From an uncultured Gemmatimonadales bacterium (lineage in GTDB: Bacteria > Gemmatimonadota > Gemmatimonadetes > Gemmatimonadales > Gemmatimonadaceae): a DNA stretch of 64,000 nucleotides. The position numbers and the translations under genes are program-made. The stretch's first letter is position 1. The number at the start of each line of letters is the position of its first letter. This document shows, in pieces, positions 1 through 64,000 of this stretch. Under the pieces are notes generated by a model. That model was not told where the DNA came from, did no database searches, and was given only the letters and a program-made list of their open reading frames with translations. Location of the stretch: assembly GCA_963851265.1 (NCBI GenBank), contig CAWKNZ010000002.1:640001-704000 (forward strand), in the 5' to 3' direction.

Positions 1-998
1 AGACGGCGCTGCACACCGGCGAGGCGCTCGGGCTCGGCGATGACGAGCGCATCTTCGCCGCCGTGCCGCTGTTCGCCAGCTTCGGCTTCGGAGTCGCGGT
101 GGGCACGATCGCGGCGGGGCTCACGCTCGTGCTGCTCGAGCAGTTCACGCCGGACGGCGCGCTCGCGCTGATGCGGAGCGAGCGGGTGACCGTGCTGCAC
201 GGCGTGCCGACCACGTTCCACCTGCTCATGCGAGCGCCCGGCTTCGACGAGCGCGCCGTGCATGACGGTGGCCTCCGCGTGGGGCTCATCGCCGGCGCGC
301 CCGCCGACGAGGACCTCCTGCGGCGCGTGCGGCGCTGGTGCGACGTACACGTCGCGTACGGGCTGACCGAAACCGGGCCCGCGGTCACCGTCACCCGGAC
401 GTCCGACCCGGCCGACAAGCGACTCACCACGGCGGGCCGCCCGCTCCCCGACGTCGACGTGATGGCCGTCGACGTACTCACCGGCCAGCTGCACGGCCCG
501 CAGGAGGCCGTCGGCGAAATCGCCGTCCGCGGCCCCGGCGTCATGCTCGGCTACGCACGCATGCCCGCCGAATCCGCCCGCGCCCTCACCCCCGAGGGCT
601 ACTTCCTCACCGGCGACCTCGGCATCCTCGACGAGGACGGCTACCTGCGCATCGTCGGCCGTCGCAAGGAGACCATCCTCCGCGGCGGCTTCCAGATCTA
701 CCCGCGCGAGATCGAAGATCAGTTGCGCGCCCACCCCGCCATCGACGAAGTGTGCGTCATCGGGGTGCCGCACGACGTGTTGGGCGAGCTGATCTGCGCC
801 TGCGTCGTCCCGGTCGAAGGCGCCGTGATCACGGGCAAGGACGTGAAGAACTTCGCCCGCGACACCCTGACCGAACACAAAATCCCCGACCTCGTCCGCT
901 TCTTCGACGCCTTCCCCATGACGGGAAGCGGGAAAGTGAAGCGGCGAGAGCTCGAGCGCGTCGTCGCGCTCGACCCGACCGTCACCGCGGCCGCGTGA
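1..998 (+). CDS. Acyl-CoA synthetase / AMP-binding enzyme, 5' truncated by the window edge
   Basis: Adenylate-forming enzyme motifs [23 protein letters not shown] and TGSGK. The frame is open upstream of the ORF-track start at 63. Confidence 0.9.
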
Positions 999-1115
999 CC
1001 CGCGACGTGAACGACGAGCCGAGCAGCGCTCCGTCGCACGCCCCTCGGGCCACGCAGGCCGCATGACCGCCGCCCCCGCGCGGCGGCGCCCGCCCAAGAG
1101 CGCGGGCCCCCACAC

Positions 1116-3548
1116 ATGAGCACTCGCTACCCCCGGCCGCGCGACCGCGGCCCCGCGGCCGCCGCCACCCCGTCGTCGGGCGCCCTCCTGCACCGCGGAC
1201 CCCAGGCCGCCTCGCCCGGCGCCTACGCGTCCGGCGCCTACATGCCCCCCGCGCCCAACGCGGCGCTCCTCATCGACTTCGACAACGTCACGATGGGGAT
1301 CCAGAAGGACCTGCAGGCCGAGCTCCGCTCGCTGCTGTCCTCGGACATCATCAAGGGCAAGGTCTCGGTGCAGCGCGCGTACGCCGACTGGCGCCGCTAC
1401 CCCAACTACGTCGTCCCGCTCACGGAGAACTCGATCGACCTCATCTTCGCGCCGGCCTACGGCGCCGCGAAGAAGAACGCGACCGACATCCGCCTCGCCA
1501 TCGACGCGATGGAGTTGGTGTTCACCCGACCCGAAATCGGCACCTTCATCCTGCTCTCCGGCGACAGCGACTTCTCGTCGCTCGTCATCAAGCTGAAGGA
1601 GTACGGCAAGTACGTCATCGGCGTCGGGATCCGCGAGAGCGCCAGCGACCTGCTCGTCCAGAACTGCGACGAGTACTACAGCTACAACGCGCTCGCCGGC
1701 CTGGTCCGCACCGCCGACGAGGTCCAGGCGCCGCGCGACCCCTGGGAGCTCGTCGTCGACGCCGTCGACCGCATGGCCCGCAACGGCGACACGATGCGCG
1801 CCGACCGGCTCAAGCAGGTCATGCAGGACATGGATCCCACGTTCGACGAGAAGAACCTGGGCATGCCCAAGTTCTCGCGCTTCGTGAGCGAGGCCGCCCA
1901 GCGCGGCCTGCTGACGCTCACGCGCCTCGAGAGCGGACAGTACGAGATCGCGCCCGCCCGCCAGGGCACTCCGCGCGACGCGGGACGCGACCGCGGACGC
2001 GACCAGATGCGGGACCAGACCCGGGATCAGGGACGCGAACCGGTCCGCGACGCCCCGCGCCCGTCGCCGCGTGATTCAGCCCGCGACGCGGCCCGCGATT
2101 TCGCGCGCGACCTCGCCCGCGACGGCCGTGACGTCGTGCGCGACGCGTCGCGCGACCTGCCGCGCGACCTGCCGCGCGACACCGTCCGTCCCGACGCGTT
2201 CGACGCCGCCGACGTCGACTTCGCCGACCGCACCTTCGACGAAGCCGAGGACGAGTCCACGTCCGACGCCCCGGCGCGCGGCGCCGATCGGTTCGACCGC
2301 AGCCGCGGCCGCAGCCGCCGTCGCGGACGCAGCGGGCGCGACCTCGATCGCGGCCGCACCGACGAGTTCGCGGTCCCGGCCGAAGCGCTCGCGAGCGACG
2401 ACCGCCCGACGCCCGAGCCGCGAGACATCGCCCCGGTCGCGATCGTCCCGACGATCGGCGCCCAGGGCGAACGCCTGACGCGCGCCGAGGCGTTCGACGT
2501 GGTGCGACGCGCCGTCGAGGCGCTCGCGTCGACCGACGACGACCGCGTCAGCGAGCAGCCGCTCCGCGAGCAGGTCTTCGCCCTCCTCGGTCGCGATAGC
2601 GAAAGTCTGAGCGAGCGCATGTTCCCGCGCATCGTGCAGGACGCCGCCGACAACGGCATCGTCCGCACGTTCCGCGACGGCGGCGCCACCACCGTCGGCC
2701 GCATCCCACGCCCGGCTCCGAGCGTCGGCGATGAACTCGACCGCGCTGCTACGGTCGCCCAGGCGCCCGCGCCGCCGGTCGCAGCGCCGTCGTTCACCCC
2801 GCCCGCCCCGCGCGGGATGGGTCCGCGCGGCGTGGCCCGCGGCCGCGGCGGCCGCGCCGGCGCGCCTCCGCCGGAACTCCTGCTCATCGGCGCCGTGGGC
2901 ACCGCCCCCGCCGCTGTCGCGTCTCCCGCGGTCGACACCGTGCCGCTGAACGTCGGCGGAGGTAACACGCTGTCTGGCGAGGCTGCCGCAACACCGGCGC
3001 CCGACCAGCCATCGCCGGACCGCGATGTGCCGCCCGCGGGTCAGGACGTTCGCGCTCGCGCGAGCGGAAGCGTGGGTGACGGCGTCGACGCCGGTGCGAC
3101 GCAGCCGGGCGAAGCCGCACCCTCATCCGGTGTGACTGCCGCCGCGGCAACGGCGGAGACTCGTGACGTCGATCAGCCCGACGCTGGAGACGTGGCGGAG
3201 GACGCATCGACCGACGCCGTGCCGGCGTCGGACGTGACGGAGCCGGACACAGAGCCGGTCGCCACACGCGGGCGTCGTCGCGGTCGCGGCGGGCGCGGTC
3301 GCGGTACCGCCCGCGCGGCTGCCCCATCTGCCGCGCCCGACGCGGGAGCCCCCCCGGTGCCCGACGTCGTACCGGAAGCCCCGCCCGCCACCCCGCCGCC
3401 CGCTGCGAACGACAACGCCGGACCCGCGCGCGGCCGCGGCGCACGGAAAGCCCCGGCCAAGGTCCCGGCCAAGGCGGCCGCCAAGACCGCCGCCAAGGGT
3501 GGCGCCCGCAAGCGCGCCCCGCGCGCCCGCGGCGACGCGGGAGCGTGA
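1116..3548 (+). CDS. NYN (LabA/DUF88-like) ribonuclease domain + OST-HTH/LOTUS domain protein with long low-complexity regions
   Basis: NYN motifs LLIDFDNV, RAYADW, KNATDIRLAIDA and LSGDSDF. LOTUS-like segment DPTFDEKNLGMPKFSRFV. RD-, RG- and AK-rich tails. Confidence 0.85.
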   Translation: MSTRYPRPRDRGPAAAATPSSGALLHRGPQAASPGAYASGAYMPPAPNAALLIDFDNVTMGIQKDLQAELRSLLSSDIIKGKVSVQRAYADWRRYPNYVVPLTENSIDLIFAPAYGAAKKNATDIRLAIDAMELVFTRPEIGTFILLSGDSDFSSLVIKLKEYGKYVIGVGIRESASDLLVQNCDEYYSYNALAGLVRTADEVQAPRDPWELVVDAVDRMARNGDTMRADRLKQVMQDMDPTFDEKNLGMPKFSRFVSEAAQRGLLTLTRLESGQYEIAPARQGTPRDAGRDRGRDQMRDQTRDQGREPVRDAPRPSPRDSARDAARDFARDLARDGRDVVRDASRDLPRDLPRDTVRPDAFDAADVDFADRTFDEAEDESTSDAPARGADRFDRSRGRSRRRGRSGRDLDRGRTDEFAVPAEALASDDRPTPEPRDIAPVAIVPTIGAQGERLTRAEAFDVVRRAVEALASTDDDRVSEQPLREQVFALLGRDSESLSERMFPRIVQDAADNGIVRTFRDGGATTVGRIPRPAPSVGDELDRAATVAQAPAPPVAAPSFTPPAPRGMGPRGVARGRGGRAGAPPPELLLIGAVGTAPAAVASPAVDTVPLNVGGGNTLSGEAAATPAPDQPSPDRDVPPAGQDVRARASGSVGDGVDAGATQPGEAAPSSGVTAAAATAETRDVDQPDAGDVAEDASTDAVPASDVTEPDTEPVATRGRRRGRGGRGRGTARAAAPSAAPDAGAPPVPDVVPEAPPATPPPAANDNAGPARGRGARKAPAKVPAKAAAKTAAKGGARKRAPRARGDAGA
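1974..2186 (+). repeat. Degenerate 12-bp tandem repeat encoding RDxx tetrapeptides
   Basis: Translation RDAG RDRG RDQM RDQT RDQG REPV RDAP ... RDSA RDAA RDFA RDLA ... RDLP RDLP RDTV. Confidence 0.75.
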
Positions 3549-4327
3549 CGGCGAGCCGGTCGCGGCTCGCAGGCTCTACCGGACGCGCGGCGCCCGGCAC
3601 GGACTCATCGTCCGCGCCGGGCGCCGCGCCGTTCGGGGAGCTAGCTCCCCCATTTCCGCCCGCGTTCTACGATCGTGACCCGCGCGCCGTCGGCCGCGAG
3701 CTCCTCGGCGCCACGCTCGTGTGCCGAACGCCCGAAGGCACCGCCCGCGGCCGCATCGTCGAGACCGAGGCATACCTCGGCCCGCACGACGCCGCGTGCC
3801 ACGCCGTCGCCGGACGCACGCGCCGCACCTGGCACCTGCACGGCCCGCCCGGACGCGCCTACGTCTACCGGATCTACGGCATGCACTGGTGCTTCAACGC
3901 GGTCACCCTCCCCGAGGGCGTCGGCAGCGCCGTGCTCGTGCGCGCCGTCGTGCCGTTAGGCGACCTCTCGCTCGTGCGCGCGCGCCGCCCCGGCGTCCGC
4001 CGCGACGCCGACCTCACCAACGGCCCGGGAAAGCTCTGCGCCGCCCTCGGTATCGACGGCCGCTTCGACGGCGCAGGACTCGACGGCACCGCACTCCACG
4101 GCAGCACACTCGATGGCGATGACGGGTCCGGGACTGCCGGCTACGCGCTCGCGATCCGTCCCGACCGGACGTTCGAGGACGCCGAAGTCGTGGTCACGCC
4201 CCGTATCGGCATCACGCGCGCGGCCGACTGGCCGCTCCGCTACCTCGTGCGCGACGACCCGTTCGTCTCGCGCACGCCGCCCGCGTTCTACCGACGTCCG
4301 TACGAGCCCGGGGTCGACGCCGTCTGA
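3545..4327 (+). CDS. mpg: DNA-3-methyladenine glycosylase (MPG/AAG family)
   Basis: Motifs GRIVETEAYLG, D-A-A-C-H, YVYRIYGMHWCFN, TNGPGKLC and TPRIGI. The GTG start overlaps the upstream stop. Confidence 0.92.
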   Translation: MTASRSRLAGSTGRAAPGTDSSSAPGAAPFGELAPPFPPAFYDRDPRAVGRELLGATLVCRTPEGTARGRIVETEAYLGPHDAACHAVAGRTRRTWHLHGPPGRAYVYRIYGMHWCFNAVTLPEGVGSAVLVRAVVPLGDLSLVRARRPGVRRDADLTNGPGKLCAALGIDGRFDGAGLDGTALHGSTLDGDDGSGTAGYALAIRPDRTFEDAEVVVTPRIGITRAADWPLRYLVRDDPFVSRTPPAFYRRPYEPGVDAV

Positions 4328-6882
4328 CCTTGCGACGCGCTCTCGAGCAGCGCGTTGAAGAGCAGCTTGAACGTGCCGATGCTCTGCCCGCGGTAGAGCG
4401 GCCGGAACCCGAACAACACCACCCGCCCGCGCCCCATCGGCACCTCGGCGAGCGCCGCCTGCCCGGCGATCCGCGCGCCTCCGCTCAGGAACCCGCTCAT
4501 CAGGATGTCGTCGGCGCGGTCCGGGTACCGCGCCACCACCCGCGCGTCGGCCAGCCGCGACACGTCGAACGTCGTCGAGTTCGTGAAGTACACGCCCGCC
4601 GTGTCCGCCATTCCGGTCGCGATCGGCTGCGTGCGGTCGACGAGGACGCGCAGGATCGACCCCGGCGCGTACAGCGCGTCGCCGCCGGCGGGCTCCTCGG
4701 CCACGCCGTTCTCGTCACCGGCCCGGGGCGGCCGGATCCGCGTCACCGCGAGGCCGAGTGGGCCGCTCGCGATCTCCGTCGCGCGATCCACGAGGACCAG
4801 CGTCCCGCCACGCTCGGCGAACGTGCGCAGCGACGCCAGCCCGGGTTCGCCGAGCCCGCCCGCGTACGGGGCAGGGACCTCGCGCGCCGACATCCCGTCG
4901 CGCGCTTCGCGCAGCGACATGTCCGGCACGACCACCACGTCGAACTGGGCCCGCAGGTCGCCCGCACGCGCGGCCGAGTCGGTGAGCGTGGTGTAGCGCA
5001 CGCCGTACTGCTCGAACACCCAGCGCGTCCAACCCTCGTCCATGTTCGCCGTCCAGGGTCGGTACAGCGCCACACGCGGCGTACCTCGTACGGCGATCAT
5101 TCCATCCGCCGTCCCGATGCGCACAGTGCGACCCGCGGGCGTCGCGAACGCGAAGCGGTAGCACGCCGTGTTCGCCGCGTCGAGCGTCACGGCGTCCCGC
5201 CCGCGCTGTCCGCGCGCGCTCGACGCCGAGCAGCGTGCGAGCGTCGTGCTGTCGAGCGTTCCCGCGGCCGGCACCCCCGCGACCGGTACGCTCGCCACCG
5301 TGAACGCCGAATCGACCGCGTCCGCTCGCACCCCGAATTGGTACGGCAACGTCCAGCCCGCCACGTCGTACGGCCGTTGCGGCGGGCCACCGGGGTAGGG
5401 CTCGAGTCGCGGAAACCGCTGCGGCTCCAGCAGGTCCTTCGCGTGCGCCCGGTACGGCTGCGCCATCCGTACCACGTAGCTCCCGGCGGCGTACGCGCGC
5501 CCGCCGCCCGTGAACGGCGCCGTCGCGCGCTCCACCTCCACGCCCCCCACGCGCAACACCTCGACCAGCCGCGCGACGGCGTGCGGGTCGGCCTGTCCGG
5601 CGGGAAGCACGTATGCCCACGGCCCGCCCGCCGCGCCGGCCGCGACCGCCTTGCGGCCGAGCGCGACGAAGTCGCTCACGTAGTCGCCCCGCTGCCGCGC
5701 GAGCATCTTCACGAGCGACTCGCTCGCGATCAACTCGTAGTCCATGATGTCGCGCAGGCGCCACGTGCCGCCCGCCCACGGATTCGGAAGGTTCACGCGC
5801 GCCGCGCCGCCGATCGCCGCGCTCGCGGCCCCGCGCGGTCCCGCGCGCAGATCGCTCGGCGTGATCGTGATGGGCGTGGCGATCCGCGCGCTCGCAGCCT
5901 CGCTCAGCAGCCCGACCATGTTGTGCCGCGTCGGCGCCGAGCGGGCTCCACCGTGCCACCACAGGTCGTACGTCGCCCCGCTCCCCACACCCGTCTTCCC
6001 CCGCGCCTCGAGCGCGAGCGCCATCTCCGACCCGATGTGGTTGATCCCGCGAACGATCAGCGGGTCCACGTTGGGGTCGATCGGGTCGGTGTGTGGCGGG
6101 AGCGTGATCCGCATCCCGTCCGTCCCCTGCTGGTGCACGTCGTAGAACACCTCGGGGAACCACCGCCGGTAGAGCACGTCCGTGACGAGCCGCGTCTCGC
6201 GCTGCGTCACCATGTACCAGTCGCGGTTGTTGTCGTGCCCGGTGTAAGGATGGTACAGGTACGGCAGCGGCCCGCCTTCGAACGGCGTACCGAGCCCGCG
6301 CCGGTACCAGTCGACGACCATCTGTTCGCCGTCGGGATTCATCGACGGCACGAGTAGCACCACGACCGAGTCGAGCGCGCGCCGCAGCGTGTCGACCGTC
6401 GCCATGCGGTACGCCAACTCCATCGCCATCTGCGACGCGCCGATCTCGGTCGAGTGGATGTTGCACGAGATCATGACCACGGCCGGCTGGTTCGCGACGA
6501 TGCGCGCCTGCTCGGCGGGGGTCAGCCCGCGCGGGTCCGCCAGCCGCGCCTGCGCCGTCCGGATCTCCGCGATTCGAGCGAAGTTCGCCGGCGCCGTGAT
6601 CGTCGCCATCACGAACGGCCGTCCCTGCGTGGTCGGGCCGAGCGTGTCCACGCGCACGTACGGCGACGCCGCCGCGAGCCGCGCGAAGTACCCGGTGATC
6701 TGCGACCAGTCCGCGAGTGTTCGGTCCGCGCCGATCGTGAGGCCGGTGACTTGCGACGGCGTCGGTACGGGTGCACCGTCAGGCATGCCCCGAGCGGGCG
6801 CACCTTGAGCGCTCGCCGGCCGCGCCCCCGCCGCGAGGCCGATCCCCGCGCAGGCGGTCCAGAGAATCGTAGAAAATCGCAT
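4288..6882 (-). CDS. Secreted M14-family zinc carboxypeptidase with C-terminal glutamine-amidotransferase-like domain
   Basis: Signal peptide from ATG 6882 (MRFSTILW...ASAQ). Zinc-binding motifs NIHSTE, DNNRD and DVHQ. Confidence 0.85.
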   Translation of the reverse strand: MRFSTILWTACAGIGLAAGARPASAQGAPARGMPDGAPVPTPSQVTGLTIGADRTLADWSQITGYFARLAAASPYVRVDTLGPTTQGRPFVMATITAPANFARIAEIRTAQARLADPRGLTPAEQARIVANQPAVVMISCNIHSTEIGASQMAMELAYRMATVDTLRRALDSVVVLLVPSMNPDGEQMVVDWYRRGLGTPFEGGPLPYLYHPYTGHDNNRDWYMVTQRETRLVTDVLYRRWFPEVFYDVHQQGTDGMRITLPPHTDPIDPNVDPLIVRGINHIGSEMALALEARGKTGVGSGATYDLWWHGGARSAPTRHNMVGLLSEAASARIATPITITPSDLRAGPRGAASAAIGGAARVNLPNPWAGGTWRLRDIMDYELIASESLVKMLARQRGDYVSDFVALGRKAVAAGAAGGPWAYVLPAGQADPHAVARLVEVLRVGGVEVERATAPFTGGGRAYAAGSYVVRMAQPYRAHAKDLLEPQRFPRLEPYPGGPPQRPYDVAGWTLPYQFGVRADAVDSAFTVASVPVAGVPAAGTLDSTTLARCSASSARGQRGRDAVTLDAANTACYRFAFATPAGRTVRIGTADGMIAVRGTPRVALYRPWTANMDEGWTRWVFEQYGVRYTTLTDSAARAGDLRAQFDVVVVPDMSLREARDGMSAREVPAPYAGGLGEPGLASLRTFAERGGTLVLVDRATEIASGPLGLAVTRIRPPRAGDENGVAEEPAGGDALYAPGSILRVLVDRTQPIATGMADTAGVYFTNSTTFDVSRLADARVVARYPDRADDILMSGFLSGGARIAGQAALAEVPMGRGRVVLFGFRPLYRGQSIGTFKLLFNALLESASQGQTASTPGSYGRR

Positions 6883-6946
6883 GGCCGCGAGACTACACCG
6901 CGCGCCCCGCCCTGACCAGCACGACCGCGCCTCAGAGTTCGCCGAC

Positions 6947-7285
6947 ATGCCCACCACACGTCCGCACGCGCCGCCCTGGCCCGACCCGTTCCTCACGCCC
7001 GTGCTCGGCACCGTGTTCGCCGAGCGCGCCGCCGTCGTCGGCCGCCTTCACCCCGGCGACCACCTGATCCTCGTCCCCGACCCGCCCGACACCGACGATC
7101 CCAACGTCTGGGTCCACGCCCCCGGCGGCGACCTCGTCGGCCATCTGCCCGTCGACCTCGGCGGCCGCCTCGCCCGCTGGATGATCGACGGCGGCCGCGC
7201 CGGCGCCACCGTCGACAAGGTCGGCGGTGAGGAGGTCGCGAGCTGGCGGCGCCTCATCGTACGTGTGGAGTGCCACGTCGACTGA
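6947..7285 (+). CDS. Stand-alone HIRAN-domain protein
   Basis: Pattern F-x-T-x-V-x-G...L..GD.L.L..DP...D.N.VWV....G..VG.LP matches HIRAN as I recall it. ATG at 6947. Confidence 0.65.
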   Translation: MPTTRPHAPPWPDPFLTPVLGTVFAERAAVVGRLHPGDHLILVPDPPDTDDPNVWVHAPGGDLVGHLPVDLGGRLARWMIDGGRAGATVDKVGGEEVASWRRLIVRVECHVD

Positions 7286-7434
7286 CGCGCACCAGCTCCG
7301 TCCACCGCGGCACACCCCTCACCCCCTGCCGATGGCGCGGTGACTACGCCGAGGTGCCGACCTCGCAATCACGACAATGCCTCCGCAGGGCGGCCGGCCG
7401 CCGCGCGGCGCGCCGCCCCTTCCCCGCGGGGGTC

Positions 7435-8658
7435 CTAACGCACGATCCCGAGCCGCCGCCCCGCCCGCTTGAACGCCGCCACCGCGAAGTCGAGATCGTC
7501 CCGCGTGTGAGCCGCCGAGATCTGGCACCGCACGCGCGCCTGCCCCTGCGGCACCACCGGGAAGCCGAACCCGGTCACGAACACCCCCTCGTCCAGCAAC
7601 GCGTCGCTCATCGCCATCGCCGCCGCCGTCTCCCCGACGATGATCGGCACGATCGGCGTCTCGCCCGCGAGCGGCGCGAACCCCGCTTCGACGATCGCCT
7701 CGCGGAAGTACCGCGTGTTCTCGCGCAGCGTCCGCACCCGCTCCGGATGCGCCTCCGCGAAGCGCACCGCCGCGAGCGAACTCGCGGCCACCGTCGGCGG
7801 CAGCGAGTTCGAGAACAGCTGAGGCCGCGACCGCTGCGTCATCATGTCGACCAGCGCCGACGGCCCCGCGATGAACCCGCCGGCCGCCCCGCCTAACGCC
7901 TTGCCGAGCGTCGAGGTGATCACGTCCACCTCGCCCAGCACGCCGAAGTGCTCCGCGGTCCCGCGTCCCGTCTCGCCCAGCACCCCCGTCGCGTGCGAGT
8001 CGTCCATCACCACGGCCGCCCCGAACTCCCGCGCGATCTCGAGGATGTCCGGCAGCTTCGCGATCGACCCCTCCATCGAGAACACGCCGTCCGTCCAGAT
8101 CAGTTTGCGACGCGCGTCCCGGTTGGCCGCGAGCTTCGCCCGCAGGTCGTCCATGTCGCCGTGCTTGTACACGCCGGTCGTGCACTTCTTGATCGCCTTC
8201 GCCAGCCGGATCGAGTCGATGATCGACGCGTGGTTCAGCTCGTCCGAGATCACGAAGTCGCCCGCCTCGACGATCGTCGCGGTGAGCGCCTCGTTCGCGT
8301 TCCACGCACTCACGTACGACAGCGACGCCTCGGTCCCGACGAACCGCGCCAGCGCCTCCTCCAGCTCCCGATGGACCGTGAACGTGCCGCAGATGAACCG
8401 CACGCTGGCCGTTCCCGCGCCGTACGCCCGCAACGCGTCGATGCCCGCTTCCACCACTGACGGCTCGTTCGCCAGCCCGAGGTAGTTGTTCGACGAGAGG
8501 ATCACCACCTCGCCGCGCCCCTCCATCCGCACGCGCGCGCCCTGCGGACTCTCGAGGTAGTTGAGCCGCTTGTAGACGCGGTCGGCCTTGAGCCGGTCGA
8601 GCTCCGATTGCAGATCGGCGGCGAGCGCGCCGCCCGCAGGAACCGTCGTGTCCATCAT
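7435..8658 (-). CDS. kbl: Glycine C-acetyltransferase (2-amino-3-ketobutyrate CoA ligase)
   Basis: Motifs SNNYLGLA, ASVRFICGT, SDELNHASIIDS, DDSHATG and TLGKALGG (PLP lysine). RBS GAGGAGGG before ATG 8658. Clustered with tdh. Confidence 0.93.
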   Translation of the reverse strand: MMDTTVPAGGALAADLQSELDRLKADRVYKRLNYLESPQGARVRMEGRGEVVILSSNNYLGLANEPSVVEAGIDALRAYGAGTASVRFICGTFTVHRELEEALARFVGTEASLSYVSAWNANEALTATIVEAGDFVISDELNHASIIDSIRLAKAIKKCTTGVYKHGDMDDLRAKLAANRDARRKLIWTDGVFSMEGSIAKLPDILEIAREFGAAVVMDDSHATGVLGETGRGTAEHFGVLGEVDVITSTLGKALGGAAGGFIAGPSALVDMMTQRSRPQLFSNSLPPTVAASSLAAVRFAEAHPERVRTLRENTRYFREAIVEAGFAPLAGETPIVPIIVGETAAAMAMSDALLDEGVFVTGFGFPVVPQGQARVRCQISAAHTRDDLDFAVAAFKRAGRRLGIVR

Positions 8659-8683
8659 CCCTCCTCGTGGTCCGCGGGCGCGG

Positions 8684-8977
8684 TCAGCGTCCGCCGTTGT
8701 GGCGCAGCAGGTCCACCACCGCGCGGTGCCCCGCCTGCTCCGCGAGCGCCAGCGGCGTCCGCCCCGCGCCGTCGCGCACGTTGGGGTCGGCGTTGTTGTG
8801 CAGGAGGATCTCGACCGTGCCCGCGTGGCCGCCCGCCGCCGCGAGGTGCAGCGGCGTGCGCCCGTCGGCATCCTTCGCCGCCGTGAGCCAGTTGTCCATC
8901 GAGAGCACGGCGGCCACCTCGTCGGTGTCGCCGGCGCGCGCCGCGGTCAGGATGTCGTCGTGGTCGTTCTCGTACAT
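8684..8977 (-). CDS. Small ankyrin-repeat protein (97 aa)
   Basis: Two clear ankyrin repeats, DGRTPLHLAAAGGH and AGRTPLALAEQAGH. ATG at 8977. Confidence 0.85.
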   Translation of the reverse strand: MYENDHDDILTAARAGDTDEVAAVLSMDNWLTAAKDADGRTPLHLAAAGGHAGTVEILLHNNADPNVRDGAGRTPLALAEQAGHRAVVDLLRHNGGR

Positions 8978-9021
8978 GTGCGGTCCCCGGCAGGTGGCGT
9001 TAGGCCACGTCAGTACGCCCG

Positions 9022-10050
9022 TCAGGCGATTTCGAAGATGACCTTTCCCGCCTCGCCGCAACGGATGGCGTGGATCGCCTCGTCGTAGCCTTCGAGCGGG
9101 AACCGGTGCGTGATCACCGGCGTCGGATCGAACGTGCCGGCGCGCAAGAAGCGCGTCATCTGGTGCCACGTATCGTACATCCGCCGCCCGACCACGCCGT
9201 ACACCGTGAGCCCGCGAAAGATGATCTCCGTCGCGAAGTCGACCGACACCGGCTGCGACGGGATCCCGAGCATCTGCACCCGCCCGCCCGGCCGCGCCAG
9301 CGCGAAGGCCTGGTGCACCGCGCTCGGCACCCCGCTCATCTCGAGCACCACGTCCACGCCGTGCCCGTCGGTCGCGCTCCGCACGGCCTGCTCCGCGTCG
9401 GCCGGCCTCACCGCATCGTGCGCTCCCATCGTCCGCGCGAGATCCAGACGCGTGGCGTTGACGTCGACCGCGATCACCCGCGACGCCCCCGCCGCCTTGC
9501 AGATCCCGACCGCGAACAGGCCGATCGGCCCACACCCCGTGATCAGCACCGCCGCGCCCGGGATCTCCGTCCCGTGCAGCGCCGTGTGAAAGGCGTTCCC
9601 CATCGGGTCGTGAATTCCGCCGATGTCGTACGACACGGACGCGTCCAGGTGCCACACGTTCGACGCGGGCATCGCGATGTACTCCGCGAAGCACCCGTCC
9701 CGGTCCACCCCGATGATCCGGGTCTCCGGATCGACGTGCGCGTTCCCGGTCCGGCTGAATACGCTCAGCTCGTTCACGATGTGCCCCTCGGCCGTGACCC
9801 GATCACCCACGGCCACGTTCTCGACGAGTGAGCCCACCTGTACCACGTCGCCCGCGAACTCGTGCCCGACGACGAACGGCGGCCGACACCGCCCCTGCGC
9901 CCACGCGTCCCACGAGTAGATGTGCACGTCCGTCCCGCACACGCCCGCACGCCGCACTCGGATCAGCACCTCGTTCTCGCGGATCCGCGGCTCCGGCACC
10001 TCGCGCAACGAGAAGCCCGGCCCGGCCACCTCTTTCACCAACGCCTTCAA
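9022..10050 (-). CDS. tdh: L-threonine 3-dehydrogenase
   Basis: Motifs MKALVK, CGTDVHIY.WD.WA, GHEF, EGHI and GCGPIG. TTG start. Upstream of kbl. Confidence 0.93.
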   Translation of the reverse strand: MKALVKEVAGPGFSLREVPEPRIRENEVLIRVRRAGVCGTDVHIYSWDAWAQGRCRPPFVVGHEFAGDVVQVGSLVENVAVGDRVTAEGHIVNELSVFSRTGNAHVDPETRIIGVDRDGCFAEYIAMPASNVWHLDASVSYDIGGIHDPMGNAFHTALHGTEIPGAAVLITGCGPIGLFAVGICKAAGASRVIAVDVNATRLDLARTMGAHDAVRPADAEQAVRSATDGHGVDVVLEMSGVPSAVHQAFALARPGGRVQMLGIPSQPVSVDFATEIIFRGLTVYGVVGRRMYDTWHQMTRFLRAGTFDPTPVITHRFPLEGYDEAIHAIRCGEAGKVIFEIA

Positions 10051-10231
10051 TCGCCTGCGCTCCCTCGGTCAGAGAACGGCCCGCCGCGCGATGCGCCGGC
10101 CGGTGCTCGCGTCCACGCCACGGGTCCGACCGCACGGCGTTCGACGAGCCGCCGATAAGGTCGCACCGGTACACGGGTGGTGGAAGCGCGATCACCTCAC
10201 CTTCCTCCCACGCCGCCCCCAGCGCGGCGAG

Positions 10232-10283
10232 CGAACGACGCGTGCCCCGCTGCGGACGTCCGCAGCGGGGCACGCGTCGTTCG
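10232..10283. repeat. 52-bp perfect palindrome (no loop)
   Basis: cgaacgacgcgtgccccgctgcggac|gtccgcagcggggcacgcgtcgttcg is its own reverse complement. Confidence 0.9.
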
Positions 10284-10436
10284 GATCCCCGCCGAGGGGC
10301 CGCTACGCGGCCCGCGGCTCGGCGACCGCCTCGAGCGCCGGCTCCGGCGGCGGCCCCCACACGTACGCGAGCAGGGGTCGCACGGCGGCTTCGGCGCGCG
10401 AGACCTCCGCCGCCCGCGGTCCGGCAATCACAATCC

Positions 10437-10568
10437 CGATCAGTTCGGGGGACTCAGTAAACGCAGTCGTCTGTCGCATCGAGAATCTCCGACGTTGGTC
10501 CGTGTGTCACGGTCTGGAGATTCCTGAAGCAGTCCCGGTGCCTCACCGGCAATCATCGTAACTGATTG
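10437..10568. ncRNA. Putative structured non-coding RNA of unknown family
   Basis: Nested complementary segments CGATCAGTT/AACTGATTG, GGGACT/AGTCCC and GAATCTCC/GGAGATTC, plus hairpins CCGTG-tgt-CACGG and CCGGTG-cct-CACCGG, in a lower-GC intergenic patch. Confidence 0.45.
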
Positions 10569-10757
10569 TCGAGACGACGCTTATGACGCCGACCCGCATC
10601 GCACACCACACCACCTGTCGCGAGATGACACACGCGGCGAGTGACACGCGTCGCGAACTGACACACGCGCGGCGCAATTCGGAAGAAGTTCCACACGCCG
10701 CGTCCGCCGCGTCGTGCAGCACGCGACGACCCGCGCCTTATCGCGCCTCCGCGCAGT

Positions 10758-11543
10758 CTACCGCGCGTGCTTCCTCGCGACGAACGTCGGTCGCTCGTCG
10801 CCGCAGTCTTCGACGGTGGTCGCCCAACCGGCGTACTGCGGTTCGAGTTCGCGCACCCAGGCTGGCTCCGCGCCGGACGCGGACCGGGTCAACCGCGGCG
10901 CGCGCACGAAATGCGTCCCGCCCGGCAACGTCGCACGCTGGAGTGCATCGATTACGTCGGCGCGCGCACCCGCCTCCACGCGCGCCAGCGCGCCCGTCGA
11001 GCAGAGCACGACGCGCAAGCCGGCATCGGGGATCCAGTCGTCCAGGCCGCCCACGCACGCGCGCACCCTCCGCCCAAGTCCGGACGCCTCGGCCGCCGCC
11101 AGCGTCCGCTCGACCACCTCTGGTTCGTGCCCGACGGTCGTCACCGCACAACCCAGCGCCGCAGAGAACATCACGGCGTCCTCGTCGTCGACGCCGGCCA
11201 CGAGTACGTGTTCACCGTCGCCCGCGTCGATCAGCTCGCGCACCAACGTGGCCTCCGGCGCGAATCCCCAGTAGGCCGGCCGCCGCAGCTCCGCGATGCG
11301 CTTCATGTAGCGGCGCCGCCACGTGCGGTAGCTCGGCAACTTGAGTTGACGCGCGATGATTCGGTCGACCTCGTCACACAACACGAGTTCGGTGAGCGCC
11401 GCCTGCGGAAGCGCGCGCAGCCCCGCCACGGCCTCGTCGCCGAGCGCGAGAAGCACCGCGCGCGGCACGGATTCCTTGTACGCCTCGAGTTCGTCCTCGA
11501 GATACTGCTCGTACTCGTGCTTGAGTGAACGCGGGGCCTGCAT
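10758..11543 (-). CDS. Hypothetical protein: helical N-terminal domain plus degenerate class I SAM-methyltransferase-like fold
   Basis: Protein-like composition from ATG 11543. The segment VLVAG...SAALGCAVTTV...VVERTLAAAEASGLGRRV resembles methyltransferase strands 1-3. Confidence 0.6.
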   Translation of the reverse strand: MQAPRSLKHEYEQYLEDELEAYKESVPRAVLLALGDEAVAGLRALPQAALTELVLCDEVDRIIARQLKLPSYRTWRRRYMKRIAELRRPAYWGFAPEATLVRELIDAGDGEHVLVAGVDDEDAVMFSAALGCAVTTVGHEPEVVERTLAAAEASGLGRRVRACVGGLDDWIPDAGLRVVLCSTGALARVEAGARADVIDALQRATLPGGTHFVRAPRLTRSASGAEPAWVRELEPQYAGWATTVEDCGDERPTFVARKHAR

Positions 11544-11707
11544 CGCCGGAACGTCGGAAAGAGGAGGCGGTAACCTACCATCCGTCCGACGCGGCGCAAC
11601 GCAGCGTTCGGCGCCGCGCACCCCCGCTGCGTACTACGCAGCACGCAGCGTCGGCGCGTCCCAACGGTGCGTCAGCCCGCGGCCACTCTCCATCTGATCG
11701 ACTACAT

Positions 11708-12493
11708 ATGCCGGAGCTCCCCGAGGTAGAAACCGCGGTCCGGCGCCTCCGGCCTGCGGTGATCGGACGCACCATCGTGCGCGTGCGCACGCTTCACTCG
11801 ATGACTCGGCGCACGCTCCCGCCGGATCCCGCCGCCGCGCTCGCAGGACGCCAGATCGTCCACGTCGACCGGTGGGCCAAGTACCAGACCATTTGGCTCG
11901 ACGACGGCAGCGCGATCGAAGTCCATTTTCGCATGGCCGGCGATTGGGCATTCGGGCCGACGTCGACCTCGGACGCGATCCGCTTCGCGCGCGCCGCGAT
12001 CGATCTCGACGACGGGTCCACGGTCACGCTCGTCGACAGCCGCGGCTTCGGCACGCTCCGGCGCATCGCGCCGGGTACACCGCCCGCGGTGCGCGCCCCC
12101 GATGCCCTCGACGCAGCGTTCGACGCGCCCTACCTCGCGCGCGTGCTCACCGGCCGCCGTCAGGCGATCAAACCGACGCTGCTCGATCAGGCCGTCGTCG
12201 GTGGTATCGGAAACATCTACGCGTCCGAAGCGCTCTGGCGCGCCCGCATCGATCCTCGCACGCCCCCCGCTCGAGTCGGACCGCGTCGCGTTGCACGCCT
12301 GGCGCTCGCCATCCGCGAGACGCTGCGCGACGCCATCGCGGACCCCGGGCGCTACGCCAACGACGACGCACTCGATCGCCTCGCCGTCTACGACCGCGCC
12401 GGCGCTCCGTGCGCGCGCTGCCGGCGCGCGATCGTGCGGATCGTGCAGGGCGGCCGTTCCACGTACTACTGCCCGGGCTGTCAACGGCGGTGA
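11708..12493 (+). CDS. mutM: Formamidopyrimidine-DNA glycosylase / AP lyase
   Basis: N-terminal MPELPEVE, then HFRMAG, LLDQ..VGGIGNIYASE and a C-terminal zinc finger CARC...CPGCQ. Confidence 0.95.
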   Translation: MPELPEVETAVRRLRPAVIGRTIVRVRTLHSMTRRTLPPDPAAALAGRQIVHVDRWAKYQTIWLDDGSAIEVHFRMAGDWAFGPTSTSDAIRFARAAIDLDDGSTVTLVDSRGFGTLRRIAPGTPPAVRAPDALDAAFDAPYLARVLTGRRQAIKPTLLDQAVVGGIGNIYASEALWRARIDPRTPPARVGPRRVARLALAIRETLRDAIADPGRYANDDALDRLAVYDRAGAPCARCRRAIVRIVQGGRSTYYCPGCQRR

Positions 12494-12518
12494 CGTCCCG
12501 CCGATCCGGCGCGACCGC

Positions 12519-13742
12519 TCAGTCGAGCGCTTCGAGCAGCGCGCCCTTGATGTAGCCCGTCTCCGGGATCGTCAGCACCTCGGGATGATCGAGCGGCTGG
12601 CCGCGCACCTCGCGGAGCACGATTCGGCGCCCGCTGTCCGCGGCGGCCGCGGTCAGGACCTCCAGAAAGTCGGCGCGGCTGAGGTGAAAGCTGCAACTCG
12701 CCGTGTACAGCAACCCGCCAGGCGCGAGTAGCCGCATGGCGCGAAGGTTCACCTCCTTGTAGCCGCGGACCGCCGCGTCCACGGCGCTCCGCGTCTTGGC
12801 GAACGCCGGGGGATCGAGGACGATCGTCTCGAACCGTTCGCCAGCACGGTCGGCGTCGCGCAGATAGTCGAAGGCGTTCGCCTCGCGCGTTTCGACGTTC
12901 GTGAAGCCGTTGAGCGCGAAGTTCTCCCGCGCGCGCTCGAGCGCCGCCGCCGAAATGTCGAGGGCGAGCACCGAGTCGGCACGCCGCGCGAGGTGGAGCG
13001 CGAAGGAGCCGTGATAGCTGAAGCAGTCGAGTGCCCGCCCGCGCGCGATGCGTCCGACGAGTGTGCGATTGTCGCGCTGGTCGAGAAAGGCGCCGGTCTT
13101 CTGGCCTGTCCACGGTGCCGCGAGGTACCGCACGCCCGACTCCTCGACGGTGACCGTGTTCGGGACCGTTCCGTGGAGCAGCACCGTCTCGCGCGGGAGC
13201 GCTTCGCGTGCGCGCAACGCCGCGTCGTTCCGTGCCAGCACGCCCTCGGCCCCGGTGAGGGCGACGAGTGCCGAGACGATCTCCGTGCGGGCCGACTCGA
13301 GTCCCGCACTCATGAGCTGGACGACGAGCCACCGATCGTACCGGTCCACCACGAGCGACGGCAGGCCGTCGCCTTCGCCGTGCACCAACCGGTACGCCGT
13401 GTCGCCGCGAGGGAGTGACGCGCGACGGTTGATTGCGCCGCCGATCGCACTGCGCCACCACGCGGCATCGACCGCCGTATCCGCGGCGCGGCTGAGCAGA
13501 CGGAGCGAGATCTCGGACGCCGGACTCCACAGCGCGACGCCGATGGCCCGACCGCGCGCGTCGTGAACGCGCACCACGCCTGCGGGTCCGTCCGGGCGCG
13601 TGATGACGTCGCTGCGATAGATCCACGGGTGCCCCCGTGCCCATCGTTCGGCTCCTCGGGCCGAGACCGTCGCGCCGGCCGCGCCGGGCACGTTGTTCGG
13701 TCCGTGACTCGTTCGGCTCAGCGAAGCGCGAGTGGGCGTCAC
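12519..13742 (-). CDS. rlmI: RlmI/RlmK-family SAM-dependent rRNA methyltransferase (PUA + MTase)
   Basis: Motifs GHPWIY, RLVHGEGDGLP, GQKTGAFLDQRDNR, LDPPAF and TASCS. Exact start uncertain. Confidence 0.8.
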   Translation of the reverse strand: MTPTRASLSRTSHGPNNVPGAAGATVSARGAERWARGHPWIYRSDVITRPDGPAGVVRVHDARGRAIGVALWSPASEISLRLLSRAADTAVDAAWWRSAIGGAINRRASLPRGDTAYRLVHGEGDGLPSLVVDRYDRWLVVQLMSAGLESARTEIVSALVALTGAEGVLARNDAALRAREALPRETVLLHGTVPNTVTVEESGVRYLAAPWTGQKTGAFLDQRDNRTLVGRIARGRALDCFSYHGSFALHLARRADSVLALDISAAALERARENFALNGFTNVETREANAFDYLRDADRAGERFETIVLDPPAFAKTRSAVDAAVRGYKEVNLRAMRLLAPGGLLYTASCSFHLSRADFLEVLTAAAADSGRRIVLREVRGQPLDHPEVLTIPETGYIKGALLEALD

Positions 13743-13829
13743 GCGGTCGGTTGGGTGCGGGCGAACATGTGGCGGATGCTAGGTCCGGTGGTGCCCCACG
13801 GGAACCGCAACGCGCGCGCTGCGCACCCC

Positions 13830-13858
13830 TTGACGGGACTCGATGCTGTTCGTAAGTT
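13830..13858 (+). promoter_or_regulatory. sigma-70 promoter P1 of the 23S-5S operon
   Basis: TTGACG-N17-TAAGTT. Confidence 0.65.
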
Positions 13859-13933
13859 GACCATCCCGCCGCGATCAGGTCGCGCGGCGGAATGCAGCGG
13901 CGCTCGATGGGTAACTACAATCAGCGCTGGCAG

Positions 13934-13962
13934 TTGCGGATCGACGCGAGCCGGTTTATGAT
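13934..13962 (+). promoter_or_regulatory. sigma-70 promoter P2 of the 23S-5S operon
   Basis: TTGCGG-N17-TATGAT, followed by a boxA-like element ACTGTTTGACAAAT near 13991-14004. Confidence 0.65.
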
Positions 13963-14191
13963 AACCGTCCGCCCGCGGCCAAGGCCGCGGACTGTTTGAC
14001 AAATGAAGGACGAGGGTGATCGCGGCACGCGCGTGGTAACACCCGTGTGTTGTGATCGAGTGGGAAGTGATCTTCGTCGATCTTCGACGTCGCGCAAGCG
14101 ATGTCTGGTGATCGACGCGAGACTGCGAAGTGTGATGTAGTACGCCTGACGGCGACTACTGTGCAGATGCTTGCCTCCACATTGCGGTGGT

Positions 14192-17140
<2,949 letters not shown>

Positions 17141-17337
17141 CCCCTCTCCGCTCCTGCGGGACGTGAGAGGATCCATTTGAAATACGACGCAAGCGTCTGC
17201 ACGCACACGTCCCACACCCTCGTCCGTCATTGGCCCGCGGCGCTAGCCGCTGCGGGTTAAGACATTCCCGCCTGATGCGAACACACGTTCGCATCGTGCG
17301 GAGACGCGCATGGTCTGCGTGGACAAAAATTGAGATC

Positions 17338-17453
17338 GCTGGCGACTAGAGCGTCGGGGCCACACCCGTTCCCATCCCGAACACGGTCGTTAAGCCCGAC
17401 AGCGCCGATGGTACTCCGCCCGAGAGGGCGCGGGAGAGTAGGCCGTCGCCGGC
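17338..17453 (+). rRNA. rrf: 5S ribosomal RNA
   Basis: Segments CACACCCGTTCCCATCCCGAACACGG, GCCGATGGTACT and GGGAGAGTAGG. Terminal helix GCTGGCGAC/GTCGCCGGC. Confidence 0.97.
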
Positions 17454-17460
17454 ACCCTTG

Positions 17461-17502
17461 CACCCAGGGCAGTACCTAACCGGTACTGCCCTGGGTGTTT
17501 TT
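17461..17502 (+). terminator. Intrinsic terminator of the rRNA operon
   Basis: 16-bp stem cacccagggcagtacc/ggtactgccctgggtg, 5-nt loop, then TTTTT. Confidence 0.85.
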
Positions 17503-17583
17503 GTTCGTGCCATAGACGCGGCCACGTCCCCTGCGCGGCGTCGTATGCTCGAGCCGTGTACGCGTCTTGCCGAGTGTGACGGC

Positions 17584-18378
17584 ATGAAACGGTTCTCGAC
17601 GCAATTAGTGACTTTTGCGGCTGGTGCAGCGGCCGTGGCACTCTGGCAACGCGCGCGGTCGGGTCAGCAGACCGCCGAGCGGCTTGCGGCGGCAACGCTC
17701 GAAGTGCTTCTCAACGCGATCGACGCGAACGACGCGATGACCGGCGCGCACGTGCGCCGCACAGCCGGGTACGCCCTCATCCTCGCGCGCGCCGCAGCCC
17801 TGGACGAAGTGTCGCGCCGGCGGGTCGAGCGCGTCGCGCTCTTCCACGATATCGGCAAATTGCACGAGGCGCTCTTCGACATCGTGCACGACGATTCGAA
17901 GCTCACGGAGGAGGAGCGCGATGCTGTCGCGACGCATCCGCAACGTGGGGCCGACGTGCTGGAGCCGCTGAGCGGGTTCTACCCGGAACTTGCCGAGGGC
18001 GTCCTGTCGCACCACGAGCGTTGGGACGGCGACGGGTATCCGCGCAAGTTGCGCGGAGAGCAGATCCCGATCGAAGCGCGCGTGGTGGCGATCGCCGACA
18101 CGTTCGACGCGCTCACCCACACTCGGCGATACCACGATGGGGAGAGCGTGACGCGCGGCGTCGACGTCATCACCGAGGGGAGGGGGACGCAGTTCGACCC
18201 CGCGTTGGTCGACCTATTCCTCTCGCGCGACGTCATGCACTGTGTCGAGGAGCAGCTTCGGTCAGACGTCCCGGTCGGCTTGCGTCGGACGCGCGCCGAG
18301 CGGCGCACCCGTGAGCAGGAAGCAGACGTGCCCGACGTCCGCTTCCGCTGGCGAGCGTCGGCGAACGCGTCGGAATGA
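17584..18378 (+). CDS. HD-GYP domain phosphodiesterase
   Basis: Motifs FHDIGK, HHERWDGDGYP, IADTFDALT and GTQFDP. Short hydrophobic N-terminus from ATG 17584. Confidence 0.88.
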   Translation: MKRFSTQLVTFAAGAAAVALWQRARSGQQTAERLAAATLEVLLNAIDANDAMTGAHVRRTAGYALILARAAALDEVSRRRVERVALFHDIGKLHEALFDIVHDDSKLTEEERDAVATHPQRGADVLEPLSGFYPELAEGVLSHHERWDGDGYPRKLRGEQIPIEARVVAIADTFDALTHTRRYHDGESVTRGVDVITEGRGTQFDPALVDLFLSRDVMHCVEEQLRSDVPVGLRRTRAERRTREQEADVPDVRFRWRASANASE

Positions 18379-18469
18379 CTCGCCGCCGAGGTTGATGCCG
18401 GCGCCGTCCGATGTCGGCACTCGGATGCGCCGAGACGAGCACGCTCGACCTCGTCGCGAGATGTCGATC

Positions 18470-19525
18470 TCAGCGTCCGGCGGCTCGGGCCGCCGCGGTG
18501 CTCTCCGCCGCTGAACGGGCGAGCGCCCGCGATTCGCGGACCGCCTGGAGGTGTTGAGCGAACGAGGTGCGAAACTCGTGGTGGCCGTCGGGTTGCGCGA
18601 CGAAGAACAGGTACGGGACGTGGGCAGGATTCACGGCCGCGGCCAGGCTCGGCGCGCCCGGCGAGCCGATTGGTCCCGGAGGAAGTCCCGTGTGGCGGTA
18701 CGTGTTGTACGGCGAGTCGACGTCCAGATCGCGGTAGAGGACACGCGAAGTGTGGTGCCCGAGCGCGTACTGCACCGTGGGATCTGATTCGAGCCGCATC
18801 CCCTTCCGAAGGCGGTTGTAGTAGACCGCTGCGATTGCGGGTCGCTCTTCGGCGCGGACGGCCTCACGCTCCACGATCGAGGCGAGTGTGACGGCATCAT
18901 GGCGCTTCAGAGCGAGCGCCTGCAGCCGGTCGTTCCACTCCGGACGCCAGGCCTGTTCGAAGCGGGCGACCATCTGTGCGACCGCCGCGCGAGCCGAGGT
19001 GCCATCGGGAAAGGTGTACGTCGCCGGGAAGAGATATCCCTCGAGCGTCGGCGTCGGATCATCGAGTCGATGCAGAAGCGACGTGTCCCGCACGGCGGCT
19101 GCGACCGAGTCGACGGGGGTGCCGAGTGCGCGCGCGAGCTGCGGAACGATCTGCCGAAGCTCCCATCCTTCGACGATCGTGACGACGTGCACGATCCCCT
19201 TCCCACTCACGAGGGCGTCGGCGAGCGATGCGTAGGAGGCGCCCGGCCGAAGCACGTACGTACCGGGTTTGATGCGTCGATCGTGCCGCGACCAGGTCGC
19301 ATAGAGCCGGAACAGGAGCGACGATCGGATCACGCCGCGGCTCACGAGCGAGTCGGATGCGGCGCGGAACGACGCTCCGCGTGGAATCACGACGCGCACT
19401 CTCCCGTCGGTCGCGCCCGGTCCGCTGCAGGCCACCGCGGCAGCGAGCGAAGCGGCGAGCGCCGCTGTCATCCGCCGTCGGCGCGTGTGCCGCGGCGTGC
19501 CGAACGAACCGCTAGGCACTCGCAT
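18470..19525 (-). CDS. mltG: Endolytic transglycosylase MltG
   Basis: Motifs LEGYLFPATY, LASIVERE, YYNRL..GMRLESDPTVQY and SPYNTYRHTGLPPGPI. Confidence 0.93.
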   Translation of the reverse strand: MRVPSGSFGTPRHTRRRRMTAALAASLAAAVACSGPGATDGRVRVVIPRGASFRAASDSLVSRGVIRSSLLFRLYATWSRHDRRIKPGTYVLRPGASYASLADALVSGKGIVHVVTIVEGWELRQIVPQLARALGTPVDSVAAAVRDTSLLHRLDDPTPTLEGYLFPATYTFPDGTSARAAVAQMVARFEQAWRPEWNDRLQALALKRHDAVTLASIVEREAVRAEERPAIAAVYYNRLRKGMRLESDPTVQYALGHHTSRVLYRDLDVDSPYNTYRHTGLPPGPIGSPGAPSLAAAVNPAHVPYLFFVAQPDGHHEFRTSFAQHLQAVRESRALARSAAESTAAARAAGR

Positions 19526-20095
19526 CGCGAGGTCCGGCCGCGTCGGTCTCCACGTCGGGCGACGTGCGCCGAAAGTCGCCGTCGGCGCTCACGCCGCGCG
19601 CGTCCTCGTTCGCGAGCACCGCGAGCGCGTGTCGCAGGAGCACCGTCGCCGCGAGCGCGTCGACGTCTTCCTTGCGGCCGCGCACCGAGCCGCCCATGTC
19701 GCGCACCGCACGGAGCGCGGCCGCGGTCGTATAGCGCTCGTCCACCAAGCGCACCGGCAGTCCCGTTCGGCGTTCAAGTTCGGTGGCGATCCGACGGACT
19801 TCGAGGGCCCGCGGCGTGTCGTCGCCGGCGCCGTCGAGCGGGAGGCCGAGCACGAACGCCACTGCCTCGAGCGCTTCGGCACGCCGAACCATCTCGGCGA
19901 TCGGCGGTCGCTTGCCCGGACGGCGGACGATAGCGCCCGCTGGCGTCGCGATGATTCCGAGCGGATCGCTGATTGCGAGCCCGACACGCCGCTCGCCGTA
20001 GTCGACGGCGAGCACGCGACCGCGCGGGAACGCCGCCGGGGCCGGTGGAACGACCGGGCCCGGCTCGGGCGAGTGATCGACGGGCCGGAGTTCGA

Positions 20096-20099
<4 letters not shown>
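19512..20099 (-). CDS. ruvX: Holliday junction resolvase-like RuvX/YqgF
   Basis: Motifs [28 protein letters not shown] and DALAA. Confidence 0.92.
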
Positions 20100-21373
<1,274 letters not shown>

Positions 21374-21728
21374 CAGTTCACCGGGCACGGCAGGGCGGGC
21401 GGTGGGGGAGGGGGACGGCGGGGCTGGCGGCAAACCGGTACGCCGGAAGGAGCCCCCACACTTCGCAGAAGCGGTGCCGAGGCGACCGAGGGCGAGCGGA
21501 TGGAGGCCGGGACGGGCGCGCAACGCTGCGGGAGACATGCGCCCGCGGAGCGCAGCTCCTCGTGCAGCACTGCACCGCCGCGGGTCCGTCCGCGTGTTAG
21601 GCGCGTCTCGCCCGCGTCAACGCGGGTACATCCCGTGTATCGAAGGGTCGGGGCAAGAAACGCCGGACGGCCACAGGCGTCAACCGAGGCCTGAACCGAG
21701 CGACCGAAGGGCTGCCCGGCGTCTATGC

Positions 21729-22682
21729 TCAGAACGCGATGTACCGGAGCGGGTTTCGGCGCGTATCGGCCAGGAGCGCCTCGAGTTCGATGCGGGCGCT
21801 CGCCATTTCGCGTTGGAGTTGCGCGTCCCTGCGTAGTCGACCGGCAGTCCCGTCGGGCGAGTCGAGGAGGCGCTGAACGACGCCGAGTTCGGTGCGGAGC
21901 GAGTCGACGCTCCGCCAGAGCGTGGAATCCGTGCGAAAGCGGTAGGCCGACGTGCCCGGGCGCTCGAGCCGTGCTCGAACGACATCGACGCGTTCGAGGA
22001 TCACGCGCGCGCGGTCGGCGAGTGCCGCGGCGCGACCCGTCGACAGCCCGTTGGCAGTTTGGATCCGGTCGACGATGCGCCCGAGGACCTGCGAGGTGGA
22101 GGCCAGGCGATCCGGACCCGTGACTCCGAGTGCACCGAGGGTGCCCTGCGCCGTCCGAAGCTGAACGGCGAGCACGCGGAGGTTGCCGATGATGACCGGA
22201 AGTTCGGTGCCCGCGGTGGTCGTGACGCGCGTGCGAAGCGTTTCGAACTGGTCGTTCGGGTTGGCGAACAGGGTGTCGCCCTCGCGTACGGCGGGCGCGG
22301 TCGCGCTGCGGCGCGTCGCGATCGAGATGACGGGGGCGCCGATGAGGCTCGTGCCGGGTCGAACGGCGACCCGGGCTCCGCGCGCGATCTGCGCCTCGTA
22401 CGTCTTCAGAACGTCGAAGGTGACCAGAACCCGGAGTGCCGAATCGGCGCTCGGCGTTCGAAATCCGACCGCGGTCACGAGGCCGACACGTTGGCCGGCG
22501 AGCCAAACGTCGCTCCCAGGAAGGACACCCGTGGCGTCGGCGACCGCGGCATGCAGGCGGATTGTGCGGCCGTGGAGGGCACCGACCCGGGCGAAGACGA
22601 GGACGACCAGGGCCGCGCCGATCACGGCAGCGAGGGCGAGGATCCCGCCCTTAACATCTCGCCAGTTGTGGGCCCGGGTCAT
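21729..22682 (-). CDS. MlaD/MCE family protein
   Basis: N-terminal TM helix, MCE motif ATGVLPGSDVWLAGQRVG.V and a helical C-terminus ending NPLRYIAF. Confidence 0.85.
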   Translation of the reverse strand: MTRAHNWRDVKGGILALAAVIGAALVVLVFARVGALHGRTIRLHAAVADATGVLPGSDVWLAGQRVGLVTAVGFRTPSADSALRVLVTFDVLKTYEAQIARGARVAVRPGTSLIGAPVISIATRRSATAPAVREGDTLFANPNDQFETLRTRVTTTAGTELPVIIGNLRVLAVQLRTAQGTLGALGVTGPDRLASTSQVLGRIVDRIQTANGLSTGRAAALADRARVILERVDVVRARLERPGTSAYRFRTDSTLWRSVDSLRTELGVVQRLLDSPDGTAGRLRRDAQLQREMASARIELEALLADTRRNPLRYIAF

Positions 22683-22910
22683 GCGGCGGGTCGGGGCAAG
22701 GGGTGGACCACGCACGCCGCGCATCCGACGCGCGGGTCTGCGCTCGCCCTCGCGCCGCGTGCACGCGCGCGTGGTGGCGCGTGATGGCGCCTGGTGGCGG
22801 TGCGTCGATCCTCGACGTGCGAACGCCCCCGGACCGTCGGGCGGCCGGGGGCGATGCGGAAGTGAGCGTGATACCGAATACCGACCCGGAGGCCGAGTCG
22901 ACGTGCGAGG

Positions 22911-22984
22911 CGCGCGTGACAGGATTCGAACCTGTGACCTTCGGCTCCGGAGGCCGACGCTCTATCCAACTGAGCTACACGCGC
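22911..22984 (-). tRNA. tRNA-Arg (CCG)
   Basis: Cloverleaf GCGCGTGTAGCTCAG...ctCCGga...GGTTCGAATCC...CACGCGC. CCA not encoded. Confidence 0.95.
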
Positions 22985-23106
22985 AGTGCGGTGCCGACGG
23001 GTGGTACGTCCGCCGTGAGCGCTCGCTTGTGGCGAGGCGCGGAGGCGAGGCGCGTCGGATCACGGAGCGCGAGCGGGCCCGCGTACGCCCGTCGCGTGAG
23101 TGGTAG

Positions 23107-23180
23107 TCGGGGCGACTGGATTCGAACCAGCGACCTCCTGCTCCCGAAGCAGGCGCTCTACCGGGCTAAGCTACGCCCCG
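23107..23180 (-). tRNA. tRNA-Pro (CGG)
   Basis: CGGGGCGTAGC...ttCGGga...GGTTCGAATCC...CGCCCCGA. Confidence 0.95.
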
Positions 23181-23256
23181 TTCGTACGGAGACCGTACGA
23201 TTACTGCAGAAACAACTTTAGATGTAACGACGGGTCCGGTGGGACCGGACCCGCAA

Positions 23257-23330
23257 CGCGCCCGAGAGGACTCGAACCTCTAACCTTCTGATCCGTAGTC
23301 AGATGCTCTATCCAATTGAGCTACGGGCGC
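23257..23330 (-). tRNA. tRNA-Arg (ACG)
   Basis: GCGCCCGTAGCTCAATTGGATAGAGC...ctACGga...GGTTCGAGTCC. Confidence 0.95.
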
Positions 23331-23343
23331 AAAGCGAATCGCG

Positions 23344-23373
23344 AAGCTAGCCGAGCCCGGGGAGGCCCGTCAA
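23344..23373 (-). promoter_or_regulatory. Possible internal promoter for tRNA-Arg/Pro/Arg
   Basis: Minus-strand TTGACG-N18-TAGCTT just upstream of tRNA-Arg(ACG). Confidence 0.45.
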
Positions 23374-23411
23374 GCGGGCCGAGCGGGTCGATTGCGACGG
23401 GATGCCGCGGA

Positions 23412-23485
23412 TGGGCGGTACAAGACTCGAACTTGTGACCTCCACGATGTCAACGTGGCGCTCTAACCAACTGAGCTAACCGCCC
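23412..23485 (-). tRNA. tRNA-Val (GAC)
   Basis: GGGCGGTTAGCTCAG...ttGACat...AGTTCGAGTC. Confidence 0.95.
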
Positions 23486-23533
23486 GGGTCGATCGATTGT
23501 CAACGGACGAAAGCTCGCGCCGTCGTCACTGTA

Positions 23534-23606
23534 AGCGGGAAACGGGACTCGAACCCGCGACCCCAACCTTGGCAAGGTTGTGCTCTACCAACTGAGCTAT
23601 TCCCGC
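23534..23606 (-). tRNA. tRNA-Gly (GCC)
   Basis: GCGGGAATAGCTCAG...ttGCCaa...GGTTCGAGTCCC. Confidence 0.96.
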
Positions 23607-23666
23607 GCGGTCGCTCGTACTGCGCCGATCAGACGTTCGGGGTCACCCCGGCGCGGTGGCCGGGGA

Positions 23667-23739
<73 letters not shown>

Positions 23740-23804
23740 GGGCGCCCCGACGACTGACGTGGACGCGCGTCGACTGCCGCGCCCATCGGCATCAGGAACG
23801 AAAG

Positions 23805-23833
23805 ATCATAGCCGTGGGTATGTCGAGTGTCAA
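23805..23833 (-). promoter_or_regulatory. sigma-70 promoter of the tRNA cluster
   Basis: Minus-strand TTGACA-N17-TATGAT, near consensus. Confidence 0.8.
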
Positions 23834-24165
23834 GCGATTCCGGAGGCGGCGGCGCGCGTGCGCCGGCGGTCCTCTAGCGGATCGGGCCTTGACTCGTATG
23901 TTGCGCGGCCACGTTCCTGCGTGCACGCCCTGGTGCGGGCGCGCGGCGTGTCCGCCTCACCACCTCGGCGTGCGCCAACGCGCGCTCGTGATCTCGCGTA
24001 GTGCAGTCCCGCGCGCGACCACGGCGCGGCGCTGCCTTGCGCGCCGTGGCACCGCTCTGGCGGTCTACATCGGCGGTCTAGGCTGGCGGACGTCCCGCGC
24101 GACCCGGACGGCCGCCACAGCTGCTTATTCGACGCACTGCGTTCTCAATACACGGAAACTTCACT

Positions 24166-25053
24166 ATGACCGACGTCAAGCGGAAGCGGCGCCGAGCGGC
24201 CCCGGCGGGCATCGCGCCGAGCGAGCCCGAACGGGACATCCTCGACCAGTACCTGTACGAGGTCAGCACGTACCCGCTTCTCAAGGGCGACGAGGAAATC
24301 CAGCTCGCCCGAAAGATCCGGGCGGGCGACCCGGACGCGTTGCAGGAGCTCGTGAAGCGCAACCTCCGCTTCGTCATCTCCGTCGCCAAGAAGTACCAGA
24401 ATCGCGGGCTGCCGCTCATCGACCTCATCGGGGAGGGCAACGTCGGGCTGCTCACGGCCGCCCGAAAGTTCGATCCCGATCAGGGCGTGAAGTTCATCTC
24501 GTACGCGGTGTGGTGGATCCGCCAGGCGATCCTCTCGTCGCTCGCGCGGCAGGGGCGTACGGTGCGCGTGCCGCTCAACCGTACGGCCGATCTCTCGCGC
24601 ATCATCAAGGCGTCCGAGATCCTGCGACAGAAGCTCCGCCGCGAGCCCTCACCCGAAGAGCTCTCGCAGCTCACGGGGCTCTCGGTCGACGTCGTGCAGT
24701 CGCTCGCCGCGCTCAACACGGGCGACGTCCGCCTCGACGCGCCGATGGACCCTGAGGGCGACCGCTCGCTCATCGAGCGCTTCGTCGCCGACGAGATGCC
24801 CGACACGGAGGAGGAAGCGATGAACCGCTTCCTCACCGACGAGATCGACGCGGCGCTCAACACGCTGCCGCCTCGTGATGCGAAGGTGCTGCGCCTCTAC
24901 TTCGGGCTCGAAGGGGGGCGCGAGCATACGCTCGAAGAGATCGGCTCGCTTCTCGGCGTCACGCGCGAGCGCGTGCGCCAGTTGCGCGACCGCGCGCTCA
25001 AGCGCCTTCGCGAAGGGGACGTCGGCCGGGCGCTCGGCTCTTTCGCGGCGTAA
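24166..25053 (+). CDS. RpoD/SigA-family sigma-70 factor lacking region 1.1
   Basis: Motifs NLRFVISVAKKY, DLIGEGNVGL, KFISYAVWWIRQAI and TLEEIG...VTRERVRQ. 295 aa. Confidence 0.93.
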   Translation: MTDVKRKRRRAAPAGIAPSEPERDILDQYLYEVSTYPLLKGDEEIQLARKIRAGDPDALQELVKRNLRFVISVAKKYQNRGLPLIDLIGEGNVGLLTAARKFDPDQGVKFISYAVWWIRQAILSSLARQGRTVRVPLNRTADLSRIIKASEILRQKLRREPSPEELSQLTGLSVDVVQSLAALNTGDVRLDAPMDPEGDRSLIERFVADEMPDTEEEAMNRFLTDEIDAALNTLPPRDAKVLRLYFGLEGGREHTLEEIGSLLGVTRERVRQLRDRALKRLREGDVGRALGSFAA

Positions 25054-25070
25054 GGCCGCGTTCGAGAGAG

Positions 25071-25096
25071 GACGCCCGGGCCACGGCCCGGGCGTC
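25071..25096 (+). terminator. GC-rich hairpin after the sigma gene
   Basis: gacgcccgggcc-ac-ggcccgggcgtc. No U-tract. Confidence 0.45.
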
Positions 25097-25233
25097 GCCG
25101 AGGGGGCGGGCGCTGCGGCGGGATCGCGCGGCGCCCGCCTCCTCGTGTCCGGTCGCCTCCTCGCGGCCCGACTACTACCCGTGCACGGGACCGCGCGATT
25201 AGTTCCGCGGGTCGCCCACCCTCGTCGCCGCGC

Positions 25234-26088
25234 ATGATCCAGCTCAAGAACGTCTACAAGGCCTTCGGCCCGAAGGAGATCCTGCGCGGGTTCACGCTCG
25301 ACGTGCCCGACAACGAGACGGTCGTGATCATCGGCTACTCGGGGACGGGCAAGAGCGTCGCGATCAAGCACATCGTCGGGCTGCTCCAGCCCGACCGTGG
25401 AGAGGTCTGGGTCGACGGCCAGCGCGTCGACACGCTGCAGCGCAAGCAGCTCTACGCGCTGCGCGCGAAGATCGGCTACGTGTTCCAGTTCGCCGCGCTG
25501 TTCGACTCGAGCACGATCGGCGAGAACGTGTCGATGGGACTGCGCAAGCAGGGCGGCCTGACCGAGGGCGAGATCCGTTCGCGCGTCGCAGAGGCGCTCG
25601 AGCTCGTGGACCTGCCGGGCGTCGAGAACCGATTTCCGGCCGAGCTGTCGGGCGGGATGCGCAAGCGCGTCGGGATCGCGCGCTCGATCGCGCTGCGGCC
25701 CAAGTACCTGCTCTACGACGAGCCGACAACCGGTCTCGATCCGGTGACGAGTGCCGTGATCGACCAGCTCATGGTGCGGATGCGCGAGAAACTCGGCGTC
25801 ACCGGCGTCGTGATCACGCACGACATGCGGAGTGCGTTCACCGTCGGCACCCGCATCGCGATGCTCTACGAGGGGCGCGTGCGGTGGCAGGGGACGATCG
25901 ACGAGATCCAGCACACCACCGACCCGGTCGTGCGGCAGTTCGTCGAGGGCAAGCCGACGCTCGACGCGGGCGACGCCGATCCCGACGCGCCGACGTCGGG
26001 GCCGACGGGCATTGGAGGGAAGGACGCGCTCGCGGACGTGGACGGCGCCGGGCAGGCCGACCGCGAAGCCGACCGGGCGGCCGCGTGA
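25234..26088 (+). CDS. ABC transporter ATP-binding protein, MlaF/Mkl type
   Basis: Motifs GYSGTGKS, FQFAALFDS, LSGGMRKRVGIAR, YDEPTTGLDP and VITHD. Confidence 0.9.
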   Translation: MIQLKNVYKAFGPKEILRGFTLDVPDNETVVIIGYSGTGKSVAIKHIVGLLQPDRGEVWVDGQRVDTLQRKQLYALRAKIGYVFQFAALFDSSTIGENVSMGLRKQGGLTEGEIRSRVAEALELVDLPGVENRFPAELSGGMRKRVGIARSIALRPKYLLYDEPTTGLDPVTSAVIDQLMVRMREKLGVTGVVITHDMRSAFTVGTRIAMLYEGRVRWQGTIDEIQHTTDPVVRQFVEGKPTLDAGDADPDAPTSGPTGIGGKDALADVDGAGQADREADRAAA

Positions 26089-26095
26089 ACGCGTC

Positions 26096-26758
26096 ATGAA
26101 CTGCGGCGACGCGCGCGAGGAGGTGTCGGCCGGCGGCATCGTGTTCCGGTACGAGCGGACCGACGCCGGCGCGCTCCGCCCGGTATTTCTGCTGATCCGC
26201 GACAGCTACCGGAACTGGGGTTTCCCGAAGGGGCACCTCGAGGCGGGGGAGGGCCCGCAATGCGCGGCGGTGCGCGAGGTGGCGGAAGAGACCGGGCTCG
26301 ACGGCCTCGTCGTCCACGGCGCGATCGCGACGATCGACTGGTACTTCCGCTTCCGCGGCCGGCTCGTGCACAAGGTGTGTCACTTCTTCCTCATGCGCAC
26401 CGACTGCGCGGCGACGTGTCCGCAGCGCGACGAGGGGATCACCGCCTGCCGTTGGGCGCCGTACGAGGAAGCAATCACGCTCGTGAGCTACGCGAACGCG
26501 CGGCTGGTGCTCGAGCGCGCGCACGCGATGGTGCAGGCCGCGGCCGTCGAGGCCGAAGCCCGTGCCGTCGAGTGCGCGCGTGCGCGAGGCGCCCCGCGAC
26601 ACGGCCCGAGATTCCGGGCGCGACTTGCTGTCCGGCGTTGTATCTCCGATGCGCTTGTGATTATTTTCACAAGCTCGCGGCGCGTGTTCGACGGCGCCTC
26701 GCGACGGCCCAATCACACCGCGGCGTCCGGCAATCCGGACCCCGTCAACACTACCTGA
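26096..26758 (+). CDS. NUDIX hydrolase
   Basis: Nudix box GHLEAGE...AAVREVAEETGL, plus SAGGIV and WGFPKG. The last ~60 aa look non-protein-like. Confidence 0.85.
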   Translation: MNCGDAREEVSAGGIVFRYERTDAGALRPVFLLIRDSYRNWGFPKGHLEAGEGPQCAAVREVAEETGLDGLVVHGAIATIDWYFRFRGRLVHKVCHFFLMRTDCAATCPQRDEGITACRWAPYEEAITLVSYANARLVLERAHAMVQAAAVEAEARAVECARARGAPRHGPRFRARLAVRRCISDALVIIFTSSRRVFDGASRRPNHTAASGNPDPVNTT

Positions 26759-26788
26759 CGCCCCCCACGGGGCTCTTCGCGCGACGTC

Positions 26789-30821
<4,033 letters not shown>

Positions 30822-30825
30822 CGCC

Positions 30826-31083
30826 GTGTTGCGCGTGTCGGTGATTTCCCCGGAGCGGGTGCTGTTCGAGGGCGAGGTACGCGGGCTCGTCGCCCCGGCG
30901 TTCGACGGCGAGGTCGGGATCCTCACCGGGCACGCGCCGATGATGACGCTGCTCGGGCGCGGCGACCTGCGGCTGAGCGGCGCGACCGGCGACGGTCCGC
31001 AGCGATTTCGCATCGAAGGCGGGTTCCTGCAGGTCGTCGACGATCAGGTGCGCATCGTGACGGAGCGCGCCGAAGCGATCTGA
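30826..31083 (+). CDS. atpC: F0F1 ATP synthase subunit epsilon (short form, 85 aa)
   Basis: Motifs VISPE, GEVGILTGHAP and EGGFLQV. Ends without the C-terminal helical hairpin. Confidence 0.92.
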   Translation: MLRVSVISPERVLFEGEVRGLVAPAFDGEVGILTGHAPMMTLLGRGDLRLSGATGDGPQRFRIEGGFLQVVDDQVRIVTERAEAI

Positions 31084-31134
31084 TCCACATCTGATCAGCG
31101 TGCGGCGCGGCAGAACCGCCGCGGCTGCATAGTC

Positions 31135-31177
31135 ATCCGAAAAGGCCGAGCGCTCGAGCGCTCGGCCTTTTTCGGAT
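31135..31177. terminator. Palindromic (bidirectional-type) terminator after atpC
   Basis: aaaaggccgagcgctcgagcgctcggcctttt (31140-31171) is a perfect palindrome with A and T tracts at its ends. Confidence 0.8.
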
Positions 31178-31414
31178 CTGTACGAATCCGCGCGGAACAA
31201 ACATGCGGATCGGGGGTGACGCGTCTCGCACCGTCGAGGTCTCCCGCCTACAGGGTGCCTCGGCCGTATGGGAACGTACGGCCGAGGTCGCCCTGTCCGG
31301 GCATCGTCCCGGCCCGCCTGCGATACGACCGGACTCGGAGTATGCAGTCTCCGTGCATGGTCATGCTGTCGCACCACGAAGCACCCTTCCCACAGGTGCA
31401 CGGAGGATGAACGG

Positions 31415-34400
31415 ATGACGCGCAGGGCAACGCGGTTCATCGCGACCACGATCGGACTGGCGCCCGCGGCGCTGGTCGCGCAGACGACGACGGGGAGCAT
31501 CTCGGGGCGTGTGACCGATCGGTCGAACGGGCTACCGGTCCCGTCGGCCCAGGTCCAGCTCGTCGGAACGCAGCGCGGGTCGGCGACCAACGAGAACGGG
31601 ACGTTCCGAATTGCCGGGGTGGCAGCTGGGTCGTACCAGCTGCGCATCATCCGGATCGGGTACGTGGCGCAGACCGTGGCGGTCCAGATCGGCGCCGGCC
31701 AGGCGAACGCGCAGGTGTCGGTCGCGCTCGCGACGTCGAACGTGAGCCTCGAGCAGGTGGTGGTCACGGCGACCGGGCCGCAGTCGCGGCGGCAGTTCGC
31801 GAACGTGGTCGCTCAGGTGCAGGCCGACTCGGTGCTGCGCACGGCGCCGGCGACGAACGTGAACGAGTTGCTGCAGGCGCGCACCCCGGGGGTGCAGGTC
31901 ATCCAGGGGTTCGGGCAGACTGGCTCGTCGTCGTCGATCCGCATCCGCGGCACGAGCTCGCTATCGCTCAGCAACGAGCCGCTCATCATCGTCGACGGCG
32001 TCCGGTACAACAACGACCCCGTGACCGCGCCGAATCTGACGAGCGGCGTGACGACGACCCGCGTCAACCGCTTCCAGGTCGACCCGGAGGAGATCGCGTC
32101 GCTCGACATCGTCAAGGGCCCGTCGGCGGCGGCGCTCTACGGCACGGCCGCCGCGAACGGCGTGATCATCATCCAGACGAAACGCGGCATCGCCGGGCGC
32201 ACGCGCTGGACGGGAATCGGCGAGATCGGCTCGGTCGTGCAGCCGTCGAGCTTCGAGCCGAACTGGTGGTCGTTCGGGCACAACGTGACCAACGGTGTCG
32301 CGGGTACCAGGGTCGTGCACTGCCTCAACAGCCAGCGCGCGCTCGGCCAGTGCACCGTCGACAGCGTCACGTCGTACAACCCGTATACGGCGGCGCCGAC
32401 CGACCCGTACGCGAATGGCGGGCGCGGCACGGGCGCCATTCAGGCGTCGGGCGGGAGCAACAACCTCACGTACTTCGTGTCGGGCGAGCGGCAGCAGGAG
32501 ACCGGGCCGTACCACATGCCCGACTTCGAACAGCAGCGGCTCTCGACGCTCGGACAGCAGCTGACGAACACGCAGATCCGCCCCAACCAGCTCGCGATCA
32601 ACGCGATCCGCGGCAACTTCGGGCTGACCCTGGCGCCCAACGCGACGCTGACCGTGAGCACCGGCTACCAGGGGCGTTCGCTCTACACGCCGTTCTCGGG
32701 CGGGTACTTCGCGGGGATGCAGTTCCAGTTCATGACCGCGCCGGGCTACCGGACGCCCACGAACGGAACGCAGCGCGAGTTCGTCGGCGACATCTTCTCG
32801 GTCGAGCAGCGCCTGCAGGACGACCGCCTGACGGGGAGCGCCGCGCTCAACTGGACGCCGGTGAGCTGGATCGACGCGCGCGCGACGGTCGGCATCGACG
32901 CGACGTCGTCGTACAACTACCGCCTGCAGATTCCGGGGCAGGGCACGCACAACGGGTCGGCCTGGGGTCCCACCGCCTCGCAGGGGTACTCGGGGAAGGA
33001 CGCGCAGCGCGCGAACACGAACGTGTATTCGGTGGACCTCAGCGCGACGGCGACGCGCAGCCTGACGCGCGACCTCCGCTCCCGCACCACCGTCGGCGGG
33101 CGCTGGTACCGCACCGGGTTCTACGACTCGGAGCTCTCGGGCTACGGCCTGCCGCCGGGATCGACGGAGCCTAACGCGGCGGCGCAGCGGCTGTCGTGGG
33201 AGTCGGTGGTCGAGAACGCGCAGTACGGCGTGCTCCTCCAGGAGGACCTCCAGTTCCGCGACCGCCTCTTCCTGAGCCTCGGCATCGGTCAGGACCACAA
33301 CAGCGCGTTCGGCCGGTCCGTCGGGAACACGACGTACCCGCGCGGCGGCATCTCATACGTGATCTCGGACGAGCCGTGGTTCCCGCGCATCGCGGGCCTG
33401 AGTCGGCTGCGGCTGCGCACGGCGGTCGGGAAGTCGGGCGTGCAGCCCGGCACGGTGGCCGCGCTGCAGTACTACCAGTCGCAGACGTATCCGATCTTCG
33501 GCGTCGAGCAGCCGGGACTTCGGTTCCAGGCGCTGGGCAATACGAACCTCAAGCCCGAGGTCACGACGGAGGTCGAGGGGGGCGCTGACATCGGCTTCCT
33601 GCGCGACCGGGTCACGGTCGAAGCGACGTTCTTCAACAAGCTGAGCCGGGACGCGCTGTACGCGCTCCCGCTCGCGCCGTCGCTTGGCGTGGCCGCCGGG
33701 ACGCAGTTCTACAACCTCGGCAAGGTGAAGAACGCCGGGCAGGAGCTCGCGGTCGACGCGCTCGTGCTGCAGTCGGTTCCGCTCACGTGGAACCTCCGGG
33801 TGAACGGCTCGCACATCAAGAACAAGCTCGTCAGCGCGGGCAACGTGGTGCTGCCGACGCCGCAGGGCGCGCGCATCGCGGTCGGATATCCGCTGTTCGG
33901 CCTCTGGGACAAGCCGTACACGTATAGTGACGCGAACAAGGACGGCCTCATCGTGCCGTCGGAGATCACCGCCAGCTCGACCGACGCGTTCCGCGGCTCG
34001 ACGCTGCCGGAATACGAGGCCGGCGTGAACAACGTGTTCGGCTTCTTCAACAACCGGCTGCGCGTGTCGACGCTGTTCGACTACCGCGGGAATTTCTGGA
34101 ACCAGTGGGGCTACCAGTACCAGCGTTGCGGCAGCTCGCTGAACTGCCAGGCGATCAACGACCCGAAGGCACCGGTCGCCGATCAGGCGGCGGCGGTGGC
34201 GTCGACGACGGGCTCGTTGTACAACACGCGGTGGGGCTACTTCGTCCGCAACGACTTCATCCGCCTGCGCGAGCTGTCGTTCTCGTACGAGCTCTCGGAC
34301 CGTCTGACGCGGCGCTACCTGCGCGGCCGCTCGCTCTCGGTCGCGCTGAGCGGGCGCAACCTCGGCGTGCTGTGGACCAAGTACCCGGGGCTCGATCCGG

Positions 34401-34501
34401 AGGCGAACTCCTCGGTGGCCAACACGGGCGGCGGCAACAACGACTTCTACGCCGAGCCGGCGCTGCGCTACTGGGTCGCGAAGTTCAACCTGGGCTTCTG
34501 A
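31415..34501 (+). CDS. SusC/RagA-family TonB-dependent receptor (pair 1)
   Basis: Signal peptide, N-terminal carboxypeptidase-regulatory-like domain, plug signature IVKGPSAAALYGTAAANGVIIIQTKRG and C-terminal Phe. RBS GGAGG before ATG 31415. Confidence 0.92.
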   Translation: MTRRATRFIATTIGLAPAALVAQTTTGSISGRVTDRSNGLPVPSAQVQLVGTQRGSATNENGTFRIAGVAAGSYQLRIIRIGYVAQTVAVQIGAGQANAQVSVALATSNVSLEQVVVTATGPQSRRQFANVVAQVQADSVLRTAPATNVNELLQARTPGVQVIQGFGQTGSSSSIRIRGTSSLSLSNEPLIIVDGVRYNNDPVTAPNLTSGVTTTRVNRFQVDPEEIASLDIVKGPSAAALYGTAAANGVIIIQTKRGIAGRTRWTGIGEIGSVVQPSSFEPNWWSFGHNVTNGVAGTRVVHCLNSQRALGQCTVDSVTSYNPYTAAPTDPYANGGRGTGAIQASGGSNNLTYFVSGERQQETGPYHMPDFEQQRLSTLGQQLTNTQIRPNQLAINAIRGNFGLTLAPNATLTVSTGYQGRSLYTPFSGGYFAGMQFQFMTAPGYRTPTNGTQREFVGDIFSVEQRLQDDRLTGSAALNWTPVSWIDARATVGIDATSSYNYRLQIPGQGTHNGSAWGPTASQGYSGKDAQRANTNVYSVDLSATATRSLTRDLRSRTTVGGRWYRTGFYDSELSGYGLPPGSTEPNAAAQRLSWESVVENAQYGVLLQEDLQFRDRLFLSLGIGQDHNSAFGRSVGNTTYPRGGISYVISDEPWFPRIAGLSRLRLRTAVGKSGVQPGTVAALQYYQSQTYPIFGVEQPGLRFQALGNTNLKPEVTTEVEGGADIGFLRDRVTVEATFFNKLSRDALYALPLAPSLGVAAGTQFYNLGKVKNAGQELAVDALVLQSVPLTWNLRVNGSHIKNKLVSAGNVVLPTPQGARIAVGYPLFGLWDKPYTYSDANKDGLIVPSEITASSTDAFRGSTLPEYEAGVNNVFGFFNNRLRVSTLFDYRGNFWNQWGYQYQRCGSSLNCQAINDPKAPVADQAAAVASTTGSLYNTRWGYFVRNDFIRLRELSFSYELSDRLTRRYLRGRSLSVALSGRNLGVLWTKYPGLDPEANSSVANTGGGNNDFYAEPALRYWVAKFNLGF

Positions 34502-34535
34502 GGCACCCGCCGTGGCTTCCCCCGAGACCTCTCCG

Positions 34536-35909
34536 ATGCCGACCACTTCCCCTCACGCCCGCGGGCTGCGCCTAACGATCGCCCTCGCCTCCCTCGCCGG
34601 CGCGGCCTGCAACCGCGACAAGCTGCTCGAGGTGCAGACGCCCGACATCATCACGACGTCGTCCGCCGGGTCGGTGAGCGGCGCGCAGGCGGTGCGTGCC
34701 GCCGCGGTCGGCAACTTCCTCTGGCTGTACGCCGGCGACAACAACGGCTCGTCCCCCCTCGGGATGAACCTCGCCACGGGCATGTTCGCCGACGAGATCT
34801 TCTCCGCGCGGAGCGGCACCGAGCATTGGGACCAGCGCGCGATCAATTCCACGCTCCTGCCGTCGAGCACGTGGAATCAGGTCGGCAACACGCACACGCA
34901 GCTGATCCGCGCCATCAAGGCGATCAACCAATACCCGCCTGCGGGGACGACGAAGGGCACGCAGTTGGGCGAGTTGTACACGTACCGCGGCTACACGTAC
35001 CTGCTGACGGCCGAGGCGTACTGTAACGGCGTCCCGTTCACGAACGGCGACGACGCCAACCCGACGTACACGGTGCTCTCGAACGCGGACCTGTACACCC
35101 GCGCACTCGCCGTCTTCGACAGCGCGGCGCAGAACCTCGCGACGGACACCACGGCGGCGAACGCCGCGCAGATCGCGTCGCTGAGCCGGACGATCGCCGT
35201 CGGTCGTGGGCGGGTGCTCCTCAACATGGTGCGCGACAGCACCGACGTGGCGGGGTTCCAGGCGGCCGCGGCCGCCGTCACGGCCGTGCCGACGACGTTC
35301 TCGTTCAACCTGACCTACTCGTCGCTCACGGCGAGCATCGTGAACGTGGTCTACGACTGGATGGTCGCGACGCGCAACTTCGGCGCGTCCGACAAGGAGG
35401 GAGGAAACGGGCTCGACTTCCTCAGCTCGAAGGACCCCCGGATCAAGGTCGACCCGACCAAGACCGCGCCGGGGCAGGACGGGAATCCGACGCCCACGCT
35501 CCTCTTCAACAACACGACGAACTTCCCGGTACCGCTCGCGACCGGGACCGAGGCGCGGCTGATCGAGGCCGAAGCGAAGCTCGCGTCGGGCGACGCTGCC
35601 GGGTGGCTGGCGGCGCTCAACACGCTGCGGACGGGGACGACGGGACTCGCGCCGCTCGCCGATCCGGGGACGGCGGCCGCGCGGAACAGCCTCATGTTCC
35701 GCGAGCGCGCCTTCTGGATGTACATGACGTCGCACCGGCTGGGCGATCTGCGCCGCCTCGTGCGCCAGTACGGGCGCAACTCGGAGACGGTCTACCCGAC
35801 GGGCGCGTACTTCAAGGGTGGCGTGTACGGCACGGACGTGAACCTGGTGCCGTCGCAGGCCGAGCAGAACAACCCGAGCTGGAAGGCGTGCACCGATCGT
35901 AAGGCGTGA
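34536..35909 (+). CDS. SusD/RagB-family lipoprotein (pair 1)
   Basis: Lipobox LAGAAC, plus EARLIEAEA and FRERAFW...HRLGDLRR. Confidence 0.88.
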   Translation: MPTTSPHARGLRLTIALASLAGAACNRDKLLEVQTPDIITTSSAGSVSGAQAVRAAAVGNFLWLYAGDNNGSSPLGMNLATGMFADEIFSARSGTEHWDQRAINSTLLPSSTWNQVGNTHTQLIRAIKAINQYPPAGTTKGTQLGELYTYRGYTYLLTAEAYCNGVPFTNGDDANPTYTVLSNADLYTRALAVFDSAAQNLATDTTAANAAQIASLSRTIAVGRGRVLLNMVRDSTDVAGFQAAAAAVTAVPTTFSFNLTYSSLTASIVNVVYDWMVATRNFGASDKEGGNGLDFLSSKDPRIKVDPTKTAPGQDGNPTPTLLFNNTTNFPVPLATGTEARLIEAEAKLASGDAAGWLAALNTLRTGTTGLAPLADPGTAAARNSLMFRERAFWMYMTSHRLGDLRRLVRQYGRNSETVYPTGAYFKGGVYGTDVNLVPSQAEQNNPSWKACTDRKA

Positions 35910-35986
35910 GTCGTCGGGGGCGGCGGGAGGGGCGCGCGGCCGCTCTCGCCCGCCCGACGTCGCTCGGACAGCGGTGACTGGCATCG

Positions 35987-36031
35987 AACGAGACGGCGGG
36001 GCGGCCAGTACTGGCCGCCCCGCCGTTTTCG
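35987..36031. terminator. Palindromic terminator between convergent susD genes
   Basis: acggcggggcggccagtactggccgccccgccgt (35993-36026) is a perfect palindrome followed by TTT. Confidence 0.75.
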
Positions 36032-36052
36032 TCAGCCTGCGACCGCGTTACG

Positions 36053-37544
36053 TCACGGGGTCGTCGTCGAGCAGGCCGCCGGGTTGAAGTTCGGGTTGTT
36101 CTGCTCCGTCTGGGGCAGCGGGAACGCGACGTCGTTGCCGTACGTGCCGCCGCGGAAGAACGGCCCGCTCGGGAACACGGCGTTCGTGGCGAAGCCGTAC
36201 GGCGCGCGCGCGAGCCGGCGCAGGTCGCCCTGCCGGTGCCCGGTGTTGAACAGCCAGTAGGCGCGCTCGGCGAACAGCGTCTGCTGCGCCGCGGTTTGCG
36301 TCGCGATCGACGTGGCCGCGAGCGGCGCGAGCGTGGCCGTGAACACCTGCTTCTGCCCCGGATAGAGCTTGGCGATGAGCGTCGCCGCGTTCGCGCGCAA
36401 AGCGTTCAGCGTATCGAGCATCGGGCCGTACTGCGCCGTCTGGTACAGCGCCTCCGCGGCGATCAGCCGCGCCTCAACGCCCGACGCGAGCGGCACCGCC
36501 GAGGCGAAGGTCGGATAGTTGTCGTTGAGGAAGCAGTTGATCGACGACGTGAAGCACTTGCTGGTCTTCACCTCGTACGGGATCCGGGGATCGTTGATCG
36601 CCCGGAACGGCAGGCCGGCCGCCGTCGCGTTGGTCAGGACCGGCGCGGTCGCGTCGGGGCGGAGTGCCGTCGTCGCGCCGGCCGACGTCGTCGTCGTCCC
36701 GCCCTCGAGGTTCGAGATGCCGTAGCGCCCGTTCTGCTGGAGCGACGCCACCGGGTTGTACTCGTTGGCCGAGTTCGACGAATGCTCGAGCAGGTAGACG
36801 TAGGTCATCGGCACCGTACTCGCGGCGGCCGCGGCCTCGGCGAACCGACCCTCGTTCAGCAGCGCGCGCGCCTTACCGATCTTCGCGAGGTTCGCGGCCG
36901 GGCCGTACTTCAGCGCGTCGTTGAAGCGCGCGATCGCCGTGTCGTTCATCGCGGTCGTACCGATCGGCGTGCCGTAGGCGAGGTTGTTCGGGTCGATCGT
37001 GCCGCTGTCCGGGAGCGCGGTGAACGGGATCGACCCACACCAGCCTTCGCTGAGGGTCACGTATACGTACCCCTCGACCGCGCGCATCTGCGCCAACGTC
37101 GCCGAATCGGCGGTCGCCGTCGCAGGCGTCGTAAAGCGCTGCACCTGGACGAACGCTCGCCGGGCCTGCACGCGCGCGTTCTGCAGGAAGTTGAACGCCG
37201 CGTCGGACACGTTGCCGAGTGCGGGCGGCTGGAGGTTGCGGCTGTCGGCCGCGTTGCGCGTCGTGAACGTGTCGCCGTAGTAGAACTCGTCGGTGATGAC
37301 GGCCGACGAGGTCAGGAACGCGTCGCCGCCGAAACCGCTATATCCGCCGCGGAACTGGAAAATCGCGCCCTGAACGAGCGCCGGCGTGGCACCGGCGTTG
37401 TTGACGGCCGTCGGCGACAGGCTGTTTGGATCGGTGACGGCTACCGCCTGATCGGTGTTGCAGCCCGGCGACGGCGACCGCGAGTCCGGCGAGCGCGAGG
37501 CCAGGGAGCGCGCGGGTGCGCGCCCCTCGAAAGTTGCCATGCAT
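36053..37544 (-). CDS. SusD/RagB-family lipoprotein (pair 2), with an apparent +1 frameshift at the lipobox
   Basis: Signal peptide MHGNFRGARTRALPGLALAGLAVAVAG (ATG 37544) is out of frame with CNTDQ...ERAYWLF..GHRQGDLRR. Removing one base of the 3-base run at 37464-37466 restores VAGC. Confidence 0.82.
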
Positions 37545-37559
37545 GAGGATGGTCACCGC

Positions 37560-40500
37560 TCAGGGTTGGACGTCGACGCGGAACGTGATGGTGCGGACCG
37601 GCGGCTGCGTGTTGAACTCGTTCTGCTGGTAGTTGGACGCGCCGCCGCCCGTGTTGATCTCGGGATCGATGCCCGTGTACGGGGTCCAGGTCTTCAGGTT
37701 GCGACCGGCCACGGAGAACGACAGGCCGTTCCGCGCGCGGAAGTAGCGCGAGGCGATCGACTGCGGCACGTCGTACCGGAGCGTGAGTTCGCGCCACTTC
37801 ACGAACTTCGCGTCCTCGATGTAGCCCGCCGGCGTGGCGCCGAACTCGGCGTACTGCGAGGCGATGAACGCGGCCTGCGAGGCGAGCGACGCGTGCGGGT
37901 TGGACAGCGCGTCACACTCGCCGTAGTACGGGCTGGCGTTCTGCGTGCGGCAGCGGAAGTACGTCGTGTAGTTCAGCTGCTTGTTGCCGGCGCGACGCTC
38001 GAAGAGCGTCGAGACGCGGAAGTTGCGCAGCAGCGTGACGTCGAACGACAGGCCCTGCGTGTTCGTCGGGAGCGACGGTCCGAAGTACGCGTAGTTCTGC
38101 CCCGGAACGAAGCGGCTCGAGTCGACGCGGACCTCGTTACGCGCCAGCTTGCCGTCGCCGTTGGCGTCGTTCCAGGTGATCGGCGTGCCGAAGAACGCCC
38201 CGGCGGGATAGCCCACCCGGTGGGCCTGCGCGCCGCCGAAGCCGATGATGATCGGCGGGATGTTCTGCCCGAGCGTGACGATGTGATTGGACAGGGTCGT
38301 CGCCGTCAGGCGCGTTGCGAGCGAGAAGTTGCGGGAGCTGACGAGGTTCGCGCCCAGCCCGAACTCGTTGCCCTTGTTGGTGATCGCGCCGATGTTCTGG
38401 AACACCGCCGAGTTGCCGTTCGTCAGCGAATAAAGCCCGGCGGACGGCGGAAGCGGGCGCGAAATCAGCGCGTCCTTGGACTTCCGGTTGTAGTACGTGT
38501 ACTCGAACGTCACGCGGTCGCCCGCGAGGCCCGCGTCTAGGCCGAGTTCGCCCTCGGTCGTGCGCTCCAGCTTGAGCGTCGGGTTACCGGTGTTGCTCAA
38601 CAGGAGCGCGGAATTCTCCGTCGTCCCCGTGACCGCCGCGTTGTTGCCGTACGACGTGAGCGCCGCGCCGAAGCCCGGGCGCTGCCCGGCCTGGCCGAGC
38701 GCGGCGCGGAAGCGGAGCAGGCTGACCGACGGGAGCTTCGGGAAGAACGATTCCTTCGAGACGACCCACGACCCCTGAACCTGCGGGAAGTACGCGAGGC
38801 CGGACGCGAGGCCGCTGTTGTTGTCCGCGCGGACGGCGCCGGAGATGAACAGGCGGTCGCCGAACGCGAACTCCTGGCGCGCGAATCCGGAGACCGTGCG
38901 CACGTCGGTATATGGCTCCGAGACGGCGAACTGGGTGGCCGTCGCGCTGCACGACGAGAGCCCCGACGGGATCGCGACGCCGTAGCAGTAGACGCCCTGG
39001 AACAGGTCGCGCTGCAGTGCCGTGCCGATGGTGGACGTCGACTGCAGGTTGCGCAGCAGGTTGAACGTCCCGGTCGCGGACGCGTTCGCGGTCCAGAGGT
39101 GCTGCGACGCGCGGGTGGCCTGGCGGAAGCCGAGGATGTAGCTCTGCGCGAGCGGCAGATGGAACTTCGGATCGAGCGTCTGCTCGTCGACACGGTTGAC
39201 GTTGTCGAGCCCGACGTTGCCGTTGAAGCGGAGCCAGGTCAGCGGCGTGTAGTTCCCCTGAACTCCGAGGATGAAGCGGTCGACGCTCTGCCCGACGGTG
39301 ACGTTCCGCTGGTCGGCCGTGTTGTACCCGAAGTACGAGCCGTACCGGTTACCCGGCGTGCTGACCGTGTCGGACTCCATGCCCGGCACGTACTGCGCCG
39401 TTCCGAGGAACGCGTTGATGAGCGGGCTGAAGATGCTGTTGTCGTTGTTGACGCGGACGGTGGACGACGTCACGTAGTTGGCCGTGACCGTCACGTTGGC
39501 GTTCTGTCCGACGCGCGCGCCCAGGTTCGTGCGGATGCTGGTGCGGTCGACGTCGTTGGGGCGCAGGACGCCGAACTCGCGATCCTTGTCCGCGCTCAGC
39601 AAGTACGTCAGCGCCTCGCTGCCGCCCGACACGTTCAGGCCGGCTTTCGACAGGCTTCCCGTCTGGAACGGCGTCGTGCGGGGATCGCGGAACTGGTCGA
39701 AGTTCAGGACGACGTCCTGCGTACAGTTCGTCAGACCTCGGAGCGTCGTGCCGACCGGGATGGCCGCGCGGTAGTTGGGGCACACGTCATACGGCGCCGT
39801 GCTGCTGCCCGTGGCGGCGCGCGTGTTCAGGTACCCGCCGTTGTTGATGTAGTACGGCTGCCCCGAGGTGTACTGGGTGAGCGCGATCCAGTTCAGCGGG
39901 TAGGTGTTCTGGTCGCTCTGCGGGCCGCCCTCGATGTAGGCGCGGTAGCGAGGCGCGCCGATGCGGCCGCGGCGCGTCGTGATGAGGAGCACGCCGTTCG
40001 CCGCGGCGCTGCCATAGATGGCCGAGGCAGCCGGACCCTTGAGGACCTCGACGTTCTCGACGTCCTCGAAGTTGATGTCGTTCAGACGCGAGTAGTCCTG
40101 ACCGCCGGTTCCGAACCCGCCCTTATCGTTCGACGAGAGGACGCCGTCGATGTAGATGAGCGGCTCGTTCGAGAGCGAAAGGCTGTTCGCGCCGCGGATG
40201 CGGATGCGCTGGGACGTACCCGCGCTGCCGGCGGCGCTCTGCAGGTTCACGCCGGCGACCTTGCCCTGGAGCACGTCGGAGAACTGCGTGATCGGGCCTT
40301 TCGGAAGGCTGTCGACGTTGACGTAGCCGATGTTCGTGCCCGTCTCCGTGCGCCGCTGCACCTGGCCGGTGATCGCGTTGACCGTGACCTCCTGCAGCTG
40401 CGTGGCCGAGGCGGCGATCGTGAAGTTCGCCGTCGCGGGCTGGCCCGCGGTCACCGTGACGGCGAGCGTCGACGATGCGAAGCCGACCCGGCGGACGCGC

Positions 40501-40730
40501 ACCTGTTGCGAGCCGCTCGGCACGCCCGCGATCCGGAACCGCCCCTGCTGGTCGGTGATCGCGCCGCGCTGCGTTCCGACGATCGACACCTGCGCCTCGG
40601 CGATTGGGCGACCACTCCCTTTGTCGACGACGGTGCCGGTCACGATTCCCGCAGACTGCTGCGCGAACCCGACTGCAGGTGAAATCGCGGCCGCGAGGAT
40701 GGCCGCGGCGGTTCCAACCCTCTGTTGCAT
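37560..40730 (-). CDS. SusC/RagA-family TonB-dependent receptor (pair 2)
   Basis: ATG 40730 after GGAGG. Signature VLKGPAASAIYGSAAANGVLLITTRRG and GIDPE near the C-terminus. Confidence 0.92.
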   Translation of the reverse strand: MQQRVGTAAAILAAAISPAVGFAQQSAGIVTGTVVDKGSGRPIAEAQVSIVGTQRGAITDQQGRFRIAGVPSGSQQVRVRRVGFASSTLAVTVTAGQPATANFTIAASATQLQEVTVNAITGQVQRRTETGTNIGYVNVDSLPKGPITQFSDVLQGKVAGVNLQSAAGSAGTSQRIRIRGANSLSLSNEPLIYIDGVLSSNDKGGFGTGGQDYSRLNDINFEDVENVEVLKGPAASAIYGSAAANGVLLITTRRGRIGAPRYRAYIEGGPQSDQNTYPLNWIALTQYTSGQPYYINNGGYLNTRAATGSSTAPYDVCPNYRAAIPVGTTLRGLTNCTQDVVLNFDQFRDPRTTPFQTGSLSKAGLNVSGGSEALTYLLSADKDREFGVLRPNDVDRTSIRTNLGARVGQNANVTVTANYVTSSTVRVNNDNSIFSPLINAFLGTAQYVPGMESDTVSTPGNRYGSYFGYNTADQRNVTVGQSVDRFILGVQGNYTPLTWLRFNGNVGLDNVNRVDEQTLDPKFHLPLAQSYILGFRQATRASQHLWTANASATGTFNLLRNLQSTSTIGTALQRDLFQGVYCYGVAIPSGLSSCSATATQFAVSEPYTDVRTVSGFARQEFAFGDRLFISGAVRADNNSGLASGLAYFPQVQGSWVVSKESFFPKLPSVSLLRFRAALGQAGQRPGFGAALTSYGNNAAVTGTTENSALLLSNTGNPTLKLERTTEGELGLDAGLAGDRVTFEYTYYNRKSKDALISRPLPPSAGLYSLTNGNSAVFQNIGAITNKGNEFGLGANLVSSRNFSLATRLTATTLSNHIVTLGQNIPPIIIGFGGAQAHRVGYPAGAFFGTPITWNDANGDGKLARNEVRVDSSRFVPGQNYAYFGPSLPTNTQGLSFDVTLLRNFRVSTLFERRAGNKQLNYTTYFRCRTQNASPYYGECDALSNPHASLASQAAFIASQYAEFGATPAGYIEDAKFVKWRELTLRYDVPQSIASRYFRARNGLSFSVAGRNLKTWTPYTGIDPEINTGGGASNYQQNEFNTQPPVRTITFRVDVQP

Positions 40731-41040
40731 GCTTCTTCCTCCGTGAAGTGCGACGGGGTGCGCCATCGTGCGACGTGATGGCGCGGGGCGGACGAGCAAA
40801 CCAGTGGGGGTCTACGACGGTGCGCCGGGGGCGTTGTGCAGCCGCGGTCCGCTCTCAAGCCGGACGGCTCGGGGCGGACACGAAGAGACTTCACGGAGAG
40901 CCAAGTGTCGAAGTGTCGAGACCCGTCGCCGTGAAGTTTTCGCTAGAACTGAGACAGACCTCGGCGGAGCCGGCCTCGTCACTGCAAACGCGAAACTTCG
41001 GTCATCGAGAACGCGCACCATGGCGGGCTCATGCGCGAGG

Positions 41041-41096
41041 ACGTCCACCAGGGCGGCGAACGCCGCGCAGATCGCGTCCTTGAGCCGGGCGATCGC
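41041..41096 (+). repeat. Intergenic direct-repeat copy of an internal segment of susD pair 1 (35142-35197)
   Basis: 50/56 identical by manual alignment, with a 27-nt perfect core ggcggcgaacgccgcgcagatcgcgtc. Confidence 0.85.
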
Positions 41097-41449
41097 TCGC
41101 CGGCCCGAGGATGACAGCTCCGGGCGCGTCTGCCGCAAGGCACGCTCGTGAATCTCGCGCAAAGCGGTGACGCGCTCCGAATCGATTGGGTCTGAACGGT
41201 CACAGGCGTGAGATCGCTCAGGGATGAGCGGATCCAAACGCCGACACGATGGCCAAGCGGCGGTACCGCCGCGTGCACGTCGTAGCCGGATCCGGGACGG
41301 CCGCGCCGCTTGGCGTGGCCGTCCTACGTCGCTCTCTGGAGCCTGTGCTCGGAGGCCGGCGATGCGGTCACGCCCGGACTGCGTGTGCTGGTACGTCACC
41401 AATCGCCCTTCGGGGCGCTCTCTTGCCAAGGTGCGTGGAGGATGATCGA

Positions 41450-44400
41450 ATGACACGTAGGTCGACGCGGCTGCTCGCGGCAGCGGTGGGCGTTGCGCCT
41501 GCCGCCCTCGTGGCGCAGGCGACCACCGGAGTGATCACGGGACGCGTGACGGACCGCGCGAGCGGAGCGCCGATCGCAGCGGCGCAGATTCAGGTGGTCG
41601 GATCGCAACGCGGGACGACGACGGGGGACAACGGGAGCTTCCGGATCGCCGGCGTGCCCGCGGGCTCGGTCCAGCTTCGCGTGCTCCGGATCGGGTTCGC
41701 GGCACAGACCATTCCTGTCACCGTCGTCAGCGGCCAGACGTCGGCGCCCGTGAACATCGGCCTTGCGGCGTCCGCCGTGAATCTCGACGTCGTGACGGTC
41801 ACGGCAACGGGAACGACGAGCCGCGCCCGCGAGCAGGGGAGCAACATCGCGACCGTGTCGGTGCAGGACCAGCCGCTCGCGGCGGTACAGAACTTCAGCC
41901 AGATCATCGCGGGCCGCGCGGCCGGCGTGACGGTCGTTCAGTCGTCGGGCACGACAGGTACGGGCGCGCGCGTGCGAATCCGTGGCGCGAACTCGCTCAA
42001 CCAGTCGAACGAGCCACTTCTGATCATCGACGGCGTTCGCATCGACCCGAGCGCCAACTCGGGAACGATCGGCGTCGGCGGGCAGACGATCAGCCGCCTG
42101 AACGACCTCAAGCCCGAGGACATCGAGACGTTCGACATCCTCAAGGGCCCGGCGGCGACGGGGCTGTACGGCACACAGGCGGCGAACGGCGTCATCCAGA
42201 TCACGACGCGGCGCGGCGCGGCGGGGCGTCCGCAGTTCAACGGCTACGGCGACCTCGGCACCGTTCGGAACTACGAGACGTACCCGGGCAACTACACGGT
42301 TTACGGAAAGGCCGGCCAGAACGCCACGGCGTTCGCGCCGGGTGCGACGCTCGCACCGGGCTACAACGGCGTCGGTCTTTACTCGGGCAACTCGCGGTGC
42401 TTCCTCACGGCCCAGGCGGCCGGTACGTGCACCGTCGACTCGATCACGTCGGTGCAGCCGCTCAACGTGGCGGGCGTCTCGCCGATCGTCGACGGACACC
42501 GTGACCGCATCGGCGGAAGCGTTCGCGGCGGCGGCGACGTCGCTCGCTACTTCCTCTCGTCGGACGGCGAGACGGAACACGGCGTGTTCACCACGAGCCG
42601 TCTCACGCGCCGTAACTTCCGCGCGAACGTCGACGCGACGCCGATTCAGGGACTCAATCTCGGCGTGTCGGCGGGCTACCTGTCCAGCATCCTCCAGCTG
42701 CCACAGGGCGACAACAACATTCTCGGGCTGATTCCGAACGGTGAACTCGGAGGCCCGATCATCTGCTCCGCGGCGACGAAGTGCATCGCGCACAACGCCG
42801 CCGGCGCGGTGACGAGCGTCGACAGCACGAGCGCGGGGTACTACTCCGGGCTTCTGCCGAGTCAGCTGAACCAGATCCAGACGTACCAGAACGTCAACCG
42901 GTTCACGACCGCGTTCAACGGCAACTTCACGCCTCGGGGCGCGTCGTGGCTGACCGTCACGGCGACGGCCGGGGCCGACGTGAACGATCGCAGCGACCAG
43001 CAACTCTACCCGCAGGGCGTCATCAATACGTCGGTGAACGCGCTGCTCGGGAACCGCACGCTGAACAACTACACGGTCGCGACGTACACCATCAACGGTA
43101 GCGCCGTCGCACGCGCGAACCCGCTGCCGAACCTGTCTGCGGTGACGACGGCCGGTGTGCAGTACCAGCGTGACAACACCAACGGCAACCAGGCGTTCGG
43201 TGTGGGGCTGCTGCCCGGCACCGCGTCGCTCGCGGGCACGTCGCAGCAGTTCGCGGTCAACGAGCAGAACCTGTTCGCACGCACGTTCGGCGTGCTGGTG
43301 CAGGAACAGCTCGGGTATCGCGACCGCCTCTTCGTGACCGGCTCGGTGCGCGGTGACAAGAACAGCGCGTTCGGCTCGAACCTCGGCTTCGTGACCTACC
43401 CGAGCGGCCAGCTATCGTACGTGCCGAGCGAGGAAGCCTGGTTCCCGCGCAACCCGCTGGTCAACTCGATCAAGCTGCGCGCCGCGTACGGCCAGAGTGG
43501 GCTGCGCCCGGGCGTGTTCGATGCGCTCACGTACTTCAATCCGACCGTCGCGAGCATCGCGACGCAGAACCTCGGCGCGTTCACGACCGGCAACTTCGGC
43601 CTGTCGGACCTACGGCCGGAGCGGATCAACGAGGCCGAAGGCGGCTTCGACCTCGGCCTCCTCGGCGGCAGGGTCTCGTTCGAGGCCACCTATTTCGCCA
43701 AGGCGTCGCGCGACGCGCTCGTCGCGGTGCCGCTGCCCGGCTCGTCGGGCGGGCCGGCAAGTCAGCTCACGAACATCGGCCGTGTCACCAACAAGGGCGT
43801 CGAGCTTTCGTCGACGGTGAACGCGATCGACCAGCGCGATGTAGCGCTGTCGGCGGTCTTCAACTTCTCCACGCTCGCCAACAAGCTCGTCGCGCTGCGT
43901 CCCGGTCTCGGTGAAACCGTGTTCGGCCTCGGCGGCAACACGCAGCGATTCTCGCCGGGCTATCCGCTGGGTGCCTACTTCCAGCCGAAGTACACGTACA
44001 GCGACGCGAACGGCGATGGCGTGATCCAGCCTTCCGAAGTCGTGGTCAGCACCGACCTGTCGGCGGCCGGCCAGTACCTCGGTAATCCGCTGCCGAAGCA
44101 CACCTTCTCGGTGCAGCCGACCCTCACGCTGCTGCGCAACATCCGCGTGACGGCGCTCGTCGACTACCGCGGCGGTTTCCTCTTGTACAACGGCACGGAG
44201 CAGTTCCGCTGCGTCACGACGGCCGTCTGCCCCGAGAACTTCGTGAAGGGCTCGCCGCTCGAGGACCAGGCGGCCTCGGTCGCAGCGCGGTCGTACGGCA
44301 CGGTCGCGGGCTACATCACGCCCGCGGCGTTCACGAAGCTTCGCGAACTGTCTGTCAATCTCGGTCTGCCCGCGACGTACGCGCAGCGGTACCTGCACGT

Positions 44401-44569
44401 GCGCGGTGCGAGCCTCAATCTCGCCGGCCGCAACCTCCACACGTGGACGGGCTACAAGGGCGTCGATCCGGAAGTGAACTTCGCCGGGCAATCCAACTTC
44501 ACGCAGGCGGACTTCCTGACGCTTCCGCCGGTGCGCTACTACATCGCGCGCATCAACCTCGACTTCTGA
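41450..44569 (+). CDS. SusC/RagA-family TonB-dependent receptor (pair 3)
   Basis: ATG 41450 after GGAGG. Signature ILKGPAATGLYGTQAANGVIQITTRRG and C-terminal Phe. Confidence 0.92.
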   Translation: MTRRSTRLLAAAVGVAPAALVAQATTGVITGRVTDRASGAPIAAAQIQVVGSQRGTTTGDNGSFRIAGVPAGSVQLRVLRIGFAAQTIPVTVVSGQTSAPVNIGLAASAVNLDVVTVTATGTTSRAREQGSNIATVSVQDQPLAAVQNFSQIIAGRAAGVTVVQSSGTTGTGARVRIRGANSLNQSNEPLLIIDGVRIDPSANSGTIGVGGQTISRLNDLKPEDIETFDILKGPAATGLYGTQAANGVIQITTRRGAAGRPQFNGYGDLGTVRNYETYPGNYTVYGKAGQNATAFAPGATLAPGYNGVGLYSGNSRCFLTAQAAGTCTVDSITSVQPLNVAGVSPIVDGHRDRIGGSVRGGGDVARYFLSSDGETEHGVFTTSRLTRRNFRANVDATPIQGLNLGVSAGYLSSILQLPQGDNNILGLIPNGELGGPIICSAATKCIAHNAAGAVTSVDSTSAGYYSGLLPSQLNQIQTYQNVNRFTTAFNGNFTPRGASWLTVTATAGADVNDRSDQQLYPQGVINTSVNALLGNRTLNNYTVATYTINGSAVARANPLPNLSAVTTAGVQYQRDNTNGNQAFGVGLLPGTASLAGTSQQFAVNEQNLFARTFGVLVQEQLGYRDRLFVTGSVRGDKNSAFGSNLGFVTYPSGQLSYVPSEEAWFPRNPLVNSIKLRAAYGQSGLRPGVFDALTYFNPTVASIATQNLGAFTTGNFGLSDLRPERINEAEGGFDLGLLGGRVSFEATYFAKASRDALVAVPLPGSSGGPASQLTNIGRVTNKGVELSSTVNAIDQRDVALSAVFNFSTLANKLVALRPGLGETVFGLGGNTQRFSPGYPLGAYFQPKYTYSDANGDGVIQPSEVVVSTDLSAAGQYLGNPLPKHTFSVQPTLTLLRNIRVTALVDYRGGFLLYNGTEQFRCVTTAVCPENFVKGSPLEDQAASVAARSYGTVAGYITPAAFTKLRELSVNLGLPATYAQRYLHVRGASLNLAGRNLHTWTGYKGVDPEVNFAGQSNFTQADFLTLPPVRYYIARINLDF

Positions 44570-44584
44570 TTCGGACCGTCGCCG

Positions 44585-46153
44585 ATGCGAAATCTTTCGT
44601 TTGTACAGGGCCAGGACGCGTCGCGTCCCGCCCGCATAGTAGGCGTGGCAATCGCGGCCGCAGTGTTCGCCGGGTGTCAGGGAAACAAGCTGACCGACGT
44701 GACGACTCCGGACGTCGTGCAGCCCAGCTCGACCCAGAGCGTCACGGCGTTGCCCGCCGTCTTCAATTCCGCGATCGCCGAATTCACGGTTGCGTATGCC
44801 GGGTCGAACGGCGGCGGCGCCGGCGGCAGTAGCAACTACGGCGCGATCGAGGGCGAGATCCTCTACGGCGGCCTGCTCGGTGACGAGATCCTGCTCTCGG
44901 ACACCTTCCCGACGCGTCGCGAGATCGACTACCGCAACATCCAGCTGACGAACAGCAACAACGACGGCGTGTACCGTCAGCTCCAGATCGCGCGCGTCGC
45001 GGCCGAGCGTTCCACCGCGGCGTATACCGCGCTGAAGGCGAGTATCCCGCCGTCGTCGTTGACGAGTTCTCTGGCGTCACAGGCCGAGGCGTACTCGCTC
45101 GCCGGCTACACGTATCTCATGTTCGCGGAGCAGTACTGCGGCAATGTTCCGTTCAGCACGCTCAACACGGACGGGTCGGTCACGTACGATGCGGGCCACA
45201 CGACGACGCAGATCCTCGCGATCGCCTCGGCGAAGTTCGACTCGGCGATCGCGATCGCGACCCCGCTCGGCGCCGCTGCCGCATCGCAACTGAACCTCGC
45301 GAACATCGGAAAAGCGCGCACGCTCGTCGACCAAGGCAACTACGTGCAGGCGGCGACCTTCACCGCCGCCGTCCCGACGACGTACGCGTACACGCTGTTC
45401 ACGTCGCTCAACACGACGCGGCAGAACAACGGCGTCTGGAGCTTCAACCGTAGCCAGCGCCGCTTTTCCGTTGCGACCGGCGAGGGCGGCAACGGGCTCG
45501 CGTACCGCGCCAGCTCCACAACGGCCGGGAATGCGACCGCGGATCCGCGCGTGCTCGTCGTACGCGGCAACTCGGGGACGCAGATCAGCGGATTCGACCA
45601 GAGCCCGCTGTACGTTGCCGTCAAGTACTCGGAGCAGACGTCGCCCGCGATCCTCGCCACGGGTGTCGAGGCACGGTTGATCGAGGCCGAGGCGGCGATG
45701 AACGGGGGAGACTACGCGACGGCGCTGACCAAGCTGAACACGTTGCGCAGCAATACGGCGCTCTACGCCTGCCCGGCGGGAGTGACGCTGAACAATTTCA
45801 GCTGCCCGGCGACGCAGTCGACCGCGCTGGCCCCACTCACCGATCCGGGCACCGCGCAGGGGCGCGTGCTGCAGTTGTTTCAGGAGCGCGCGTTCTGGAT
45901 GTATCTCACCGCGCACCGGCTCGGCGACATGCGTCGGCTCTCGCGCACCGGTGGCGGCGGCGCGAATGCCGCGGCCGGTTTGAGCGCGTACGGCGACGTC
46001 ACGGGTGGCGTCAGCAAGGTGTTCCCGGTCGGCGTGTACGCGCCGCAGACGACGGTGAACTACGGCTCAAACACCAGCTTGCCCGTGCCGTACTCGGAGC
46101 AAACGGCGAACACCAAGTACAACCCCGCCGCCTGCGACGACAACACGCCGTGA
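44585..46153 (+). CDS. SusD/RagB-family lipoprotein (pair 3)
   Basis: Lipobox FAGC, plus EARLIEAEA and FQERAFWMY..AHRLGDMRR. Confidence 0.88.
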   Translation: MRNLSFVQGQDASRPARIVGVAIAAAVFAGCQGNKLTDVTTPDVVQPSSTQSVTALPAVFNSAIAEFTVAYAGSNGGGAGGSSNYGAIEGEILYGGLLGDEILLSDTFPTRREIDYRNIQLTNSNNDGVYRQLQIARVAAERSTAAYTALKASIPPSSLTSSLASQAEAYSLAGYTYLMFAEQYCGNVPFSTLNTDGSVTYDAGHTTTQILAIASAKFDSAIAIATPLGAAAASQLNLANIGKARTLVDQGNYVQAATFTAAVPTTYAYTLFTSLNTTRQNNGVWSFNRSQRRFSVATGEGGNGLAYRASSTTAGNATADPRVLVVRGNSGTQISGFDQSPLYVAVKYSEQTSPAILATGVEARLIEAEAAMNGGDYATALTKLNTLRSNTALYACPAGVTLNNFSCPATQSTALAPLTDPGTAQGRVLQLFQERAFWMYLTAHRLGDMRRLSRTGGGGANAAAGLSAYGDVTGGVSKVFPVGVYAPQTTVNYGSNTSLPVPYSEQTANTKYNPAACDDNTP

Positions 46154-46192
46154 CGGCCTGGATGCGCTGACTGCGCGGACCGTAGCGCGCAT

Positions 46193-46236
46193 CACGACGG
46201 GGCGCGGAGCCATGGTCGGCTCCGCGCCCCGCCGTG
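46193..46236 (+). terminator. Hairpin after susD pair 3
   Basis: 14-bp stem cggggcgcggagcc/ggctccgcgccccg. Confidence 0.5.
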
Positions 46237-46311
46237 CATTCTCGGCGAGTCGTCGTTGAGTACGCCGCTCGCCGCGCCGCACGCGTACGGAGGTTGCATG
46301 GGCGCCGCGCC

Positions 46312-47076
46312 ATGTCCGACCACACTCGCGGCCGTTCCCGCGTCAGCCGCGCGGGGGCGTTCGCCCTCTGCGCGGTCTCGCTCTCCGCGATCCCGGGCGT
46401 CGGCGGATCGGCGCTCGGGCAGGTGCCCGGCCTTCCATCCGGGCAGAGCGCGTTCCCGGCGCCTGGCCTCGCCGTCGCGCTCGACGGCGGCCATGCCGAC
46501 GGTCGCACCGTCGGCGCGCTCGCCGGGGCGACGGGCGTGCGTCGCCTCCAACTCACCGCAGCGGTCGGCCTGCCGGGCGGGGTCGCCGGTTACGACCGCA
46601 GCGGCGTCTCGGCCGGCGCGCGACTCGCGGCCCGGCTGTACCGGACGACCCGGCTCGGCGTGTCCGCGTTCGCCGGCTACGGGTTCGAGCGCATGCGGAG
46701 TCCCGCACCGGTCCTGAACGGACCGGCTACGCTCCCAAGCGGGGCGGCGATCGACTCCACGCGCCCGATCGGCCGGCTGACGCAGGTGCCGGTTGGGCTC
46801 AGCGCCGGCGTGCGCGGGCTGTTCGGCGAGCGCCCGTACGCGATTTCGGTCGCGCCAATGTACACGTACGCCCGCTGGAACATCTCCGACTCGACCCGGA
46901 CCCGGAGCGGTGCGCGACTCGCCGCGCTCGGCGAGATCGCCTTCACCCGGAGCATCGGGTTTGGCGTCGCCGCCGAGTTCGGGAGCGGCGGCCCGCTCGG
47001 CAGTCCGTATGCGGCGAGCCGGACCGTGTTCGGCGCGGGACTTTCATATGCAATCCGGCGAGCCGTCGCGCGCTGA
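46312..47076 (+). CDS. Hypothetical exported protein, probable small outer-membrane beta-barrel
   Basis: Signal-like N-terminus, alternating G/hydrophobic strands and C-terminal VFGAGLSY. Confidence 0.55.
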   Translation: MSDHTRGRSRVSRAGAFALCAVSLSAIPGVGGSALGQVPGLPSGQSAFPAPGLAVALDGGHADGRTVGALAGATGVRRLQLTAAVGLPGGVAGYDRSGVSAGARLAARLYRTTRLGVSAFAGYGFERMRSPAPVLNGPATLPSGAAIDSTRPIGRLTQVPVGLSAGVRGLFGERPYAISVAPMYTYARWNISDSTRTRSGARLAALGEIAFTRSIGFGVAAEFGSGGPLGSPYAASRTVFGAGLSYAIRRAVAR

Positions 47077-47108
47077 CTGCTCGCCCCGTCACACCTGGAG
47101 CGTCACCG

Positions 47109-47564
47109 ATGTCCGACCCGGCCCGTCCCCCCGTGCTCGTCGTGGACGACAACCACGACAATACCGAGATCATCTCGCGCTACCTCGCGATTCGCGGATA
47201 TACCGTGACGGTCGCGCACGACGGCGACGAAGCGCTCGCGATTTTCGAGCGCGACCGCCAGCGCCTCGTCCTGCTCGACGTGATGATGCCGGGGCGCGAC
47301 GGGTGGGAGGTGTGTCGGCTGATGAAGCAGCATCCGACGCTCGGCAAGCGCGTGCGCATCATCATGGTCACCGCGCTCGACGAGTGGGACGACAAGCGCC
47401 AGGCCCTCCAGACGGGTGCCGACGATTACGTGACCAAGCCCTTCGACCTGCCCAAGCTCGCCGCGGCGGTCGACCGGAACGCGGCGTTGGTGGCCGACGC
47501 ACCAAGCGGAACGCCGTCGGCCGCGCCTGGCGGCGCGGGTGACGCAGCCAACGCGGCCGCGTAG
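47109..47564 (+). CDS. Single-domain response regulator (receiver)
   Basis: Motifs VLVVDDN, LLDVMMP (phospho-Asp), VTA and YVTKPF. Confidence 0.92.
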   Translation: MSDPARPPVLVVDDNHDNTEIISRYLAIRGYTVTVAHDGDEALAIFERDRQRLVLLDVMMPGRDGWEVCRLMKQHPTLGKRVRIIMVTALDEWDDKRQALQTGADDYVTKPFDLPKLAAAVDRNAALVADAPSGTPSAAPGGAGDAANAAA

Positions 47565-47597
47565 GAGTGCGTGGCGAGGCGCGTTAGCTTCGGCACC

Positions 47598-49282
47598 ATG
47601 GCCGGTCCCCCCCGCACGACGCCGCGGTCGCGCAGTCGCCCGCGCAGTCCCTGGCGCAGTCGCCCACGCAGTTCGCGCCGATTCTCCTGACCGACGACCC
47701 AGGCGAGGCGCCCGAGGCGGCGGCGGCCGCGCTCGGGGGGTGGCGCGTGGTGCGGCTCGCGGAACGGGCGCTCGCCGACGCAGTGGCGACGACGCCCGAA
47801 GCCCGCGCGGTCGTGGTGACCTCCGCCAACCCGAACGCGTTGCGCGACGTCGCGGGTGCGGCGCGGCGCGCCGGAGTCGCGGTCGTCGTCGGGTGCGCCG
47901 ACGAGACCGCGCGGCGGCGTGCCGCGGAGGTGCAGGCCGACGACTGGTATCAGTCGCCGGCGTCGGCCGACGAGGTGGCCGCGCGTGTGCGGACGGCCAT
48001 CACGCGTGCTACGCCGGGCGGCGCGGCCGCGTCGCTCGACCGGATCGAGCGCGCGGAGTACGAGCACCTCCTCTACGACCAGCGTACGGGGCTACCCACG
48101 CTGCCCGTGGCCATCGAGCGCTCGCGCGCGGCCATCAAGGAGCGCGGCGAGGTCGTCGTGCTCTACCTCAACTTCGTGCGCTACTCGAAGCTCGAGGAGA
48201 TCTACGGCTGGGAGAAGCTCGACGCCGTGCTCGAGACGACGGCCGAGGCGGTGCGCGAGTTCATCGACGGCAGCGCGCTCTCGGGGTCGCGGGCGCTGGT
48301 GACGTTCATGAACGACGCCGACGTGGTGCTCTTCCACGTGCCCGCCAAGGGCCGCGCGGCGGCGACGGACGCCGACATCACCGAGCTCACCGGGGGGCTC
48401 TCGGCGCGCGTCGCCGCGCGGCTCGAGGCGGAGCACGGCGAGGACGTCGCCGCACTGTTCGACATCTACATCGGCGTCGCGCACGTGTACTACAACGCGA
48501 AAGTGCGGCTCGAGCGGCTGATGTACCGCGGCATCCGCGAGGCGGCCAACGCGGCCAAGAGCGTCGAGGAGCGCGAGCGGGCGCGCAAGGTGGCCGACCT
48601 GCGCACGAGTCTGCGGGACCGGCTCGTCTACGTCGACTACCACCCCATCGTCGAGGCGTCGACCCAGCGGGTGTTCGGGTACGAAGCGCTCGCGCGCGGG
48701 CGCATGCGGTCGCTGCGCAGCCCGGAGGTCATGTTCGAGGTCGCGGCGGAGGCCGACCTGCTGTGGGAGCTGAGCCGCCTCTGCCGCGAGCGCGCCGTGG
48801 AGGGGATGGGCGCGCGCATGGCCGACGGCGAACTCCTGTTCCTGAACGTCGACCCGCAGGACTTCGCCGACCCCGAATTCTCCGAGCAGGCGTTAGGCGT
48901 GGACGACCCGCGGCGCGTGGTCATCGAGATCACCGAGCGCACGGCCATCAAGGACTACCCCAAGTTCCGCGGGCGCCTCAAGGCGTTCCGCGACGCGGGG
49001 TTCCGGTTCGCGGTGGACGACGCGGGGTCGGGCTACGCGGGCCTCGGATCGATCGCGAACCTCGAGCCCGACTTCATCAAGCTCGACATGTCGCTGATCA
49101 ACTGCATCGACGCGAACTTCATCAAGCAGAACCTCGTGGAGACGATGGTGAAGTTCGCGAACGACCAGGGCGCGATGGTGATCGCGGAAGGGGTGGAGCG
49201 GAAGGAGGAGTTCGACGCGGTGCGGGCGCTGGGCGTGCATCTGGTGCAGGGTTTCTTCCTGCACCGCCCGGAAGGCCACTGA
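47598..49282 (+). CDS. EAL-domain c-di-GMP phosphodiesterase with pseudo-receiver and degenerate GGDEF; apparent frameshift just after the start
   Basis: Motifs EALARG, FLNV, IEITE, DDAGSGY, IKLD, AEGVE and VQGF. The main frame continues upstream of 47747 through ILLTDD to a C7 run (47607-47613) after ATG 47598. Confidence 0.85.
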
Positions 49283-49356
49283 GGACGGGCGCCGCGGCGC
49301 CGCGTTAGACCATCCCGTCGGGCCGGCCGGACCGGTACCCGCGGCCCCCTCCCTGT

Positions 49357-50745
49357 CTAACGCTCGTCGCGCCCTCCGTCCAACAGGTCCCGCACCAGCG
49401 CCCACGTGCGCCGGTCCGCGCCGAGGCCGCCCTCGACGACCCCGCGTGCCGCGGACCCCGCGTGCGCGCGCAGCGTGTCACTCGTCCGCCACCGCCGCAG
49501 CAGCTCGGCGAGCGTCCGGGCGCTCGGTGCCGCTTCCGCGCCACCGGCGGCGATCAGCAGGCCGGCATCGCGGCTGTTCGCGTGCTGCGGCCCGAACGCG
49601 ACCGGCACGCCGAACGCGGCAGGCTCCAGCACCGAGTGCAGGCCCGCGCTGTGGAAACCGCCGCCGACGAACGCCGCGTCGGCCGCGGCATACAACTCCG
49701 CAAGCACGCCGACGCGGTCGACGAGCACGACGTCGGCGTCGCGGGCCGCGTCGGGCCGGTCGAGCATGGCCGACCAGCGGACGACGCGCAGACGGTTGGA
49801 CGCGGCCCACTGCTCGAGCGGGGCGAGGTGCGGCGGCGTGGGCTCGTGCGGGGCGAGCACGAGGCGTGCGCTCGCGTCCTGGCGCCGGAGCATGATCCAC
49901 GCCTCGCCGAGCGGGCCTTCGTCCGCGGGCCACGTGGAGCCCGCGACGAGCGTGAACCGCGGGTCTCGCGCGCCGGCCTCGCCGCCCAGCCGGGATCGGG
50001 CGAGCGCGGCGAGCGCGGCCGCCGCGTCGGCGGGCAGCGCGAGGGCGCGCGCGCGTTCCCACGCCTGGTCGTACCGGGTGTCGCCGGTGACCTCGACCCG
50101 GTCGCGCCTAACGCCGAGCGCGACCAACCGGTCGGCGTCGGCCGCGTCGATGGCGCCGACGCGGTCGAGGGCGCGGTAGGCGTCGCGGAGCACGAGGCCG
50201 GCGAGGCGCCCGCGCCGCCGCGCGCCGGGCGCCAGCGTGGCGCTCACGAGACCCAGCCGCACCCCGCGGGCGGCGGCGCGGGCGACGAGCGTCGGCCACA
50301 CGTCGAGCTTGCTGAACACGAGTGCCGTCGGGCGGAGCGCGTCGAGTAGCGCGGCCGCGTCGCCGCCCGTGTCGAACGGCAGGACGTCGGCGTGGTCGGC
50401 CAGGCCGGCGGTCACCAGACCGCGCGCGAAGGCGCGCGCGCTCGGCGAGTAGTATGTGTAGGCGCGCTGCACGTCGGGCGCCTCGCGTCGCGCCCACTCG
50501 AGCACCGGGCGCGCCTGCAGTCCTTCGCCGACGCTGGGCGCGTGGACCCAGAGGAGCGGGCGGTCGGCGTCGCGGTGCGCGGCGCCCCACGCGCGGTAGC
50601 GGGCGCGCACGCCGCGCCGCGCGCGCAGACTCTGCTGGAGCTTGCCGCCGCCGTCCGGGGTGAGCGCCGCGGCGAGGCGCGCCGCGGCGCCTAACGCCGC
50701 GTAGGCGGCCCGCAGCGGCGCGGCGGCGCGCGCGCCCGCGCTCAG
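49357..50745 (-). CDS. waaA: 3-deoxy-D-manno-octulosonic acid (Kdo) transferase
   Basis: Motifs LWVHAPSVGE, LPFD, VTGDTRYD, VAGSTW, FVGGGF and HSVLEPA. Start uncertain (CTG at 50745 proposed). Confidence 0.88.
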   Translation of the reverse strand: MSAGARAAAPLRAAYAALGAAARLAAALTPDGGGKLQQSLRARRGVRARYRAWGAAHRDADRPLLWVHAPSVGEGLQARPVLEWARREAPDVQRAYTYYSPSARAFARGLVTAGLADHADVLPFDTGGDAAALLDALRPTALVFSKLDVWPTLVARAAARGVRLGLVSATLAPGARRRGRLAGLVLRDAYRALDRVGAIDAADADRLVALGVRRDRVEVTGDTRYDQAWERARALALPADAAAALAALARSRLGGEAGARDPRFTLVAGSTWPADEGPLGEAWIMLRRQDASARLVLAPHEPTPPHLAPLEQWAASNRLRVVRWSAMLDRPDAARDADVVLVDRVGVLAELYAAADAAFVGGGFHSAGLHSVLEPAAFGVPVAFGPQHANSRDAGLLIAAGGAEAAPSARTLAELLRRWRTSDTLRAHAGSAARGVVEGGLGADRRTWALVRDLLDGGRDER

Positions 50746-51494
50746 CGTCCGCCGCTCGGCGGCGCGGGCGGGTTCGCGACCGCCGCGTCGAGCGCCTGGC
50801 GGAACACGTCCGTGGGCTGCCCGCCGACGATCTGCTTGTTCGCGACGTAGAACGTCGGCGTACTGCGCACGCCCGCGCGCTCCATGCGGTCGCGGTCCGC
50901 CTCGACGAGGGCGCGCATCACGTGCGACCGCGTGCACGCCCGGAACTTCGCCGAGTCGGCGCCGGCGGCCGTCGCGAGCGAGTCGAAGGTGGGCTCCTGG
51001 TCGCCGGGGCGTCCCCACTGGTCCTGCGACCGGAAGAGGGCGTCGTGGTACTCCCAAAAGCGATTCTGCGCGGAGGCGCACATCGCGGCCTCGGCGGCGG
51101 GCATCGCCTGAACGTGCATGTCGAGCGGGAAGTTGACGTACGCCGCGCGCGCTTTGCCGGTCGCGATGTACTCGCGGCGGAGCGCGTCGAACGACTCGTC
51201 GTGCCAGCTCTTGCAGTACGGGCACTGGAAGTCGCTGACCTCGATGAGCCACACCTTCGCGTTGGCGTCGCCGAGGATGCGATTCTTGTCGGCCGCCGTG
51301 CGGAGGGCGATCGAGTCGGGGCCGGGGCGCGCGTCGGCGACGGTCGTCGCGGTCGCCGACTTCACGGCCTTGCTCTCCGACGCCGCGGCGCGGCACGCGA
51401 GCGCCACGCCGCAGGCTGCGACGAGCGTGACGGCCAGTCGGGCGGAAACGGCGCGGCGGCGCGCGGCGGGCGTGGACGCGGCGGGCGTGGACAT
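50742..51494 (-). CDS. DsbA/thioredoxin-like disulfide oxidoreductase
   Basis: Motifs SDFQCPYC, FPL..H and GVRSTPTF (cis-Pro). Lipoprotein-like N-terminus from ATG 51494. Confidence 0.9.
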   Translation of the reverse strand: MSTPAASTPAARRRAVSARLAVTLVAACGVALACRAAASESKAVKSATATTVADARPGPDSIALRTAADKNRILGDANAKVWLIEVSDFQCPYCKSWHDESFDALRREYIATGKARAAYVNFPLDMHVQAMPAAEAAMCASAQNRFWEYHDALFRSQDQWGRPGDQEPTFDSLATAAGADSAKFRACTRSHVMRALVEADRDRMERAGVRSTPTFYVANKQIVGGQPTDVFRQALDAAVANPPAPPSGGR

Positions 51495-51589
51495 CACAGA
51501 TGAAGGGCAGACGTGGAGGGCGCTCGCCGAGCCGCGGCGTGACGCGGTGACACCCGAGGTGCGCCGAGCCCGTATAAGATACACGCCCG

Positions 51590-52576
51590 ATGACCCGACT
51601 CGCGTCCACGCTCCTTCTCGCACTGCTCGCGCTGATCGGCCAGTTCGGCGCGCTTCCAGTCCGTGCCCAGGCGACCGCCGTCGGCGGCGCGGCCGGCGGC
51701 CCGACCGTAGGCGGGCCCGCGTCGAGCCCGCCCGCGACGAGCCGGCTCGCGACGAGCGTGCCGGCCACCGGCCCGCTCGCGATTCCGGAACCCCGCGGTC
51801 TCGTCAACGACTTCGCCGGCGTGATCCCGGGCGACCGCGCGGCGCGCATCGAGGCGCTCGCGCAGGCCGTGCGCGACCGGTCCGGCGGCGAGATCGCGGT
51901 CGTCACGCTGCCGGACATCGGCGATCGCGATCCGGGCGACGTCGCGTTGCAGATCGGGCGCCAGTGGAAGGTCGGAAAGGCCGCGCAGATCGGCGACGGG
52001 ACGCGCAACGCGGGTACCGTGATTCTCGTCGTGCCGCGGCAGACGAGCAGCACCGGCCGTGGGCGCGTGTCGATCGAGACGGGGCAGGGCACGGAGGCGT
52101 TCATCACCGACGCCGAGGCGGGCGACATCCGCCGGGAGGCGACACCACTGCTCGCGCAGGGCGATTACGCGGGCGGGATCGAGTTGATGACGCAGCGCGT
52201 GGCCGAACACTACGCGCGCGAGTTCGGGTTCAGCCTCGACTCGCTCGGCGTCGAACTGCCGGCCGCGACGGGCCCCCCGACGTACGAACGTGTGCCACGT
52301 CGGAGCGGCGGGGGGGGCGGCATCAACCCCGTCCTGCTGCTCGTCATCTTCTTCGTCGTGGTCAGTCTGCTCTCACGCCTCGGCGGGGGCGGGCGGCGCG
52401 GCTGCGGCGGCTGCATCCCGATCTTCATCCCGTTCGGCGGTGGTAGGGGTGGGTGGGGCGGTGGCGGCTGGGGCGGCGGGGGAAGTTGGGGCGGCGGGGG
52501 AGGCGACGGTGGCGGCTTCGGTGGGTTTGGCGGCGGCGGTGGCTTCAGCGGTGGCGGCTCGAGCGGCGACTTCTGA
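51590..52576 (+). CDS. TPM-domain membrane protein with Gly-rich C-terminus
   Basis: Motifs VNDFAGVI, EIAVVTL, W.VGK and IETGQG.E..ITD, then a TM helix and the tail GGGGFSGGGSSGDF. Confidence 0.9.
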   Translation: MTRLASTLLLALLALIGQFGALPVRAQATAVGGAAGGPTVGGPASSPPATSRLATSVPATGPLAIPEPRGLVNDFAGVIPGDRAARIEALAQAVRDRSGGEIAVVTLPDIGDRDPGDVALQIGRQWKVGKAAQIGDGTRNAGTVILVVPRQTSSTGRGRVSIETGQGTEAFITDAEAGDIRREATPLLAQGDYAGGIELMTQRVAEHYAREFGFSLDSLGVELPAATGPPTYERVPRRSGGGGGINPVLLLVIFFVVVSLLSRLGGGGRRGCGGCIPIFIPFGGGRGGWGGGGWGGGGSWGGGGGDGGGFGGFGGGGGFSGGGSSGDF

Positions 52577-52620
52577 TGCAGGCGCGATCAGGACACACCC
52601 ACGACCCCGGAGGATGACCG

Positions 52621-53364
52621 ATGCCCGCGATGACGCTCGAGCAGGTCACGGCCCAGCTGCAGGCCGCGTACGGCGGCGCGCTCCGCGCGGTCGTGCTGCA
52701 CGGATCGGCGGCGCGGACGCCGTCGGCGGGGGCGCCGGCCCCGCGCGGCGGTTACGACCTGCTCGTGGTCGTCGACGAGCTCGGGATGAACGAGTTGCGC
52801 CGCGTCGCGCCGACCACGCGCGCGTGGACCGAGGCGGGCAACCCCTCGCCGCTCACGTTGACGACGCTCGAGTGGCGCGCGTCGGCCGACGTCTTCCCGA
52901 TGGAGTACGCGGACGTGCTCGAATCCCACCGCGTGCTCGCCGGCGCGCTGCCGATCGACGGCATCGTCGTCGAGCGCGCCGACCTGCGCCGGCAGCTGGA
53001 GCACCGGACGATGGGTGCGCTCCTGCAATTGCGCGGCGGCATCCTCGCGTCGGGCAACGACGCCAAACGACTCGTCGCGTTGCTCGACGCGAGCCGGAGC
53101 ACGATCCTGGTGCTGTTCCGCACGCTCGCGCGGCTGCATGGTACGGCGGCACCGTCCGACGCCGTCGCGCTCGCGACGTGGGCGGCGGCGACCGTCGGGT
53201 TCGACGCGGACCCGTTCGTCCGCGTGATCACGTCGGCGCGCCCCGGGGCGCCTCCGCTCGCCGCCGGTGACGCCGCCGGGCTGTTAGCGGGGTATTTAGT
53301 CGCGTTTGAGCGTTTGGTCGCGCACGTGAGTGCGTGGCCGCCCAACCCGGCCGACGGCCGGTAG
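52621..53364 (+). CDS. Nucleotidyltransferase-fold protein (Pol-beta superfamily-like)
   Basis: LRAVVLHGSAAR...YDLLVVVD, then DVFPMEY.D and a helical C-terminal domain. Confidence 0.7.
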   Translation: MPAMTLEQVTAQLQAAYGGALRAVVLHGSAARTPSAGAPAPRGGYDLLVVVDELGMNELRRVAPTTRAWTEAGNPSPLTLTTLEWRASADVFPMEYADVLESHRVLAGALPIDGIVVERADLRRQLEHRTMGALLQLRGGILASGNDAKRLVALLDASRSTILVLFRTLARLHGTAAPSDAVALATWAAATVGFDADPFVRVITSARPGAPPLAAGDAAGLLAGYLVAFERLVAHVSAWPPNPADGR

Positions 53365-53401
53365 CGGTTCCCGATCCCCCACGAACACAGGAGTCACGTA
53401 C

Positions 53402-54079
53402 ATGTCGACCTTTCGCACGCCGCGCCTCCGCACGACGCGCTTCGCCACGACGCGCCTCGCCGCGCGGCCCCGCTCCGTCGCGCAGGCGGCCGTGCTGGTC
53501 GGGTTCCTCGCCGCGGGCGGGCCGACAGGCTGCGGGTACAACGCGATCCAGTCGCAGGACGAGCAGGCGGCGCAGGCCAAGCGCCAGATCGAGGTCCAGC
53601 TGCAGCGCCGTGCGGACCTCATCCCGAACCTCGTCTCCACCGTGAAGGGGTACGCGAAGCAGGAGGAGACGATCTTCACGCGCGTCGCCGACGCGCAGCG
53701 CGGGCTCACGGGCACGTTGGCGCGCCCCGGTGGGGCCGGCGCGGGCGAGCTGGCCACGGCCAACGACAACCTGACGCGCGCGCTCGCACCGATGCTGACG
53801 CTCGTCCAGGCGTACCCGCAGCTGCAGTCCAACCAGCAGTTCCTGCGTCTGCAGGACGAGCTCACGGGCACCGAGAACCGGATCGCCGTCGCGCGCACCG
53901 ACTACAACGGTGCGGTGCAGACGTACAACACGACGATCCGCACCTTTCCGACGGCGATCACGGCGAAGGTCACGGGCGCCAAGCCGCGCGAGTACTTCCA
54001 GGTGACCGACCCGGCCGCACTCGGCGCGCCGAAGGTCGACTTTGGTGGCGCGCCGTCCAGCGCGACGACGCAGCGGTGA
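53402..54079 (+). CDS. lemA: LemA family protein
   Basis: Motifs GCGYN, QRRADLIPNLV.TVKGYA, YPQL and L.GTENRIAVAR.DYN. Confidence 0.93.
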   Translation: MSTFRTPRLRTTRFATTRLAARPRSVAQAAVLVGFLAAGGPTGCGYNAIQSQDEQAAQAKRQIEVQLQRRADLIPNLVSTVKGYAKQEETIFTRVADAQRGLTGTLARPGGAGAGELATANDNLTRALAPMLTLVQAYPQLQSNQQFLRLQDELTGTENRIAVARTDYNGAVQTYNTTIRTFPTAITAKVTGAKPREYFQVTDPAALGAPKVDFGGAPSSATTQR

Positions 54080-54176
54080 GCGCGGCCGGCTCGCGATAAG
54101 CGAGCACTGAGGGAACGGCCGCGCTCCGCGACGGCTGACGTGGCGGGCGGTCGCGCAGTGCACCCGATCGCCGCCC

Positions 54177-54222
54177 CACGCGAAGGCCCGGCGAACCGCG
54201 CGGTTCGCCGGGCCTTCGCGTG
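54177..54222. terminator. 46-bp perfect palindrome after lemA
   Basis: cacgcgaaggcccggcgaaccgc|gcggttcgccgggccttcgcgtg. Confidence 0.7.
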
Positions 54223-54489
54223 CATTCGAGACGCCTCGCGCCTCGCACGCTTAGGACCGTTCGGTCCGGCACCGCCAGGGGATTTCGGACAGCATAAAGG
54301 GCCATAAAGTTTGCGCGCCCGATGACGCGAGCGCGTCACCCGGGGTCTTCACATCACACGCAGCGGTGACCCCGCTGACGTCGCCGCTGCCCTCGTATCG
54401 GTCGGCGTCGTCTCGCGTTCCCGGGTTCCGCGTTTCGCCCACCTCGGTCGCGCTCGCCGCGGCCGAGCTCCTCACACTTTTGGAGCGAT

Positions 54490-57400
54490 ATGCAGCATCA
54501 GATCAGTCGTGTCGTCGCGATCGCGGTCGCGGGCCTCGCCGTGCCCGCGATCGCGATGGCGCAGACTGCCGCGACGATCACCGGTCGTGTGACCACGGCC
54601 GAAGGCGGTCAGCCCATCGTCGCGGCCAGCGTGTTCATCACGTCGCTGAACGTGGGAGCGACGACCAACGAGAACGGGACGTATTCGTTCGTCGTGCCGG
54701 GCGCGCGCGTGTCGGGCCAGACGGTGACGCTGTCGGTCCGGCGCGTCGGGTACCGGACGAGCAGCGCGCAGATCACGCTCAGCGGCGGGACGATCCGCCA
54801 GGACTTCACGATCACGGGCAGCGCCGTGCAACTCGGCGCCGTGGTGGTCACGGGCGCGGGCCTTTCGACGACGGCGGAGCGTCTGGGCTCGGTCCGGACG
54901 CAGGTCGACACGCAGGCGATCACGCGCGCGAACGAGCCGAACGTCACGCAGGCGCTCGCGGCCAAGGCGCCGGGCATCGTCGTCAGCCAGCAGGCGGGCG
55001 ACCCGGGCGCGTCGTCCAAGATCGTCATCCGCGGCCTGAACACGATCCAGGGCGCGGGGAACCCGCTCTTCGTCGTCGACGGCACGCCGATCAACAACGA
55101 GACGATCGCGACGACCGGCGGCACCAACGTCGGCGGCGCGACGGTCACGCCCAACCGCGCGTACGACATCAACCCCGACGACATCGCGAACGTCGAGGTG
55201 CTGAAGAGCGCCGCCGCCGCGGCGATCTACGGCGCGCGCGCGAGCCAGGGCGTCATCCTGATCACGACGAAGAAGGGCGCCGCGGGGCAGACGCGGTACT
55301 CGCTCCGCTCGACGCTGACGAGCGACCATGTCGACCGCCTGCCGTCGCTGCAGCAGAGCTTCGGGCAGGGTACGCGCGGCGTGACCGCGACCTGCACGAC
55401 GCTCGACTGCGCGATGCCGAGCACGAGCTGGGGCGCTCCGATTGCGGCCGGGACGCCGACGTACGACCAGGCCCGCGCGATCTTCGCGAATGGGTCGCTG
55501 TTCGACAATAACCTCTCGGTGAGCGGCGGCGGAGACCGCACGCAGTTCTTCCTGAGCGGGTCGTCGAGCAACCAGAACGGCGTGATCATCGGCAACAACG
55601 ACACGTACCGCCGGCAGACGGTCCGCCTCAACGCGACGCAGCGCGTGAGCAGCCAGCTCTCGGTCTCGGGCAACATCAGCTACGTCGACTCCCGCGGCTC
55701 GTTCATTCAGCGCGGATCGAACGTGTCGGGGCTTACGCTCGGTGGCTGGCGCACGCCGCCGACGTTCAACAACGGGTACTTCATCGACTCGGTGTCGGGG
55801 CTGCAGCGCTCGTACCGGTTCCCCAACCCGAGCCCGGGGTCGGCGTTCCACACGCGCTACTACGACAACCCCGACTTCGTCATCTACGACCAGCAGAACA
55901 AGCAGAACGTCGGGCGCGCGTTCGGCAACGTGAACGTCAGCTACAACCCGCTGTCGTGGCTCTCGGCGACGTACACGCTCGGGTCGGACTACACGAGCGA
56001 CGAGCGCCTCGAGGGGCTGCCCTGGACGAGCTCCACCAACCCGTACGGGCAGATCACGCGCGGTAACTACGTCACGAACATCGTCGACAACCTGGTCAAC
56101 GTGCAGGCGTCGCACACGCTGCGCGAGGGTTTCGAGACGCGCTTCGCGGTCGGCGCGGAGCTGAACAGCCAGCGCTACCAGCAGAACCAGGAGTTCGGCT
56201 CGCAGCTCATCGCGAACAACCTGTACGCGCTGACGAACGCGATCGTCGTCAACCCCGACGTCGCGAACGGCGCCGACTTCCGCTCGCTCATCCGCCGCGA
56301 GTCGTACTTCGCGCAGCTCCAGCAGTCGCTGTTCACCGACCTGTTCGGCACGTTCACGGTCCGGAACGACGGGTTCTCGACCTTCGGCCAGAACAACCGG
56401 CGCAACTGGTTCCCGAGCGGGCAGCTCGCGTACGTCTTCACCAACGCGTTCAACGCGCGCGGCTTCCTGAACGACGGCAAGCTGCGGCTCGCCTACGGGC
56501 AGACGGGCACGGAGCCGCAGGTGTACTCGACGAGCGGCTTCTACACGGGCGGCTACTATTCCGTCGGCGGCTACGGCGACCAGCTCTTCTCGGTGCAGAA
56601 CGGCCAGGGCGGCCTCGTCGTTGCCACGCGCGTGCCGCAGCCCAACCTGCGCCCCGAGCGGCAGAACGAGTTGGAGACCGGCTTCGACGTCGGCTTCCTC
56701 AAGAACGCGGCGGACCTGAGCGTCACCTACTACGACCGCGTCGCGCGCGACGTCATCTTCGACGCGCCGCTGGCGCCGTCGTCGGGGTTCGGGCTGCAGG
56801 CGCAGAACGCGGCGAAGATCCGTAACCACGGCGTCGAGGTCGCGCTCAACATCCGGCCGATCCGCACGAAGGACACCGAGCTCACCCTGGGCTTCCAGTA
56901 CGCCCAGAACCGCAATCGCGTGCTCCAGGTGCTCGGCTCGAACTTCGTCCAGCTCCCGACGGGCGGCTACTTCTCGGGGAGCGTGGCGCCGGTGGCGCAG
57001 GTCGGGTACGCGCTGGGCGCGTTCCAGGGGCAGGACTTCGCGCGCTGCCGCTACGGGCAGTCGAACGTCGTCGGCAGCGTCGACGTCAACGCCGTGTGCA
57101 CGGCGGCGAAGGCGCCGAACAACGCGCTGTACCTCGCCGCCAACGGGCTCCCGATCGACGATCCGACGGCCCGCATCATCGGCGACCCGACGCCGCTCTG
57201 GACCGGCGCGTTCCGGCCCAACCTGCGCTTCCACAAGTTCACGTTCTCGGGCCTGCTCGACGTGCGCGTCGGCGGCCAGGTGTGGAACGGGACGAAGGGC
57301 GCGCTCTACAACTTCGGCTCGAGTAGCGACGAGAACATCCGCGCGACCTGCGCGACGTCCTCGCAGTCGAGCTGCACCGGGACGACGTACATCATCGGGC

Positions 57401-57798
57401 AGACGTTCACGCCCGGCAAGCCGGTCGACAAGGTCACGCCCGAGCCGACGGTCGGCCCCGGCGTCGGGGTCCCGGTGGCACTCGGGCAGCCCTGGTTCAC
57501 GGGCCTCGGCAGCGGCTTCGGCCCGGTCGCCTCGCAGTTCCTCGAGAGCGGCAGCTTCGCGAAGATCCGCGAACTCTCGGTGGCGTACACCTACAGCGGC
57601 GCGCAGCTCCGCCGCTACGTCGGTCTGAGCTCGATCGACTTCCGCGCGGCGGGCCGCAACCTGGCCGTGTTCACGAAGTACACGGGCGTCGATCCGGAGA
57701 CGAACCTCGGTGGCGCCGCCGTCGGTGTGAACGGCGTCGACTACTTCAACACGCCGCTGACGCGCTCGTTCGCGTTCACGGTGACCCTGAACCGCTGA
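54490..57798 (+). CDS. SusC/RagA-family TonB-dependent receptor (pair 4)
   Basis: Signal peptide ending AMAQ, PLFVVDG, DINPDDI..VEVLK.AAAAAIYGARASQGVILITTKKG and GVDPE. Confidence 0.93.
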   Translation: MQHQISRVVAIAVAGLAVPAIAMAQTAATITGRVTTAEGGQPIVAASVFITSLNVGATTNENGTYSFVVPGARVSGQTVTLSVRRVGYRTSSAQITLSGGTIRQDFTITGSAVQLGAVVVTGAGLSTTAERLGSVRTQVDTQAITRANEPNVTQALAAKAPGIVVSQQAGDPGASSKIVIRGLNTIQGAGNPLFVVDGTPINNETIATTGGTNVGGATVTPNRAYDINPDDIANVEVLKSAAAAAIYGARASQGVILITTKKGAAGQTRYSLRSTLTSDHVDRLPSLQQSFGQGTRGVTATCTTLDCAMPSTSWGAPIAAGTPTYDQARAIFANGSLFDNNLSVSGGGDRTQFFLSGSSSNQNGVIIGNNDTYRRQTVRLNATQRVSSQLSVSGNISYVDSRGSFIQRGSNVSGLTLGGWRTPPTFNNGYFIDSVSGLQRSYRFPNPSPGSAFHTRYYDNPDFVIYDQQNKQNVGRAFGNVNVSYNPLSWLSATYTLGSDYTSDERLEGLPWTSSTNPYGQITRGNYVTNIVDNLVNVQASHTLREGFETRFAVGAELNSQRYQQNQEFGSQLIANNLYALTNAIVVNPDVANGADFRSLIRRESYFAQLQQSLFTDLFGTFTVRNDGFSTFGQNNRRNWFPSGQLAYVFTNAFNARGFLNDGKLRLAYGQTGTEPQVYSTSGFYTGGYYSVGGYGDQLFSVQNGQGGLVVATRVPQPNLRPERQNELETGFDVGFLKNAADLSVTYYDRVARDVIFDAPLAPSSGFGLQAQNAAKIRNHGVEVALNIRPIRTKDTELTLGFQYAQNRNRVLQVLGSNFVQLPTGGYFSGSVAPVAQVGYALGAFQGQDFARCRYGQSNVVGSVDVNAVCTAAKAPNNALYLAANGLPIDDPTARIIGDPTPLWTGAFRPNLRFHKFTFSGLLDVRVGGQVWNGTKGALYNFGSSSDENIRATCATSSQSSCTGTTYIIGQTFTPGKPVDKVTPEPTVGPGVGVPVALGQPWFTGLGSGFGPVASQFLESGSFAKIRELSVAYTYSGAQLRRYVGLSSIDFRAAGRNLAVFTKYTGVDPETNLGGAAVGVNGVDYFNTPLTRSFAFTVTLNR

Positions 57799-57815
57799 CC
57801 GGTTTCGTGCCTCTC

Positions 57816-59249
57816 ATGCTGAACACGACCAAGGCCGCACGCACCGCGGCGGCAGGCGTTCTCGCCGCTGCGGCCCTCGCCGGGTGTAAGGACTTCCTGA
57901 CGAGCAATCAGGCGATCAACAACCCGAACCAGCCGACGGCCGCGACTTCGTTGCAGTCGCTGACGGCCGTCGAGACGAACCAGGAATCGCTGCAGACCGG
58001 TGACCCGGCGCGCATCATCACGATGTGGATGCAGCAGTTCTCGGGCACGCAGAACCAGTACGTGACCAACGCACAGTACAGCCTGACCGAGGACTTCACG
58101 AACGGCTACTGGGGCACCGTCTACCAGGGCGGCGGTCTCGTCGACATCCGCGCCGTCGAGAAGGCGAGCGACGCCGCCGGCGACAGCCTGACGAGTGGCG
58201 TGGCCCGCGTGGTCGAAGCGCTGTCGATCGGCACCGCCGCGGACTGGTGGGGCGACGTCCCGTACTCGACCGCGCTCGAGGTCGGGAAGCCGGCCTCGCT
58301 CGACTCGCAGGCGTCGGTCTACGCCGCCGTGCAGACGACGCTCGACCGCGCGATCGTCCAGCTGAGTTCCGGCAAGGGCAACGGCCCGAGCGCCGCGGAC
58401 GTCCTCTACGGCGGGAGCGCGGCGAAGTGGATCGCCGCGGCCAACACGATCAAGGCGCGCTTCTACCTGCACACGGCCGAGGCGAAGGGATCGGCTGCGG
58501 ATGGCACGCCGGCGTTCAACGCGACGGCGTACCAGAGCGCGCTCGCGGCCGCGCAGAAGGGAATCTCGTCGGCTGCGAACGACCTGCGCTCGTACCAGAG
58601 CACGAACACCAACGAGCAGAACCTCTGGTACCAGTTCACGGTCCTCTACCGCGCCGGGTACATCTCGCCGTCGGACTACTTCGTGAATCTCATGACGGCG
58701 CGGAGCGACCCGCGCCTCACCACGTACTTCACGCCGGGCAGCGGCACAACGCAGATCGTCGGCGCGCCGACGTCCAACGGTGTCGCGTCCAACGTCGCGC
58801 AGTTGAACGGTGGGGCGGCCAACCCGGGTGGTCAGGGCTACCGTCAGCCCATCGTCACGTACGCCGAGAACCAGATGATCATCGCCGAGGCGCAGTACCG
58901 ACTCGGCAACGCGAGTGCGGCGCTCACGGCCTACAACGCCGAACGGACGAGCGCCGGGCTCACCCCGCTCAGTGCTCTACCGAGCGGAGCGGCGGGGCTC
59001 AACGAGATCATGACCGAGAAGTACATCGCGCTCTTCCAGAACCCGGAAGTGTGGAGCGATTACCGGCGGACCTGCTTGCCCGCGCGTAGCCCGATCGCGA
59101 ACGGCCAGGGGCTCATCCCGGCCCGCTTCATCTACCCGCTGAGCGAGCACAATACCAACCCCAACATCCCGGCGCCGTCCGACCAGCCGGCACGGAACGC
59201 GAACGACCCGAACCCCTGCTCGGTGAACGGAGTACAAACGTCGAACTGA
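57816..59249 (+). CDS. SusD/RagB-family lipoprotein (pair 4, SusD-like_2 type)
   Basis: Lipobox LAGC, plus NPN.P, WGDVPYS, IMTEKYIALF and E.WSDYRRT. Confidence 0.9.
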   Translation: MLNTTKAARTAAAGVLAAAALAGCKDFLTSNQAINNPNQPTAATSLQSLTAVETNQESLQTGDPARIITMWMQQFSGTQNQYVTNAQYSLTEDFTNGYWGTVYQGGGLVDIRAVEKASDAAGDSLTSGVARVVEALSIGTAADWWGDVPYSTALEVGKPASLDSQASVYAAVQTTLDRAIVQLSSGKGNGPSAADVLYGGSAAKWIAAANTIKARFYLHTAEAKGSAADGTPAFNATAYQSALAAAQKGISSAANDLRSYQSTNTNEQNLWYQFTVLYRAGYISPSDYFVNLMTARSDPRLTTYFTPGSGTTQIVGAPTSNGVASNVAQLNGGAANPGGQGYRQPIVTYAENQMIIAEAQYRLGNASAALTAYNAERTSAGLTPLSALPSGAAGLNEIMTEKYIALFQNPEVWSDYRRTCLPARSPIANGQGLIPARFIYPLSEHNTNPNIPAPSDQPARNANDPNPCSVNGVQTSN

Positions 59250-59270
59250 GCCGCGGGCAGCTGGTCCGCG

Positions 59271-59318
59271 CGCGATTGGGCTCGGCTCCGCCTTGCGGGG
59301 GCGAGCCCAATCGCGTTT
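59271..59318 (+). terminator. Hairpin terminator after susD pair 4
   Basis: Stem cgcgattgggctcg/cgagcccaatcgcg followed by TTT. Confidence 0.6.
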
Positions 59319-59369
59319 CGGCGGCCGTCCCGGCCGCAACCTCCACGCCTTCCTCCCGTCGTGCCCTTC

Positions 59370-59840
59370 ATGCGTACCACCCCGCGTCGCGCGCGGGTGC
59401 GCCTACCGGCCGCTGCGGTCGCGACCGCGGCCGCGCTGAGCGCCTGCTACGAGTACACACCTCCGGTGACGAGCTCGCCGACGCCGGGGACCGAAGTCCG
59501 CCTGACGCTCACCGATGCGGGCAGTGTCGCGGCCGCATCGGCCGTCGGGCCGCACGTGGAGCTGGTCGATGGTCGGATCGGGAAGATCGACGCCGATTCG
59601 GTGGTCGTCATGGCGACCCAGACGACACAGCGTGGCGGGACCGAGAACCTGTGGAGCGGTGAACGCGTCTCGGTGCCGCGATCCAGCGTCGCGTCGCTCG
59701 GTGTGCGCCGGATCAGCGCGTCCCGGACCGCACTCGCCGCCGCGGTCGGCGTGGCGGTCGTCGTCGGGACCTTCGTCGGGTTCAAGATCGGGCAGGCCGG
59801 GACGAGCAACAACACCACGCAGGTCCCGACCCCCAAGTAG
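59370..59840 (+). CDS. Hypothetical lipoprotein with C-terminal hydrophobic helix
   Basis: Lipobox LSAC, a beta-rich core and the hydrophobic stretch AAAVGVAVVVGTFVGF. Confidence 0.7.
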   Translation: MRTTPRRARVRLPAAAVATAAALSACYEYTPPVTSSPTPGTEVRLTLTDAGSVAAASAVGPHVELVDGRIGKIDADSVVVMATQTTQRGGTENLWSGERVSVPRSSVASLGVRRISASRTALAAAVGVAVVVGTFVGFKIGQAGTSNNTTQVPTPK

Positions 59841-59890
59841 GCGCACGCGTCCTGGCCGGTGCTCCGGGCCGGCGCCGTCGGGCCGGTCGG

Positions 59891-60325
59891 CTACTGCACC
59901 GACAGCGACGAATCGACGACGCGCGGCTGCACGGTGAGGACGAGCCGTTCTCCCGCGTGCGGGACGACCGATTCGCTCAGGTACGATTCGCTGCCGGCCA
60001 GACGGACCGCCGCGACCGCGAGACCGCCGAGGTCGGAGGTGAACGTGTCGGGAATCTTGATCGTGGCGCGCGAGACTGCCGCGACGCTGCCGATGCGTAG
60101 GCGGAGCGTGCCGCGCACGGCGTAGATGATCACGTCGAAGCCGCTCCGGTTCTCGACCTGGAGGACGACGCGGTCGCGCGGCGCGCCGGTCGCGTTGCTG
60201 TCGGTCGCCGCGATCGTGGCCGGGCGGGCGGGGCCGGCCGGGCCGCCGTGCGCGCACGCGGCGGCGGCCACGGCGTGCGTCGTGAGCAGTGCGAGTCGAA
60301 CGGCGCGCGCGTGCTGACGGAACAT
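59891..60325 (-). CDS. Hypothetical lipoprotein (beta-sandwich-like)
   Basis: ATG 60325, AAAAC lipobox-like motif and VVLQVENRSGFDVIIYAV. Confidence 0.65.
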   Translation of the reverse strand: MFRQHARAVRLALLTTHAVAAAACAHGGPAGPARPATIAATDSNATGAPRDRVVLQVENRSGFDVIIYAVRGTLRLRIGSVAAVSRATIKIPDTFTSDLGGLAVAAVRLAGSESYLSESVVPHAGERLVLTVQPRVVDSSLSVQ

Positions 60326-60384
60326 GGGAGGATTCGGGCTGGGGCCCGGCACCGGGCCCGGTGGTGGGGCGCGACCGCCGGCCG

Positions 60385-61951
60385 TTAGGCGGGCGCGGGT
60401 GAGACGGCATCGCGCGGAAACAGCGCGGCCCCCTTCTGCACCTGCCACCCCGACGGATCGAGCGCGTCGAGCCCGGCGAAGCGCTGATCCGCCACGTCGC
60501 CCGGGCCGCCGAGCTGCGCCCACAGTTCGGCGGCTTTACCAGGCATCGCGGGCCACACGCACACCGCCGCAACCGCGAGCCGGCGTACCGCCGCGTGCAG
60601 CACCGCGTCCAACTCGGCCCCGCGCGCGGGATCCTTGGCCAACGTCCACGGCTGCCGCTCCTGCACCTCGGCGTTCGCCCGCGCGACCACGCGCCACAGC
60701 GCGGCGAGCGCCTCGTTGGGCACGTACCCGCGCGTGCCGTCCATGGCCGCGTGGTACGCCGCGAGATCGCCCGCGTCCGCGCCGCGCGTCGAGCCGAGCA
60801 CGACCGACGGCACGGCCGGCACCACGCCGCCGCGGTACTTCTCGACCATCGCGACGGTGCGGCTCGCGAGATTGCCGAACGCGTTGGCCAGGTCGGCGGT
60901 GTAGCGGTCGGCGAAGCGTTCCCACGAGAAGTTGCCGTCACCGTCGAACGGCACCTCGCGCAGCAGGAAGTAGCGGAAGGCGTCGGGCCCGTAGCGCGCG
61001 ACGGCCTCGTCGAGGTCGAGGGTGACGCCCGCACTCTTGCTGAACCGCTCGCCGCCCAACGACACGAATCCGTGCGCCCACACGCGCTCGGGGAGTGGCA
61101 GCCCCGCGGCCTCGAGCATCGCCGGCCAGATCACGCAGTGGAAGCGCGTGATGTCCTTGCCGATCACGTGCAGCTGCGCGGGCCAGCGCCCCTCGGGCGC
61201 CTCCCACGCGCCCTCCGGGAAGCCGGTCGACGTCAGGTAGTTGGGCAGCGCGTCGAACCACACGTAGGTCGCCTGCGTCTCGCCGTCGCTCGTGGGGCGC
61301 GGGAAGGGCACGCCCCAGGTGAGGCGCGCGCGACTCGCCGACACGTCCTCCAGGCCCTGCGCGAGGAGGCCGAGCAGTTCGTTGCGCCGGCTCTCGGGTT
61401 GGCAGAACTCGGGGTGGTCGCGGAGCAGGCGTTCGAGGAACGGCTGGTAGCGCGACAGGCGGAAGAACCAGTTCCGCTCGGCGGTCCACTCCAGGGTGCG
61501 CGTCGGGTGTAGCTCACAGCGCCCGTCGACGATCTCCTCGGCGGTCTTGAACGCTTCGCAGCCTACGCAGTACCAGCCTTCGTACGTGCGCTCGTAGAAG
61601 TCGTCGGGGTTGCGCGCGAAGATGCGTTCGACCAGGGCGCGAACGCCGCGCTGGTGCTGCGGCGCGGTGGTCCGCACGAACTGGTCGTACCGTACGTCGA
61701 GCGACGCCCAGGTGCGCTCGAACGTCGCCGCGACCTCGTCGACGAGCTGCTGCGCGGGAGATTCCGCGCGCCTCGGCCGCCTGCTGCACCTTCTGGCCGT
61801 GCTCATCCATCCCCATCGAGAAGTGCACGGCGCGCCCCGCGAGGCGGTGATAGCGGGCGATCGCGTCGGCGCCGACCTTCTCGAGGGCGTGGCCGAGGTG
61901 CGGGTCGCCGTTGGCGTAGTCGATCGCGGTCGTGATGTAGAACGGGCGCAT
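60385..61951 (-). CDS. metG: Methionine--tRNA ligase (short form), with an apparent +1 frameshift near 61757
   Basis: [17 protein letters not shown] (HIGH) lies in one frame; YCVGCE, YVWFDAL, IGKDI..FH and RFSKS lie in the next. Confidence 0.93.
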
Positions 61952-61956
61952 TCCGG

Positions 61957-63179
61957 TCACACGTCGGTATTGGGCCGGCCACCGCGGCGTCCGCCACGGC
62001 GTCCACGGCGGCGCGCGGCCGCTTCGTCGCGGACGTCCGCCGGACCCGCATCGGCCGCGCTCGCGTCCGGTGCGCTCGCGTCCGCGTGCGCTCGCGCTCG
62101 GCGGGAGTCGCATCCACCGGGCTCGTGTCTGCCGCGCTCGGCACGTCCGCCGGCGGATCGTCGCCTCGCACGACAACGGGTGCGGGCTCGACGCCCAGCT
62201 CCGACGTCGGATCGGCGACGATGCTCGCCGCCAACGTCACCGACGCGACGTCAACCGCGACGTCGACCGCGACGGTGTCGAGGTCGTCGGGCGCCGCGGC
62301 CGACGTCGCCTCGGCGACCTCGCGCCGCAACTCGTCGAGCGGCACGACGCGCGTCTCGCCGTCGAGCGCGCGGAGCGTCACGCGCTCGCGGAAGATGTCG
62401 GTGGCGATCACCTTCTCCTCGCCGCGCGCGGTGGCGAGCACGCGCCCCTCCTTGGGGAAGCGCTTGCGCTGCTGCACGTAGAACTCGTGCTCGTAGCGGA
62501 GCGAGCACATGAGCCGGCCGCACGCCCCGGAGATCTGGGTCGGGTTCAGCGACAGGCGCTGGTCCTTGGCGACCGTGAGGTTGACCGGCCGCAATTCGGG
62601 GAGCCAGGTGGCCGAGCAGTACTCGCGCCCGCAGCGGCCGACGCCCGAGAGGCGCTTGGCCTCGTCGCGCACGCCGATCTGTTTGAGCTCGATGCGGGCG
62701 CGGAACACGGCCGCGAGGTCGCGCACGAGCGCACGGAAGTCGACGCGCTTCTCCGCCGTGAAATAGAGCGTGAGCTTGCGGCGGTCCCACTGCCACTCGG
62801 CGTCGGTCAGCTTCATCGCGAGGTTGTGCGCGCGCACGCGCGCGATCGCGGTACGCCGGGCCTCGTCGTCGAGCGCCGGCAGTTCACCGGCGCGGGCCAC
62901 GTCGTCGCTGCTCGCCACGCGCAGCACGCGCTTGGTCGGCGCGGCCTCGCCGGTCGGCGTGCCCGCCGCGGCGCCGTCGACGACCAGCGCGAGCGCGCCG
63001 TGGGCGACGCCGGCGTAGCGCTTGGCGGCGAGCGCACCCGTGGCGTGCACGCGGCCGAGGTCCTCGCCGCGGTCGCCCTCGACGATGAGCGCCGTGCCGA
63101 CGCCCGGCGGGTCGTCGGCGGACCACGCGTAGAACTCCTTCCGGTTTCCCTTGAACGCGACTTCGACGAGGTGTGGCAT
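61957..63179 (-). CDS. PSP1-domain protein RicT/YaaT, with a frameshifted low-complexity tail
   Basis: Motifs [35 protein letters not shown] and [16 protein letters not shown] more natural tail ...[18 protein letters not shown] lies in another frame and ends at 61957. Confidence 0.88.
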
Positions 63180-63213
63180 CTCGTCGAAGGATAACCGCGC
63201 GAACGGTAGAGAC

Positions 63214-64000
63214 TTAGCCCGCGACGCGCCCCATCCGCAGGAACTTCTCGCGCCGGCGCCGGACGAGCTTCTCGGGCTTGTACCGCCGCAGGTCCTCGAG
63301 CTGCCGCACGAGGACCTCCTTCAGGCGGCCTGCCGTCGCCTCCGGATCGGCGTGCGCGCCGCCCGCGGGCTCGGGGACGATCTCGTCGATCACGCGCAGC
63401 TCGTACAGGTCGGGCGCGGTGATCTTGAGCGCGTCGGCCGCGCGGGCGCGGGTCTCGGGGCTCTTGCCGTCCTTCCAGAGGATGGCCGCGCACCCCTCGA
63501 TGGTGATCACCGAGTAGATGGCGTTCTCGAGCATCAGCACGCGGTCGGCCACGCCCAACGCGAGTGCGCCGCCCGATCCGCCCTCGCCGATCACGGTCGC
63601 GACGATCGGCACCGTGAGTCCGGCCATCTCGAGCAGGTTGCGCGCGATCGCCTCGCTCTGCCCGCGCTCCTCGGCACCCATGCCGGCCCACGCGCCCGGC
63701 GTGTCGATGAGGGTGACGACCGGCACCTCGAACTTCTCCGCCAGCTTGAGCAGCCGCAACGCCTTGCGATAGCCCTCCGGGTGGGCCATCCCGAAGTTGC
63801 GGCGCAGGTTCTCGCGCGTGTCGCGGCCGCGCTGGTGGCCGATGACCATCACGCTCTCGCCGTCGAGCCGCGCGAAGCCGCCGACGATCGCCTCGTCGTC
63901 GCGGAACGCGCGGTCGCCGTGCAGCTCCACCCAGTCGGTGAAGATCAGCCGGATGTAGTCGAGCGTGAACGGGCGCTTGGGGTGCCGCGCGACCTGCACG
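63214..64000 (-). CDS. accA: Acetyl-CoA carboxylase carboxyltransferase alpha subunit, 5' truncated by the window edge
   Basis: Motifs [34 protein letters not shown] and GEGGSGGAL. Confidence 0.97.

Follow-up and report, generated by a model that had tools for sequence, protein, structure and literature searches.

A highly iterated octamer with a local A/T trough and spaced copies in Gemmatimonadales genomes

To our knowledge, the highly iterated DNA words described so far (DUS, USS and HIP1) come from Proteobacteria and cyanobacteria. Other short words are known as sites of recombination: the core of integron attC sites has the consensus GTTRRRY / RYYYAAC, and the PRDM9 hot-spot motifs of mammals lie at the centre of a GC-biased substitution footprint. 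The uptake sequences DUS (Neisseriaceae) and USS (Pasteurellaceae) are non-palindromic and occur in thousands of copies on both strands and in coding frames; passages in PMC2397512 and PMC2817400 link them to recombination tracts. HIP1 is presented in PMC13756078 as a highly iterated, conserved octamer proposed to aid DNA transfer. Chi, the octamer of RecBCD and AddAB, is also non-palindromic and over-represented in phages lacking recombinases (PMC3784561).

Here we report on the non-palindromic octamer CGTTAGGC, which a first-pass annotation of a 64-kb stretch of DNA (the window) had proposed to be a selected or mutationally driven genome-wide word analogous to uptake sequences or HIP1. The word behaves like DUS, USS and HIP1 in its abundance and like Chi in its presence in phages, and it departs from a defining property of Chi, HIP1 and attC. 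As with DUS and USS, the host has competence machinery and the word is strongly over-represented on both strands; unlike them, it lacks frequent close inverted (terminator) pairs, is patchy across genera and is abundant in some phages. Unlike Chi, it has no leading-strand bias, shows its effect on both sides and is far more enriched, and the nuclease domain of AddAB/RecB type (PF12705) was not found in 14 of 16 high-copy carriers (present in 2 of 16, and in 7 of 14 low-copy genomes, on a first look that may miss some). Unlike HIP1, it is not a palindrome and is patchy within one order, and the sole methylase family checked is near-universal. All but about a dozen of its copies in the source genome differ from attC sites in being solitary, in having no partner end and in arising by substitution, and copies in general differ from KOPS and other polar words in that orientation does not flip at the terminus. 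Unlike PRDM9 motifs, the word is bacterial, has a much shorter footprint, and is gained and kept rather than eroded.

Copies in the window and in the source genome

The window contains 12 exact copies, six on each strand, at all of the positions that had been listed by eye (Table 1), where 1.39 are expected and no more than five occurred in any of 100 shuffles. The six near-copies reported with them (7434, 21595, 47582, 49303, 49356 and 53282) are likewise present. An x-Leu-Gly reading had been proposed for the copies in mpg, kbl, atpD, the EAL gene and, twice, waaA. It was borne out for the first four genes; in waaA the copy at 50106 reads GTT-AGG (Val-Arg), and the copy at 50689 is Leu-Gly only if the gene starts further upstream than our own call at 50610, a start with which the profile match is compatible. 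The frames CCT-AAC in susC and CTA-ACG in the next gene are as described; the latter gene, at 34536, has no family match, and its name 'susD' is that of the first-pass annotation. By our own gene ends, the metG stop is supplied by a copy and the kbl and waaA stops lie inside near-copies, and atpG is flanked by copies on both sides, again as claimed.

Table 1. Copies and selected near-copies of the octamer in the window
Position	Strand	Feature
3954..3961	+	CGTTAGGC in mpg, CCG TTA GGC (Pro-Leu-Gly)
7433..7440	-	Near-copy CGTTAGGA, TAG stop of kbl
7891..7898	-	Copy in kbl, GCG TTA GGC
8998..9005	+	Intergenic copy directly downstream of tdh
21595..21602	+	TGTTAGGC variant, intergenic
28429..28436	-	Copy between atpA and atpG
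29329..29336	+	Copy between atpG and atpD
29674..29681	+	Copy in atpD, GCG TTA GGC
33169..33176	-	Copy in susC; + strand reads CCT AAC (Pro-Asn)
34570..34577	-	Copy in gene after susC, CGC CTA ACG
48891..48898	+	Copy in EAL-domain gene, GCG TTA GGC
49355..49362	-	Near-copy CGTTAGAC, TAG stop of waaA
50106..50113	-	Copy in waaA, GTT AGG (Val-Arg)
50689..50696	-	Copy at or just before waaA start, Leu-Gly in same open frame
60383..60390	+	Copy forming TAA stop of metG (- strand GCC TAA CG)

The source genome of the window (G000; 4.6 Mb on 12 contigs, 3,773 genes by our own gene calls) is placed by its protein matches in the Gemmatimonadaceae near Gemmatirosa: AtpG is 93% identical to a Gemmatirosa sp. 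protein, and most other matches are to Gemmatimonadaceae or Gemmatimonadales. It has 1,396 copies (708/688 by strand) on all 12 contigs, with a density of 27–41 per 100 kb on every contig. Against Markov models of order 1–3 the word ranks first of 31,205 octamers, with a 17- to 28-fold excess. With a 5th-order model, which the first-pass annotation had put forward as a decisive test together with codon shuffling, the ratio was 1.07; we judge this comparison (and that with a 6th-order model) circular because the word itself supplies most of its 6-mers (TTAGGC 1,794, GTTAGG 1,848), and both codon-aware tests showed the excess. Genes contain 1,033 copies versus 28–38 in 10 synonymous shuffles, and where CG precedes and GGC follows, 781 of 2,877 Leu codons are TTA, versus 92 of 47,980 in unrelated contexts; 781 of the 1,290 TTA codons of the genome lie in the word. 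By reading, the in-gene copies comprise 781 x-Leu-Gly, 170 Pro-Asn, 61 x-Leu-Thr and 21 Val-Arg. Of the remaining copies, 153 extend over stop codons, 3 over start codons and 207 lie between genes; single copies are over-represented in convergent spacers. The word tolerates change at its first base alone (TGTTAGGC 243 copies, 26-fold; AGTTAGGC 6-fold); other single-base changes reach at most 2.4-fold. Copies are scarcer in low-GC3 genes and commoner in genes with native codon use, but are dense in some phages and on megaplasmids. Origin by repeats or insertion is ruled out by unique flanks and by orthologues that differ through substitution.

The proposal of a genome-wide, non-polar word that is positively maintained thus stands, and the word sits in the genome as uptake sequences or HIP1 do. 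The even strand split had been taken to argue against a polar signal of Chi or KOPS type; in agreement, we found no polarity about a dif-like site on contig C2 (from 0.8 Mb: Leu-Gly 137/779 versus 29/220, Pro-Asn 8/52 versus 18/157), in a test that covered the terminus side only. The 45 kb around parAB hold no copy, where 5.8 Leu-Gly copies are expected after GC3 adjustment. Exclusion from the origin was considered and set aside as a weak hint only: the parAB window is not the lowest, and the effect is partial in five other genomes and absent in G012.

Substitution pattern and spacing around copies

In several genomes, about 200 bp on each side of a copy evolve differently from the rest of the genome, a feature that the first-pass annotation missed. 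In G000, 9.0% of synonymous third positions more than 4 kb from a copy are A/T, compared with 2.9% at a distance of 15–30 bp; the within-gene ratio is 0.60 at 15–30 bp and 1.16 beyond 1.2 kb, and is flat around a control word. The trough is equal 5' and 3' of the copy, affects A and T alike, and recurs genome-wide around the TGTTAGGC variant; two one-mismatch control words had no trough and CGTTGGGC a weak one. It is described by 1.015 - 0.43 exp(-d/167 bp), a smooth decay with no edge. In a blind scan GTTAGGC came first of 4,972 heptamers (z -18), and after masking none scored below -3.7.

The trough is clear in four genomes (G000, G001 at 0.75, G004 at 0.61 and G234 at 0.78, where GTTAGGC again ranked first in the blind scan) and weak in two (G158 and G205, with 20 and 10 copies). 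It is absent from G012, the genome with most copies (0.99), and from 700 kb of plasmids of Gemmatirosa kalamazoonensis KBS708 (0.89–1.09; A/T at third positions flat at 0.04), in both cases despite spacing exclusion, and from word-rich phages (0.97–1.03). The trough follows the copy and not the site: near copies present only in G001, A/T at third positions is 0.028 in G001 (0.045 far) versus 0.063 in G000 (0.070 far).

Substitutions were polarised in a three-genome alignment (G000, G001 and G004; 99,636 codons from 334 genes). Changes from A/T to G/C numbered 64 of 71 within 100 bp of a copy versus 597 of 966 beyond 1 kb (Fisher p 3e-7). Changes from G/C to A/T were rarer near than far (transitions 0.015 versus 0.033, transversions 0.006 versus 0.019), and exchange between C and G was flat (0.200 versus 0.210). 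Two-of-three polarisation can be fooled by parallel change, and a star-tree model was therefore fitted by likelihood, which gave factors near a copy of 0.44–0.65 for G/C to A/T and 1.1–1.9 for A/T to G/C. Both one-sided models were rejected when only word-bearing genes were used (2dL 7.5–14); with all genes, the model without a rise in A/T to G/C failed only weakly (2dL 0.6–5.0), which leaves room for protection from damage as well. Such reciprocal shifts are what a fixation bias of about 1 would give, whether by biased conversion or by selection; selection for G/C-rich flanks has the same mathematics as biased conversion.

The word itself is gained and kept against this local mutation and codon trend. 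In the same alignment CCC changed to CCT at 6 of 28 sites in word context versus 29 of 1,996 elsewhere, gains being about 14-fold above background. Of 105 branches, 63 retained the word; for A/T third positions no more than 60 bp away, retention was 3 in 41.

Copies also avoid each other within about 300 bp. G000 has 19 pairs at 50–200 bp versus 84 expected, with the deficit in every orientation, and 31 versus 56 at 200–300 bp; numbers are normal at greater distance. Three abundant control words gave ratios of 0.64–1.47 at 50–200 bp, rarer ones being too sparse to judge. A codon opportunity for the word was used once in 249 cases with another copy at most 100 bp away, and 17–23% of the time with the other copy at 0.3–4 kb. 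The dip recurs in G234 (53 versus 115 expected at 9–200 bp), in G012 (54 versus 107) and on the KBS708 plasmids (59 versus 118 at 9–300 bp).

DUS of the Neisseria type served as a control; once loci shorter than 3 kb had been removed, 64 metagenome loci with 399 genes, from a mixture of species, were pooled. The present word makes use of the rarest codons and shows both a short GC halo and an exclusion zone; the 218 intragenic DUS, by contrast, showed no trough (1.11 at 12–60 bp) and no exclusion at 50–200 bp (73 versus 66). Kilobase tracts with one DUS per kb could saturate, and the control thus shows a difference in range rather than disproving kinship.

Distribution in relatives, replicons, phages and integrons

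Copy numbers in 31 related genomes are 345–6,360 in 10 of them, 194 in one and no more than 65 in the other 20. Across the phylum, 10 of 251 genomes exceed 300 copies of YGTTAGGC, all in the order of the host, and none of 81 genomes outside that order exceeds 123. These tallies and those of intI include four unpublished low-copy genomes (G011, G077, G116 and G197), on which no conclusion depends. Sequencing runs, which offered small shares and mixed organisms, were set aside. High-copy genomes occur in at least five places among low-copy ones in a quick ComEC tree with several weak forks. No substitute word was found in 200 kb each of the low-copy genomes G087 and G060. The two megaplasmids of KBS708 carry 778 and 701 copies versus 20 and 19 of the reversed control. 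The first-pass annotation knew of no description in this lineage, and neither of the two octamers nor any such word in this phylum was found in the titles and abstract openings covered by our literature search, outside which lie subscription journals and supplements that could list one.

Viral contigs were taken from two pair scans (53 stretches, and 122 of which 80 were used), whose loci were preselected for two copies. The word is rich in 28 of the 133 loci, 9 resembling attC arrays and 19 having dispersed copies; the latter represent 16 non-redundant loci (234 kb, 0.5–2.2 copies per kb), and four dispersed-copy loci have a G + C content of at most 51%. In the dispersed-copy loci, 56 of the 126 Leu codons preceded by G and followed by GGC are TTA, versus 79 of 3,356 elsewhere, and the eight annotated loci include genes for terminase, portal, capsid, tape-measure and sheath proteins. 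Some tailed phages carry the word in frame at host-like density. A host search for these phages gave weak matches in 3 of 43 genomes, all low-copy. In a passage of PMC3784561, phages that lack recombinases and rely on host recombination are said to over-represent Chi at host density.

The few copies of the low-copy relatives form arrays with a spacing of about 550 bp; GCCTAACA lies 80–130 bp upstream of most of them, with inverted inner boxes, an arrangement that has the anatomy of putative integron attC sites. The word thus appears to be the attC core of the integrons of this order, letter for letter at both attC ends, an identity that the first-pass annotation missed and that is assigned here from the general consensus. 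G000 has about a dozen paired attC-like sites next to a split intI, where contig C10 ends and where C6 begins; its remaining copies, including the 12 in the window, are solitary and have no partner end. In 355 kb aligned with G001, 41 of 92 copies are shared, and the unshared ones mostly face CGTTGGGC, CGCTCGGC or CGCTGGGC rather than insertions.

Function and significance of the word

The word points to a candidate protein that marks sites for DNA exchange or repair. We tentatively favour, at slightly below even confidence, the view that this is a recognition word, one that gives licence to homologous exchange over short tracts, with conversion biased to G/C, and that owes its spread to drive. 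A candidate protein would read YGTTAGGC on double-stranded DNA in either orientation, at import, in protection after entry or at strand invasion, and DNA bearing the word would more often be retained and, over a short stretch, paired with its homologue. The halo would then be the footprint of short heteroduplex tracts resolved with GC bias, and the word would spread because the DNA that bears it wins exchanges. A second copy within the same tract would gain nothing, giving the spacing exclusion; phages would write the word to gain the same treatment in the host. Lineages or replicons that have no bias in mismatch resolution, or are saturated with sites, would show no halo.

A chromosome-organising protein, a methylase or a repair target had been suggested in the first-pass annotation, and among the families tried no reader gene tracks word abundance. 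It is possible, if rather improbable, that a chromosome-binding or repair protein loads at the word, with no need for DNA exchange. The protein would slide or wrap some 200 bp to either side and would repair mismatches or damage to G/C or work better on G/C-rich flanks, with copies selected for coverage. Such a protein would account for exclusion persisting where there is no trough (G012 and the plasmids), for the very even plasmid loading (14 stretches of 50 kb with 30–40 copies apiece), for a weak, uncontrolled period of 10.5–11 bp in the flanks and for the lower number of copies around parS seen in 6 of the 7 genomes inspected, and phages could benefit from it without recombining. Against it, the trough decays without an edge, no ParB paralogue tracks the trait in five genomes, the parS gap is small in expected copies (the 5.8 given above) and absent in G012, and the repair enzymes do not follow the word (UDG is in all 30 genomes; Vsr is in none of the 16 high-copy genomes and in 5 of the 14 low-copy ones).

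It seems unlikely that the word is no more than a classical uptake sequence, recognised like DUS and USS at the competence pilus. Density, occurrence on both strands, use of synonymous positions and the preference for native-codon genes fit such a role, and according to PMC7811141 uptake is not raised by another USS lying within 100 bp of the first. Competence and recombination genes are present (comEC in all 30 genomes, pilins in all 5 examined, comEA by Pfam, dprA and comM by sequence motif only), including in low-copy genomes, and neither comEC, comEA nor the pilins track the trait. No ComP-like receptor was identified, close inverted pairs are not in excess, phages carry the word at host-like density, and the pooled mixed-species DUS control has neither trough nor exclusion.

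We give about as little credit, or slightly less, to a methylated self mark for a defence-like machine, such as an orphan m6A methylase with an SNF2 helicase, that phages mimic. The word is an asymmetric 7- to 8-mer enriched in phages, and a DrmMI/IIG-like orphan m6A methylase occurs in 44 of 47 genomes, with a helicase match adjoining in 17 of 20 stretches; this pair, however, shows vertical inheritance whether the copy number is high or low, its C-terminal part has no residues specific to high-copy genomes, and the faster change from A/T to G/C would be left unexplained.

That the copies are scars or targets of the integron integrase is very improbable, although the word matches the attC end and 18 of the 31 genomes have an intI that passes the family cut-off. 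Orthologues differ by substitution in place and not by insertion; intI does not track the trait, being intact in many low-copy genomes and below the cut-off in G001, G002, G008, G012 and G018 (several of them incomplete); and, in a passage of 10.1101/2022.09.11.507474, the genomic target consensus of IntI1 is only GWT. Purely mutational driving, the other origin first proposed (for example by methylcytosine decay), or a codon-pair artefact is hardly credible: a path from CTG through TTG to TTA by C to T changes on either strand is conceivable, but the CTG precursor is not depleted (CTG/CTC 0.10 versus 0.09–0.23 in neighbouring contexts), TTG and CCC near-matches are enriched rather than drained, and the word occurs in four reading frames, stops and spacers, gained well above background and kept where nearby A/T is lost.

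The preferred reading of a word that licenses exchange may have a history in the integrons. According to PMC12614218, integrons can recruit cassettes from transformed single-stranded DNA, which we speculate could be a reason for a system handling incoming DNA to read the attC core; the system perhaps first served to pick up integron cassettes. Several lineages of Gemmatimonadales might then have co-opted the attC core as a genome-wide recombination signal, a motif-defined hot spot of GC-biased conversion that spreads itself instead of eroding, reshapes composition every few kb and is mimicked by phages; we regard this wider proposal as possible but doubtful.

GC-biased gene conversion in bacteria is disputed: correlations of GC content with recombination are given as weak or mixed in a passage of PMC4866539 and as positive in most bacterial species in one of PMC11879095. 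The word offers more than 1,000 fixed points at which G/C-biased fixation can be measured with matched controls for comparison, and the question is directly testable because a cultured carrier exists (G. kalamazoonensis KBS708). Its apparent identity with the attC core and its copies in phages would tie the word to cassette exchange and to phage–host conflict in an abundant soil phylum.

Partition region and terminus

The variant palindrome TGTGGCACGTGCCACA adjoins parAB in the host genus (G000, from which the window comes, G001 and G004), and the usual parS stands at its place in the compared genomes G012, G158, G205 and G234, which suggests that the specificity of ParB changed in the host genus. 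The longest stretch of G000 without the word, (C/T)GTTAGGC, measures 45 kb (C1:182877-227963), includes mnmG-parA-parB and mnmE, and is likewise low in GC3. Partial dips of the word near parAB occur in five other genomes; G012 shows none. A dif-like site at about position 1368975 of contig C2 of G000 coincides with a switch of gene orientation.

Features located in G000, G001, G004 and the window
Feature	Location	Remark
TGTGGCACGTGCCACA palindrome	G000:C1:192709 and 195715	
TGTGGCACGTGCCACA palindrome	G001:C5:732446, 735453	
TGTGGCACGTGCCACA palindrome	G004:C1:1524698, 1527620	
Chromosomal integron	G000:C10:188900-215025 and C6:1-6230	
DrmMI/IIG-like m6A methylase and DrmD-like SNF2 helicase	G000:C7:579717-585511	locus L135
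23S/5S rRNA	window 14192-17454	within word-free stretch
Six-tRNA cluster	window 22911-23739	within word-free stretch
Thioredoxin-like (seleno)lipoprotein	window 50745-51494	NF041057 match, below cut-off

Integron, plasmid record and viral contigs

The G000 integron has a split intI and, on the opposite strand, a recombinase-like gene of 890 aa. Toxin-antitoxin-like genes look abundant among its cassettes, judged from their first residues. Its left attC ends are mostly ...TAACG, and those of the low-copy relatives are GCCTAACA. Paired attC-like sites were also seen on viral-collection contigs (loci L538, L548, L557, L567/L568, L569, L573, L584 and L606). In the first 106 kb of NZ_CP007129.1 the pattern of word positions recurs at an offset of about 53 kb, which hints at either a large duplication or an overlap in the assembly of this record.

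Word spectrum, repair genes and a methylase-helicase pair

In loci L005, L120-L123, L138 and L170-L178 of G012, 318 exact copies of the word were accompanied by the variants CGTTAGGT (80), CGTTATGC (43) and CGTTAGGG (29), and no halo, the A/T-poor trough around word copies, was found; this looser spectrum and absent halo possibly reflect a dialect of the putative reader of the word. Vsr was found in none of 16 high-copy and 5 of 14 low-copy genomes, and an AddAB-type nuclease domain in 2 and 7, respectively, both being less common in the high-copy group, although related genomes are not independent in these counts. Of 47 Gemmatimonadales genomes, 44 have the DrmMI/IIG-like methylase with the SNF2 helicase behind it; the distribution of the pair tracks the family tree, a mode of inheritance that is unusual for a defence-type pair.
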